Of a DNA stretch of 64,000 nt, positions 1 through 64,000 are shown in pieces. This stretch comes from Octopus sinensis. Its lineage: Eukaryota. The notes beneath the pieces were generated by a model. It saw only the letters and a list, made by a program, of their open reading frames with translations, had not been told where the DNA came from and searched no databases. The position numbers and the translations under genes are program-made. How positions within the stretch are numbered: the stretch's first letter is position 1; each line of letters opens with the position of its first letter. The stretch lies in NCBI RefSeq assembly GCF_006345805.1, contig NC_043007.1, forward strand, positions 17,422,001-17,486,000, given 5' to 3'.

Positions 1-294
1 CTCCATATTCACCAGATATTGCTCCTTCGGATTTCCATTTATTCAGGTCTCTGCAGAATAGTCTTAATGGTAAAAGTTTCAATTCCTTGGATGACGTAAA
101 AAGATACCTTGATGAATTCTTTGCCATGAAACCACCTCAATTCTGGGAAGAGGGTATTTTCAAGTTAAAGGAAAGAAGGAGACGCACTGTGCAACAAAAT
201 GGTTCATATTTGGTTGATTAAAAATGTAATGGCAAGTATTTATTGACCTTTTTCTTTCCTTTAAAAATCGGCATGAACTTTCCGGACAACCTAA
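1..294 (+). mobile_element. 3' part of a mariner (mellifera-like) element, truncated by the window edge
   Basis: Nearly identical to 903-1196; ends in TIR AAATCGGCATGAACTTTCCGGACAACCTAA followed by TA. Confidence 0.9.
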
Positions 295-630
295 TATATG
301 GTCTAACTGATCCATAATTTTACTTGTAGAGCCAGGCTACTTCAAAATCTTTTATACTGAGATAAACCACACAGCTACTAAGATTTATAGCCAAGCTTCA
401 TAATTACAGTAATTAGCAAAAGTCGTCTCCATTCCAAAACTATAACTGCATTTTAACTACATTTAAAATCATATTTTTGATGTCAATGTCAAGAATTTAT
501 AAATTTTGAAAGACTCTGAAATAATTCTTGTTTGAAATGGTGTATCTTGAAGTAAATAAAGCTATTAATAATTGTTTCTACAATAGGCACAAGGCTTGAA
601 ATTTTATGTACTGATACAAATATTAAAATA

Positions 631-1196
631 TTGGGTTGTCCGGAAAGTTAATGCCAATTTATAGTAGCTTACCTTTCGACTTATTTTAAAACATGGTTGA
701 GTCCATAAAATAGGATTTGACTACACCTCTATTTAGGGCACAGGTTAAGCTATCTTTTCATGGAAGAAGGTTTATGTTCCTATAACCTCTGTTAATTCTG
801 TAACCCTTTAAAATGGAAGATAAAAAAGTTCATTTTTGGCACTTGATGCTTTGGGAACCAGACAAAAATTGCTGCAGCTCAGCTGAGATGTGTTACCCCA
901 CCCTCCATATTCACCAGATATTGCTCCTTCGGATTTCCATTTATTCAGGTCTCTGCAGAATAGTCTTAATGGTAAAAGTTTCAATTCCTTGGATGATGTA
1001 AAAAGATACCTTGATGAATTCTTTGCCATGAAACCACCTCAATTCTGGGAAGAGGGTATTTTCAAGTTAAAGGAAAGAAGGAGACGCACTGTGCAACAAA
1101 ATGGTTCATATTTGGTTGATTAAAAATGTAATGGCAAGTATTTATTGACCTTTTTCTTTCCTTTAAAAATCGGCATGAACTTTCCGGACAACCTAA
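631..1196 (+). mobile_element. Internally deleted mariner transposon (mellifera-subfamily-like), about 566 bp
   Basis: About 30-bp TIRs (TTGGGTTGTCCGGAAAGTTAATGCCAATTT / AAATCGGCATGAACTTTCCGGACAACCTAA) and TA on both sides. The N-terminus MEDKKVHFWHLML at 813 is joined out of frame to the C-terminus LPHPPYSPDIAPSDFHLFRSLQNSLNGK (mariner YSPDLAPSD motif). Confidence 0.93.
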
Positions 1197-2379
1197 TATA
1201 TGGTCTAACTGATCCATAATTTTACTTGTAGAGCCAGGCTACTTCAAAATCTTTTATACTGAAATAAACCACTCAGCTGTTAAGATTTATAAGCTATTAA
1301 TCTGCTTGCTATCATTGTAGCCAAGCTTCATAATTACACTAATTAGCGAAAGCTGTCTCCATTCCAAAACTATAACTGCATTTTAGCTACATTTAAAATC
1401 ATATTTTTCACGTCGATGTCATAAGAATTTATAAATTTCAAAAGAATCTGAAATAATTCTTGTTTGAAATGGTGGATCTTGAAGTAAATAAAGCTATATT
1501 GTTTCTACAATAGGCGCAAAGCCTGAAATATATATATGTCTCCTTTTTATATCAAACACAGTATGAGAGGTAAAAAAATGTTCAATATAAAAAAGTATGT
1601 TTTATGTGTTTAAAGTCTATCTAATCTTGTGGAATATACCTTAGCAGGAGGTATACCTTAAACTTTTGGTAATGTGTCATAGCTAAAAGAAAGAACAGCT
1701 TCAAACTTTCAGAGAAATAAAAACATATACTTGTGATCCTCCTAACAGTCACAGCTATTAATCCTGCTTCATAACATTCAGAAATTAGAAATTGAAATAA
1801 AGAAATTATAGATACACAGACTTCACATATTTAGTAACTTTCTGTTGGTAATCATGTATAGCACTATTTCATTCTTTTAAGAAACTGTCAGCATGATATA
1901 ACTAACTTATTAATTAAACATTTTATGAAGAGAGGCATTTCATTAAAGATGGAGGAAATTCGTGGAAAGTGTTTGTTTTTGTTTGTTTTGTTTCGGTTTT
2001 TTTTTTTTATCATAGAACATTAGTAGATTAAGAACTGAGAGAACCAAAATTTCTTAGTGTTTACATACAAAACAATAACTGTTTGCAGAGAATTTCTGCC
2101 TTGTGAAAATGTCTTAAAGAAACCAATAATTTCAATTGTAGTTATAAATAACTTCATAAGCTATTTTCCAATGTTTTCTTTGAGAAGTAGACACTTGTTT
2201 CAAGCTGTTATTTTACAGTGATATTCCTATAGCTATATTCAAAATATTGCCTAGCTTACAAGAAGGTTATCTAACTTGCATATTGGTATTTGACTAAAAT
2301 TTCTCTTTTTATTAAATTAACACAAAGACTACAAAAAACAGTATACCATAATATATTTATTCTTCTAAAACAAGGAAAC

Positions 2380-2521
2380 CATGTTCGCCATTACCTTCTG
2401 CCGGAGCTGCGAGGAGCTTAGGTGTTTCGCTCATAAACACACACATCGCCCGGTCTGAGATTCGAACCCGCGATCCCTCGACCGTGAGTCTGCTGCTCTA
2501 ACCACTAGGCCATGTGCCTCC
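2380..2521 (-). mobile_element. tRNA-derived SINE 5' fragment (same head as 60190-60484); a second head fragment lies at about 2672-2740
   Basis: Minus strand reads GAGGCACATGGCCTAGTGGTTAGAGC (A box) ... GGTTCGAATCTC (B box). Confidence 0.8.
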
Positions 2522-2894
2522 AAGAAATTGTATAAAAATTCTCAATTTATGGTTGTAGTATTTATTAATAGCACAAATACGAGAGATATAATCAATCAGT
2601 TAAAAAAAAAAAATTTTCCAAGTCAGGTCTATAATTAATCGAGCATGAATGGGTGGAAAATTTGATTTTCCAGTGAGATTCGAACCCACGATCCCTCGAC
2701 TGTGAGTCCACTGCTCTAACCACTAGACCATGTGCCTCCACAAGGCTGACAGTTGGATGAAGAAGTACCAAATAATCCAAATTTAGCAAGTCTACAGAAA
2801 AGGAAAACTGAAGAAGATATGGGAAAATATGGTGGAAACCAATCTGAGGGAACTGAAGTTCATGAAGGGGATGACAAAGATCTGAAGAAGTGGT

Positions 2895-3452
2895 CATCAT
2901 CATCATTGTTCGACCGTGGTCGAGACAATGGAATTTACTATGTTACGCCAGACTTCACGGTCCATCATAGCATTACGGAGGTCCTGTTGCTGGATGCCTG
3001 TATCCCTGGAGATTACATCAGGGTAGGAGAGTGTGTGCCCTCTGGTATCATGAGCAGATGGCTTCCAGAGGAGAAGAGTAGAAATTACCTCGTTTTCAGC
3101 TCTACAACAATGTCCAGCAAACTGGACTCTCCAACCTTTCACAAGAGATGATACAGGTGGTAGTTTCCCCATATATTTGTACTTTGGTTGGATGACGCTT
3201 CCATGAGATATTTTGAGCTCTCATAAGGAGGCGAGTGTAAGTTCCATCCAACCGCCTCTCAAGCTTCTTTGATAACGTCCAGGTTTCTGAGCCATATAGT
3301 AGAATTGGTTCGACTGTGGCTTTGAAGATTTTAAGTTTGAAATCTCTACTTAGATTTGATGACCATATCATTACAGGCTGACCAGGCCATACCCTTTCTA
3401 GTTAGAAAATCTTTTTCAGGTGATGATATGTATGACCCAAGATATTTGTAAT
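2895..3452 (-). mobile_element. 5'-truncated RTE-clade LINE (ORF2 C-terminus, frameshifted)
   Basis: YKYLGSYI ... ILLYGSETWTL ... FAGHCCR ... AMMDREVWR, then a stop and a (TGA)n tail. Direct repeat AAGTGGT at 2888-2894 and 3453-3459. Confidence 0.88.
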
Positions 3453-4209
3453 AAGTGGTGAGGTGCTGTGCTAAATAAGCCCCATCCGATCCATGCAAGC
3501 ATGGAAAAACAGATGCAAGATGATGATTAGTAATCAAGATGAGGAAAGAACCTTGGAGGTTAGTAGCATTTTCTTTGCAGCTGTAAGCCATTATTTCATG
3601 GCAAAGCAGCAGACTTCAGCAAAAGTTGATGAAAGCTAATAAATCTAAAATTAGTCTTTCTACTCCCTTACAATATTTTGCAGGGAACTTGGGGAAATAC
3701 CAAACATTTTTGAACAAGGTTATATATTTTTAAACTTATAAGTACATGAAAATACCTCAACCAGCACCAGCACCACCACCACCATATACACACACACACA
3801 CACACGCACACACACATTTGAGTATGTATGAATAAATGCATATATATGTGAGTGCATTTTTATGTGAGCATTGTTCAGTTAATTAAGCTTGATAAGTGGA
3901 CATTCAGCTATAAAACCACTTGCTCACATGGTCAAAAAAAAAAAAAGGAAATCGATGTGAAACAGTCAAAATGGAAAATCTATCTTTTCTGTAATCTTGA
4001 TGATAAACAAAAGTCATCACTATCGAACCACCACCACCGCCAACAACAATAACAAGGAGATTACTCTGGGGTCACTCGACATGCTAAAAATAGCAGCTAA
4101 GTCTTCTGTTGTTTTGAGAAAGGGAAAGACACATTAGATAATGAATTCCCAGATATTGTGCAAAGTCAAGGAGGTCCTGGTTGGAACACTTTTGATCATA
4201 GTTTGCTAA

Positions 4210-4445
4210 AGGAGGCAATCTGCAGAAACGTTAGCAAGCCGGGCGAAATGCTAAGCGGTATTTCGTCTGCTGCTACGTTCCGAGTTCAAATTCTGCCGAG
4301 GTTGACTTTGCCTTTCATCCTTTCGGGGTCGATAAATTAAGTACCAGTTATGCACTGGGGTCGATATAATCGACTTAATCCGCTTGTCTGTCCTTGTTTG
4401 TCCTCTCTGTGTTTAGCCCCTTGTAGGTAGTAAAGAAATAGGTTT
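4210..4445 (+). mobile_element. SINE B monomer (tRNA-derived)
   Basis: GCAGAAACGTTAGC, B box GAGTTCAAATTC, GCCTTTCATCCTTTCGGGGTCGATAAA body, GTAAAGAAATAGG end. Confidence 0.85.
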
Positions 4446-4493
4446 GCTTGACATTAAATTTTTGTTAAGATCTTCATTGGAGAAATTGCATAC

Positions 4494-4870
4494 AGGCATG
4501 GCTATGTGGTAAGAAGCTTGCTTCCCAACCACATGGTTCCAGGTTCAGTCTCACTACATGGCACCTTGGGGAAGCGACTTCTATAACCCCGAGCCAACGT
4601 CGTGAGTATTTGGTAGACAGAAACTAAGAGAAACTCGTCGTATGTATGTGTGTGCGCGTGTTCGTGTTTGTTTCCCCACCACCACTTGCCAACAGGTTTT
4701 TGGAATTTTTTGTATACCCCATTATTTAGTGGTTCAGCAAAAAAAGACCGATAGAATAACTCCCAGACTTAAAAAAAAAATTGAGAGTTGGTGTCGATTT
4801 GTTCGTCTGACTCTTTCAAGGCGATGCATCCAGCATGGCCGCCGTCTAACGTCTGAAAAAAGTAAAAGAT
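4494..4870 (+). mobile_element. Degraded SINE A
   Basis: Colinear with the copy at 9754-10157. Confidence 0.8.
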
Positions 4871-5221
4871 CCAAAGATTCATTTAAATACGTGTGTGTAG
4901 ATTCATGATTATATTGTGAGGTACTTTGGTTCATGATTCGGTGAAAATATTCCACACCACTCGTAAGACCAAATTGTAGTCTTGAATCCAAAGGACGCCC
5001 TTTAATTGATAATGGTAGTTTTATGACAGTCATGTTTCATTTCGACCGCGTTAAAATATAAATGTTGCTGTAAAGTATATATTAACTCATTGATGATGGG
5101 TACTGGAAAAGCATCAAGAATGAATATTTATGTTGAAAGTGGTTGAGAAGTACTATATCTATTATATTTTGATAGGTAACTCACATTACGAGAATGTGAG
5201 TACACTTTTTTTTATACAGAA

Positions 5222-5609
5222 CTAGCAGTATCGCCCGGCGTTGCTCGGGTTTGTTTCGACCCTTTAGAATTGGAATTTTTGAAAAGTAAAAATTGTGCAT
5301 TATGTAGCTTGTTATTCTCTTTAAGTGAACATTTTTCTGGTTGAAATACACCGAAAAATGGCAACACAGCAGTAAAAAAATCGTTAAAAATAGGGATTTT
5401 CATAGAAAAAAAGCACCTTTTTGATGTAAATAATTTGTGGTGTTAACATGGTTCAATTTGAATTTTATCTTCTACGGAAGGAAGAGCAAGCCTTCTTCTA
5501 TCATACTCTCAATTTTGGTCAACTTGTGCCGCAGGGTCTCGGAGGAGATAGTGTTAGTTGAAGGCTACCAAACCTACCATACACAGACAACTTCAGCTAT
5601 ATAGAGAGA
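5222..5609 (-). mobile_element. Non-autonomous Helitron, copy 1
   Basis: Minus strand begins TC and ends with hairpin CCCGAGCAACGCCGGG then ATACTGCTAG. It sits between A and T with no TSD. Three copies in the window. Confidence 0.8.
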
Positions 5610-5832
5610 TTGTGCCAATTTATGATAGACACATCTAATAAAGAATAGAAATAAAGGTTACTTGAGTGGTTGAATATATGGAATAGTTTTAAATGTTTTG
5701 TTGTAATGTTCATTAGGTTCCTAAACGTTATGACTGCAAATTTGACCAGAGCTGAATTTACTGTATACCCTTCGAGTTTACTAGAACAAATATCGTTATA
5801 TACTAATGATGATTCTCTACTTAACTATATTC

Positions 5833-6250
5833 AATTCTTTACTACCCACAAGGGGCTAAACATAGAGGGGACAAACAAGGACAGACAAACGGATTAAGTC
5901 GATTATATCGACCCCAGTGCGTAACTGGTACTTATTTAATCGACTCCGAAAGGATGAAAGGCAAAGTCGACCTCGGCAGAATTTGAACTCAGAACACATA
6001 ACGGCAGACGAAATACCTATTTCTTTACTACCCACAAGGGGCTAAACATAGAGGGGACAAACAAGGACAGACAAACGGATTAAGTCGATTACATCGACCC
6101 CAGAATGTAACTGGTACTTATTTAATCGACTCGGAAAGGATGAAAGGCAAAGTCGACCTCGGCGGAATTTGAACTTACAACGTAACGGCAGACGAAATAC
6201 GGCTACGCATTTCGCCCGGCGTGCTAACGTTTCTGCCAGCTCGCCGCCTT
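5833..6250 (-). mobile_element. SINE B dimer (one head, two body units of about 185 bp)
   Basis: Junction GAAATACCTATTTCTTT near 6010-6026; flanking direct repeat TACTTAACTATATTC at 5818-5832 and 6256-6270. Confidence 0.88.
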
Positions 6251-7214
6251 CTCATTACTTAACTATATTCCCACCGTCCGCCTGTCACACATAATAAATA
6301 TGCGGTCTCGTAACAATACGAGAAATTCATATTTATATTGCTATCTAAGCACGTTGTCATGTAATCCCGGCTCAGATCTGATTGGCCAGTCCTATACAAA
6401 ACACAGCTGAAAGACCTAGTTGCGTCACACAGATCCGCTTTTTCATGACAATACAGACAAAAATAGAAAGCTGTTGTGAGAGAACGGTGGGCCCCATATT
6501 AAGTCGCTTGACATGCTAGGTATAGCAACTAAATGCCCTCAAATCATTTATCACCGTCTTAAAATAGTAGTAACACATAGTATTTCAAGACTGAAATAAG
6601 TCTATTCCAACGTGATTGACTTGGGACTAATAACAAGTTGACTTTCTGTAGGATGTTTTGCAAGCCGCTTTTGAGCACATCCATTTCCACTACTACACTG
6701 ATGCTGCTTATTGTGGGGAAAAAATGATTGTTACAATATCTGATTAACTTTCCCTTTATAAAGGTGTAGTTTATTTGTGTTCTAAAAGGAACAGCTGTTT
6801 ATTTATCAGATAAAATAAAAACTTATAGTGAGGCATTAAACGTCACAGCTGAGTGTTTAATTTATCGATTAAATTTGACTTTGTGGTATTAAGCGGAGTA
6901 TCGAATTTGGAAAATTGCAGTTTTTCATTTCAAATTTATATGCAAATTTAACTGTTGGTATTGCATTTAAGATACAGCCTCAGTTACAATTTCGAACAGA
7001 GTTGTCCAATGGAGGGCATGCGAGGCCCAGAGGAAGTGCATAAGATATTGTTTTCAAGGAAAGTAATAGTATTCAAACGGTTCTAACTTTTGAATTGATG
7101 ATCTTTTCTGAAACATATTTAGAATTCTGTTGTGTCTGGGGAGAGTCATTTTCTTTTTGTGCCTTATAATGTAACACACTCACCGGTAAAATTTCCACTT
7201 ATTTATTTTATTTT

Positions 7215-7254
7215 CCTAAAATTTTCGTTGCATCTTGCAACCTTTTCAATAGTC
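7215..7254 (-). ncRNA. Candidate minimal hammerhead ribozyme, U3-A8 variant
   Basis: Minus strand: cta TTGAAAA g GTTGC-aagat-GCAAC GAAA at T T tag. Stem I is only 3 bp. Confidence 0.45.
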
Positions 7255-8153
7255 AAGACTACTGAAATGCTTCAACACACGAACTCATATAAAGAATCTT
7301 GCATACCAAATCCAAAAACGAAATATTTAGAATTATTTTCTTTCAAATGAAGATCTGCAAGTATATAATTAATGATTTACATTTACTTATTCACCCAGAT
7401 ATTATGTTTATGATATCAATGTGTGGTACTGATCTCAGACAATATCTATCTACTCTCGACGCTTTTTTAAAATCATGTTGGATCCTTGGGTAAAGAACTT
7501 GAACGAAATATTTACGAGACTTCTCTGAATTGTTGTTCCACGTAGAGTGTGAATCAGTGCTCTACGATCAATAAGAACGAACTCATAAGTACCTAGTGTC
7601 GATAAGACCTCATCTCCACTTAAATCATTAACTGGACTAGTTTCCAATGCATGTCAACAAATGTGATTCGGTGCAGAAGTTGACTCGTCAAAAGAGAGTG
7701 TAGGTAGATATGAAGAAGATTCATGGCAAAATTTTCGCCACAGCTCCCCAGTGAAACAAATGCTTATCTATACAAGATTGCATTATTCTTGTTTGAAATA
7801 TTTTTGTTTTTTCTTAGTTATGTCTTCAGTTGAGATTTCTGATAAGTGGACAAAGCGGCAGCTTATTTTTCTTGAATGGCTCTTAAAAAGCATTTAATTT
7901 TTGCAAATCCCTTTTTTTCTGGAAGTTATATTGTTCTTGCCCCTTGACTCTAAAATATGGATAGAATAAACCAGATACATCACCACACACTTATTACCTA
8001 GTGTTACCAGGTGTGCACAAGTTTGCCTAAAAAATGTTCTACGCTCAAAATGACATTCAACGGATCCGTTAAATGACTCTAAAAACAGTGTTGAGAAACA
8101 TTTCTTTCTTCATGATGGTAAAACTCTTCAACATCATCTATCTCTATCAATTA

Positions 8154-8545
8154 CTAGCAGTATCGCCCGGCGTTGCTCGGGTTTGTTTCGACCCTTTAGA
8201 ATTGGAATTTTTGAAAAGTAAAGATTTTGCATTATGTAGCTTGTTATTCTCTTTAAGTTAAACATTTTTCTGGTTGAAATACACCGAAAAATGGCGACAC
8301 ACCAGTCAAAAAATCGTAAAGAATAGGGATTTTCATAGAAAAAAGCACCTTTTTGATGTAAATAATTTGTGGTGTTAACATGGTCCGATTTGAATTTTTT
8401 CTTCTATGGAATGAAGAGCAAGCCTTCTTCAATCATAGTCTCGATTTTGGTCAACTTGTGCCGCAGGGTCTCGGAGGAGATAGCATTAGCTGAAGGCTAC
8501 CAAACCTGCCATACACAGACAACTTCAGCTCAATATAGAGAGAGA
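8154..8545 (-). mobile_element. Non-autonomous Helitron, copy 2
   Basis: Colinear with 5222-5609; same TC and CTAG termini and A|T target. Confidence 0.8.
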
Positions 8546-8826
8546 TTTCTGTAAGTTGCTCTACAGTATAGCTGATCACGGGAACAGAATCAGCGTTCTA
8601 GGACTGAAAGATTTTCAGTGATACCAATCACACCACCTATTCCTTCTGCTTTCATTAAATGCAGTTAACCTTCGTCTTCTTTTAAGTTTTGGCTGCTTGA
8701 AGTCTTTGCTGGTTTGGAAGTGTAGTCTTTATCATTCGCGTATAGGTTTTTTTTCATACATCATCTTGTCTTACACTTGGATACATCGTCATTGGTTGTT
8801 ACTCGGGTGTTTGGATCCTTCAATCA

Positions 8827-9618
8827 TCAAATACCCTTACCTACGCCACCCAACCAGAGTTGATCAAATCCCAGCTTATGTCCGGTTAAGCAATACCACG
8901 TTCTGCCCTCCACCATTACCCTTAGTTTCCTATTACCCACCACAATGGTACCTGTGATAGCATTTAGGTCTCCTGGGGTAGCCTGGATGACCATTTCCAG
9001 ACCTTGCTCCAGCCATTTCCTTTCAAGTATTCTCACGGCATGGAGGATTGTTACCTTCTCCTCCAGGCCCAATACAATTGTCACCGCTAACCAGGCAACA
9101 TCCACCTCTGGAGGTATCTCTTCTACCCTCACCTTGGATGCCCGTCTTCCAAAGTAGGAGAGTAGGAGGATGATATTGTCCGAAGACAATGAGGCCACGG
9201 AGTGTTGCCTGGTCTTTTCCTCTGATGAGAACCTCACTTCCACTGTGGAATATTTGGCAACCCTGATCAGGTAAGTTATTTCCGGCCAGATGGATGCCAA
9301 ACACTTCTCGATTTCTTTTCTCTCCGCAATCTCTACCTATTTCTCTCTCTTTAAAAATGATTTGAATACCACTGTTTTTCTCTCTGTTTCTTTCGTTACT
9401 TCACTGGGAGGAGTCAGTACCACCTCGTACTCCTCCCTTTTCATTAGGTCCTTGTACATCTTAAACTCCTACATATAAAAATTCCTTCCTTCCTTCTTAA
9501 CTCCGGTCACGCCTGCAAAACTTTTACCACTTTTCAAATCGGTTTCCCCTCTTCTCCTCGCCAGCTCCTTCTCTATATTGATTAAGCATCTCTCCAACTC
9601 TTCCTCCGACAAGGCCAT
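8827..9618 (-). pseudogene. Decayed ORF1 (RRM plus zinc-knuckle remnant) of an L1/Tx1-like non-LTR retrotransposon; element about 8550-9750
   Basis: ATG at 9618 (MALSEEELERCLINIEKELARRRG) is in frame with track ORF 8827-9300 across two stops. Contains KVRVEEIPPEV and MVEGRTWYCLTGH (broken CCHC). Confidence 0.6.
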
Positions 9619-9753
9619 GTCGGACGTACTGATATTATCTTATTGCATTTTAAAGGTTAAACAACGCTTCCCCCTTCAAACAAGGGGGACGGTGACAACA
9701 GTCCCGCTCGCGCGGGAAAAACAGTGTGTTTTTTAAAAACACGACAGTTTATT

Positions 9754-10157
9754 GGCGTAGGAGTGGCTGTGTGGTAAGTAGCTTGCTTACCAACCACATG
9801 GTTCCGGGTTCAGTCCCATTGCCTGGCACCTTGGTCAAGTGTCTTCTGCTATAGCCTCAGGCTGACCAAAGCTTTGTCAGTGGATTTGGTAGACGGAAAC
9901 TGAAAAGAAGCCCGTCGTATATATGTATATATATATGTATGTGTGTCTGTGTTTGTCCCCCCACCAACATCGCTTGACAACCGATGCTGGTGTGTTTACG
10001 TCCCCGTCACTTAGCGGTTCGGCAACAGAGACCGATAGAATAAGTACAAGGCTTACAAAGAATAAGTCCTGGGGTCGATTTGCTCGACTAAAGGCGGTGC
10101 TCTAGCATGGCCACAGTCAAATGACAGAAACAAGTAAAAGAGTAAAGAGTAAGAGAG
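9754..10157 (+). mobile_element. SINE A, full length
   Basis: A box TGGCTGTGTGG, B box GGTTCAGTCCC, internal (TA/TG)n tract, tail GGCGGTGCTCTAGCATGGCCACAGTCAAATGAC then (GTAAAAGA)n. Confidence 0.9.
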
Positions 10158-10189
10158 TTCAACAATATAACGCACTTAAAACAACAAGC

Positions 10190-10571
10190 GTGGAGGCGCA
10201 ATGGCCCAGTGGTTAGGGCAGCGGACTCGCGATCGTAGGATCGCGGTTTCGATTCCCAGACCAGGCGTTGTGAGTGTTTATTGAGCGAAAACACCTAAAG
10301 CTTCACAAGCCTCCTGCAGGGGGTGGTGGTGAACCCTGCTGTACTCTTTCACCACAACTTTCTCTCACTCTTACTTCCTGTTTCTGTTGTACCTGTATTT
10401 CAAAGGGCCAGCCTTGTCACACTCTGTGTCACGCTGAATCTCCTCGAGAACTACGTTAAGGGCACACGTGTCTGTGGAGAGCTCAGCCACTTGCACGTTA
10501 ATTCCACGAGCAAGCTGTTCCGCTGATCGTATCAGCTGGGACCCTCATCGTCGTAACCGACGGAGTGCTCC
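10190..10571 (+). mobile_element. SINE D, full length (tRNA-derived)
   Basis: TGGCCCAGTGG A box, GTTTCGATTCC B box; 13-bp TSD TAAAACAACAAGC at 10177-10189 and 10572-10584. Confidence 0.9.
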
Positions 10572-10695
10572 TAAAACAACAAGCAGCTTAATAACTTTTC
10601 TGAAACACCGCGTCCAACTCAAAAAGTGAGGAGAACAAATCTCAGGTAGTTCACAATCTCCACATTTCGTGCAACATTCCAGATGATTGTAATAA

Positions 10696-11309
10696 TCTTT
10701 TCTAGTCAAGCCACAAGGCCCGAAATTTTTAGAGAGGGACTCAGCCGATTGGATCGATCCCAGTACGCAACTGGTACTTAATTTATCGACCCCGAAAGGA
10801 TGAAAGGTAAAGTCGACCCCAGCGGAATTTGAACTCAGAACGTAAAGACAGACGAAATACCTATTTCTTTACTACCCACAAGGGGCTAAACACAGAGGAG
10901 ACAAACAAGGACAGACAAACGGATTAAGTCGATTACATCGACTCCAGTGCGTAACTGGTACTTAATTTATCGACCCCGAAAGGATGAAAGGCAAAGTTGA
11001 CCTCGGCGGAATTTGAACTCAGAACGTAAAGACAGACGAAATACAGCTACGCATTTCGCCCGTTTCTTATTTCTTTATTGCTCACAAGGGGCTAAACATA
11101 GAGGGGACAAACAAGAACAAAAACAAACGGATTAAGTCGATTACATCGACCTCAGTGCGTAACTGGTACCTGGTACTTAATTTATCGACCCCGATAGGAT
11201 GAAAGGCAAAGTCGACCTCGGCGGGATTTGAACTCAGAACGTAGCGGCAGACGAAATACAGCTACGCATTTCGCCCGGCATGCTAACGATTCTGCCAGCC
11301 CGCCGCCTT
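10696..11309 (-). mobile_element. SINE B trimer-like array; the last unit has an alternative tail
   Basis: Three body units; full head at 11309, partial second head near 11040-11062, standard junction near 10854-10870. Confidence 0.85.
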
Positions 11310-13357
11310 AGATGAGTGTATCGACGATGGAAAAAAAATATCGATGTTAATTTATTGAAACATTTGAGCCAGTCTCTGTCTGTATAATCAGACAATTGCA
11401 AAAAATTGTTTAAAAATATTCAAAACTCTGCAAAAATCCGGTACAAGTTCTTCATGGTTCTAAACGTTGCTTACTTTTTACTCAATCTGATAGACCCCCC
11501 TAATCGAATTTAACAAGTAAATTAAACACTCAGTAATGATGTTTTAAATCCTGTACTTTGCTATGAGTTTCTACTTTGTCAGATGAATAAATTGTAATTT
11601 GTTTTTGACAACACAAACGTACTGTACTTTTAGAGAGGCAGAACTTCCTTTTATTGCGGAAATTAAATGTATCCACAAAAATTTATTACCGTCAGCTGCG
11701 GAAAGCAGTTTTATATAACAAACTATATTTTGTTGAGGAATGTTATGTTTGAAACAATTTTTTGTTGAGACTTGTCAAGTTTATTGAGACAACATGACTT
11801 GCAGAAAATACCAATTTTAATATTTTCGTTTTTTGGTAAATATTTAATATCGTTACTTGAACAACCACGAAATTTAATTTCAGAGCTAAAGGGTTGTGAC
11901 ATCCATTCTTTTCTCCAATTTTCGGCGTAAGTGCAATAACGGAAAGAAACAGCCTTAAGCGAGGATTGAAACCTGTTTGCAAAGGGTCTTGCAGAAAACC
12001 AACTTGCTATTGTTGTTTACCCCCAGGTCAACTATGATGAAGTAGACCTACAGGCCTTGATTATACCTGAGTATATTGATCAGTGTATCCTTCTTATTTT
12101 AAGATGGTAGGAGATGATTCGAGGGAATTTGGTTGCTGTTTATGGAGTATCGAGCGACAGAACATAGGATTGCCCTGTTGGTTCACAAAAGCTTACCTTA
12201 CCCTCTACGCTGTGAGGAAAATGCGGATCTGTATGTGGGGCGCAGCTAAGTCGTTCGTCTCTGCCCGTAATACCGTAATACTGTTGGGGTTACATAACAA
12301 CGACCACCACAACAAAAATATCAATATAAATATTTCTCATATTGTCACAAGACCACTCATATATTACAGACGGGCGCGATACAGCAGAGTGAATCGTCCT
12401 TAGTGCATAACTATATTTTATCGAACTTTGAGTGGGTTTATAAGGCAAATACAACCGCGGTGAAATTTGAAGCCACAACATATTTTGTAACCTAACATTG
12501 ACATGAAGCATTTAAAACTATCCCATGTATTCGACCACTCGATTAACCCACTTCCCAATTATTTCTGTTCATTATTAGATATGTCATTAAAAAGAAAAAA
12601 AAGATGTGTCTGTCATCAATTGAGATTTTTCGATATGAAGATTGTGAGCTGGTTGTTGTTCATTTATTTTATGGTAATATTAGCAAGATTTGAATTGTTG
12701 TAATGCAAAATTATCGAACACAATATAATAGGTATTGCCTGTTCTTCCTATACGATCGGTGAGTGAACGAACTGTCACTAGGTACCGTGGTACGTTAACG
12801 GTAAAGCGGAAACAGTGGCAGGTTCCAGTTCTTTGGAATCGCTTCGTTATTTACGATGTTAAAACATAAATATCACATCAACTCATTTTTCCATCTCTTC
12901 TTAGCATGGCCTAGTGCAGACAGAAGATGAAAATAACACTGAAAAAACCCAGCGTGATTATAAATAAGATAAATAAATAAAAACACAGTCTTGATATAAA
13001 CAAAACACGGCTGATGGATAATATAATGCATGCTTTGCTATTTTTACATGAAAAAAAATTGTGCAAAAAAGGTGTCATGTGTGTGCGTGTGCGCGCCTTA
13101 AGGCTAAGTGATGAACAATTTCACGTAAACACAGACCTCTTCTCATTTATATATATATATATATATAATACTAAGCAATAAGGGTTTAGCAACGAATTGC
13201 CTTACCACATACCGAATTTAGAAATAGCAGTCAAAGGGTTATAGCTATTTCTTCTACTAAAAAGGGAGATCTCATATATATATATATATCGTTGCTGAAA
13301 ATTATTAGCAATTTTTAAGATTATGTCAGCAAATATACACTGTGTTCACACGCATTA

Positions 13358-13390
13358 CAGATAGACAGATAGATAGACAGACAGACAGAC

Positions 13391-13425
<35 letters not shown>

Positions 13426-13428
13426 GAC

Positions 13429-13459
<31 letters not shown>

Positions 13460-13492
13460 TAGAGAGAGAGAGAGAGAGAGACTGAGACAGAC

Positions 13493-13531
<39 letters not shown>

Positions 13532-13544
13532 CAGATAGACAGAT

Positions 13545-13617
<73 letters not shown>

Positions 13618-13662
13618 CAGATAGAGAGAGAGAGACAGACAGATAGATAGATAGACAGACAA

Positions 13663-13704
<42 letters not shown>
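13358..13704. repeat. Compound (GATA)/(GACA)/(GA) microsatellite
   Basis: Directly visible; source of the YLSI ORFs. Confidence 0.97.
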
Positions 13705-13705
<1 letters not shown>

Positions 13706-14035
13706 CAATGTGTTCACGAGTTGAGAGAATTGTATGAAAGAAAGAAGAAAGCAAAACGAATAAAAGCAGCAGAATATATATATATTTCAGGTTCCCTTTC
13801 TTGCAGTTTCTAATAATACATAACTAACAACAGTGGTAATAATGATAAATAACAGGTCTATCGGCAGAAGGGTGGGTGCCAGAGGAGGGGTGGCAAATAC
13901 TCACGAGTGATGTTAACAGTACACTCGGGTTTATTTATCTATTTATTCAGTTCTTTTGTCTCTGAACCTTGAATCTATTTAGCCGACTTTCGCGATGTGT
14001 ACCTGTTGATAAACATCGGCTATGCTATAGCTCAG

Positions 14036-14111
14036 TATTATTTATCATTATTACTATTATTATTATTATTATTATTAGATAGAGAGAGAGAGAGGGCAGT
14101 GCATGCCATCA

Positions 14112-14188
<77 letters not shown>

Positions 14189-14189
14189 A

Positions 14190-14226
<37 letters not shown>

Positions 14227-14412
14227 GATAGAGAGAGAGAGAGGGCAGTGCATGCCATCAATTATTATTATTATTATTATTAATCATTATTATTATTATT
14301 ATTATTAGTAGTAGTAGTAGTAGTAGTAGTAGTAGCAGTAGTAGCAGCAGTAGTAGTAGTAGTAGTAGTAGTAGTTAGTAGTAGTGGTTAGTAGTGGTGG
14401 TAGTGGTGGTGA
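14036..14412. repeat. (ATT)n then (AGT)n/(GGT)n microsatellite with two short embedded inserts
   Basis: Directly visible. Confidence 0.95.
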
Positions 14413-15307
14413 TGGTATGTGAGAGGTGGGTGTGGCTTACATGTCTAGTTAACATATGTAGCAGTGTTGTGTTGGCGGCGGCGGCGGAGCTGGTACTAGC
14501 AGGACATTGTAATCTTTTTTCGACTACTGCCACACCAACACACATTACATTTTACCTCACTTGCTTCTCATCACAACATTTTGTATATCTATATTTATTT
14601 GTGTTCCTACAGAAGAAGAAGAAGAAGAAGAAGAAAGCGATAGATATATATCTACATATATGTGTGATTTCTATACATTTTTAAGTCGAAGACATTACCA
14701 TCTTCTATATTTTTGAGATCGCTGTTAAAGTAAGCGAAGCCTCGCCACAGACGAAACTCAAGCACGTAAATACACCAGAAAAAATATCAGTGGAAGCATT
14801 TTTTACATGAAAGAAGGGAAAATAGTCAACAAAGATAGCAGTCGATTTCTTCCCCTCCCCCCACAATTTTTTTTCAATCTTCCTTTTTTCTTAAAGCACG
14901 TGGATTGTCATACTAATTGGTTTGTGTGTATTCATTGATTTTACCCTCTACGTCACACCTGTTATTTATTTACCTTAATTCATTCTCGCATTTTATATCT
15001 CTAAATGGTGTGAGAGAAAATTGTTAATTAGAAGATAAAGAGAGAACATTATATTTATGGTTGTATTAATTGGTTTTTCGCTATTGAGTCAACAATCGGA
15101 GTTACAGGTGGATTACATGCACAGGATTTGATCTCCTTTCACCTGTTTTTGTTGTAATTAGCTGGGAAGACGACAGTAAAACACGCATTTTAACAAAAAA
15201 TATTTTCAGTCTTTTTTTGCCATTTCGAGTTCGCTGCTGACTTTTCTTTGTGCTGAAATCTAATAACCATTCAATGCATTGCTTAACTTGACCCTTCATA
15301 TTTTATA

Positions 15308-15895
15308 ATGTGGCATAAAATCTGGGATACGGCTGTAGGTTTCCACAAAAGATACATTAGGCCTGTTTGGAATCGCGCACCGTATTCGAAACTGAAAGAA
15401 ATCTGTGATGAAAGTGAAGTAGAGATGTCAACAACAGGCGTTTACTGTGCTAGTGTTACCGATACCTCTATCTCCAACGAACCCCCAAATGTTAACAGGA
15501 TTGAAAACAAAACACCTAATTCCTCTGTTTCCGCGATGTCCATGAGACAAGGGTTTGATGAACCTGATGCTGGCTTTCATCGTTCGGACTTTCCGATAGC
15601 ATATCCATCTTCCATCACCCCCACAAAGAATTCTACAATTACGGATATTAAAAATGCACTCTCTGCAAAGAGACCGTCTTACCATCATGTTCAAGAAGAA
15701 GCAGATAAAATCGAAGTGCTAGGTCAAGTCGGTTACCAAAGTGTAAACTTAGAATGTACAGCAACTTCCGAACATAAAGGAAGCTCCGACCATATCAAGC
15801 AATGCCAGACATCTCCAGATGTCGAAGTCCCAATCGAAGAAATTACTCCGTCTTCCGCCAAAATCGATAAGAAATTGAAGTCGCGTCGAAAAAGG
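15308..15895 (+). CDS. Probable first coding exon (196 codons) of an unidentified host gene; Ser/Thr/Pro/Glu-rich, likely disordered N-terminus ending in basic KKLKSRRKR
   Basis: Longest non-repeat ORF in the window; ATG with A at -3; balanced composition that switches abruptly to T-rich sequence at AGG|GTATTT (15896, phase 0); about 900 bp of TE-free sequence upstream. Confidence 0.75.
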
Positions 15896-16300
15896 GTATT
15901 TTTCTTTTATTTCTTTATACATTCATTATCAATTATTATTGCTGGCGTTTTACTTTTCTTCCTGAAGTTATTTAATCAAATAGCCCGGCATTTTTTTTAT
16001 AGATATTTATACCTATGAATTCCTATACACACACCATCTCGCGCGCGCGTATGTATGTATGTATGTATGTATGTGTGTGTTTTATATGCTATAAGCACCA
16101 ACCAGAGATAAAAAGCAGCAAATAACGGACCCAGTGAGATGCCTATTGCTTGCTTGGGTTCGAATTCCGTCAGTCAGCTATTTATCCGTTTTCTGTCTCA
16201 AATTGGCGCTTATTATGACTAATATCTTGGATAGAATAAAATCGATGTCGAACATTTTAGCTCTCACACACACATACATACATATATATATGTATATATA

Positions 16301-16432
16301 TGTGTTTATTTCTGTGTTCCTTTCTGTCGAAGAGCGTAGGCTCGAAACATAAAGATTCCCTCACTTCCCGAGCGTTAAACTAATACATCTGTTTACTGTT
16401 TACACACCCGTCTTTTATTTTTTTGTAAATTC

Positions 16433-16440
<8 letters not shown>
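16301..16440 (+). mobile_element. Short Penelope-like terminal fragment with hammerhead-like motif (family H2), between TA tracts
   Basis: CTTT CTGTCGA A GAGC-gtag-GCTC GAAA CATAAAG at 16320-16354; homologous to 36208-36420. Confidence 0.6.
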
Positions 16441-16482
<42 letters not shown>

Positions 16483-17871
16483 CGTTACTGGCTGCAGTCT
16501 AATGAAATCATATGATAAACTGTATAAATATTAATTCTCGATGGCAGATCCTTGAGTCCTTACTTTGATATTAGTTCGTCAGCTAACACCCACACACACA
16601 TGGTTCCATGAGGTGTTTGACAAGTGCTTTTCCAAGAAACTCTAGGCTATTGAGGCCTTTTATGTGATTTCACAGCTAATTAATCGCACACACCTACCTA
16701 TCTATTTACCGAGAGGGAGTTTTCTTTGCAAACCGCATGGGGGTGTACTTGTAAAAATTTACCAAATCCGTTTTGGAAAAGATAATTTTTATTTCCTTGT
16801 AAATCGCTATGACGCTCCCTTTTAATATTCGATACGCCTGGATAGTCTATTTGTGACCGTGTGCTATTATTATACGAAATCACTATTATGAATGCATTCA
16901 TTCCTCTGTTTACTCCACTTGTATCCTGTTTTCATTGCTTGCTCAGTTGTGTGTCTAGTATTGAAACTAGAGTGAGCGGTGAAGTACATATTTTCTTTCC
17001 CGGGAAGGAAGACTTTCCTCTCTCTCTGGTACTTATATGTGTGTGTGTGTGGTCACGCAACTTGTTGCAAAAACCCTTATTGTTATATGTATATATAATG
17101 TGAAAGTCAATGTTGTCTTCCGTCATCACAACCAAAGTTGTATTTTACTCTAAACAGTCATGTCTGTGAAGTTTGTAGTTCATATTTGACAATTTCCACC
17201 TCTGTCACTTTTCGCTGCATCTATTCGAAGCCTAATGATTATTGTGGGACCTTGAGTAATCTATGGTTGTCGGACTACAGTTGCTTTCTTTTTTTTTGTG
17301 TCTGTGGAGGTCTTATTCCTTACAGGCAGGAGAGGACGGGCAGTTGTCATAGACATTTTGTAGCCAGTCTCTACTGGGATTTACACGATCATCCTAAGAG
17401 AAGGGGCCATGTAAGTAGGCAATAATTTCTGTCAAGACTACGAGTTTTTTTAAGTTAAAATATTCAAGATGAACGCATTTAGCTGTGACATCCGACTGTC
17501 GACAATTTTAATTCCCCACCTACCCTGTTCATATTCATAAATTACCTACATACATACATATATATATATACAGTGCAAGAATTAAATTTGCTGAGGCCCT
17601 AAACTATATCAAGTCGGGTTGGTAACGAGAGGGTTAAGGTCCTCTAGCTATAAATTTTTCACCAGAAGATTTCAAAAATCAAAACCTATTCCTTTTAAAT
17701 TTTAAGGCCCTTCATACTAAGGAGCCCTAAAGTGAGGCTAACATTGTGTTTTACTGCTCCATAGATGTAAGAACAAACCAGCAAAGGCAACAATTATGCA
17801 GTGGATTTCACCAGCATAAATCTTGAGGTTATATGCCAGTCGTCATTTTTGCTATATATTTTACGGTACAT

Positions 17872-18250
17872 TGGCTGTGTGGTAAGTAGCTTGCTTACCA
17901 ATCACATGGTTCCGGGTTCAGTCCCACTGCGTGGCATCTTGGGCAAGTGTCTTCTACTATAGCCTCGGGCCGACCAAAGCCTTATGAGTGGATTTGGTAG
18001 ACGGAAACTGAAAGAAGCCTGTCGTATATATGTATGTGTGTGTATGTTTGTATGTCTGTGTTTGTCCCCCTAACATTGCTTGACAACCGATGCTGGTGTG
18101 TTTACGTCCCCGTAACTTAGCGGTTCGGCAAAAGAGACTGATAGAATAAGTCCTGGGGTCGATTTGCTCGACTAAAGGCGATGCTCCAGCATGGCCGGAG
18201 TCAAATGACTGAAACAAGTAAAAGAGAGAAAAGAGAGAGAGAGAGAAAGT
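17872..18250 (+). mobile_element. SINE A
   Basis: Colinear with 9754-10157, with a small internal deletion. Confidence 0.9.
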
Positions 18251-18625
18251 ATGAGAGTACTCAATGCATTAAGTAGAGTATGTATATTTATAATATAATC
18301 TTTTCAACTATAGGCATAAGGCCTATAATTAGGGGAGGGGACTAAGTGGCTACACGTGTGTGTATGTATATATAAAGTGGCTGACATTAATAAGGGCTCC
18401 CCGCTGTATAAAAACCATGCCAAAGCAGACCTCACCAGTGCTGGTGCCACATAAAAACCACCCAGTTCACTCTGCAAAGCAGTTGACAATTAGGAAGGGC
18501 AATTTTGGGGTCAATAAAATAAATACCAGTTGAGCACTGAGGTCGATGTAATTGACTCACCCCCCACCCCTGTAATTTCAGGCCTTGTGCCTATAGTAAA
18601 GATAATAACATAAAAGCAAACATTA

Positions 18626-18658
<33 letters not shown>

Positions 18659-18659
<1 letters not shown>

Positions 18660-18822
18660 GTGTAGGAGTGGCTGTGTGGTAAGTAGCTTGCTTACCAACC
18701 ACATGGTTCCAGGTTCAGTCCCACTGTGTGGCACCTTGGGCAAGTGTCTTCCACTATAGCCTCGGGCCGACCAAAGCTTTGTGAGTGGATTTGGTAGGCA
18801 GAAACTGAAAGAAGCCTGTCAC

Positions 18823-18862
<40 letters not shown>

Positions 18863-19070
18863 ATATGTTTGTGTGTCTGTGTCTGTCCTTCCCAACATCG
18901 CTTGACAACCGATGCTGGTGTGTTTACGTCCTCGTAACTTAGCAGTTCGGCAAAAGAGACCAATAGAATAAGTACTAGGCCTACAAAGAATAAGTCCTGG
19001 TGTCGATTTCCTCGACTAAAAGCAGTGCTCCAGCATGGCCACAGTCAAATGACTGAAACAAGTAAAAGAG
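18659..19070 (+). mobile_element. SINE A
   Basis: Colinear with 9754-10157. Confidence 0.9.
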
Positions 19071-19510
19071 TATATATAGGCTGTGGTTTTTCTCCCAGGT
19101 AGATGAAATTTTGCATACAGGTGTGTCTTTTGAAGGAAAAGGTCCATGCACTGTGTGACTTTTATGATATTTCCTAAAAAATTAATATTTTTATAGCAAT
19201 TTATCCAACAGATAGCAAATTCATGTGATTGTATTTATTTGGTATTAACAAACACGAACATGGCTGTGCATTTCTACTAATTAATATCAGTTGCATAGCT
19301 ATAAATTTATAATGTTAAAACTTTATTATTTTTCTCAGTACACACACACTCCATCAACAGGTTCCTCTCTTCCTAATTTGCCCAAAGGGATGGAAATAAA
19401 GTTATTCACTATTGCTTTATATCTTCATTTGACCTGCTACAAACAGCAACTAAATTTCTCTCAAATCTTTCCCTACCGTCTTAAGAAAGAAAGATTTACT
19501 GTCTGAAATA

Positions 19511-19899
19511 TAGGAGTGGCTGTGTGGTAAGTAGCTTACTTACAAACCACATGGTTCCGGGTTCAGTCCCACTGCGTGGCATCTTGGGCAAGTGTCTTCT
19601 ACTATAGCCTCGGGCCAACCAAAGCCTTGTGAGTGGATTTGGTAGATGGAAACTGAAAGAAGCCTGTCGTATATATGTATATATATGTGTGTGTGTCTGT
19701 GTTTGTCCCCCCAATATCGCTTGACAACCGATGCTGGTGTGTTTACATCCCCGTAACTTAGCGGTTTGGCAAAGAGACCGATAGAATAAGTACTGGGCTT
19801 ACAAAAGAATAAGTCCTGGGGTCGATTTCCTCGACTAAAGGCGGTGCTCCAGCATGGCCACAGTCAAATGACTGAAACAAGTAAAAGATTAAAAGAGTA
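19511..19899 (+). mobile_element. SINE A
   Basis: Colinear with 9754-10157. Confidence 0.9.
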
Positions 19900-20520
19900 A
19901 TATGTGTGTGTGTGTGTATGTGTGAGCGAGCACGTATATGCATACATACATGCACACATACACAGAGGTTATGTTTGTGATGCTTTTGATCATCGATTTG
20001 TTTATTTATAGTTGACATAGCAACAGCTTTGTCGTTAATCACTGCTGGGTTGATACAATAAGTACCAGTTGTGTATTGAGGGTGAATCAATTAACTACAC
20101 TCTTTTCTTACAAACATCTGGCTCTGTGTGCTAATGCAACACTAAATTTTGTAGTGGTACTTGCACCAGTGCTTTTCTTCCACCTTTGAGCACCTGAAAA
20201 AAGGTAAATACTAAGGGAGTCAACACTGACAGTAAAATTGAGAAGAGATTTTGGGACCCACCAATCCTATTCATCTTGAAGAAAATGTGAAGGTACAAAG
20301 AATGGCTAGTAGTGATTGTGTCTGAGACATCCCCTAACTCTCAGCAAGAAGGCTAAATATATTCTTTCATTCTGACTGAACCATTGGGACTCTAGTGTCC
20401 TGGTCATGAATTGTATACTGCCTGTGGCCAGAAATGAACCGCTCATCCCTCGGTTGTTCAGCATTCTCTCAACTTGGTCCTTTATGGAACCCAATCACAT
20501 ACAGAAAACTAACTCAACAA

Positions 20521-20681
20521 GTGCAGGAGTGGCTGTGTGGTAAGTAGCTTGCTTACCAACCACATGGTTCTGGGTTCAGTTCTACTGTGTGGCACCTTGG
20601 GCAAGTGTCTTCTACTATAGCCTCGGGCCGACCAAAGCCTTGTGAGTGGATTTGGTAGACAGAAACTGAAAGAAGCCCATC

Positions 20682-20720
<39 letters not shown>

Positions 20721-20937
20721 TGTGTACCTGTGTTTGTCCCCCTAACATCGCTTGGCAACCGATGGCAGTGTGCTTACGTTCCTGTAACTTAGCGTAATTT
20801 CGTAACTTAGCAGTTTGGCAAAAGAGACCGATAGAATAAGTACTAGGCTTACAAAGAATAAGTCCTGGGGTCGATTTGCTCGACTAAAGGTGGTGCTCCA
20901 GCATGGCCGCAGTCAAATGACTGAAACAAGTAAATGA
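20521..20937 (+). mobile_element. SINE A
   Basis: Colinear with 9754-10157. Confidence 0.9.
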
Positions 20938-21128
20938 GCCGGAAAATGTCTGAAGTTCATATCCTATCGATGGTATTACATTGTGTCCTGTCCTTCTCAC
21001 CCCCCACACACTCACACACAAACACACCTGATACCTGAATGATAAAGATCAAAACGCTGTGTGCAGAACTAAAAAACTGTGGAGGGTTAAGTGGGGGAGA
21101 TATAAATGTTACTTTTGTTTATTCCCAG

Positions 21129-21204
21129 CTCTGCAGGTTGAATGATCACACAGAGCTGAAGTGGGTTGGGTTAACCTTTTTTAACATCGGGGGGCAAATT
21201 ACAG
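21129..21204 (+). CDS. Candidate internal exon, 76 nt (LCRLNDHTELKWVGLTFFNIGGQIT)
   Basis: Acceptor ttacttttgtttattcccag, donor CAG|GTATGT; open in phase 0, compatible with the 15896 donor. No homology support. Confidence 0.3.
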
Positions 21205-21639
21205 GTATGTAGGCACCTGCTAGAGTGTGTCTGTCTGTGCTGGGAAAAATAATGAAACATTAATTTTGCAAATTCATAGATGTACAGCTTATATTAAATT
21301 ACTGCAGGAACCAACCATGCATGAGTTGATTAACATCTAAATGAAATAGTCACGAGAATTTACTGAATTTTTGGATAAATTACTTTTAAAGTTCTGTTCT
21401 TTAGAGAATTTTATAAAAAGTCATTATATAGTGCAGATCTATAGGAAAGGTATTCCCGCAATAACCATCCCAATTTTTTATTATTATTATTCAAACATAG
21501 TGTAATATAATGATTGTTAGCAAATATACATTTTATTAAAGTGCAACTGACTGTTTTTCTTGTCGGTTAGGTGAGGCTTTGTTGTTGGCTTATATACCTA
21601 CTATGGGGTGGGATCTTAATCATATTGACTGGAGATTAA

Positions 21640-21859
21640 CCCTTTAGTGTTTAAACCGGCCATATCTGGCTCAAATATTCTATATGTTTTATATTCAAAT
21701 TGGCCATATCTAGCCTTTCACACCTAACCTACAGTGACATTCTAAAAATAAACAATCATATCATTGAAACCTCAAAGCTATAACACAATGCATGATTAAT
21801 TCAAAACAATTTAAGTGAAAAAGTATTACATTTAATAGAGAAATTTGAACACCAAACGG
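21640..21859. mobile_element. piggyBac-type MITE
   Basis: TTAA on both sides, CCCTTTAGTGTT terminus; same family as 55909-56127. Confidence 0.75.
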
Positions 21860-22369
21860 TTAAATAAAGAAAATTACTGGTGCACTTAGCAAAGAAAGTT
21901 AATCCTTTTGATGCCGACTCATCTGAAATTCTCCTGGCTTCCAGTTCTGTGATACAAACTTCTCGTTTATAAAATGATCTAAATTAAAACTTTTCATCAG
22001 AATTTTATATTGATTTAAGTTCCAAACATTGACTTAATCATGATAAAATTTTATTAAATTCTTCATTATTTTCAAAATTAATTGAAATACTGTACTCTAA
22101 TTTTAAAAAATATGGTAACTAAAGGCTTAATAATTATAGAAAAATATAGAAAACTACTTGCTTACCATAGTTGTGTATGACAAAATTATGAGGAACATGT
22201 TATTCAAGATGCCCAAGCATGAATATAGCTTTTCCAAAGCCTTAAATTATATTTTCAAAAAATCTATGTTGCACCAGGGTGCAGAATGAGATGAGTGGGC
22301 GCAGCTATTTGGATGCTGATGATGTGGCCCAGCTGTTTTGACAACAGTACTTTTTGGTGCTGGAAGCAA

Positions 22370-22525
22370 ACCACTACACAGAGTGGTTGGCGTTAGGAAG
22401 GGCATCCAGCTGTAGAAACACTGCCAGATCAGATTGGGTCCTGGTGCAGCCTCTCGGCTTCCCAGACCCTGGTCGAACCGTCCAACCCATGCTAGCATGG
22501 AAAACGGATGTTAGATGATGATGAT
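22370..22525 (+). mobile_element. SINE C 3' fragment (RTE-type tail)
   Basis: GGCGTTAGGAAGGGCATCCAGCTGTAGAAA ... CATGCTAGCATGGAAAACGGA then (GAT)n. Confidence 0.8.
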
Positions 22526-22739
22526 ACTTATGCACGCACGCGCGCACTGATATAGAGAAAGACAGTGAGAAAAAAATAAAACAATGTACGTCATTGACTA
22601 ATATTGTTTTAATGACTTTGGCAATTGTAGGGTACCTTTCCCATCACTATTTATCATGTATACTTTGTTGATGAGGTAATTATAAGACTGTAACATGTCC
22701 CGATCTGTTTCCTGCACTTTGAAAGACGACCTGCTGTGC

Positions 22740-23156
22740 TTACCTTGGATTGTAGGGCAACCTGCTGTGCTTGAGGAGACCTAATGAATCAAGTACATCA
22801 ACATCAAAATAAAAATCAAATGGAAATTGTAGTTGTGATACCCATGCTGGTGGCACATAAAAAGCACAATCCGAACGTGGCCAATGCCAGCGCCGCCTTG
22901 ACTGGTTTCCATGCTGGTGGCATGTAAAAAGCACCAACCGATTGTGGCCGTTGCCAGCCTCCTCTGGCCCCTGTGCCGGTGGCACATAAAAAACACCCAC
23001 TCCACTCAAGGAGTGGTTGGCATTAGGAAGGGCATCCAGCTGTAGAAACACTGCCAGATCAGATTGGGGCCTGGTGCAGCCTCTTGGCTTCCCAGACCCA
23101 GGTCGAACCATCCAACCCATGCTAGCATGGAAAACGGACATTAAACATTGATAATG
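22740..23156 (+). mobile_element. SINE C with internal tandem subrepeats of about 60 bp
   Basis: Repeated GGTGGCAC(A/G)TAAAAAGCAC units followed by the C tail. Confidence 0.8.
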
Positions 23157-23216
23157 ATACTTACACACACACATACACATATAGAGAAAGACATTATACA
23201 CACAAACATATTAGAT

Positions 23217-23486
23217 CAGTGGGTCTCAACCATTTTTTACCTATGGACCCCCTTTAATTACTATTTTACTCTGGTGGATCCCCAAAGCCATTTGATGTTT
23301 AAGAACTACTTTCATAGACAATTCTTTCAAAATTCTGAATCAGTGATCGGAAACATGCTATGTAAAACATTAAAGAAAGAAAGCTGCCTGTTTTTTTTAC
23401 AATAAATACATCTGAAGTGAAATGTTTTAATGGACCCTTAAAATACTGCTGTGGATCACCAATTTACTATTGGTTGAGGACCACTG
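23217..23486. mobile_element. hAT (Charlie-like) MITE, degraded
   Basis: TIRs CAGTGGGTCTCAACC / GGTTGAGGACCACTG; TSD not recognisable. Confidence 0.65.
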
Positions 23487-23540
23487 TACACAGAGAGAGA
23501 TTCCAATTTATTAATTGAATGCAATTGACATAAGCACTCA

Positions 23541-24053
23541 CCGTAAATCCTCGAGTATAGTCCACCCTTGAGTATAATACGCAGGGGATTTTTAGGGGGC
23601 TGTACCTCTGAAAAACCTAAACCTTGTGTATAATACGCACCCCTTCTCTTACTTGAGTCAAGGAGGTCTATATAACATCCTTGGTTTGTAAAACTGTATA
23701 CGGTAACATCCTTTATTATTATTGTATATATAACATAATGCAAACGTGTAGCTTTTTTGTGCATTTTGTTTGCAGAAAATAAAGAAATAACAGTAATAAC
23801 GTTTAATAAATGTTGCTTATTGCAAGTCATGGATGATTCTTTTATGACTTCATTGCTTTCAGACTTAGCTTAAGGTATTTTCGCACCCGACATCACAAAA
23901 TGCGTCTGAATAAACATTGCCGGACAGCAAATAGAGACTCGGATATTGCTTAGGAAATAATTTTCATTTTTAACCTTGTATATAATACGCATTAGGGATT
24001 TTGACCTTTAAATTTTTTGGGGAAAAATGCGTATTATACTTGAGGATTTATGG
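23541..24053. mobile_element. Tc1/mariner-superfamily (Tc2-like) non-autonomous element
   Basis: TIRs CCGTAAATCCTCGAGTATA / TATACTTGAGGATTTATGG then TA; subterminal GTATAATACGCA repeats. Confidence 0.75.
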
Positions 24054-24707
24054 TACCCTCTCTTCATACAAAGAGAAATATGTTCACACACATAAACACA
24101 GAGAACAAGAGAAAGAATGAGAGAAGCATTAGAATGTCTGTCAAGTAAGTTAGCATGGAATCAGTGACTCCAAGTAACACCAAAACAGTTGGGTTCAAAA
24201 TGTCGTGTTCTTTCTCACGTTGCACCATTCCATTCAGCTGTAAAAGGGTAACCCTGCTATGGACTAGTCTCCCAATCAGGTGGGATGTTGGCCTGCTTGC
24301 CTAGCCAGCGGGGTGGCATTATTCGAAAACTAAAACAAGGCAAAGTGAACTGTGACCAGCGATGTATAACAACATCCAAAAGTCTGGTTGATACTGTAAT
24401 ATTGTGATTTATCCTGTTAGATCTATTTTACCAACCCTGTTAAGTTACAGGGATGTAAACAAACCAACACCAGTTGTCAAGTGATGGTTAGGGACAAACA
24501 ATGATACACACATACATATATTCATATGACAGCTTTCCTCACAGTTTCTGTCTACCATACTCTTTCACAAAGCATTGGTCAACCCAGGGTCTATCATAGA
24601 GGACACTTGGCCAAGAAGCTACGCAGTGCCAGCTGTCTGTAGTGGCAACATCAAATCCTCTCATTACATGAATCAAATGGAACAACATATGCCAATTTGA
24701 TATTCTT

Positions 24708-25123
24708 ATTTCTTTATTGCCCACAAGGGGCTAAACACAGAGGGGACAAACAAGGACAGACAAAGGGATTAAGTCGATTACATTGACCCTATTGCGTAAC
24801 TGGTACGTAATTTATCGACCCCGAAAGCATGAAAGGCAAAGTCGACCTCGGCGGAATTTGAACTCAGAACGTAACGCCAGACGATATACCTATTTCTTTA
24901 CTACCCACAAGGGGCTAAACACAGAGAGGACAAACAAGGACAGATAATTGGATTAAATCGATTATATCGACCCTAGTGCGTAACTGGTACTTATTTAATC
25001 GACCCCGAAAGGATGAAAGGCAAAGTCGACCTCGGCGTAATTTGAACTCAGAACGTAACGGCAGACGAAATACCACTAAGCATTTCGCCCGGCGTGCTAA
25101 CGATTCTGCCAGCTTGCCGCCTT
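24708..25123 (-). mobile_element. SINE B dimer
   Basis: 184-bp period; 12-bp TSD TTTGATATTCTT at 24696-24707 and 25124-25135; empty paralogous site at 26052-26063. Confidence 0.92.
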
Positions 25124-25397
25124 TTTGATATTCTTGGCGAATGTCACATTGTTGTTGTGGTTATGGCTAATACAGTGCCCTGGTTTGATGTGTGTGCATG
25201 AACATTCATATAATCACATGTTTATCACACTACATAATATGGACACCTGCATGTTTCATGCTTATAAATATGTATATATGTGTGTGTACATACATATATA
25301 AACCAGGTTATTAGTCTAACTGAACCTGACACTACATGGTTGGGAGAGGAGCTTCTTAACCACACCTATACAGTACAGCATGATCTGAAGAAGAGAT

Positions 25398-25823
25398 TTA
25401 CTCTCTTTCTCTCTTTTTTTACTTGTTTCAGTCATTTGACTGCAGCCATGCTGGAGCACCGCCTTTAGTCGATCGAGCAAATTGACCCCAGGACTTATTT
25501 TTTGTAAGCCTAGTACTTATTCTATCAGTCTCTTTTGCCAAACTGGTAAGTTACGGGGACATAAACACACCAGCATCGGTTGTCAAGCGATGTTGGGGGG
25601 GACAAACACAGACACACAAACATATACACACACACATATATATATATAAATACATATATACGACGGGCTTCTTTCAGTTTCCGTCTACCAAATCCACTCA
25701 CAAGGCTTTGGTTGGCCCGAGGCTATAGCAGAAGACACTTATCCAAGGTGCCACGCAGTGGGACTGAACCTGGAACCATGTGGTTGGTAAGCAAGCTACT
25801 TAACACACAGCCACTCCTACGCC
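25398..25823 (-). mobile_element. SINE A
   Basis: Reverse complement of the SINE A consensus. Confidence 0.9.
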
Positions 25824-26496
25824 TATTTGGTTACTATTTCTAGCATATTGAGCAACCAAGTGGAGACACTCTTGTTGGCTTGTGGTTCTGAAGAAGTGTA
25901 GATGTTAGCAGTGGTGGTGGTGGTGGTGGTGGAGGTGGAGGTGGTAATGTAGTTCATATTAGTTTAGTTGTGATGGCGGCAGTGGCGGTGGTCTGTAGCG
26001 GCAACATCAAATCCTCTCATTACATGAATCAAATGGAGCAACATAAGCCAATTTGATATTCTTGGCAAATGTCACAATATTGTTGTTGTGGTTATGGCTG
26101 TTACAGTGCCCTGTTTAATGTGTGCGTGAACACTCATATAAGCACACACTTATCACACTACATAATATGGATACACGCATGTTTCAACTTTATAAATATG
26201 TATGTGTGTGTGTACACATATATAAACACATACAACATACACATAGACATACCTGATGTACACATCATCATCATCATCATCATCACACACACATATACAC
26301 TGTGTATGTGCATCAGGTTTCATGTTTGTGTGTGTATGTGTATATATATATATATATATAATATATATATATATGTATATCAGATTATTAGTATTGCAAT
26401 GCCTTAATGAAATATATATACAAATATATATATGTATGTGTACACACACACATATATGTGTGTGTATATATGTGTATGTATATATGTGTATATATA

Positions 26497-27231
26497 TCAT
26501 CATCATCATCATCATCATCGTTTAACGTCCGTTCTCCATGCTAGCATGGGTTGGACGTTCGACCGGGGTTCTGGGAAGCCAGAAGGCTGCACCAGGCTCC
26601 AGTCTTATCTGGCAATGTTTCTACAGCTGGATGCCCTTCCTAACGCCAACCACTCCGTGAGTGTAGTGGGTGCTTTTTACATGCCACACCTGCACAGGTG
26701 CCAGGCGAGGCTGGCAACGGCCACGGTCGGATTGGTGTATTTTATGTGCCACCGGCACGGAAGCCAGCGAGGCGGTGCTGGCATCGGCCACGAGTCGGAT
26801 AGTGCTTTTTACGTACCACCAGACCAAGGATCCTGGCTGGTTCAATTCGATTTCGATTTCGCTTACCCCAACATGTCTTCACAAGCAAAGGGGGTTGGCA
26901 TGGGTGCCTGTCGTACGATCGGATTGGAGTATTTTACATGCCACCGGCACGGAAGCCAGTCGAGGCGGTGCTGGCATCAGCCACGAGTCGGATAGTGCTT
27001 TTTACGTACCACCAGACCAAGGATCCTGGTTCAATTCGATTTCGATTTCGCTTACCCCAACATGTCTTCACAAGCAAAGGGGGTTGGCATGGGTGCCTGT
27101 CGTACGATCGGATTGGAGTATTTTACGTGCCACCGGCATGGAAGCCAGTCGAGGCGGTGCTGGCATCGGCCACGAGTTGGATAGTGCTTTTTACGTACCA
27201 CCAGACCAGGGATCCTGGCTGGTTCAATTCG
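26497..27231 (-). mobile_element. SINE C with an internal unit of about 190 bp repeated about 2.7 times
   Basis: Units start near 26727, 26918 and 27107 (TCGGATTGG...); (CAT)n tail at 26497-26518. Confidence 0.85.
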
Positions 27232-27305
27232 ATATATATATAATAACAAAATAATATATAAAAACATATGCATATATATATATATACATATATGTACATA
27301 CCTAC

Positions 27306-27341
<36 letters not shown>

Positions 27342-27507
27342 ATATTATATATATATCATCATCATCATTGTTTAACGTCCGCTTCCCATGCTAGCATGGG
27401 TCGGACGATTTGACTGAGGTCTGGTGAACCCGATGGTTGCACCAGACTCGATCCCAGCCCCATCAACCAAGAGCATGAAGCAAGCAAGCGTGTTTGTATG
27501 TGTGTGT

Positions 27508-27745
27508 AAAATACCTATTTCTTTATTGCCCACAAGGGGCTAAACACAGAGGGGACAAACAAGGACAGACATAGGATTAAGTCGATTACATCGACCCCAG
27601 TGCGTAACTGGTACTTAATTTATCGACCCCCGAAAGGATGAAAGGCAAAGTTGACCTCAGCGGAATTTGAACTCAGAACGTAGCGGCAGACAAAATACGG
27701 CAACACATTTTGCCCGCCGTGCTAACGTTTCTGCCAGCTCGCGCT
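27508..27745 (-). mobile_element. SINE B monomer
   Basis: Consensus match; ends with the junction bases AAATAGGTATTT. Confidence 0.88.
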
Positions 27746-28681
27746 TTCTGTGTGTGTAAAATATATATGTATACACACGCCATGCACAGACGTATATACA
27801 CACACTGGCATACACATCTGTCATCATGACTGCTACTACCATCACCATTTAAGGACAGCTGACCTGCTGGAAATAGCAGTTAAATTTATCTCACATCCCA
27901 CCTCCTACCCTCATAAAACAGGAAGGATACATCAGGCAGTGAAGTCTTACAGAGAGGCATAATAGCCAACGCTAGAGTGTCTGTTATCATGCATAGGTCT
28001 GCTCAAACAAGGCAGATCCTGAGCTAAACAATAACAACACTGTATGTATATATAACACACATACATATATATATATATTCTTCTGTGCTCACATATAGAA
28101 GTATGTTTCACTAGTTGCAACCTGTTGTCAGGCAGGGGCACTGCTTTCTAGGTTTTTTAGTCTGTCATGTTGACCTCAGAACTTATTCCAGTTTGATACT
28201 TATTGATCTCTGCTTATTGAAGAACTGTTATCAGTATCTATTAATCAACTGACTCGTATTGATTTTTGTTAATCAAATGGCTGTTAACATTTGACGTAAA
28301 GGGACACAGCTTGGTTTACTGTTTCACACCTGTTAACACAGACGTATTTCACACCTGTGTTTGCACACATACCACGCACATAGGTGTATATAAATTTCTG
28401 TGTGGGTGTAGATGCTGGTATAGTTGAGTGGTTAAGAAATTCAGTTCCGAACCATGAAATTCCAAGTTCAATCCCATTGTGTGGCTTCTTGGATACATAC
28501 GTCTTTGGAATACTCAGCCACTTTGCCTGTTAATTCAATTAGTAGGTTGACCAGTTGATAGATCAAAACAAGCATGTGGTTGCATCATCATGTATATATA
28601 CATATATGTATATAATGTACATGGTGCTCCAGCATGACCGTAGCTTTGCAGCAGAAACATTTTAAAATAGTTATATGAATA

Positions 28682-29093
28682 GGTGTAGGAGTGGCTGTGT
28701 GGTAAGTAGCTTGCTTACCAACCACGTGGTTCCGGGTTCAGTCCCACTGTGTCGCACCTTGGGCAAGTGTCTTCTACTATAGCCTCGGGCCGACCAAAGC
28801 CTTGTGAGTGGATTTGGTACACGGAAACTGAAAGAAGCCCGTCGAATATGTCTCTCTCTCTCTCTCTCTACATATATATATATATGTGTGTGTGTCTGTG
28901 CTTGTCTCCCCAATATTGCTTGACAACCGATGCTGGTGTGTTTACGCCCCCCCCCCGTAACTTAGCAATTTAGCAAAAGAGATGGATAGAATAAGTACTA
29001 GGCTTACAAAAAATAAGTCCTGGGGTCGATTTGCTTGACTAAAGGTGGTGCTCCAGCATGGCCACAGTCACATGACTGAAACAAGTAAAAGAG
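28682..29093 (+). mobile_element. SINE A
   Basis: Consensus match. Confidence 0.9.
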
Positions 29094-29299
29094 TGAATGA
29101 ATGATGGGAGAAAAGGGTTTGGGCTTGGTGTTCCTTTGTTTCATGTAACAGTATTTAGTTACACATGATGTTACACAATAAAATGCGATCCTTAGATGCA
29201 CTTCATAAGTGGTGTGTGTGTGTTTTAGCATGGCTGTGCAGTTGAGGATTTTGTTTCCCAACCATGTCATTGTGGGTTCAGGCCCACAGCATGACTATA

Positions 29300-29718
29300 C
29301 CTATTTCTTTACTGCCCACAAGTGGTTAAACATAGAGGGGACAAACAAGGACAGACAAACGGGTTAAGTCGATTACATCGACCCCAGTGCATAACTGGTA
29401 CTTAATTTATCGACCCCGAAAGGATGAAAGGCAAAGTCAACGTCGGCGGAATTTGAACTCAGAACGTAACGGCAGACGAAATACCTATTTCTTTACTGCC
29501 CACAAGTGGTTAAACACAGAGAGGACAAACAAGAAGAGACAAAGGGATTTAAGTCGATTACATCGACTCCAGTGCATAACTGGTACTTAATTTATCGACC
29601 CCGAAAGGATGACAGGCAAAGTCGGCCTCGGCAGAATTTGAACTCAGAACGTAACGGCAGACGAAATACAGCTACAGATTTCACCTGGCGTGCTAACGTT
29701 TCTGCCAGCTCGCCGCCT
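29300..29718 (-). mobile_element. SINE B dimer nested in a degraded SINE A
   Basis: 185-bp period; direct repeat TGACTATA at 29292-29299 and 29719-29726. Confidence 0.88.
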
Positions 29719-30145
29719 TGACTATAGTCCTAGGCTAATCAAAGCCTTGTAAGTAGATTTGGTAGATGGAATCTGAAGAAGATGCAATAACAAGCCATAA
29801 CAAGCTGGTCTTCTACTTAAGAAAAATTATGAATCGTCAGACGTCCGTAATTGGTGACGTCTGTTGGTATGGTACATAGAATTTTGTATTAGTTAGTATT
29901 ACTGTAGATTAATCATTTGACTGGTATTATTCCTATTGATTAGGTCAGTTGCTTATTATCAATGAATGAATGCATAGGGGAGGAGGAGATGTTGCAGATC
30001 ATCTTGAAATTAATAAAATAGGGCCGGTGTTGCTTGGTGGAGAGGGTAGGGCAGAGACAAACAAAATACTTTCATCACTCCTTAAGTCTATCCTTTTGAT
30101 CTTCATCCAAGTCTGTTTTTGATTAGCAAATCTTCCACTTTTCTT

Positions 30146-30186
30146 ATATGTATGTATGTGTGTGTATGCATATGTATATGCATACA

Positions 30187-30230
<44 letters not shown>

Positions 30231-30355
30231 CACATATAGTACAAAGTAAGATAGGGGTTATGGGTACACACACATATATATATATATACACACACACACA
30301 TATATATATATACACACACACACACATATATATAAACACATACACACACACACAC

Positions 30356-30408
<53 letters not shown>

Positions 30409-30423
30409 CACACACACACACAC
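30146..30423. repeat. (TA)n/(CA)n compound microsatellite
   Basis: Directly visible. Confidence 0.95.
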
Positions 30424-30741
30424 TTGGAGAGAGAGGGAAGTTCAATATTGATTTTTTTTTTCCAGAACCTTTGGTTCAAAGCCATTCCGGACTACCGATT
30501 TTTACAAACCAAGCTTGCTCATACTCTAAATTAAACAAATATCAAATATGTATCTGCGTAGGTACCTGTGCATTAGTATAAATGATACAAGTTTATTAAT
30601 ATTGCACTGCACGAGGTGTCTATAAACTAGTTTGGCAGCCATGAGAATCTGAAGTTCCTGCTGGTAAATTAGTGCAGATTTTAAGACCATCAGTGTTTGG
30701 AAAGTGTTATGCCTCTCTCTTTCTCTCCCTCTACACACACA

Positions 30742-31485
30742 TGAGGGGGTGCTGAAAAGTTCCTGGCTCTCAGTATAAGAAAATACAGGCAGATCAGTTA
30801 ATTATGATTTTATTCAACTGTATACAGCTATGTTACGACCACACTTGGAATTCGCATCATCAGTTTGGAACCCCTATCTTGCTCAGAACATTGACCTCCT
30901 GGAATCTGTCCAGAGACGTGCAACCAAACGCATACCCTCCATCAGACACCTACCATATTCTGAGCGCCTTGTTTCCCTGGGCATGGATTCACTGAAGGTC
31001 CGGCATCTGGCGACGGACTTGGTAAACACCCACAAAGTTATCAACCACCTCACCAACAACAACACTGAACACCTTTTTGATCTCCATGCGTCTAACACAC
31101 GTGGACATGCCTACAAAGTCAGAAAACAACACAGCTCCCATGACTTTCGGAAACATTTTTTCACGCTCAGAGTTGCTGAAGCATGGAATAAACTGCCTGC
31201 GTCAGTTGTTGACTGCCATGACACTGCATCCTTTAAGGCCCTCATGCTTTCCGAAATCCGTCGAAACTACACCTGATTATATATAGACTTTAGATGAGTT
31301 GTAGTGCACCTGAGCACTGTACACAATTATTATTATTATTATTATTATTCCCCTCTCAGATTCATATACTTATTGCAGCTGTCCTTCAGTTTTCTAAACT
31401 TTCATAAAAGAACTCAGAAGGTTCAGGCCCCCAACCAGGCCTTTTATGATACCCTTAAAGCCAGGGACTTTTTAGCACTTTCACT
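30742..31485. mobile_element. Degraded mariner-like non-autonomous element interrupted by a CR1 insertion
   Basis: GAGGGGGTGCTGAAAAGTTCCTGGCT at 30743 and its inverted counterpart AGCCAGGGACTTTTTAGCAC at 31459-31478. Confidence 0.55.
30816..31348 (+). mobile_element. 5'-truncated CR1-clade LINE (ORF2 C-terminus, 3' UTR, (ATT)n tail)
   Basis: LRPHLEFASSVWNPY...LESVQRRATK...LPYSERL...TRGHAYK...RKHFFTLRVAEAWNKLP. Confidence 0.92.
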
Positions 31486-31914
31486 GATATATATCATCAT
31501 CACACACACACACACACACACACAGAGGGTTGTCCAAAAGTCACCTGACAGTAAATCAAAACCATTTAATTCCAAGATTTATTTATGTTTAACAACTGAA
31601 TGAATTTCATAAAAATCATCTAAATATGAAACCCCATGAAAATTGTTCAAACTGAAGTCCTTCCTGAGTGACACACTTTTCCATTCGAGTCAATACAGAA
31701 TTACAGGATTTATGGAATTTTGATTTACTGTTGGTGTTAGGAAGGGCATCTAGCTGTAGAAACCATATCAAAACAGATATTGATGTACAATGGAGTCCTT
31801 GGACATATCAGATCATGTCAGACTGTTCAACCCATGTAAGCATGGAACATGGACTTACATAATGATGATGATGCATGTGGGGGTAAATAATATTCATATA
31901 TGTATGTGTGTGTG

Positions 31915-32070
31915 TATCAGAGTAGTTGGCCTTAGGAAGGGCATCCAGCTGTAGAAACTCTGCCAGATCAAGATTGGAGCCTGGTGCAGCCATCTGGTTC
32001 GCCAGCCCTCTGTCAAAATCGTCCAACCCATGCTAGCATGGAAAACGGATGTTAAACAATGATGATGATG
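31915..32070 (+). mobile_element. SINE C 3' fragment; an older fragment lies at about 31730-31875
   Basis: C tail consensus. Confidence 0.8.
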
Positions 32071-32424
32071 TGTATGCATGTGGGCGTAAATAATATTCAT
32101 ATATGTATGTGTGTATATGTGCATGTGCGTGTAAATACATATGCATGTGTGAGTATATGTGTGTGTGTGTAAATAAATAGGTACATATATGTATGTTTGT
32201 GTGTGTATGTGTGTGCATGTATATATATGTCTGTGTATAATATACATTGAAGCACAGAAGTGCATATATGCATAATGAAATGATTTCAGAGATGTACTTG
32301 CATAGCAAGTGACCTGATCTGAGATCATGTGCTGGAACGAAAACAATTGCAGCATGGAAGGTGTTTATAAGCCATTTAAGAGGCACACAAAACACAATAG
32401 ATTCACTTCAACATTTAAATTTAA

Positions 32425-32475
32425 TTTGTCAAAATATTTTTGTCACTTTGAGACTGCGACCTGTTCGCTGACAAA
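32425..32475 (-). ncRNA. Candidate minimal hammerhead ribozyme, G3-C8 variant (decayed copy)
   Basis: Minus strand: TTTGTCA GCGAACA g GTCGC-agtctcaaa-GTGAC aAAA atat T T TGACAAA. Stem I 7 bp, stem II 5 bp, palindromic AATATT stem III. Confidence 0.55.
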
Positions 32476-32656
32476 ATTCCGTGCTGCATCTGAGAAAGTA
32501 ACAGTTAGTTCATGATATATATGTACGTATGTATGTGTGTATATATATATATGCATGTATGTACGAAATGATTTCATGTTATGATATTTTATAATTCTGT
32601 GATAATTTGCATTTATTTCCTACATATTTTATAATATGCAATATATTATTGATATA

Positions 32657-33038
32657 TCTTTATATATAAAAGTGAAGTTGTGTGTCTGTCTCCTACGATT
32701 TAGATTCCTAACTACTCCCACATTTTGCGGTGCAGTTTAATCTTATAGTCGTGATTCATATCGAGCCCTTCTGGGTATTAGTGCGCGTCTACGATGAGTC
32801 TACGATTTAAAAAAAAATTTACCATCAATTTTTCCCATTTTTTAATGCATTTTTGGCATATATAAGGGAAGTAACTCTCTAAAAATGTATTATTAAATCT
32901 CAGAACGTAAAAAGCTACAGTAACACCCCCCCCTTTGTGGTTAGCCATATTGAGATGGCTATTATACTTTACATCTCTAAAAATGCTTATATAGTTATTT
33001 CCCTTACAAACCCGAGCAATGCCAGGCGATACTGCTAG
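32657..33038 (+). mobile_element. Non-autonomous Helitron, second subfamily
   Basis: A|TCTTTATATATAAAAGTGAAGTTG ... ACAAACCCGAGCAATGCCAGGCGATACTGCTAG|T. Confidence 0.78.
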
Positions 33039-33186
33039 TACGTATATATAAATAGACTTTAGAAATAATATTTCTGAAACTAATATCCACACAAATATCC
33101 GGAACACTTTATTCTGAATTTCCACTTCTAACTTGCCTACAATCATGTTGCAAACAAAAAAAAGTTTCTTTCTTCTTTTTTTATTT

Positions 33187-33217
<31 letters not shown>

Positions 33218-33427
33218 CGGTTCATACATCCTCTTTAAACAGGATATACTCCAGCTATTCTTCTAACTGGGTTAGTTTGACCTACATACTTGAAATATTT
33301 AGAAATTTCTGGCTTTATTCTCTTAGCTCAAATCCTGCTGAAATCCACTTTACCTTTTGTCCTTTTAGGGTCTATAAAATAAAGTACCAGCCAAATGCTG
33401 GCACCAATGGTATTGACTATTCATATA

Positions 33428-33667
33428 AAAGGCGGCGAGTTGGCAGAAACGTTAGCACATCGGGCGAAATGCATGGCCGTATTTCGTCTGTCGTTACGTT
33501 CCGAGTTCAAATTCCGCCGAGGTCGACTTTGCCTTTCATCCTTTCGGGGTCGATAAATTAAGTACCAGTTATGCACTGGGGTTGATCTAATCGACTTAAT
33601 CCGTTTGTCTGTCCTTGTTTGTCCCCTCTGTGTTTAGCCCCTTGTGGGTAGTAAAGAAATAGGTATT
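33428..33667 (+). mobile_element. SINE B monomer
   Basis: Consensus match. Confidence 0.9.
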
Positions 33668-33764
33668 GACTTTTTCTCTGCCCCTAAAAATTGCTAGTCT
33701 TGTTCCCTAAATAAAAAAAGAATCATCGTCAATCATCACCGTTAATCATTTTGAAATTTTAATT

Positions 33765-34095
33765 TTATTATTATTATTGAGTGAGAGAGCACTGCATGTC
33801 ATCAAAGTGACACCGGGGTAAAATATATGAAGCCCAGTATGCCCATCATGACTACCCATCTGATAAGGGTACACCAGGCACATGCATCATAACTATATCT
33901 GCATGACATGGTGATCTCATATTAAGTTTAACAGCACATGATCTTGCAGGTGGGGCCTGGTTAGAATTTTCTTCAGGTTGAGTAGCCCATCCTGCTCAAA
34001 AGGTCCCTGAATAAGGATGTTGAATGAAACACCCATGTTTCCAAAGGTGAATTATCTAAACCCCAAAGGGATTCCTCTCAGCACATGGCTATGCG
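33765..34095 (-). mobile_element. 3' end of an unclassified retroposon with (AAT)n tail
   Basis: Terminal GAGAGAGCACTGCATGTCATCAA next to (ATT)n; the same terminus recurs at about 14085 and 14235. Confidence 0.5.
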
Positions 34096-34345
34096 CCAGT
34101 ACGTTCAACTTTAGAAATGAGTTGTGATGTTCCTGGTGCCAAGCTGTATCAACCTTTGCCTTTCTCTTGGATAACACTGGTGGTGTGGAGAGGGGAGGCT
34201 GGTATGCATGGGCAACTGCTGGTCTTCTATAAACAACCTTGCCTGGACTTGTGCCTAGGAGGGGAACTTTCTAGGTGCAATCCCATGGTTGTTCATGACC
34301 AAAGGGGTCATTTTTTTAACCATATATATATATATATATATATAT

Positions 34346-34537
34346 TGGTAAAAATGGTAAGATAACGAAAGAAAGAAAGAAACCTCAATATTATGTAAAT
34401 AGAGGAATTTATCTGTAAAATAATATGTGACAATTATTTGGTAGCCAAGATGGCCAGATAACCGAAGAGATGGTGGTGTGGATTTCCACCTTGGCATCCG
34501 AAACTCAGAGTTTTATCTTGGCTACCGAATAATTGTT
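34346..34537 (+). mobile_element. Fold-back fragment with hammerhead-like motif (family H3), between TA tracts
   Basis: Inverted repeat 34430-34451 / 34515-34536; AGATAA CCGAAGA GATG...CATC c GAAA CTC a GAG T T TTATCT at 34456-34518. Confidence 0.5.
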
Positions 34538-34547
34538 TATATATATA

Positions 34548-34828
34548 ATGGGAAGGTTTACGAAAATAAACAAAAGACGAAGGCAGGTGGAGTACAAACA
34601 AACAAATGTATTAGTATAGCGCTCAGGAATAGAAACAGAAAAAGTCTTTTACGTTTCGAGCCTACGCTCTTTGACAGAAAGATACACAGAAAAAAACAAG
34701 GAGAGAAACAAGGAGAGAAAAAAATGCATGTAGGAGCTAACGATCTATCATGGCGTCCTGACTTCGGACAGTGGTCAGACGCGAGAAGGACAGTAGGGGA
34801 GATAACAAGGTCAAGTGACTTCCAAAAC

Positions 34829-34830
<2 letters not shown>
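34548..34830 (-). mobile_element. Penelope-like terminal fragment, family H2
   Basis: Reverse complement of 36208-36420 over about 200 bp; hammerhead-like motif at 34644-34682. Confidence 0.6.
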
Positions 34831-34863
<33 letters not shown>

Positions 34864-35504
34864 TTTGATTTTTGATTTTTCCAGTTTCAGCTAATGAGCT
34901 GTGGCCATGCTGGGGCACCGCCATATATATATATATATATATATACATACACACACATGTATATATTGGTGTGATTTTGTGTTGTTTTTTATATCTAACA
35001 TTTACAACTGACGTTGGTTTGCTTACACCCGCTTAACTTAGCAGAGTTTGACAAAAGGTCCCAATAGAATAAGTACTGGGCTTAAAATGAAAATGAGTAC
35101 TGAGGCTGATTTGCTTGACTAAATCCTTCAAAGAAATTCCCCAGCATGGCTGCAGTCCAATGACTAAAACCAGTAAAAGATACAAGATATATACACACTG
35201 TGGAACACTGGTACGCCGACAGTCATACGTAGAGAAGTATGTACACTTACCATCACCAGTGTTGTGTAAGGTATGCAATCACTGTGGTCAGTATTGTTAT
35301 GTACGAATGTAGCTATATAATTTGGGTCACTGTGGTCAGTATTGTTATGTAGGTCACTGGTCATTTTATAGAAGCAAGCTGCATGTGGTGGGTGGGTGTG
35401 TTACTTGAGCTGATCATTTGGTATGTAGATATTAGGCATAAAATTACTGTTTGGGTTGGAAAAAACTTACAGCGATAATGACATTGTGGAGAAGAAAAAC
35501 TCAG

Positions 35505-35670
35505 AGAGAGATTGAAATGGTGAAAGAGAGAGAGATTGAAATGGTGAGAGAAAGAGAGGGAGAGATTGAAATGGTGAGAGAAAGAGAGGGAGAGATTGAA
35601 ATGGTGAGAGAAAGAGAGGTAGAGAGATAGAGAGATTGAAATGGTGAGAGAAAGAGAGGTAGAGAGAGAG
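35505..35670. repeat. Minisatellite of about 30 bp (GAGAGATTGAAATGGTGAGAGAAAGAGAGG), about 5 copies
   Basis: Directly visible. Confidence 0.9.
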
Positions 35671-36173
35671 TTGAGGATAGGGTTATTAGGCTAAACTTCT
35701 AACAAAGATTAAGGGCTGACATGTTAACTATGCAAACTACACATCAACCATTATTATAGTTTTGTGATTCATATGGTTACAATGTTGAATAAATGTATTA
35801 ATTAGATATGAGCTTTATCTAATATTAAGCTAATATAACGAGAGAACAATGTATTGTATGTGTGTAAATATTTGTAAATGCATACAAATATGCATAGATG
35901 CATGTCTGTGTGTATGTGTAATATATATATTTAATAATTATTTGAGGGAATATTAATCCAAACTTACAGGGAAAAAAATTCTATTTAGAAATACTAAATC
36001 AAATTTCACACAATATAATATATATAAATTTGAAAAAAAACATCTTTTATCAATTCAAAATGAACAATTAAATTACACCATCTAGAAAATTACATATAAT
36101 AGAAATATTAAAATTAAAATAACAATAAAATACCAATGATTAAGTAAATTGCAAAAAAAAAAATAATAAAAAC

Positions 36174-36207
<34 letters not shown>

Positions 36208-36209
<2 letters not shown>

Positions 36210-36420
36210 CCATGTTGAATCGCTAGCTTCTGCATGCATTTTTTTCTCTCCTTGTTTCTCTCCGTGTTTCTTTTCTGTGTATCTTTCTGTTGAAGAGCGT
36301 AGGCTCGAAACGTAAAAGACTTGTTTTATTTATATTCCTGAGCGCCATACTAATACAATTGTTTGTTTGTACTCCACCTGCCTTCGTCTTTTGTTTATTT
36401 TCATAAAGCTTCCCATTATA
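36208..36420 (+). mobile_element. Penelope-like terminal fragment, family H2, with a short inverted partner at about 36442-36485
   Basis: TCTTT CTGTTGA A GAGC-gtag-GCTC GAAA CG T A AAAGA at 36282-36319; flanked by (TA)n. Confidence 0.62.
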
Positions 36421-38229
36421 TATATATATATATATATATATAGGGAGAATTAACAAAAGACGAAGACAGGTGGATTGTTTGTACTTATATGTACACAAAC
36501 ACATACAAGCATAGAAGTTTGTTCCCAACCATGTGGTTTCAGGTTCAGTCTCAATGTGTGGTATCTTGAGCAGTTGTCCTCTACTATAGCCCTGGGCCTA
36601 CTAAAGCCTTGTTAGTGGATTTGATTGGTGGAAACTGAAAGAAGCCCATGTGTGTGTGAGAAAGTGAGTGAGTTTGTATCTCCCTCATCTTCACATGTGT
36701 TTGCTGCTTGTAAGCTAAGAGTGTCACATGATGTTTGCTTGTAGTCCACTGTGGAAGAATATCTGGACTTCTTGACAGAATGCACAATCTTTGCGAACAA
36801 AAAGCTCACTAATACCATGTTGTTTGTTTCCTGTTCTCCATGTAAACATGTCCAGGTTGTTTGTTGTTCAGTAGACTGATTGCTACCTTACTTGAAACAG
36901 GTGGATGCTGGTATCAGATATGGCATCCATTCATAGTGAACTCTGCCCCCAATATACTGTCATCCGACAATATATAAAACTATAAAAAGTAGAATTAGAA
37001 TTTTGATTACACACACACACACAAACTGAAGTCAAGTTCCTTTGAAACAGAATTTGTGGAGCATAAAAAATTTATAATTAAAATTCCATTATGATAAGGT
37101 TACCAAAAACAAGTTGTAAGGAAACTTTGTTCTTTGTGCATGTGCTAAAATGTAAATTTTTATTAGCATTTGCTCCATTTCTTTGAAATTCTTCAGAGTG
37201 AGTGGCTGTTAATGAATGACATAGGTAGGCTAATTTCAAGCAGACCTGGTTCTACAGAAACCATGCTTGTCGTTACTGAGAAAAGGAACTGGTATTTCAT
37301 AGCTATTTCCATCATCTTTCAGACGTTTGATATGAGTGGTAGTTGATAGGCACATGGAAATTGCTCTCCTTTTGGATCTAACATTATTGTAGTTAGTTTT
37401 TAATGAGTGCAATAAGTCGTATAAAACGAGGAATATTAACGACATTTTAATTACGCGTTGTCAATCATCTTTATCCAGCCTTGTATTTTTATTCATATAT
37501 TGATCTTCGATCTTCTGTTGATATTCTAATTCCATTCACATCAAGGTTGCTTTATAGGAATATTAAATTGACCTCAGTCTTTGACTAGTGCTTTATTTTA
37601 TTGAGTCTGGAATGGTGAAATCTGAAGTCGACCTCAGAATATAAAGGACCATTACTAAATAGTTTCTGGTGTTTTTGTGAAATGCTCTGAAGATTCTGCC
37701 GATCCACCGCCTCCGTTTATTGATTATTTCCCAATCGATTGGAATTATGTTAATACTGCTTTAAAACAATGTTAGCTGCAAATGGATTAGTGCACAGATG
37801 TTTTGGAATTCAACCCAATCAAATAAGCAAATGACAATTTTTATTTTATGAATAATCAATGTCATTATTTAACCTATTTATTTATTCATGAGAGTTTGGT
37901 ATGTTATACGATGTTGTATTGGAAAGGTGTTGCGTTGTTAGAATAAAAGATGATAATTAGAACCTAGTATATCTATGGTTTATATTAAATTGAACATCTG
38001 TTCTCATTTCACATGACAAAATGAGATCTTTGCACTTTTATCAAAATACACATCAGGTTGTTGCCCCATTGCTTTTTTTGCTCTCCTACTCTGAGTTCTT
38101 TGTCATCATCATCATCATGGCTTTTCCTATGCTTACAATTATTGGACTCTAGAATTGGCTTCAGTGGAATTTGAACTCAAAACGGAGAATAAATATGCAA
38201 AAATTTCTATCTGAAACTATTTTGCCAAA

Positions 38230-38601
38230 GCTGGCCTTCGTGCCGATGGCACGTTAAACACACCATTCGAGCGTGATCGTTACCTGTGTCGCCTTACTAG
38301 CACTTGTGCTGGTGGCATGTGAAAAAAAAAAACATTTGAGCGAGGTCGTTGCCAGTGCCGCTGGACTGGCTCCTGTGCAGGTGGCACGTAAAAAGCACCA
38401 TTTGAGCGTGGCCATTGTCAGTACCACCAAACTGGCACGTAAAAGCACCCACTACACTCTCGGAGTGGTTGGCATTAGGAAGGGCATCCAGCTGTAGAAA
38501 CTCTGCCAGATCAGATTGGAGTCTGGTTCGCCAGACCTCAGTCAAATCATCCAACCCATGCTAGCATGGAAAGCGGACGTTAAAAGATGATGATGATGAT
38601 G
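38230..38601 (+). mobile_element. SINE C
   Basis: Subrepeats plus C tail and (GAT)n. Confidence 0.85.
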
Positions 38602-38875
38602 ACAGAGCTATGTTTATAACACATGTATCATATATATGTGTATGGTGTGTGCATTTATTTACTTTTAATAATTGGAGTGAGGTGGCCTGGAATTTTAGGA
38701 TGGCAACCTAGCTAGTAGGACAACAAATCAACTCATGGGACTGGGTCTGACTGGTCAGACAGTGACCCAAGTGGTAGAACTGCACCTTTATGGTAGCACC
38801 CAATCCACTTGCTGGCCAGTGAACAGGGCGGTGGTAGAAATATGTGTTCATGTACTGAAGTTTAAATTTTTCATT

Positions 38876-39140
38876 AGCCCCCGTGCCGGTGACACGTAAA
38901 AGCACCATCTGTTCGTGGCCGTTTGCCAGCTCTGTCTGGCACCTGTGTGGGTGGCACGTAAAAAGCACCCACTACACTCACGGAGTGGTTGGCGTTAGGA
39001 AGGGCATCCAGCCATAGAAACACTGCCAGATCTGACTGGGCCTGATGAAGCCTTCCAGCTTCACAGACCCCAGTTGAACCGTCCAACCCATGCTAGCATG
39101 GAAAACGGACGCTAAATGATAATGATGATGATGATGATGA
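38876..39140 (+). mobile_element. SINE C
   Basis: Subrepeats plus C tail and (GAT)n. Confidence 0.85.
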
Positions 39141-40157
39141 TAATTGATTATTTGGCTTAGTATGTCTGGTCTGTTAGATATGCAGTATGCAATTGAGGAA
39201 GTCACTTGTCACCAACATCACTGGCTGTAACTAATATGTTACTACTGTCGTACATGAATGAACAGAATATGTTGGTGGTCAAAAGTAGACATGATACTCC
39301 AAATATGCAACTTAGTAGTCCTTATCAAGCAGATCAGTGGTGATGTGATTTTAAGGAGATTTGGTTACTTTCACATGGTGGTTCCTTTGTTGATAACATT
39401 AGATTGTTCAATCGTGGTAATTCAACCTTAGGTTAGTTCTGGTTCAGTAGATCTAAGGTCAAATACTTTCCCCGCCATGACCATTCTGTATTTATAGTTC
39501 AACTAGAACTACATGGCTCAAGGTGTCCTATTTTTAATACTGTAGGGTGTGTAATTTGTAGGAGACTGGACTGCTTTTCAAACAGATTGGACGACCACGT
39601 AGAGCTACCCTCCATGGGTTAAGAGATGTTCAGTTGAATCTAGGACAGTAGTGTAGCTAGTGGGGATGGAGGTGATTGGAGCAGTCTGGGGAGTTAGGTG
39701 GCCAGATGTTAGGAGTGATGTGGTCACAGAAATTGTTTCTACAGCTGGATGCCCTTCCTAATGCCAACCACTCCGAGAGTGTAGTGGATGCTTTTATGTG
39801 CCACCGGCACGGGGCCAGTCAGGCGGTACTGGCAACGACCTCGCTCGAATCTTTTACACATGCCACCGGCAAAGGTGCCAGTAAGGTGATGCTGGTAACG
39901 ATAGACATTCTTCACAATAAAACAATATCACAACAGCTAGAAGTAATAAAGCTGAAGGTGCATGGAGTAATAAGGTCATGGTTTCAATTCCTGGACCAAG
40001 CAATGCATTGTTTCTTGAACAAAGCACTTCATTTTATGTTGCTCTCTTCCACTCAACTGTAAATGAGTTCTAGTAATATCTGGGAAATTAACCCTGCAAT
40101 GGACTAGCATCCTATCCAGGAGGTGAGTTTGTGATCTCAGTCAATTGAATGCCATGG

Positions 40158-40652
40158 GTTCTTCTGCTTGTGTGGCATGGTGCAGAGTCCTGTTGCCAGA
40201 CATGGGGGTCTTCCAGCAGCCACCCTCTTGACCCAGGGCAGCATTACCTCCTCCAGGCACTTGATATAGGCCTCCATGTTGAGTCTGAAGCCATGTGAGA
40301 AGATGAATGGAGGCATAACATTGCCATCACTAGCGATCACTCCAAACACCATGATGTTGACTGGATGTTTGATTTTTATCATTCTCAGTACATGTTTTGG
40401 GGACATGGCAAACCAAAAGTTGTTCTGTGTGTTCACCAGCAGTTCATACTGGAACCTCCAGCATGAATGCCAAGCAGTACAGCATGTTTCCAAATTTCTG
40501 GCTGAATGAATTGCATTATGGTGCTGGTTTTCTCACAGACGGTGCCCAACTGACCCTACTATACTGTGTAGTCAACAAAATCACAAAACAAACAATGCAC
40601 AGGCGTTGAAATTAACAGTCTAAAATGGCGACAATTTACCCATCGCACCCTG
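40158..40652 (-). mobile_element. Internally deleted DD37D (maT/Bmmar1-like) Tc1/mariner remnant
   Basis: Terminus TA|CAGGGTGCGATGGG at 40652; NTQNN...KHPVNIMVFGVIASDG...PPFIF...YIKCLEEVMLPW, then frameshifted VWQQDSAPCH. Confidence 0.75.
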
Positions 40653-40882
40653 TATGTGTTTATATATGTTTGTCTATTAGTCAAGTTTTTAGTTATTTTT
40701 ATCTAAAAAAAAAATATTTTAGCTTCTAACCCTTTGGTTTTGCTGTATCAGTTTCATACCATATGGAAAGGTAACTTTCAAAGTTAATTATCCAATACAA
40801 TTAGTTGTCACTGTCATCTGTTCAAACTGAAGACTATCTCCAATTTGAACTGTTCAAATATACAGCTGCTAGCAATACTCTA

Positions 40883-41046
40883 TCATCATCATCATCATCA
40901 TCATCATCTTCTTCTTCTTCTTTTCCTTCTTCTTCTTTTCCTTCTTCTTCTTCTTATTATTATTATTATTTTTCTTCCTCTTCTTATTTTTGTTCTTATT
41001 TTTCTCCTTCTTTTCCTTTTTCTCCTCCTCCTTCTTCTTCTCCTTC
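40883..41046. repeat. (CAT)n/(CTT)n/(TTA)n low-complexity tract
   Basis: Directly visible. Confidence 0.9.
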
Positions 41047-41437
41047 CATTTGTGAACTTTGTTATTGTTATGTTAACATTTTTTTTCTTTGTATCGATGT
41101 TAACCTTTTCACAGGATTACTTGCAAGTAATGGTTCTTACATATAATATCATTGCACATACATACACTTACATGTATATTATTCCACATAAGAAAAAAAA
41201 AAAAAAACATATAATGGTTACTATATGTAAATATTGCAATTAAACCTTGTTATTAGTGAGTTAACTCACAGTCCATAGTTTTGAATTACCACTTGTGTAA
41301 AAGCTACAGCTGTACATATTATGAGTCTGCAAGTACTCAGGAAGAAACTTCTACATTACAGGCTGATCTTGTGCTACAGCACCCAAGTCTCATTCAACAG
41401 ACAACCTGCTAGCTTTCAAAATAGGTGCCAAAGCATA

Positions 41438-41670
41438 GATCATCATCATCATCATCATCATCATCATCGTTTAACGTCCGCTTTCCATGCTAGAATGGGT
41501 TGGACGATTTGACTGAGGGCTGGCGAACTAGATGGTTGCACCAGGCTTCAATCTTGATCTGGCAGTTTCTACAGCTGGGTGCCCACCCTCACGCCAACCA
41601 CACGACCTCGCTCGAATCTTTTACACATGCCACCGGCAAAGGTGCCAGTAAGGTGATGCTGGTAACGATA
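41438..41670 (-). mobile_element. SINE C; a paralogous fragment lies at 39734-39903
   Basis: (CAT)n plus reverse C tail. Confidence 0.85.
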
Positions 41671-42084
41671 GACATTCTTCACAATAAAACAATATCACAA
41701 CAGCTAGAAATAATAAAGCTGAAGGTGCATGGAGTAGTAAGGTCATGGTTTCAATTCCTGGATCAAGCAATGCATTGTTTCTTGAACAAAGCACTTCATT
41801 TTATGTTGCTCCCTTCCACTCAACTGTAAATGAGTTCCAGTAATATCTGGGAAATTAACCCTGCAATGGACTAGCATCCCATCCAGGGGGTCAGTTTGTG
41901 ATCTCAGTCACTTAAATGCCATGGAAACTGGATTAAGCTCCAGTACTGTGGCTTGTGAAAGACCTAAGAAATAAAAAAGATAAAGCCTACAAAAGAACAT
42001 CTATGTGGTTATTTGCCTTACTGGAAACTGCAGCCAGATCTTCCTCAAATACAGCATACCATCTTTAAAATAAATAATAAAATA

Positions 42085-42592
42085 ATAAATGCGCCCTTTT
42101 AAAGCCTAGCCAGGCTCATTGTCTCGGTTTCCCGGTTTCAATGGCATATGTGTTCCTTGGCTGGATGGGACGCCAGTCCATCGCAGCATCACTCATTTTT
42201 GCCAGCTGAGTGGACTGGAGCAACGTGAAATGAAGTGTTTTGCTCAAGAACACAACGCATCACCCGGTCCAGGAATCGAAACCACAATCTTACGATCATG
42301 ATGTTGACACCCTAACCACTAAGCCACGCACCTCCACAGATAAATGCGCCCTTTTAAAGCCTAGCCAGGCTCATGGGCCCGGTTTCCCAGTTTCTATGGC
42401 GTATGTCTTTCCCAGCTGGACGGGATGCCAGTCCATCGCAGCATCACTCATTTTTGCCAGCTGAATGGACTGGAGCAACGTGAAATGAAGTGTTTTGCTC
42501 AAGAACACAACGCGTCGCCCGGTCCAGGAATCAAAACCACAATCTTACGATAATGATGCTGACACCCTAACCACTAAGCCACTCGCCTCCAC
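42085..42592 (-). mobile_element. Two head-to-tail copies of tRNA-derived SINE E (about 255 bp each)
   Basis: Both have head GTGGAGG..GTGGCTTAGTGGTTAGGG, B box GTTTCGATTCC and tail CCATGAGCCTGGCTAGGCTTTAAAAGGGCGCATTTA. Confidence 0.88.
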
Positions 42593-43747
42593 TTAAAATA
42601 AATAGGCAGTCCTAAATAAATATTTTCAACATCTGAAAATAAGAGTAGATTGTCACTGCTGGAATGTCTTAGAACATAAAGTATGCTTCATTAGAGATGG
42701 CCAGAGGCTAAACAGCTACATCAAAAAAGCCTTGTTTGATTAGCTGTTGTTGCTTATCCTTAAGTCACCTCTGGTCAAGCACAGCTATGATTAAAGACAT
42801 TCCAGCATTCCAACTGTAACCATCACTTTTTAGGGATATCTACTTATACACCCCCCCTTTTTTTTTCTTCTTTAAGACGGTAGTGTAATTTGAGAGAGAC
42901 ATAGCTATTTCTAACAGGTGAGCAACCAGGTAGAGAGACTCTGTCACTACCTTATCCTATAATTATGTTTATGAGCAGAATTCACCTTTTCTTTGCCATA
43001 TAATTATTTCTAATGAGCTTGAAGCTTCTTTCATTAAATATGTCGGCACTTTTTTGTTTCTGAGCCCTGTGAAAGTGTTTACCTGGCTAAACGTGAGTGC
43101 TTTGCAGGTGAGAAAAATTAATGTGTTTTCAAGAGTAAATATTCAAACGTGATGAAGAAGGCCATAATTTTGCAGAAAAATAGTTGTATTTTGTGTATTT
43201 ACTGTTGAATGTGCTTTCAAGAGTAAATATTTAAATTTGATGAAGAAGGCCATAATTTTGCAGAAAAATAATTGCATCTCATGAATTCAGTGTTAATTGT
43301 TCTCTTTTGTAAACATTCAATACACCTTAGTTGTTTAATAACCATGCTTTGCTCATGATAGTTAGGGATGTCATTAATTGATTTGATGGTTTCAACTTCA
43401 ACAATGTCACACCTGGATGTTTTCTTCAAAATAAAAATCAGTAACAAGTGGGCTTCAGGACCACTGGGAGAAGGGTATATTCTGTTGACCTCAGGTCTTT
43501 TCTTATGTATTTGTTGGCCTTGAGAAATCAGTAGCTTTTAGATTGTTTTGTACTTGTTTGTTACCTTTTTTTTAACAATTTATTAAAGTTTTGCTAACAT
43601 TTGTGAATAGGTAAGAAGCTTACCCCACAACCATATGGTTCCAGGTTCTGTCCCACAGTCTAGCACCTTGGAAATAGTGTCTTCCACTATAGCCTCACAC
43701 AAACTAAAGCTTTGTGAGTGGATTTGGTAGACAGAAACTGAAAGAAG

Positions 43748-43978
43748 GTGGCAAGCTGGCAGAAACGTTAGCACGCCAGGCGAAGTGCTTAGCGGTATTT
43801 CATCTGCCGTTACATTCTGAGTTCAAATTCCGCCAAGGTCAACTTTGCCTTTCATCCTTTCGGGGTCGATAAATTAAGTACCAGTTACGCACTGGGATCG
43901 ATGAAATCAACTTAATCTCTTTGCTTGTCCTTGTTTGTTCCCTCTGTGTTTAGCCCCTTGTGGGCAATAAAGAAATAA
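43748..43978 (+). mobile_element. SINE B monomer nested in an old SINE A (about 43600-44220)
   Basis: 13-bp TSD AAACTGAAAGAAG at 43735-43747 and 43979-43991. Confidence 0.9.
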
Positions 43979-44332
43979 AAACTGAAAGAAGCCCATTGTG
44001 TGTGCTTGTCTTTGTATATGTGTCTGTCCCCACCAATGCTTGACAACCGGTGTTGGTTTGTTTACATTCCCATAACATTGCAGTTCCAGTAAAAAGAGAC
44101 CGACGTGATAAGTACCAGGCTTAAAGAAAAATAAGGACTGGGTTCAATTCATTCAACTAAAAGTTCTTGAAGGTGGTGCTGTAGCATGGCCATAGTTTAA
44201 TGTCTGAAACAGATAAACAATGTCTGTATGAAAATTTAACACAATGAGATATAAATATATAGGCGCAAGCATGGCTTTGTGGTAAGAAACTTGCTTCCCA
44301 ACCCTATGGTTCCAGGTTCAGTCCCACTGCAT

Positions 44333-44580
44333 GATATAATCGACTTAATCCCTTTGTCTATCCTTGTTTGTCCTCTCTGTGTTTGGCCCCTTGTGGGTAG
44401 TAAAGAAATAGGTATTTCGTCTGTCTTTACTTTCTGACTTCAAATTCTCTTGAGGTCAACTTTGCCTTTCATACTTTCGGGGTCGATAAATTAAGTATTA
44501 GTTGCGTACTGGTGTTGATGTAATCGGCTGGCCCCTTCCCCACAAAAATGTCGGGCTTTGTGCCTAGAGTAGAAACGAAT
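44333..44580 (+). mobile_element. 5'-truncated SINE B concatemer with alternative tail, joined to a SINE A head (44260-44332)
   Basis: Standard junction GTAAAGAAATAG|GTATTTCGTCTG at about 44400-44423. Confidence 0.8.
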
Positions 44581-45540
44581 ATGTTAGCGCCAATTGTCTT
44601 ATTTAACCCCAGGTTGACTACGATTGAGCAGGCCTGTGATGAGAGGTATTATAATGGCATAGTCATTACATCTTTTTAGAATTACATTGTCTCGTATTAT
44701 TTTAAGATGACAGGATAGAAATCTGAGAGAATTTATTTGCTATTTTTAGCGAGTCGTGTGACCACATAGTGGCACTCTTCTTGACTCATTGTTTTACATG
44801 AATGGCGCCTCTGAGTTATTATTTTTCTAAATTATTTCGCAATAGCCATTGTTGTGAATAACTTAATATTTTTACAATCCACGGGGTGCTGGCAACTCGG
44901 TCTGATAGCTTCTATTTGTGTCTATTATCATCATTTCTAACGAAAGAATAAGCACAAGGACAGATTTATGTTTATGATATTAAAATCTTCGAATTAAAAA
45001 GAAACGGGAGTGTCTAGGAGTTATTTTAGACTCATTTTTATTTCAGCAATCTTTCGGTATTAGTAGGTGACATTCACCCACACACTGATCTCTCGTGACA
45101 TAGGTAAAGAGGCCAGGCTGAAAAGTGGGGGATTTGACATCGTTTGCTTATACAGAAAGATTGTTTTCCATTTATTTTATACCTAATTTGTGAGCAAAAG
45201 CATTTGTGGTTACAGTTGAGCCAATCATTGGCCCACTTAATTTTGAACACACAAATATGTCAAAGGAGTGTTAGTTAAGGTAGCGTATTATCTCGGGTAA
45301 CTTAGTTCACTAAGTAGCGGCGTTTTTGTATTTATGATTGGTGTTAGGCTACTGACATATTAGCGAAAAAAAATGTTTCAACTTCTGAACAGTTCTACTT
45401 CGTCAAACTTCTGGCAGCCGTAAAAGGATTTCCGGTCACATTGTGCTGCAGCCAGCTTTTTTGTCGTAGTGCGATTTTTAGTGCGATTAAAAATGATTTT
45501 TAAGAGTGATAATTTATTCATTCTGTCTCGTTTTTTTATA

Positions 45541-45975
45541 AAATAATAATAATAATGAAATTATTGTATACAGTGCTCAGGTGCACCACAACTTGTCAGA
45601 AAGTGCGTATAAAGTCTGGAAAGCGAACAATGGAGGGGAGAAAATCAGGTGTAGTGTTGGCGAATCTCAGAAAGCATGGAAGTTTTGAAGGATGCAGTGC
45701 TCCGACAACTAACAACTGATGCCGGCAGTTTGTTCCATTCTTCAGCAACTCTTAGCGTGAAAAATGTTTCCGAAAGTCATGGGAGCTATGCTGTTTTCTG
45801 ACTTTGTAAATATATCCATGGGTGTTAGATGGGTGGAGTTTGAAAAGGTGCTCAGAGTTATTGTTTGTAAGATGGTTGATAATTTTATGGGTGTCTGCCA
45901 AGTCAGCTGCCAGACGTCGGAGTTTCAATGTGTCCATGCCCAGGGAAGTAAGGCATTCAGAATATGGCAAATGCT
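45541..45975 (-). mobile_element. 5'-truncated CR1 LINE
   Basis: HLPYSECLTSLGMDTLKLRRL...HSSHDFRKHF; same family as 30816. Confidence 0.9.
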
Positions 45976-46039
45976 GAACTTTTAAATTGTGAGGCTGTAA
46001 ACAAGCAAACACTGGTTATCAAACAGTGGGGGGTGACAA

Positions 46040-46636
46040 ACACATACAGTTTATTTTCAGTACAGTTTAGGTGTTAATTGTACCTGTGGATCTTCCACAC
46101 ACAAACTATTTTCCCTGTAACCCTTCCTGATATTGCTACACCTCTTATGTGTCCATAGCTTACACCAGGTACATCTTTTGAAGTTTCTACCTATGCCTTT
46201 TCTACAGATCGAGCAGGTCCATCTACCTGAAGGGACTTGAGATTTGTTTGCCATCCTACTTACTAAGACTTTGATTTTTGCTAGGTTAACTCTAAAGCCC
46301 TTCAATTTTAGACCTTGCTTCCATACCTAAAACTTCTTTTCTAGCTCTGATAGTAATTCAGCTATAAGAACAAGCTCCTCAGCTTAGAGGAGCTCCCAGG
46401 GGTAACCTGTCTTAAATTCCTCGATTATTGCCTTGGGGACTATGATGAACAAGAGAGGGATGCAGACTGATCCTTGGTGGACCCCTACTTGTACTCTGAA
46501 TTCTTCACTGTACTCATTGCCACTCTCGCCTTACTGACAGCATTCTTATAAATGGCTTGTACAGCTCTCAACAACCACTCGTCTATCCCTGGTTTCCACA
46601 TTGATCACCAGATAAGGGATTGGAGGACCCTGTCAA
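46040..46636 (-). mobile_element. Decayed RTE-like reverse transcriptase fragment with Cys/His finger
   Basis: FRVQVGVHQGS...PWELL*AEEL (YADD position)...GFRVNLAKIKVL...CSICRKG...CTWCKLWTHKRCS. Confidence 0.75.
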
Positions 46637-46749
46637 AGGGATTGTTGTTCAGCCCAGTAGCTATTTGCAATATCAATGAACATATTATTCACTGTTTACT
46701 GTATCAAAAGCAGCAAATTTTGTCTAAGTATGTGGCTGCAAGTACACAT

Positions 46750-46983
46750 TTTTCTTCACTACCCACAAGGGGCTAAACGCAGAGAGGACAAACAAGGACA
46801 GACAAACGGATTAAGTCGATTACATTGACCCCAGTGCATAACTGGTACTTAATTTATCGACCCCGAAAGGATGAAAGGCAAAGTCGACCTCGGCAGAATT
46901 TGAACTCAGAATGTAACAGCAGACGAAATACGGCTACACATTTCGCCTGGCATGCTAACGTTTCTGCCAGCTCGCCACCTTTT
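46750..46983 (-). mobile_element. SINE B monomer
   Basis: 19-bp TSD TGTGGCT(G/C)CAAGTACACAT at 46731-46749 and 46984-47002. Confidence 0.9.
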
Positions 46984-47607
46984 TGTGGCTCCAAGTACAC
47001 ATCATTGCCAAGGCCCAAGTGGAACTATGCTTCTTACATAAGTAGGCCTTCCAGTACTGTATGTATGTATGTGTGTGTGTGTAGAAAACATTCACAAAAG
47101 AAATACTGTCACATCGGACAGTATTATCCCCCCTATCAATTAACTGCCCTATAAAATTAAATATTCTTTCTCTGCATGTGTTGTGAATGTTCAACAAATT
47201 AATTCAATGAAATGTCCGATAAGAGACCAAAGAACGGACTGTTAAATAGCAAGGTTATTCAAACCTGTGTTGTGGAATAAGTCTGTTGTTTACAGGAGAT
47301 AATTCCAACCATGTCCAATCTCTTTTTGTATCATATTTCACTAATGAAATCATTGTTGTGTCTGTATGTGACACTAAGTTTTTATATGACATATATTTAT
47401 CACCCCCATCATCATTATGGAGAAAGGTCCTATGTTACCCCTAAACATATTTGCAAAAACATTAAAAATTTTCCTCAAATTTAACTCTATTGTCAAAGAG
47501 AAATGGAGAGGGAAAATACAATGGATATTTAGGATTTACTATTACAGGTGTGGCTGTGTGGTTAAGGTACTTGCTTCCCCAACCACATGGTTTCAGGTTC
47601 AGTTCCA

Positions 47608-47988
47608 TCATCATCATCATTGTTCGACCGTGGTCGAGACAATGGAATTTACTGTGTTACGCCAGACTTCACGGTCCATCATAGCATTACGGAGGTCCTG
47701 TTGCTGGATGCCTGTATCCCTGGAGATTACATCAGGGTAGGAGAGTGTGCGCCCTCTGGTATTGCGAGTAGATGGCTTCCAGAGGAGAAGAGTAGAAATT
47801 GCCTCGTTTTCAGCTCTACAGCAATGTCCAGCAAACTGGACTCTCTTACCTTTCACGAGAGATGACACAGGTGGTAGTTTCCCATATATTTGTACTTTGG
47901 TTGGATGACGCTTCCACGGGAGATTTTGAGCTCTCATAAGGAGGCGAGTGTAAGTTACATCCAACCGCCTCTCAAGCTTCTTTGACAA
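47608..47988 (-). mobile_element. 5'-truncated RTE LINE (same family as 2895-3452) inserted in the B box of a SINE A-like element
   Basis: 8-bp TSD CAGTTCCA at 47600-47607 and 47989-47996. Confidence 0.9.
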
Positions 47989-48344
47989 CAGTTCCACTGT
48001 GTGGCACCATGGGCAAGTGTTGTCTTGCTGACAAAAACCTTTTGAGTTGATTTGGTAAATGGAACTGTAAAGAAGCCTGTCATGTGTATGTGTGTGTATT
48101 GTGTATGTGTGTGTATTGTGTATGTGTGTGTATTGTGTGTGTATTGTATGTGTGTGTGCATGAGTTGATGTCTCCTTGTCTTGATGTCACATAACAGTCA
48201 CTGTGATTAGTGATTTCTTTCATTTCCAGTCTTCCGTGAAAACATTTTTCTTTTCTATGCCTTTAACCCTCCAACACGGATTATAGGCAACTTATAGTTG
48301 AATTCCATGTTGCATAATTTTTGGCTTCTGTACTTATACTCTGC

Positions 48345-48760
48345 AGATCTTTGCGGTTTGAACGGCAGTTTTTTCTAGCAGTGTCATATGAAATTGTCAC
48401 CCATAATTATGACCCTAGTATCGATCTATTGCATTTCAATCTCTTTTAGGGTTAGGGTTAGGGGTGGGAGAAGGGTACCTTTTTTTCTTCAGAAATGTAA
48501 ATAAACCCAATGTGTTTCTTAAACAAGGGACATTTTCATACGGCACAGAATGTTTTCATCTCAATAGACATCATTGATTGGTTGAAATTTCAGAAATTGA
48601 AGAAAAACAACAACAAATATCTTACAAACTATAGAATTTTCTCAATAAAGCCAAGAGAAAAAGATGTTTTATAAACACATTCTACCAGTATACGAAGTTT
48701 GAAAGTGTTTAGTTACATGGAAATTATTTTTAAAAACTGCCGTTCAAACCGAAAAGATCC
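48345..48760. mobile_element. MITE with TIRs of about 29 bp and an 8-bp TSD (Merlin- or hAT-type), inserted in a decayed RTE fragment
   Basis: AGATCTTTGCGGTTTGAACGGCAGTTTTT / AAAAACTGCCGTTCAAACCGAAAAGATCC; TSD TACTCTGC at 48337-48344 and 48761-48768. Confidence 0.88.
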
Positions 48761-49239
48761 TACTCTGCCATGAATGTCCCCCTTTCTCTAGTTCCTTTTG
48801 TGTTGATCTCCACCACAAGTTCTTAGGCCTACCTCTCCTTCTATATCCATCCAGTTTTCACTGTAAAGCACTTTTCGCTACATTTGGTGTCTTTTCTAAT
48901 TGTGCTACCAATCCACTTCCACTTTTTCTTAAATATTTGCTCCCTAATCAAAACTTCATTTGTTCTTTGTCATAGCTCCATATTGCTTAAAAGAACAAAA
49001 TAAGAATTTTTAACACTAATGTAAAAGCAGTGTTATTGTATGATGGGGATGCTGACAACGGGTAGTGTCACAGCTATGCCGTCGGGAACTTCGGTTCCTG
49101 GTAGGGCCACCCAAGGCGGATTGGTCTGACACCAAGTGGGCCACAACCCAGTAGTTTCTAACTGGGTTTCCTTCCTCCAATGTTTAGTCGCTTGTTGTAG
49201 TCCTTTTCAGTTCCATCTATCATTTCTTTTCGCCCCTTG

Positions 49240-49475
49240 TTATTTCTTTATTGCCCACAAGGGGCTAAACACAGAGGGGATAAACAAGGACAGACAAAGG
49301 GATTAAGTCGATTACATCGACCCCAGTGCATAACTGGTACTTAATTTATCGACCGCCGAAAGAATGAAAGGCAAAGTCGACCTTGGCGGAATTTGAACTC
49401 AGAACGTTAACGGCAAAGGAAATACCACTAAGTAGTTCGTCCGGCACACTAACATTTCTGCCAGCTCACCGCCTT
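49240..49475 (-). mobile_element. SINE B monomer
   Basis: Flanking direct repeat TTTTCGCCCCTTGT. Confidence 0.88.
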
Positions 49476-50018
49476 TTTTCGCCCCTTGTGATCTTCTCAG
49501 CTGTCTCTGACAGGCATTTCATCATCGATATTCTTTTGCGCCTTTAGATTCCGAGCTGACCTGGCATTGAAGAAGGTTAACCTTCATAATATAGTTTTGT
49601 TAATGTTACAGACACGATCACTTAAATTGAGTAACACGACTTCCATCTTTCCAATCCCCCTCTGGAAGATAATCCACCATTTGTAAATACGCAAGTCGTT
49701 ATAATTAACCAAACAGTTGACTCTTATGTAAATAATTGCTTGTGATAAAATATTCCTGACACTGTGTTGTTTTCTGTTTGCATTGTTTTATAAATAGTAT
49801 TAGGTTGTATTCATACATTTATTCATTTTCATGTGGAAGAATTTCTTATTAAATCACTATACAAATGTAGCCTTCAATCTTTACATTGTTTAATTATTCC
49901 ACCAACAAAACAGGTTTTCTGATTGTTTTTGTTTGGTTTTTCTTTCTGTTGTCCTAGATAATATTTAGTGCTTACCTTGCCTAGGATACATTAAGGTGTC
50001 GTTAGTTTTATAGGAACA

Positions 50019-50415
50019 CTAGCAGTATAGCCTGGCGTTGCTCGGGTTTGTTTTCTTTTCGACACTTTAGAATTGAAAGTTTTGAAAAGTAAAAATTTTG
50101 CATTATGTAGCTTGTTATTCTCTTTAAGTGAACATTTTTCTGGTTGAAATACACCGCAAAATGGCAACACAGCAGTCAACAAAATCGTAAAAAATAGGGA
50201 TTTTCATAGGAAAAAAGCACCTTTTTGATGTAAATAATATTTGGTGTTAACATGGTCCGATTTGAATTTTTTCTTCTATGGAAGGAAGAGCAAGCCTTCT
50301 TTTATCATTTTCTCAATTTTGGTCAACTTGCGCCGCAGGGTCTCAGAGGAGATAGTGTTAGTTGAAAGCTACCAAACCTGCCATACACAGACAACTTCAG
50401 CTTTATATATAAAGA
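50019..50415 (-). mobile_element. Non-autonomous Helitron, copy 3
   Basis: Colinear with 5222-5609. Confidence 0.8.
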
Positions 50416-53144
50416 TTTACATTTCAGTAAACTTGTTGAACAGTATTTGAGAATTTGTGATCTGCTTGAATCAAAAGAGATCCCTTTCATTAATATGGTC
50501 AAGGTCTCAGATCATCCTGTGCTCACTCATACAGTTTCTGCTGCATTCAACAAAGACTAACATGCAGCCCCTACTTGAAAATCTCAGTATCATGCTGATT
50601 ATAGTCCTGTCAGCATGATATGAGAATCTTGTCTAATGGCTCACAAGACATGAAGACAGATTCTTCCCTTCTACCCACTGTCTCAAAGGCCCAGAAAAGC
50701 GTCATAAGCGCTGTGCTTCCTTTTTTTTTTTTAATCAACTCAACTATCTCTCTCCCCTCTCTCTCACACATTGTCCACCTTTCTACCTATCTCTTTGCCT
50801 TTTCTCAAAAGCTGTGCTTCACCCCAGCTGTCTTCTTTATCACTTTTGTGTTATATTCATGTCCACAATTGAAATCCCTTTCATTTGTGTTTTCCCTACA
50901 GCAATTTGAATTGGCCATCATTTCTATTGTCCTCATCACTGGCTAGCGCGGATACGTGAGTGTGCGCACCGGGATCACTCTTCTTAAATAGTACCCGAAT
51001 TCTTTAGAAATTTCAAATCCATCTGTTACCATTTTGGGCTCTTCATTAATTTTCTTCATTGCGCTTGTGTATTCACAAATGTGTCCATTACCTTCATAAG
51101 TAGATGGGATAACTGTAACACTTGTTTTTAGGTTCCCTCCTATTTCATTAAATAATACCCGAATTTTCGTGAGCCAAATCTGTTTGACAAAGTATGTCTT
51201 GTTGGCTTATGTCAGCTTCGTCATCACTATCGTCTGTTATGGCGATCACTATCATCTGTTATAGCGATCTCTTCACTTTTTTTATCAAAAAATTTAGTGT
51301 TACTACCTTGAAATGAATCTGGAACTGGTTATTACATATGCTCAACGGGAAAGATCACCCAACTGAAGACTAACAGCATCTCCTTGACTTGCTATGAATA
51401 AACTCAGTTACCTGCAAATTCAATGAGTCAACCAAGGGTTAGCAAAGGAGATGACAAGGTGCTGATCTAAGGTTCAAGGGGAAAGAAGGTGAGAATTGAT
51501 ATGTTGCGATATGTTTCAATGAAACAGACAGCACTCTCAACTAAAGGCGACTGACAACAGTTCAGTTAGTTCAGTTTCAACGATATTTCTTGGAAAGAAA
51601 AAATGGAGAAATGTTTTGCGAAAAAAGAGAAAAAGAAACAGCGGATCTTTTCACTTTGACCGGAACATTTAAAAAATAGTTATTTGTAACTAAACCCTTT
51701 TAAACATTGTATACTGGTAGAATGTGTTACATAAAACATCTTTTATTGAAAAGATATGAAACAGCAAGCCTTAAAATCGGTTTTGGCAAATCGGTTTCGG
51801 TTTTACTGATCATAATATAAAACCAGTTTTATAAAACCGGTTTCGAGGCCTACTGAGTACTCCATAGACAAGCATGCCCTTAATGTAGCTCTCAGGGAGA
51901 TTCAGTGTGACTCAGAATGTGACAAGGCTGCCCCTTCAGTATACAGGTACTACTTACTTTTGTCACCTGAGAGGACTGGAGTAATGGAGAAGTGCCTTGT
52001 TCAAGGACACACCATGCTGCCAGTAACTGAAATCGAACTCACAACCTTACTTTAACCACTTATAACATCAAGTAGAAAGAAAGATAAAGTCACCCTTCAT
52101 AGTATTTGAACTCAAATCTTAGTGAAGCAAAACTAAATACAAAATATTTAAAACCATTATTTTCCAGTGCCTTATAAATATTTATTCGCAGCTTTCTGGT
52201 AATGGATTCTAAATCATATTTCTCCAACACAATTTTTTGATAGCCAATTTGATAGCAACAAAACTAAATGTTATTTGTCATTTTATCACGATTCTTTTAT
52301 CAGTCAAGTACTTTTTAACCCAATTCTTTGAGGACCTCTTATATCTTGCAATTAACTCGTAATTCTAAAGACTCAAAAGCTGACAAGATAGCACTTTCAG
52401 TTTCTGATTTCTCTTACATAGTTTCATATCCTATCAAATTCACTACATATTGACACATTTAGTTTACTTGAGTAGTCAGTATTACCATTATCTCTCAAAG
52501 TGGTGAGCTGGCAGAATCATTACCATGGTGGATAAAAATTCTGAGCAGTATTTCTTTCATCTCTTTACATCCCAAGTTCAAACTATCATCAAGGTCAACT
52601 TTAGATTTCACCCTTTCAGAGTTGATAAATTGGATACCAGTTAAATATTGGGTTGATTATAATTAACTAATTCCTCCACCTAAAGTTGCCTCTTCTATTC
52701 CAAATATGTTATCATCATCATGTGAAAGAAAGCCTTCAGAATACAAGGTCTGTGATTTCGTGTGCCTTAGAATCAAACCAATGAGGAGAACTCTATGGTC
52801 ACAAACCTGCTAGAAATAGCAACCAAATCATTGCCCTCAAATCACACACCCACCTTAAATAAAGAAAAAAACATAAACAATATAATGTAGCCCTATATAC
52901 TTCTAATAAGAAGGATGGTTATGGCTGGAATATATGTCTGTGTGTCCAAAGTTTGCACTGGGACTAAACAACAACAACAACAACACTGACCCAAAAATCA
53001 TTACATACAAACCAGTTCTTCAGCAATGCTTTAACCCCTTCATTACTGTATTTATTCTGAGATGCTCAGTGTTTCTTTCAATTAAGGCGGTTTAAGGCGG
53101 GTTGGTAACAGAAGGGTTCATTAAAAATACCATGGTGACTTTAA

Positions 53145-53364
53145 CCCTTTAGTTACCATATTTCTGTTGAGATGCTCTGTGTTTCTTTCAGTTACTTTAA
53201 ATTTAACAAAGAATTTAATAAAATAACTTAGTTATCATTAAGCTAGTTTTAGGAACATAAATTGTGACTAAGGTTTGGTGGAAGATTTGAATTCAAAACT
53301 TATGAAAACAAGACATTTGTACTCAGAGCCAGAGCCAGTTTCAGCCGGGTTGGTAACGAAAGGG
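53145..53364. mobile_element. piggyBac-type MITE; mini derivative at about 53035-53116, degraded inverted relative at about 21900-22130
   Basis: TTAA|CCCTTTAGTTACCA ... TGGTAACGAAAGGG|TTAA. Confidence 0.82.
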
Positions 53365-53638
53365 TTAATGTGTTCTTCCTCTGATTATCAAGGTGATAGT
53401 AAGCAGATTGTTATTCAGTTGTTGCTTTGTTTGCAGGGTGGTGTTGCCAGGAAAAATTGAGAACAGCACAAAACATTCTCTTATATTTACCATCAAGCTT
53501 CTTTTCAAGTCTCTTGTCCAGTGTCCATGTTAAAGAGCCCTAGAGAGGTACTGATTCAACAACTGCTTTGTAGTAAAGACAGAACTACTTAAATGACTCT
53601 TTTTAAGTCATTAATCAGGATTCTAATCACCACTAATT

Positions 53639-54021
53639 GTGGAGGCACAATGGCCCAGTGATTAGGGCAGCGGACTCGCGGTCTTAGGATCGCGGTTTCG
53701 ATTCCCAGACTGGACGTTGTGAGTATTTATTGAGCGAAAATACCTAAAGCTCCACGAGGCTCCGGCAGGGGATGGTGGTGATCCCTGCTGTACTCTTTCA
53801 CCACAACTTTCTCTCACTCTTTCTTCCTGTTTCTGTTGTACCTGTATTTCAAAGGGCCAGCTTTGTCACACTCTGTGTCACGCTGAATCTCCCCGAGAAC
53901 TACGTTAAGGGTACTCGTGTCTGTGGAGTGCTCAGCCACTTGCACATTAATTTCACGAGCAGGCTGTTCCGTTGGTCAGATCAACTGGAACCCTCGTCGT
54001 CGTAACCGAAGGAGTGCTTCC
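53639..54021 (+). mobile_element. SINE D
   Basis: 14-bp TSD AATCACCACTAATT at 53625-53638 and 54022-54035. Confidence 0.92.
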
Positions 54022-54473
54022 AATCACCACTAATTAGCTTTAATTTTAGCATTAAATGGATGCTAGGTAAAAACAGTCATGTATGGCTAAACTTTCCATA
54101 TATGCAATACCCCTGCCTTCAGTTGATTTGAACTCAAGACCTTTGACCTGATGCTCCAATACTTTAGCCAAACAGTTACTTTGCATCTATAAACATCACT
54201 CTCACATAAGTGTCATATCTCTAGAGTTTTGTTTTCTTGATTTAATGACGTATGATTTAAGGAGTGTTTATACTATAATATTATCAACAAATTCTTAAAT
54301 GGACTGTAAAGAGGATTGTAAAATACATCTTTTATTTATGGCTACTTAAAGCTGAAAAGATAGAGTCACCAATGTCTTTCTCCTGTTATCAACACACACA
54401 CAAACTAGCTTGCTCACTCACACACATATAATCTATATGAACCAACGAGTGAGATTGTATATAATCATTTACT

Positions 54474-54865
54474 GTGGAGGCGCAATGGCCCAGTGGTTAG
54501 GGCAGCGGACTCGCGGTCATAGGATCGCGGTTTTGATTCCCAGACCTGGCATTGTGAGTGTTTATTGAGCAAAAACACCTAAAGCTCCACGAGGCTCTGG
54601 CAGGGGATGGTGGTGATCCCTGCTGTACTCTTTCACCACAGCTTTCTCTCACTCTTACTTCCTGTTTCTGTTGTACCTGTATTTCAAGGGGCCGGCCTTG
54701 TCACTCTCTGTGTCACACTGAATCTCCCCGAGAACTACGTTAAGGGTACACGTGTCTGTGGAGTGCTCAGCCACTTACACGTTAATTTCACGAGCAGGCT
54801 GTTCTGTTGATTCGGATCAACCGGAACCCTCATCGTCGTAACCGACGGAGTGCTAGAAGAAGAAG
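54474..54865 (+). mobile_element. SINE D
   Basis: TSD CATTTACTGT at 54466-54475 and 54866-54875; (AGA)n tail. Confidence 0.92.
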
Positions 54866-55103
54866 CATTTACTGTTAGAAATAATAGTCAAATCTCTTTC
54901 AAATTATACTTTCCTATCATAAAAAAAAAAGAGATTTCCAAAGTTGAGAATAAGGCATGATGGTCATGGCTAGAATATCTTAATTTTATATTGCATTATG
55001 TTACAGGTTTTCAACAAATCAATTATTGTTTCTTAATTTTATATTGCATTAGTTACAGGTTTTCAACAAATCAATTATTGTTTCACTGCCTTTCCAATGG
55101 CAA

Positions 55104-55316
55104 CTCTTTACTCTTTACTCTTTTACTTGTTTTAGTCATTTGACTGCGGCCATGCTGGAGCACCGCCTTTAATCGAACAACTCGACCCCGGGACTTATTC
55201 TTTTGTAAGCCCAGTACTTATTCTATCGGCCTCTTTTGCCGAACCGCTAAGTAACGGGGACATAAACACACCAGCATCGGTTGTCAAGCAATGCTAGGGG
55301 GACAAACACACACACG

Positions 55317-55359
<43 letters not shown>

Positions 55360-55521
55360 GACGGGCTTCTTTCAGTTTCCGTCTACCAAATCCAATCACA
55401 AGGCTTTGGTCGGCCCGAGGCTATAGTAGAAGACACTTGCCCAAGGTGCCATGCAGTGGGACTGAACCCGGAACCATGTGGTTGGTAAACAAGCTACTTA
55501 CCACACAGCCACTCCTGCACC
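55104..55521 (-). mobile_element. SINE A, young copy
   Basis: Consensus match; absent from the paralogous arm near 56585. Confidence 0.92.
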
Positions 55522-55908
55522 TATTGACAATGGATTACCTTTACAACTTGGGTGGAACAAATATCACAAGAGGCATTACTCAGAAGTACTGGTTCATTGG
55601 TTTCCCACAAAAGACAGAGGAACATGCACACACACACATACACATAGACACACACACATACACACACACACACATGCATGCACGCACATGCGCACTCACA
55701 TCACCATTATCACCACAATTGGAGCAGATATAGCTATCTGTAAGTGCAAGCACCATGAGTCAGTGGCTGTTCCACTGCTTCTCCCTTGCCATTCTCCAGA
55801 GCAATGCCTTTTCCATTTTGTCTTCTGGGACCATGAGGTGGTGTGAATTACAGGAAATCAAGAGAATGTTAGAATTTTGTCGCTTGCTACACAAAAAAAT
55901 TAGCTTAA

Positions 55909-56127
55909 CCCTTTAGTATTTAAACCAGCCATATCCGGCCAAAATATTTAATCTGTTTTATGCTCAAACTGACCACATCCAGGCTCTCACACCTACCTTA
56001 CAATGTTATTCTACATTAAGTAATTACACCATCAAGATCTTGAAGATATGAGATAATGCATGATTAATTCAAATCAATGTGAATCAATAAGCATTATGTT
56101 TGATAGAATAATCTGAACACTAAAGGG
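55909..56127. mobile_element. piggyBac-type MITE
   Basis: TTAA|CCCTTTAGT ... ACTAAAGGG|TTAA. Confidence 0.82.
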
Positions 56128-56727
56128 TTAAACAATCCCTCCGATATTGTATCAACACTGGAGCATATCGCAATTCTCCAGGTAGTGAAATGCTATGATT
56201 TATGAAGTGAGACAAGGGAAATGAGCATGGAACAGCAGAGAAGGCAGGTGGAAATATGAATGATTCAGTGTATTACCTTGAGGATAGACTGGATAGTTGC
56301 ATTTATGTCTTTGATCATTGATCTGCTCAGTAAGGGATGACCTGAGAATAACAGATAACAACATTGACATCCAATGCAAAATAACCTGGTTACAGTCACA
56401 TCTCCATCGTCTTCACTTTGTTTCTTCTCCATCTGTTGGAGAAGAAACAAAGTGCGTGCGTGCATGCATGTATGTGTATGTGCACGCTCGTCTGTCTTTT
56501 GTGGGGAAACCAATGCACCAGTACTTCTGAGTAAAGCCTCTTGTGATATTTGTTCCACCCAAGTTATAAAGGTAATCCATTGTCAGTATTGCCATTGGAA
56601 ATGCAGTGAAACAATGATTGATTTGTTGAAAACCTGTAACTAATGACACATAATGCAATATAAAATTAAGATATTCTAGTCATGACCATTACTACTATTA
56701 CTACTACTGCGACATCTGTGCCTATTC

Positions 56728-56968
56728 TAATACCTATTTCTTTACTACCTACAAGGGGCTAAACACAGAGGGGACAAATAAGGACAGACAAACGGATCAA
56801 GTCGATTACATCGACCCCAGTGCGTAACTGGTACTCAATTTATCAACCCTGAAAGGATGAAAGGCAAAGTCAACCTCGGTGGAATTTGAACTCAGAACGT
56901 AACAACAGACGAAATACGGCTATGCATTTTGCCCGGTGTGCTAACGATTCTGCCAGCTCACCACCTTC
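56728..56968 (-). mobile_element. SINE B monomer
   Basis: Consensus match. Confidence 0.88.
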
Positions 56969-57342
56969 AAATACCACTATTACAGAGGCCTTTGTCCTTC
57001 ACAGCTAGCTGGTAGCATGGTACCTTCTCTCAGGTACTCCCATTGCTCTCATCTCTCCTCCTCTTTCTATTTATATTGTCTCCACTCCCACACTCTCTCC
57101 CGGGTTCCACACTGACTACTGTCCCCAGCCCTTTTTTTTTTCCAAAATGTAGCCCCTCTGGTATTCTCTCCTTCCATGTTTTTGCTGAAACCATCAACTT
57201 GAAACTGTTCAAGAAGAATATTAATCTCATCAATTTCATCAGTCAAGAATTGTCAAAGATTATAGCTACAGCCAGTTACTCCCAGTCAATATAATTTTTA
57301 AAAATTATCACCAAATTTTGTCAGGAGAAGGGGAATACAATT

Positions 57343-57845
57343 ATGATAATAATAATAATGAAATTATTGTATACAGTGCTCAGGTGCACCACAACTTGTC
57401 AAAAGTGCGTATAAAGCATATGCAGTAATGTACAAATGTCGGAAAGTAAACAGTGTATGAGTCAGATACATGCTTGCGTGTGCATGGAGGGAAGAAAATC
57501 AGGTGTAGTGTTGGCGAATCTCAGGAAGCATGGAATCTTTGAAGGATGCAGTGCTCCAACAACTAACAACTGATGCTGGCAATTTGTTCCATGCTTCAGC
57601 AGCTCTTAGCATGAAAAAATGTTTCCAAAAGTCATGGGAGCTGTGCTGTTGTCTGACTTTGCAAACATGTCCACGGGTGTTAGACAGGTGGAGTTTGAAA
57701 AGGTGCTCAGAGTTATTGTCAGTAAGATGGTTAATAATTTTATGGGTGTCTGCTAAGTCAGCTGCCAGACGTCAGAGTTTCAATGTATCCATGCCCAGGG
57801 AAGTAAGGCGTTCAGAATATGGCAAGTGCTTGATGGAGGGTATTT
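57343..57845 (-). mobile_element. 5'-truncated CR1 LINE
   Basis: Same family as 30816; flanked by a direct repeat of about 63 bp. Confidence 0.9.
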
Positions 57846-58212
57846 CTCCCAGTCAATATGATAAAAAAAATTATCACCAAATTTTGTCAGGAGAAGGGGA
57901 ATACAATTGATCAACCCAATCCTCAGAATTTTACAGGATACCCTTTCTAGTGTATTCTACAATCTCATCGACTTATCTGAAACCTGTAATTGCTAATAGT
58001 TGTTATTCTTATTGTTTGAATTATGTTGTTATTAACCAATTGTAAATTTTATTTTACTATCCATTTATAAACTCTCTCTCAACCAAATCTTATTCAATAT
58101 TCATCTACGTAACATATAATATATATTTATTTATTTAAAATTAAACTGATTTCAATGTTCTATCTCAAGTTTTATATCTTGTCTTTTTTATTTACTTATT
58201 TATATATATATA

Positions 58213-58346
58213 TATATTGTTGTATTTAGGAAGGGTCATTTTGCCAGTTTAGCCAATAAAAACACATGCACTACATATTTGGTGTTACTTTGCTTCAGTG
58301 TCATTGGCTAAACTGGCAAAATGACCATTCCGAAATACAACAATAT
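58213..58346. repeat. Fold-back (arms of about 44 bp) next to a TA tract
   Basis: ATATTGTTGTATTTAGGAAGGGTCATTTTGCCAGTTTAGCCAAT / ATTGGCTAAACTGGCAAAATGACCATTCCGAAATACAACAATAT. Confidence 0.85.
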
Positions 58347-59301
58347 CTGTTTCAACACACGATTTCACATAAAAAATCTTGCACAACAAATATATAAACG
58401 TAATATATATATATATACATATTCTAACAAACTTTTCTATAGAGAAGACATGAAAAAAAAATATATATATATCCTCCTCTATTCAACTATTTCTATATTT
58501 GTCAATAATTTAACTTCTGTTGTATTTGGTCATTTTTAGTGTTTTATTAGCTGACATCAGAGAAATGTTTCTGAACATCACCAGTACAGGTAAAAGAAGA
58601 CAAAAAATATCTTTTCTGTATGCATAAGCGTTTGCCTAATACATTGCACTGCAAGGAAATTGGTATTGCTGTACATCCAGCTTAGATGGAACTACATTGT
58701 TAATGATTAGTGTCTCACTAACAGCATCTTACAAATCGTTACTAAAACTGTATTTTTTTTTATTTTTCATGTTTTTTTCTCTTTTTTTTTCTTTGTAATT
58801 TGTTGCCTGACAATTTTGCGATTTAGTGCTTAGCTTTCAATGAGATGTTTAGAGTTCTGTTGCCATTATTGTTTGAAGAGGGAATTCAGACAAAGTTATA
58901 ACTAAACAATTTCATTGAATTCATTGCTTGTGAGGTTATTCTATTCAATTCTTTTTTATCTTCTTTCTTTTTAACAAAGATTCAAGTAACTAAAACCACA
59001 TCTTTCCTTTTGCTCTTCGGGCATACTTGCATTTTTAACTTCAACTGTTCTAATTCTCACTTTCTTATTAAATTTTTTCATTCTTTTCTGAAAACTTATC
59101 TTTTTAATAAGTTATGCTATTAGTCTTTTTCTTCAGCCCTGACTCATAGAAACTTTCAACAAGCTGTTATTATCTTCTTTGAACCATTAACCTCTTCAAA
59201 GTAATATCCCCTTATGTCATCCAACTTATTCCCAAATAACAGACATTCAACAAATGATAATATTTGTAGATTTACTTCTTCCAAAAAAATATTCTGTATT
59301 T

Positions 59302-59599
59302 ATTTATGTGCCCTTTTCAAGCCTAGCCAGGCTCATGGGCCTGGTTTCTGTGGTGTGTGCATTCCCCCCAACTGGACAGGACGCCAGTCCATTGCAGTGT
59401 TACTCAAGAAACAGGAAGAAAGAGTGAAAGTTGGGGCGAAAGAGTACAACAGGGGTTGCCACCACCCCCTGCCGGAGACTCATGGAGCTTTAGTTGTTTT
59501 CGCTTAATAAACACATGCAACGCCTGGTCTGGGAATCAAAACCACAATCCTCCGACCGCGAGTCCGCTGCCCCTAACCACTGGGCCATTGCGCCTCCAC
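59302..59599 (-). mobile_element. SINE with D-type head and E-type tail
   Basis: Head GTGGAGGCGCAATGGCCCAGTGG; tail CCCATGAGCCTGGCTAGGCTTGAAAAGGGCAC. Confidence 0.85.
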
Positions 59600-60189
59600 T
59601 TAGGTAAACATTACAGTATTATTTTAGATACACTGACTAACAGTATAATAAGCTGTAATAAAAGATTTCATGGAGCAACAGTACATATATGTTCGTGTAT
59701 GTGTGTTTCAAGAAAGATTTGATTATATGAAAAAAAGTCTTTAAAGAAAACCAGAATGACATGAATATTTTGGAAGGACATTTTCATTCCCTTCCAAAAG
59801 GTTCATATCCTTGTTTTGGGGGATTTTTTTTGTTATATAATAAATAATTTTTTATTTAAAAAGGACTTTCCTCAAATATTTTAACTACATCAAGAATTCT
59901 ATTCCCGAGTGGATTGCTTAAAAATTGTGGAGACCTTTTCCATCTGAAACCATCGGTTGCCTTGTTAATCCACAAATAAAGTATATTTATCCATCAATGC
60001 AGTGTTGAGCACTCATTGTCACTTGTTGATACTAGCATGTATGTACACATGTGTGTGTGTGTGACTTTAGAAAGAGAAAGTATGAAAAATAAACTGAATG
60101 GTGGTATTCTAAGTGAAACTCAAAACTCACCATTAGCATTCATACATCTAACTGTACACAAGAAATACATGTGTGTGTGTTTTGTTTGT

Positions 60190-60484
60190 TCCTTCTCGAG
60201 CCATGCCTGGCTCATAAGGGCCGGTTTCCCGGTTTCTTGGCGTATAGGTTCCCCACCTGGACAGGACGCCAGTCCATCACAGGTGAGCTGCAAGATGCAG
60301 GAGGAAAGAGCGAGAGAAAGTTGTGGCGAAAGAGTCAGCAGAAATTCGCCATTACCTTCTGCCAGAGCCGCATGGAGCTTAGGTGTTTCGCTCATAAACA
60401 CACACATTGTCTGGTCTGAGATTTGAACCCGCGATCCCTCGACCGCACATCCACTGCTCTAACCACTAGGCCATGTGCCTCCAC
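60190..60484 (-). mobile_element. tRNA-derived SINE related to D/E
   Basis: Head GTGGAGGCACATGGCCTAGTGG; tail CCGGGAAACCGGCCCTTATGAGCCAGGCATGGCTCGAG. Confidence 0.85.
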
Positions 60485-60518
<34 letters not shown>

Positions 60519-61231
60519 AATGACTAACATAAAATGTAATAAACACCAGTTAGAGATTTCAGTCAATATCTGATGATATCAATGTTACTGTGTAGTAAGA
60601 CTGTGCTGGCAGAATCATTACCGTATCAGGAAAAAATATTTAGCAGCATTTCTTCCAACTTTACATTCTGAGTTCAAATGCAGTTGACTTTGCTTCTCAT
60701 CTTTTCAGGGTTGATAAAATAAGTACCAGTTGAACAAGGGTTGGTATGATTGACTTATCCCCTCCCCCAAAATTACTGGCCTTGTGACAAAATTTGAAAC
60801 TAATGTCACGGTACAGTGAGTAACAGTATGCATAGTGAAAGATTTCCAGGTAGAGAGGCTCCGAAAGGGGTCTCAGGGAGTAGCATCCCTGCCTTCCTGA
60901 GCTAGTTTTCCGCCACATTTCTTAAAAATTGTGGTAGAGGCCTTGATCTCGAGACCACTTGTGCTAGAAACTGAAGTTGAGGGTAAGCAAGGGCATGCTC
61001 CCTGTAGAAAATCCAGCTCCAAAACAGCCTCATGGTAGCAAGGGAGAATGGGCACCAGCCAGCCCAAAGGTTGGGGTGGGCTGCACCAACCTACCTCTGT
61101 TGCTATGGCATTGAGGTAGATTCGGTCACCCCCATTAACGGGGACAAAACCCAGATTTAAAGCACTGGATGATAAAGATGATGACAGAAGTTGATATACT
61201 TTTGCAATGAACACTTACTACTACACACAAG

Positions 61232-61635
61232 ATCATCATCATCATCATTTAACGTCCGCTTTCCATGCTAGCATGGGTTGGACGATCTTGACTGAGGGCT
61301 GGCGAGCCAGATGGCTGCACCAGGCTCCAATCTGATCTGGCAGAGTTTCTACAGCTGGATGCCCTTCCTAATGCCAACCACTCCAAGAGTGTAGTGGATG
61401 CATTTTACGTGCCACTGGCATGGGGGCCAGTCAGGAAGTACTGGCAATGACCTCGCTCGAATCTTTTTACACGTGCTACTGGCACAGGTGCCAGTGAAGC
61501 GATGTTGGTAACAATCACGCTCGAATGGTGCCCTTTTACGTGCCACGGGTATGGAAGCTAGTTGGCTGCTCTGGCAACAATCATGCTCGGATGGTGCTCT
61601 TGGCACCCTACTAGCACAGGCATAAGTGCCAGTAA
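61232..61635 (-). mobile_element. SINE C
   Basis: (CAT)n plus reverse C tail and subrepeats. Confidence 0.85.
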
Positions 61636-62249
61636 GATATTATAAAGAAATGTAGAAACCCGAAATAGCTACAAGATATTCCAGTGAATTTTAGTTTTGG
61701 AATGAACACTAAGTGTGGGGACAGGCTGAAAAAGATCCAAAATAAATTTAGCGATTAACGTAATTCATATCATTAGACTGGTTGCATACTGCATGAATTA
61801 ACCTTCTATTTTTTCAATGACTTTTGTTTACAGATGATTGTAGACTTAATTAACGATATGTAGTTACTATACTAATGAAATAACAAAAGGTTATACAGTA
61901 ATTGATGTGAAATTGATAGTGATGCTTAAGGATAAGTAATTGATGAAATCCTATTTATTGGTAATTACTCTAATGGCACAATTAGTGTCATTTAGTTGAG
62001 AAGGTACATTTTGTTTTTGTTTTTAATCATTACAAGGCCTAGCAGACATTAATTGATTTTATTACTAAGAATAAGACAAAAGCCAAACTAGTATTTCTCA
62101 ACCATTTCTTTTATCTATGGACCCCTTTTGATTTCTATTTTAGTCAGGTGTACCCTCATAGCCATTCAACATTATAGTTTTATTATTAAATATTATTAGG
62201 GACTGTTTTAAAGAAATTAAAATATTTTGAGTATTGTAGAAGTATAACC

Positions 62250-62684
62250 GATTTGACGATATTTGTCCTCATCTTGATTCAGCTGATATACCCTCCAGCC
62301 TTCATCAGGTGTCTTGGGGAAATTTCGAACCTGGGTTCTCATTCCTAAGGTATTTTTCGATGTTATTATTATTATTATTCAGGTCACTGCCTGGAATCAA
62401 ACTCGGAATCTTGGGGTTAGTAGCCTGCGCTCTTAACCACTACACCATATGGCATATGGCATAGTGGTTAAGAGTGCGGGTTACTAACCCCAAGATTCCA
62501 AGTTCGATTCCAGGCAGTAACCTGAATAATAATAATAACAATAATAATATAATATAAAAAAATACCTTAGGAATGAGAGCCCAGATTCGAAATTTCCCCA
62601 AGACACCTGATGAAGGCTGGAGGGTATATCAGCTGAAACATTGTGTTAACAACAAACAAGATAAGGACAAATATCCGTCAAATC
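62250..62684. mobile_element. Head-to-head palindrome of a tRNA-headed short element carrying a hammerhead motif (family H1)
   Basis: Arms 62250-62451 and 62453-62684 with a 1-nt spacer; A box TGGCATAGTGG, B box AGTTCGATTCC, (AAT)n linker. Confidence 0.85.
62602..62647 (+). ncRNA. Minimal type-I hammerhead ribozyme motif
   Basis: GACAC CTGATGA a GGCTG-gagggtatat-CAGCT GAAA ca T T GTGTT: canonical core; stem I GACAC/GTGTT; 5-bp stem II. Confidence 0.68.
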
Positions 62685-63107
62685 TAAATAATATAACTAA
62701 TTTATTGCATCTAAATATAAACAAAAAACTCTTACAAGGACCCCCAAAAATCGTGTTGACTCTGGTTGAGAACCACTGACCTAAGCCAAAAATGTAATAC
62801 TTCCAATTTTTTTCAGCATTTTTCAGTTCTTTTCAAAACTTTTCATGGTTTATTCACCCCCCCCCCCCAAAAAAAAAAGAAAATTTCATTCTTTTCTATC
62901 TGTTAGTCCCATTCGGTTTCTTACTGCTCCACCCCTGACCTCCATTTCAGATTTTTGGGGATTTTAATTTTCTTCAAATTCTTTTCTGTATTTACAGTTT
63001 TTTTTTTGCCATTTCTTTTCTTTTGCTTTTTTTTTTTTTTGTCATTGGAGTGTCCACTTCAGTCCTTTTAATGTCTCACATATCCAATCTTATAATAGTC
63101 CTTTCTA

Positions 63108-63302
63108 ATATAGGCACAAGGCCTGAAATTTGGGGAAAGTCAATTACATCAGCCCCCAGTGTGTAACTGGTACTTATTTCATTGACTCCTAAATGATAAA
63201 AGGCAAAGTCAATCTTGACACAATTTGAACTCAGAACATAAAGACAGATGAAATGCCACTAATCATTTTGGTTGTCATGCTAACGATTCTGCCAGCTAAC
63301 CA
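63108..63302 (-). mobile_element. Older SINE B relative with the alternative tail; similar degraded copies at about 52500-52700 and 60605-60800
   Basis: Degenerate head and B box, AAGTACCAGTT body, tail CCCCAAATTTCAGGCCTTGTGCCTATA. Confidence 0.7.
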
Positions 63303-63892
63303 CTTTATCCACTCTTATAAATTTTGATTTCGAATTTTGGCACACGGCCATCAAATTCAGGAGATGGGGTAAGCTATGTGTAAAATGACAGTGAAAAGAA
63401 AATCAAGTCTAGTGAGAGAGAAAGAAAGGAAAACAGATGGAGAATGTGGATTAAGTGGAGTGAGATTAAATTAAATTAAATGTGTAAGAATGAGGAAAGC
63501 AGAAAGTTAGGAGAGTGAAAGTGAGAAGCGGATTTAAATAATTGGGAGAGGAAGAAGAGTATGACTATTCTCTATCTGTTTTTGAAGTGTACATGAGTAA
63601 ATAAAATGATGACATGATCAATTGGAAATAATTCTGTTCCGGTATTCCTTTGGATAGTTCTTCAAAGTGGATTAGTTCGTGCAACCAACTCATTCTTTTT
63701 GAAGTATGAGTGTTTAAAAAAGACATTTTAAAAATAATCTAATAATGAAGAGTACTTAACAAATTATCAGTTCTATAGACCATTATTTTTCTTCTGTGTG
63801 TGCGTGTGTGTGTGCATGTGTGTATTGTGTATAAATATATATGTGGGTGAAAGAGAAGTTGCAGAGCTGAATTTTAAAAAATATATAGCAAG

Positions 63893-64000
63893 CGTCGCCT
63901 TACTGGCACTTGTGCCGGTGACACGTGAACAAAACATTCGAGCAAGGTCGTTGTTGCCAGTGCCGCTGGACTGACTGCTGTGCTGGTGGCATGTAAAAAA
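63893..64000 (+). mobile_element. SINE C subrepeats, truncated by the window edge
   Basis: Matches 38285-38395. Confidence 0.75.

Follow-up and report, generated by a model that had tools for sequence, protein, structure and literature searches.

Hammerhead Motifs in the Window

The window, a stretch of 64,000 nucleotides of the Octopus sinensis genome, carries seven motifs with a minimal type I hammerhead layout, each at the 3' end of a truncated repeat copy (Table 1). All seven cores begin at the coordinates and on the strands given in a preliminary description of the sequence, and the shared layout that it proposed holds, with the qualifications given below. The motifs represent five repeat families, A to E. 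Three of the seven copies are intact relative to their families, namely those with cores at 7249 (family D, though its stem I has only 3 bp), 34462 (C), and 36287 (B), and four are decayed: stem III reads ACAT in the copies at 62607 (A) and 16324 (B), the copy at 34677 (B) has A at position 8, and the copy at 32468 (E) has C4 and A12, where the other 29 copies have U4 (29 of 29) and mostly G12 (23 of 29). The core GCGAACA, read earlier from this one copy, thus gives way to a family core of GUGAACA. Likewise, the extra purine said to usually precede stem II does not extend to family C, where the additional nucleotide is a C close to the 3' end. Family A is represented by an eighth motif, which had been overlooked.

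Table 1. Hammerhead motifs and associated features in the window
Feature	Position	Strand	Core and state	Predicted cut	Repeat
Family D minimal hammerhead	7216..7252	-	UUGAAAA, U3-A8	after 7219	about 7123-7330
Family B copy	16320..16354	+	CUGUCGA (U6); stem III decayed, stem I shortened		about 16302-16478
Family E copy	32425..32475	-	family core GUGAACA, G3-C8	after 32432	about 32283-32563
Family C hammerhead	34456..34518	+	CCGAAGA (C4); long stem II; 9-nt palindromic stem III	after 34512	about 34322-34547, with inverted arm
Family B copy	34645..34682	-	decayed core CUGUCAA; A at position 8 breaks 3-8 pair		about 34538 to at least 34756
Family B intact copy	36282..36319	+	CUGUUGA (U6)	after 36314	short, flanked by (TA)n runs
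Family A copy	62603..62646	+	canonical CUGAUGA; stem III decayed	after 62642	about 62251-62713, with inverted arm
Second family A motif copy	62275..62318	-	inverted, incomplete (without stem III)		
tRNA-like head upstream of family A hammerhead	62458..62511	+	presumed box A/box B-like		

The tRNA-like head contains two elements that we take to be box A and box B, and both were found in 12 of 30 family A loci. ARAGORN, run at a lowered threshold, called a tRNA-Ser in one of three family A loci; no tRNA was called within the 64-kb window. Of the 105 matches that an Rfam scan of the window gave at E values up to 5, none was to a hammerhead family; nearly all were to microsatellite-driven miRNA families, and all fell below gathering scores. 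In four contig-level sequencing runs, which are silent on expression and cutting, no variant reached 5% at any of the seven core positions, whereas loop II varied.

Family Cores and Genome-Wide Abundance

The majority cores of the families are CUGA(U/A)GA (A), CUGUYGA (B), CCGAAGA (C), UUGAAAA (D), and GUGAACA (E). Only family A has the canonical CUGANGA...GAAA...UH; family B is distinguished by U6, C by C4, D by U3-A8, and E by G3-C8. Exact-pattern searches of the whole genome returned 6043 (A), 7637 (B), 3058 (C), 1777 (D), and 5058 (E) matches, and the reversed-pattern controls returned 0 for each family. The expectation that a canonical search would miss such variants is borne out for four of the five families. 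By majority core, these four account for about 17,500 of the 23,573 matches, so that both hammerhead censuses and claims of Penelope clades without hammerheads may undercount.

All five families pass the descriptor at the majority level (50/81, 51/74, 47/70, 38/57, and 42/57 copies). A short palindromic stem III and G10.1-C11.1 are present in the families, the palindrome being imperfect in the C9 sister lineage described below. Complementarity of positions 3 and 8 is retained at the family level, as had been proposed: the Watson-Crick pair is found in 96/100 (B) and 95/100 (D) of the matches listed, and each position is kept in 62/64 copies of family E. The wider claim of covarying cores stands for swaps of this pair and fails for C4 in family C and U6 in family B, which are single changes without covariation. 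U6 is fixed in family B (100/100 among the matches listed) without a compensating change, and a related family retains A6. Among 100 family C matches listed, 84 read CCGAAGA and 8 the canonical CTGAAGA. In family E, departures from consensus amount to 1.6% in the core, 4.0% in the 3' flank, and 24% in loop II, which is weak evidence of core constraint because the copies were chosen by motif.

Chance Matches and Density

Within the window, a strict descriptor gave two matches against a shuffle mean of 0.175 (maximum one in 40 shuffles), and three against 0.30 (maximum two in 40 shuffles) when A12 was allowed; most of the seven motifs therefore fail it. In an evenly spaced genome sample of 0.92 Mb, used for density and pairing, matches with positions 3 and 8 paired numbered 40 versus 8.2 in shuffled sequence, and unpaired matches 25 versus 20.3. 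A3-U8 matches also exceed the shuffled count (7 versus 2.6), but no convincing family was found behind them, and part of the excess of paired matches is therefore noise. Positions 3 and 8 are paired in 8 of 11 newly found families (p=0.003, with family-level criteria set post hoc). Avoidance of pairing between positions 17 and 3 found no support: two families combine U3 with A17, and there are too few cases with G3. Over 919,800 evenly sampled bases we found 32 matches, or about 2.2 per 64 kb and about 95,000 genome-wide, well short of the 7-8 per 64 kb and about 340,000 implied by extrapolation from the window.

It is extremely improbable, and largely refuted, that the pattern was simply picked out of decayed repeats by chance. 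The decay of four of the seven window copies would agree with such an origin, as would the 28.5 matches per 0.92 Mb that the loose descriptor finds in shuffled sequence and the single chance match seen in each of several large repeat families; however, the layout fits the family majorities better than the window copies, its position agrees with that of published Penelope hammerheads, and sister lineages show compensatory changes.

Association with Penelope-Like Elements

The earlier reading of the motifs as Penelope-type minimal hammerheads is supported. Families C, D, and E lie downstream of Penelope-like GIY-YIG ORFs; for families A and B no linked reverse transcriptase (RT) or GIY-YIG ORF was found in about 2 Mb, where only short copies were sampled. 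Family E is linked to a 1042-codon RT plus GIY-YIG frame, in which GIY-YIG scores above the cut-off and RT is recognized from motifs and a weak BLAST match (E=2e-6), the frame giving no match to a Pfam RT domain. In 14 of 19 loci picked by protein, the family E motif lies 861-1053 bases past the endonuclease end, with the core GUGAACA in all 14, and the endonucleases are 95-99% identical. The family D motif lies 618-728 bases downstream of the GIY-YIG ORF end in three of four cases. Families D and E were compared with the Neptune and Nematis clades, for which a CX2-5CxxC linker and a fingers domain free of insertions are expected; the linker is present, but E, aligned with two other elements, carries about 60 additional residues between RT motifs A and B.

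Family C motifs follow 13 of 14 Hydra-type endonuclease ends in loci picked by motif. The ORF, whose GIY-YIG match falls below the cut-off, encodes a CxCX5C linker and a terminal CxH (from translations of three loci, L330, L344, and L345, all C-terminal fragments), and insertion is at (TA)n sites, all features shared with the Hydra clade (Craig et al. 2021, PMC8557442). Hydra elements are described there with canonical hammerheads, whereas the dominant subfamily of C has C4.

Families D and E and a third lineage (L307) form one protein clade with support of 100/100 in a tree without named reference elements, and their stems are homologous, so that not all of the five families are unrelated, contrary to what had been supposed. 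A TTGACAA family was ruled out as the motif of the third lineage, whose ORF is followed by CUGAUGC, a C3-G8 core with C9. The 3-8 pair thus occurs in three Watson-Crick states (U3-A8, G3-C8, and C3-G8) within one lineage, with compensatory changes in stems I and II. Two older G3-C8 relatives (L278 and L135), with flanks 72-75% alike, have kept G3-C8 and changed the free position 7. Among metagenome relatives, one has a U3-A8 motif 106 bases past the ORF match and another has C3-G8; of 21 metagenome loci, many of them too short on the 3' side, two have a motif that passes the descriptor a short distance past the ORF and on its strand, and a third has a C9-type motif. These compensatory swaps of the 3-8 pair in sister lineages point to selection on the catalytic fold.

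Copy Structure and the Predicted Cut Site

All five families have fixed 3' ends, variable 5' truncation, inverted arms, an optional tail, and AT-rich or (TA)n sites; inverted arms are not evident in the family B loci shown. Copies are dispersed, singly or in inverted pairs, with none of the head-to-tail tandem units of non-LTR retrozymes. Most copies, in loci picked by motif, span the predicted cut (A 60/66, B 45/50, D 53/64, E 58/64). Within 3 bases of it, no 5' ends pile up in families B, D, and E, and A has one ambiguous case. In family C, fold-back of stem I and the choice of query confound the pile-up at the cut, and truncation totals for families C and F, swamped by (TA)n matches, were left out. 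Cofolding predicted a hammerhead-like dimer in one of the five families (C).

Proposed Role of the Motifs

What hammerheads do for Penelope-like elements is not obvious, since they cut poorly and insertion in vitro proceeds without them. The preliminary interpretation is partly supported, and we consider the motifs near the 3' ends to be probably slow, conditional hammerhead ribozymes in which the letters of the 3-8 pair vary but its pairing is maintained. Amplification from a few source elements probably produced each family. With reverse transcription probably starting some 70-150 bases downstream, most copies would carry the motif passively and then decay. Source elements would use the hammerhead to trim a tandem precursor RNA, either as a dimer joined through the palindromic stem III or aided by the element's protein. 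Rapid cutting at this position would sever the priming site from the ORF, so that selection may favour ribozymes that fold correctly but act weakly, and under such selection G3-C8, U3-A8, C4, C9, and perhaps U6 would be tolerated.

More tentatively, we propose that a natural G3-C8 hammerhead is used by an autonomous and recently active Penelope-like family that exceeds 5,000 copies. Together with the sister lineages, which carry U3-A8 and C3-G8/C9, it would display covariation of the catalytic tertiary pair through three states in a single retroelement clade. Selection would then maintain a ribozyme that works but is deliberately slow, and C4, U6, and C9 would be among the other cores tolerated. 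This young, ORF-bearing G3-C8 family is a natural test case.

A rather unlikely alternative is that the motifs descend from hammerheads but no longer cut in the variant families, the fold serving to bind protein or to direct packaging, or the changes having hitchhiked in successful source elements. Such loss is most likely for family B (U6), family C (C4), and the C9 lineage. It would accord with the lack of a truncation signal at the cut, with the sweep of C4 through one family C subfamily, with the report that insertion in vitro can do without the ribozyme and that no RNA-seq reads end at the cut site (PMC11167929), and with Naiad elements, described as thriving without canonical hammerheads (PMC8557442). 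Against it, selection on a catalytic fold predicts just what one clade shows, where both partners of the 3-8 pair are swapped and G5, A6, GAAA, and UH are kept; a change from U-A or C-G to G-C requires two transversions; and a viroid with natural U4C is still sufficiently active (cited in PMC3088659).

It is very doubtful that the variants are instead fully efficient, with tertiary contacts not seen here, a metal ion, or the protein of the element completing an altered active site. The carriers are young, high-copy families (family B copies are 96-99% identical, family E endonucleases 95-99%), and natural A6C has activity, though at a low rate (PMC3088659). However, genomic copies derive from uncut templates, the minimal Penelope hammerheads tested are slow and cut weakly, as dimers (PMC4209133), and C3G rescues G8C only partly (PMC11167929, PMC8495972).

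Comparison with Known Hammerheads

The closest counterparts are the minimal type I hammerheads of metazoan Penelope elements (Cervera and de la Pena 2014, PMC4209133), which share the layout, the extra nucleotide after position 9, G10.1-C11.1, the palindromic stem III, the position at the 3' end of the element, opposite-strand pairs, and many families per genome. U3-A8 is already published there, with about 1,300 matches in Schistosoma mansoni, and the core UUGAAAA of family D is listed. The rows of Figure S3 that were compared comprise CUGANGA, UUGANAA, and one UUGAAGA, without G3-C8, C4, U6, or C9; the descriptor of that study constrained the core, and the portion compared lists no cephalopod.

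In Poseidon PAc of the green anole (Frangieh et al. 2024, PMC11167929), the hammerhead likewise lies shortly upstream of the reverse-transcription start, with a 3' tail, AT-rich targets, and an uncut RNA as the main insertion template; its cleavage needs protein. The PAc core is canonical and G3-C8 was engineered as a rescue, whereas G3-C8 in family E is natural, and unlike in PAc the family E motif lies about 1 kb past the ORF behind a microsatellite-rich 3' region. We have found the G3-C8 core in print only as an engineered rescue.

Natural U3-A8 covariation, U4C (viroid), and A6C (phage) were described as rare single cases (Perreault et al. 2011, PMC3088659), whereas the families here number thousands of copies. 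G3-C8, A6U, and C9 are not named in the passages of its text that were compared. No natural G3-C8, U6 (A6U), or C9 core and no cephalopod hammerhead was found in the publications compared, which do not include the core variants of Lunse, Weinberg and Breaker (2017), among which G3-C8 may occur. Figures S6-S7 of Perreault et al. (2011) and file S2 of Craig et al. (2021) may also bear on the novelty of the cores. The Penelope-associated variants of Lunse, Weinberg and Breaker (2017, via PMC6765202, PMC7761336) resemble the present motifs in their short palindromic stem III and cleave as dimers.

Hammerhead Motifs in the Window

The window is repeat-rich animal DNA from an assembly of 2.72 Gb; its repeats and the best named protein match, Octopus vulgaris, suggest an octopus. 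All seven hammerhead cores reported in the preliminary description are present in the window sequence where they had been placed, and every motif is part of a dispersed repeat. A strict descriptor gave 2 matches, or 3 with A12 allowed (0.175 and 0.30, respectively, in 40 shuffles). The hammerhead feature is real, and the motifs are very probably descendants of Penelope-type hammerheads. An Rfam search of the window matched no hammerhead model, and no Penelope endonuclease remnant was found within it. Two other features of the window are an open stretch of 243 codons, a possible host exon with no Pfam match, and two highly abundant interspersed repeat families of approximately 10 copies each, in which the descriptor used identified no hammerhead.

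Abundance in the genome was estimated from 92 evenly spaced stretches (919,800 bases), in which BLAST with the five families gave 32 matches, 2 of them incomplete and 13 belonging to canonical family A. This density, 2.2 per 64 kb, corresponds to approximately 95,000 genome-wide. The window, with 8 family matches, exceeds the average density approximately 3.6-fold; the genome-wide count previously extrapolated from it was therefore too high.

Family Cores and Copy Numbers

Majority cores were derived by counting each alignment column across 29 further copies of every family; as these copies were chosen by similarity to the window copy, patterns with an open core were also run, and the cores of families B, C, and D were tallied by hand among the first 100 matches listed. 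For family B (7637 matches), U6 occurred in 100 of the 100 listed and C3-G8 in 96; for family C (3058 matches), 84 of those listed were CCGAAGA and 8 CTGAAGA; for family D (1777 matches), 95 of those listed were U3-A8. CUGAUGA or CUGAAGA predominates in family A (6043 matches). The 5058 matches of family E were obtained with a 20-mer spanning the core, which was therefore not left open. Reversed-pattern controls gave 0 matches, and the five-family total, 23,573, is a lower bound. The core first reported for family E came from a decayed window copy; the other copies have U4 in 29/29 and G12 in 23/29.

Features and cores of the hammerhead-bearing repeats, with two other features of the window (L-numbers denote sampled genome or metagenome loci; majority cores of families A to E are from 29-copy column counts)
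Feature	Location	Core or content
Family A	window 62251-62713; L121-L150	CUGAUGA
Family B		CUGUUGA
Family C		CCGAAGA
Family D		UUGAAAA
Family E		GUGAACA
C9 sister lineage of D and E	L307:3396 (-); L306:5059 (+), 3502 (-); L315:8661 (+); L038	CUGAUGC
Family D inverted junctions	L012-L030; window 7252-7262	
Family E protein	L301:4452-7577 (-)	C-terminal GIY-YIG
Young Penelope-like family, frame	L310:1753-4092 (+)	780 codons
Young Penelope-like family, motif	L310:4663	UUGAUAA (U3-A8)
Metagenome relative	L355:2497	U3-A8/C9 type
Related motifs	L311:7521; L248:1952; L056:237	C3-G8; U3-G8; U3-A8
B-related family	L265:4410; L305:8093	A6, C4/U4 mixed
Further U3-A8 motifs	L206:9321; L307:7389; L108:675; L209:2991	U3-A8
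Head-to-tail units	L212:3550, 4113, 4680, 5243	canonical
Open stretch	window 15287-16015 (+)	243 codons
Abundant window repeats (including)	window 5832-6250; 9755-10157; 18660-19085	

Pairing of Positions 3 and 8

A relaxed descriptor, with positions 3 and 8 unconstrained, gave 65 matches in the even genome sample versus 28.5 in 8 local shuffles. Matches paired at 3-8 exceeded the shuffles (40 versus 8.2; C-G 17/0.5, U-A 11/3.6, G-C 5/1.5, A-U 7/2.6), and unpaired matches numbered 25 versus 20.3. Repeat copies are not independent, so all matches from 1.99 Mb were grouped into 125 clusters, 46 of them multi-copy and 16 passing criteria blind to positions 3 and 8. Under these criteria, which are post hoc, having been fixed after an earlier result, and leave out plausible families (including one with U-G), 13 of the 16 clusters were paired, as were 8 of 11 once the five families were removed (p = 0.003 against 0.29) and 9/9 clusters with at least 4 passing copies.

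In a midpoint-rooted protein tree of 38 rows (26 hand-picked out of 114 homologues, without named references), families D and E and the L307 lineage group at 100/100. Aligned in register, the three have stem II in common. Compensatory changes affect both stem I and stem II, and the 3-8 pairs of the three are U-A, G-C, and C-G, respectively, the last accompanied by C9 in 5/5 full copies. The families had been described as unrelated; this does not hold for D and E, whose kinship makes a stronger case for covariation. Older G3-C8 relatives keep the pair with position 7 altered; metagenome relatives include U3-A8 (L351), C3-G8 (L356), and one copy of a U3-A8/C9-type motif.

A young Penelope-like family carries a U3-A8 motif downstream of 20/21 endonuclease ends; because its protein is distant from those of D and E, U3-A8 likely arose more than once. 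Three related motifs (C3-G8, U3-G8, and U3-A8) possibly represent a stepwise route via a wobble pair. No ORF linked to the four further U3-A8 motifs was found.

Element Structure and Associated Proteins

In each of the five families the 3' end is fixed, approximately 70-150 bases beyond the predicted cut, and the 5' end varies; (TA)n flanks and inverted arms are frequent. Among 19 loci selected solely by protein, 14 have the family E motif approximately 0.9-1.05 kb downstream of the end of a GIY-YIG ORF, and the motif is G3-C8 in 14/14. Pfam identified no RT domain in this frame, which matches another element by BLAST (E = 2e-6). Family D lies downstream of an ORF related to that of E in 3/4 cases, and family C, in motif-picked loci, downstream of an ORF with a Hydra-type CxCX5C linker in 13/14. 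In the E protein, which has a C-terminal GIY-YIG domain, the stretch separating RT motifs A and B contains an insertion of approximately 60 residues, a feature that canonical C-terminal elements lack according to PMC8557442.

No ORF linked to family A or B was found. Family A, with a tRNA-like head in 12/30 loci, is likely non-autonomous. It combines this head with an (AAT)n run, a Penelope-type 3' end, and inverted arms, is likely a SINE-like element mobilised by a Penelope protein, and has a combination of parts for which a literature search found no report.

Inverted junctions recur approximately 5 bases upstream of the core in family D and within stem I in family C; these inversions may have been seeded by fold-back at the ribozyme.

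Predicted Activity

Motif position, fold potential, and paired 3-8 states are established here; genomic copies extend across the uncut site, a pattern biased by the choice of loci. No pile-up of 5' truncations at the predicted cut was found in B, D, or E. In family C, truncations do pile up, but at the self-complementary part of stem I, a site at which fold-back would give an identical pattern; cofolding predicted a hammerhead dimer for this family only. Weak cleavage, as dimers, is reported for minimal Penelope hammerheads (PMC4209133). The anole element requires protein for cleavage, C3G/G8C gives partial rescue, the main template is uncut RNA, and reverse transcription begins 3' of the ribozyme (PMC11167929).

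The G3-C8 and U3-A8 cores are probably active; activity of the U6 core is doubtful. C4, U6, and C9 lack a compensating partner and may be hitchhiking losses. Tandem precursors would be trimmed by slow, conditional cleavage in source elements, and the motif would be passive cargo in dispersed copies. Rapid cutting would separate the ORF from the priming site, so that weaker, fold-preserving cores would be tolerated; we hold this rationale for slow cutting tentatively, leaning slightly against it.

Comparison with Known Hammerheads

Minimal Penelope hammerheads, their high abundance, and U3-A8 are already published, including a UUGAAAA core identical to that of family D (PMC4209133), and U4C and A6C are known natural variants (PMC3088659). 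In the text available from PMC11167929, PMC3884650, and PMC8495972, G3-C8 appears only as an engineered variant. Parts of PMC8557442, PMC6765202, PMC7761336, and bioRxiv 10.64898/2026.07.22.740005 were also compared. No report of a natural G3-C8, A6U, or cephalopod hammerhead was found in the literature searched, outside which lie Lunse 2017 and Arkhipova 2017. New here are a natural G3-C8 core, high-copy and ORF-linked, and a single clade with three paired 3-8 states.

A B-related family that retains A6, with C4 and U4 mixed among 18 copies, provides a natural control for the U6 of family B. At a further locus, a canonical hammerhead is present in every one of four units of approximately 565 bases that lie head-to-tail in what looks like a non-LTR retrozyme array.

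Follow-up and report, generated by a model that had tools for sequence, protein, structure and literature searches.

The palindromic, tRNA-headed sequence in the window, a 64-kb stretch of Octopus sinensis DNA, is a decayed inverted insertion of a known type, in itself ordinary. Its repeated unit is the ~290-nt pseudo-LTR (pLTR) of a Penelope-type family encoding a reverse transcriptase (RT) and a GIY-YIG domain, not a separate SINE, and the palindrome is a by-product of insertion, not the element's own form. The likely novelty, as far as sequence can tell, is a coding Penelope-type retroelement whose pLTR carries a tRNA-derived head that would act as a Pol III promoter.

The locus had been described as two arms joined head to head at CCATATG-G-CATATGG, in both of which a tRNA-like head is followed by an (AAT)n linker and then by a 3' module. 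Comparison of the window with itself agrees with this layout: inverted matches pair 62363–62451 with 62453–62541 (89 nt, 90%) and 62275–62366 with 62549–62640 (92 nt, 93%), all three segments are present in each arm, and the junction reads as predicted. The features are listed below in window coordinates, with unit and head positions counted from tRNA +1 (GGGCATA...).

62251–62451, minus strand: left arm, an inverted pLTR copy spanning unit positions +4 to +241 (201 nt)
62251–62364, minus strand: left 3' module, lacking 18 nt near 62280 and with them GAAAC, the cut site and the stem I 3' strand
62365–62379, minus strand: left (AAT)n linker, from the sequence
62380–62451, minus strand: left tRNA-derived head, with a B box at 62393–62402 that carries one CpG-type change
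62445–62459, no strand: head-to-head junction CCATATG-G-CATATGG, where the head and both arms start
62451–62702, plus strand: right arm, about 250 nt
62451–62524, plus strand: right tRNA-Arg(ACG)-like head, with an A box at 62457–62468 and a B box, GTTCGATTCC, at 62502–62511; putative internal Pol III promoter
62525–62557, plus strand: right (AAT)n linker, from the sequence
62573–62702, plus strand: right 3' module, the N-terminal coding stretch of a Penelope-type ORF, with its first in-frame ATG at 62573
62602–62647, plus strand: minimal type I hammerhead, with a predicted cut after 62642 and two CpG-type changes in this arm
62648–62702, plus strand: right pLTR tail, ending near unit position 259, within one of the family's two clusters of 3' ends; putative reverse-transcription start

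The right arm reaches slightly past 62684, where the original prediction had ended the element, and both of the expected promoter boxes could be located in its head. The left arm does lack the GAAAC–stem I segment that it was said to have lost, 18 nt being missing there. Within the window, ARAGORN found no tRNA and Rfam no tRNA or hammerhead at E values up to 5, and no flank duplication was found at the locus. Two further repeats lie in the window. One, at 61240–61640, consists of tandem units of ~64 nt based on a CACTGGCA...TGCCAGTG palindrome, and an inverted piece of it lies close to the window end at 63899–63966; the other is present as inverted copies at 60605–60800 and 63100–63296, 72–79% similar and 2.3–2.6 kb apart, that flank the element.

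The unit belongs to a genome-wide family and is not a fusion unique to this locus, in keeping with the original prediction. In the genome searched (G000), a hammerhead 22-mer has 5,726 exact matches, a 20-mer from the head 4,938 and a 20-mer located 60 nt upstream of the head 863, whereas reversed control words have none. By estimate, the true copy number is probably of the order of ten thousand. Copies differ by about 5–6% outside CpG sites, and sequencing runs under seven organism labels contain more than half of the unit's words.

Several of the first matches extended upstream into a frame resembling RT plus GIY-YIG, and in all 30 loci picked by ORF similarity the end of the ORF runs on into the unit, in some cases with deletions. 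The pLTR tail also lies directly before the ORF in most of the 24 loci inspected at the ORF 5' end. The order from head to ORF is complete in L328, L335, L337, L333, L341 and L183, the last three of which retain the whole tandem order of UTR, head, AAT, hammerhead, tail and ORF. The near-full copies L204, L197 and L296 have a pLTR on both sides of the ORF (L205, L206 and L270 are the same insertion as L204 and are not independent of it). The element reads head, (AAT)n, ATG, hammerhead, tail, rest of the ORF, stop, short UTR and head again.

The 3' module is an open frame from the ATG at +131 that matches the N-terminus of an 847-aa relative, P0003; for the window copy, the match covers 31 aa at 48% (E 1e-5 against a small database). 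Its derivation from a Penelope-like element, as proposed earlier, is borne out, the module being the ORF N-terminus of an RT plus GIY-YIG family. L204 gives an RVT_1 match (E 9e-9). No intact ORF copy was seen among the 150 scored, the longest stop-free stretch being 551 aa, in L289; it aligns end to end with proteins of 800–850 aa, one of which matches Pfam GIY-YIG, and the element's own decayed fragments gave no Pfam match to this domain. Relatives of the ORF number 1,583 at E 1e-30 or better, and the DNA of the closest protein relatives (60–68% identity) was not found in viral or prokaryotic collections. The family has the RT plus C-terminal GIY-YIG ORF, partial-tandem pLTRs and minimal type I hammerhead by which EN+ PLEs are recognised, as well as the optional 30–40-bp tail and adjacent inverted truncated copies. 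The clade name Penelope/Poseidon would rest on domain order and on resemblance to the element of PMC11167929. A LINE-type RT family of 24 closely similar loci on unplaced contigs (L303–L326), with frames up to about 880 aa, looks young.

The short unit had been read as a non-autonomous SINE formed by fusion. On such a reading it would be an independent tRNA-headed lineage with its own master copies that uses the Penelope protein, the coding element being transcribed separately. Short copies are indeed 3 to 6 fold commoner than ORF-linked ones, any solo pLTR contains the promoter boxes and the putative priming tail, and flank duplications of at least 7 nt (7–12 nt) accompany 7/17 plain short copies compared with 12/272 mismatched pairs. 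The short copies therefore act as SINE-like insertions, and that part of the claim stands; they share with tRNA-derived SINEs a tRNA-related head with A and B boxes, a dispersed high copy number, ends at the head and target duplications. They do not appear to form a separate lineage sharing only its 3' end with a partner. The coding element includes the head as an integral part, no position within the unit distinguishes 46 short from 43 long copies beyond the chance of 260 tests (the two lowest P values fall at the 5' boundary itself), and short and long copies show similar divergence (4.9% versus 6.0% outside CpG sites). The claim of a separate fusion is accordingly not supported, and we consider an independent lineage quite improbable. 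If solo pLTRs were occasional sources, that explanation would merge with transcription of the pLTR by Pol III.

The right arm does contain the minimal type I hammerhead with a canonical core that was predicted for it (CUGAUGA at 62607–62613, GAAAC at 62635–62639), with stems I and II forming in the fold. The consensus forecast from the single locus, CAGCC GAAACGTT GTGTT, proved to be the majority among the sampled copies. An 18-mer of the core occurs twice in the window, with 0.01 expected, and the core is carried by the family majority and intact in 16/41 copies chosen independently of it. Neither the hammerhead (z −1.15) nor the tRNA-like head has a folding energy better than that of shuffles. 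The hammerhead stems covary over 12 related elements, with two-sided changes in 8/9 pairs and 87.9% of cells paired; 0/500 shuffles were as good, and slid controls reached 20–42%. These elements were chosen by the hammerhead motif, so conservation of the core among them is by construction. The right arm itself departs from the consensus at two CpG-type positions: at 62634, where the G-C pair beside the core becomes G-U and stem II is weakened, and at 62640, where the ACGU palindrome of stem III is broken. The right-arm hammerhead in the window has therefore probably decayed. Minimal hammerheads in pLTRs are already known and are described in PMC4209133 as poor cleavers. An early sign of fragments starting at the predicted cut did not hold up, as 264 tails show no pile-up of 5' ends there (2 at −1 and 1 at +3), which is in line with a template of mostly uncleaved RNA.

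Inverted pairs had been anticipated for the family, and a count of inverted versus tandem copies bears this out. Among 69 loci, taken from the 70 hammerhead matches that come first on contig C1 (of 5,726 in all, a positional and not a random sample), an inverted piece of the family lies within 900 nt upstream in 34 and two same-strand 3' modules occur in none. Same-strand neighbours were seen in L011 and L026, among the first 30 loci. Long inverted arms at the window locus and an intact hammerhead consensus might suggest that the palindrome itself is mobile, as a MITE or foldback DNA element, or that the unit is a retrozyme spreading via hammerhead-cut circles. Arm length and end point vary between loci, however, 35/69 loci have no inverted partner, and the tandem arrays of hammerhead units that mark retrozymes are found at 0/69. 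Together with the lack of both a pile-up at the predicted cut and a flank duplication at the window locus, this makes either form of mobility very remote in our estimation. Inverted truncated copies and an optional 30–40-bp tail are both described for PLEs in PMC8557442.

The 3' ends of the family fall into two clusters about 30 nt apart, at 248–265 (66/131) and 278–286 (51/131). These match the Penelope tail of PMC11167929, where the two tail ends were shown to be internal reverse-transcription starts on mostly uncleaved RNA. In L328, two ORF-bearing copies are joined head to head at the start of the tRNA head, a long counterpart of the window locus.

When compared with 15 tRNA genes covering some of the isotypes, the majority head is closest to a tRNA-Arg(ACG) gene of G000 (48/73 identical; score 64 versus 56 for the next best). 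Its anticodon is altered and its acceptor stem is degenerate, and both boxes are in tRNA spacing. A B box between the ORF end and the hammerhead was found in 0/25 related elements with a hammerhead downstream of the ORF. Among copies of the family, the A and B boxes are conserved no better than neighbouring positions; this is expected for dead copies and so provides no support. In the genome, about 90 tRNA-Arg(ACG) genes also stand in a tandem array that repeats about every 206 bp (G000:C2:3121908-3157893), and L237 contains 7 clustered tRNA-Cys genes, four of which repeat about every 156 bp. In L240, L241, L427 and L429, the same repeat start (GGCGGTGC...) follows within about 15 nt after tRNA-Lys(TTT)-like and tRNA-Arg(ACG) genes, which suggests a repeat that either targets sites immediately 3' of tRNA genes or exchanges its tRNA head.

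The 5' ends of copies gather at the head. The position-picked loci contain 73 heads, of which 17 continue into the UTR or ORF and 56 start at −20 to +30, with none at −60 to −21; those mapped beyond −9 are short fold-backs or similar in appearance. ORF-bearing 5' pLTRs that start at the head are found in L328 (−6), L337 (−1), L335 (+4) and L446 (+5); another such pLTR starts at +30. About as many (L333, L341, L183 and L441) read through it, which indicates that tandem read-through RNA exists, and the remaining loci in the ORF 5' end samples of 24 and 20 start further downstream. A hairpin of −11.9 kcal/mol covers the 5' boundary from −20 to +17, and the (AAT)n tract is a second hot spot for 5' ends (16/72, partly mapping artefacts). 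The hairpin and the AAT hot spot imply that sequence features alone can concentrate 5' ends.

The head could accordingly be a passenger captured in the 3' UTR of an element transcribed by Pol II, as for Penelope of Drosophila virilis, with ends arising from stalling or fold-back at the hairpin. A boundary-spanning hairpin of −9 to −12 kcal/mol fits this explanation, as do the inverted partners present for 39/56 non-read-through heads and the AAT tract, which likewise gathers ends. If synthesis stalled, ends should be found at the base of the stem on its 3' side (+10 to +17); 17/56 of the non-read-through ends instead fall at −9 to −2, and the 17 plain copies mostly start at −9 to +6 with unique flanks. 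That both boxes are kept in tRNA spacing also argues against a passenger, and on balance we regard this explanation as unlikely. The last part of the 3' UTR (18 nt upstream of the head, in L031 and the family) looks like the first 17 nt of the head in an old inverted copy; it forms the −11.9 kcal/mol hairpin with the head and may be the scar of a tRNA captured by fold-back. In L165, L167, L197 and L437, copies start inside (AAT)n just after one short CT-rich motif, which suggests insertion into the AAT tail of another repeat family. No RNA dataset containing words of the unit was found among the indexed runs; RNA reads in two runs cover the unit in thousands, equally on both strands and without starts or ends.

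Another property of the family is the lack of TTTT, the Pol III terminator, on its sense strand. The 2,634-nt majority, whose first 600 nt are covered by only 3–14 copies, has 0 TTTT versus 4.8 expected from shuffles (P 0.003), and individual copies have 0.30 per kb over 77 kb versus 2.2 expected. Five other RT families of G000 have 0.9–6.7 per kb. In related Penelope-type ORF stretches of at least 1,400 nt (from 80 loci), TTTT occurs at a median of 4.1 per kb and is absent from 1/66; this lone relative, L351, has a T-rich UTR with six T-runs and no head. Rfam found no small-RNA head in 10 low-T relatives. At tRNA genes, TTTT or longer lies within 45 nt downstream in 26/28 distinct loci. T-matched relatives (26 stretches, median 1.78 per kb) provide a fairer control and give a TTTT-free 2.6 kb about an 8% chance, a point in favour of the passenger explanation; with codon-preserving shuffling of the ORF, P is 0.13. 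Against that explanation, the family's whole element lacks TTTT, UTR included, unlike 25/25 relatives with ORF and hammerhead. The absence of TTTT appears supportive, not decisive, for transcription by Pol III.

The interpretation that we favour, and consider reasonably probable, is that the locus is an inverted double pLTR insertion, that the tRNA-Arg-like head likely serves as an internal Pol III promoter, and that short copies likely come from reverse transcription starting in the repeat tail on head-initiated RNA. Pol III would start about 6 nt upstream of tRNA +1 and, from a 5' pLTR, would read through the whole ~2.9-kb unit, including the ORF and second pLTR; because no terminator would be met, it could presumably cross the whole unit. 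The element's protein would bind the tail and prime there, by analogy with Poseidon of Anolis, for which tail binding and priming by the element protein have been shown in vitro (PMC11167929). A cDNA primed in the first pLTR, or on the transcript of a solo pLTR, would be a 250–290-nt copy ending at the RNA 5' end, and priming in the second pLTR would give long, 5'-truncated copies, the template being mostly uncleaved RNA. Loci of the window type would form when two cDNAs are joined by their 5' ends or when one folds back on the small palindrome at the head start. Alongside the observed anatomy, counts and end positions, we infer promoter use, polymerase, priming and cleavage from the sequence.

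A bolder version of this proposal is that an autonomous coding retrotransposon captured a tRNA-Arg gene, which replaced its Pol II promoter, and rid its ~2.9-kb unit of every TTTT, such that end-to-end Pol III RNA would give rise to both full elements and a SINE-like swarm of solo repeats. We put this forward tentatively, as a real possibility that may well prove wrong. Uncapped Pol III RNA is a poor mRNA, which counts against a Pol III reading, as does the fact that the proposal leaves translation of the ORF from uncapped RNA without an account. The boundary hairpin, the AAT end hot spot, the read-through tandems and the strand-balanced RNA reads without ends also weigh against Pol III.

Pol III promoters are usually held to be a mark of short non-coding retroelements, whose coding partners depend on Pol II. 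A coding Penelope headed by tRNA-derived sequence and free of terminators in its body would break this rule for coding partners. It would also provide a simple route to the birth of a SINE, in which a tRNA lands in a pLTR and internal priming yields head-plus-tail copies with no separate fusion, and this could explain tRNA-plus-hammerhead repeats such as SM-alpha. The family is a warning, too, that repeat annotation will divide one element into a 'SINE' and a 'Penelope', and it may already be present as one or the other in Repbase, Dfam or published octopus repeat libraries.

The Octopus SINEs OK, OR1 and OR2 are reportedly tRNA-derived, a finding attributed to Ohshima and Okada in 1994, and the short unit, tRNA-derived like OK and OR1, may already have been named. 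OR2 is set apart by its description as a CORE-SINE in the available text of PMC4758252, a class at odds with a body that consists of PLE coding sequence. A full-text literature search found no coding PLE with a tRNA-derived pLTR head, including in the accessible portions of PMC13282606, PMC3531059 and PMC8490949.

Known systems resemble the octopus family in part. The short repeats SM-alpha and Sj-alpha of Schistosoma likewise have a Pol III-type promoter followed by a type I hammerhead (PMC6765202). They are non-coding and often tandem, with a canonical hammerhead, and the available text of PMC6765202 mentions no coding partner that shares the head. The octopus unit, in contrast to SM-alpha, is the terminal repeat and N-terminal coding stretch of a coding element, and tandem short units are rare. 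Animal non-LTR retrozymes are also short hammerhead repeats related to PLE pLTRs, as described in PMC7229834 and bioRxiv 10.64898/2026.07.22.740005, but they form tandem arrays, whereas the octopus copies are dispersed or inverted and have a tRNA head. The TRIMp3 elements (Cassandra, Helenus and Ajax) have a small-RNA-derived Pol III promoter in a terminal repeat; according to the accessible part of PMC10886601, they are non-autonomous LTR elements of 311–1,263 bp whose autonomous partners are argued to need Pol II, whereas the octopus repeat belongs to a coding PLE. The closest likeness is to Poseidon of Anolis (PMC11167929) and Penelope of D. virilis, with which the family shares a single RT plus C-terminal GIY-YIG ORF and partial-tandem pLTRs. 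As in these EN+ PLEs, a minimal hammerhead overlaps the start of the ORF, 3' ends fall at two places about 30 nt apart, and 5'-truncated copies and adjacent inverted copies occur. Characterised PLE promoters, as far as the sources describe them, are intron-associated and of Pol II type. Unlike Penelope and Poseidon, the octopus pLTR starts with a tRNA-derived head containing A and B boxes, 5' ends gather at this head, and the sense strand is without TTTT.
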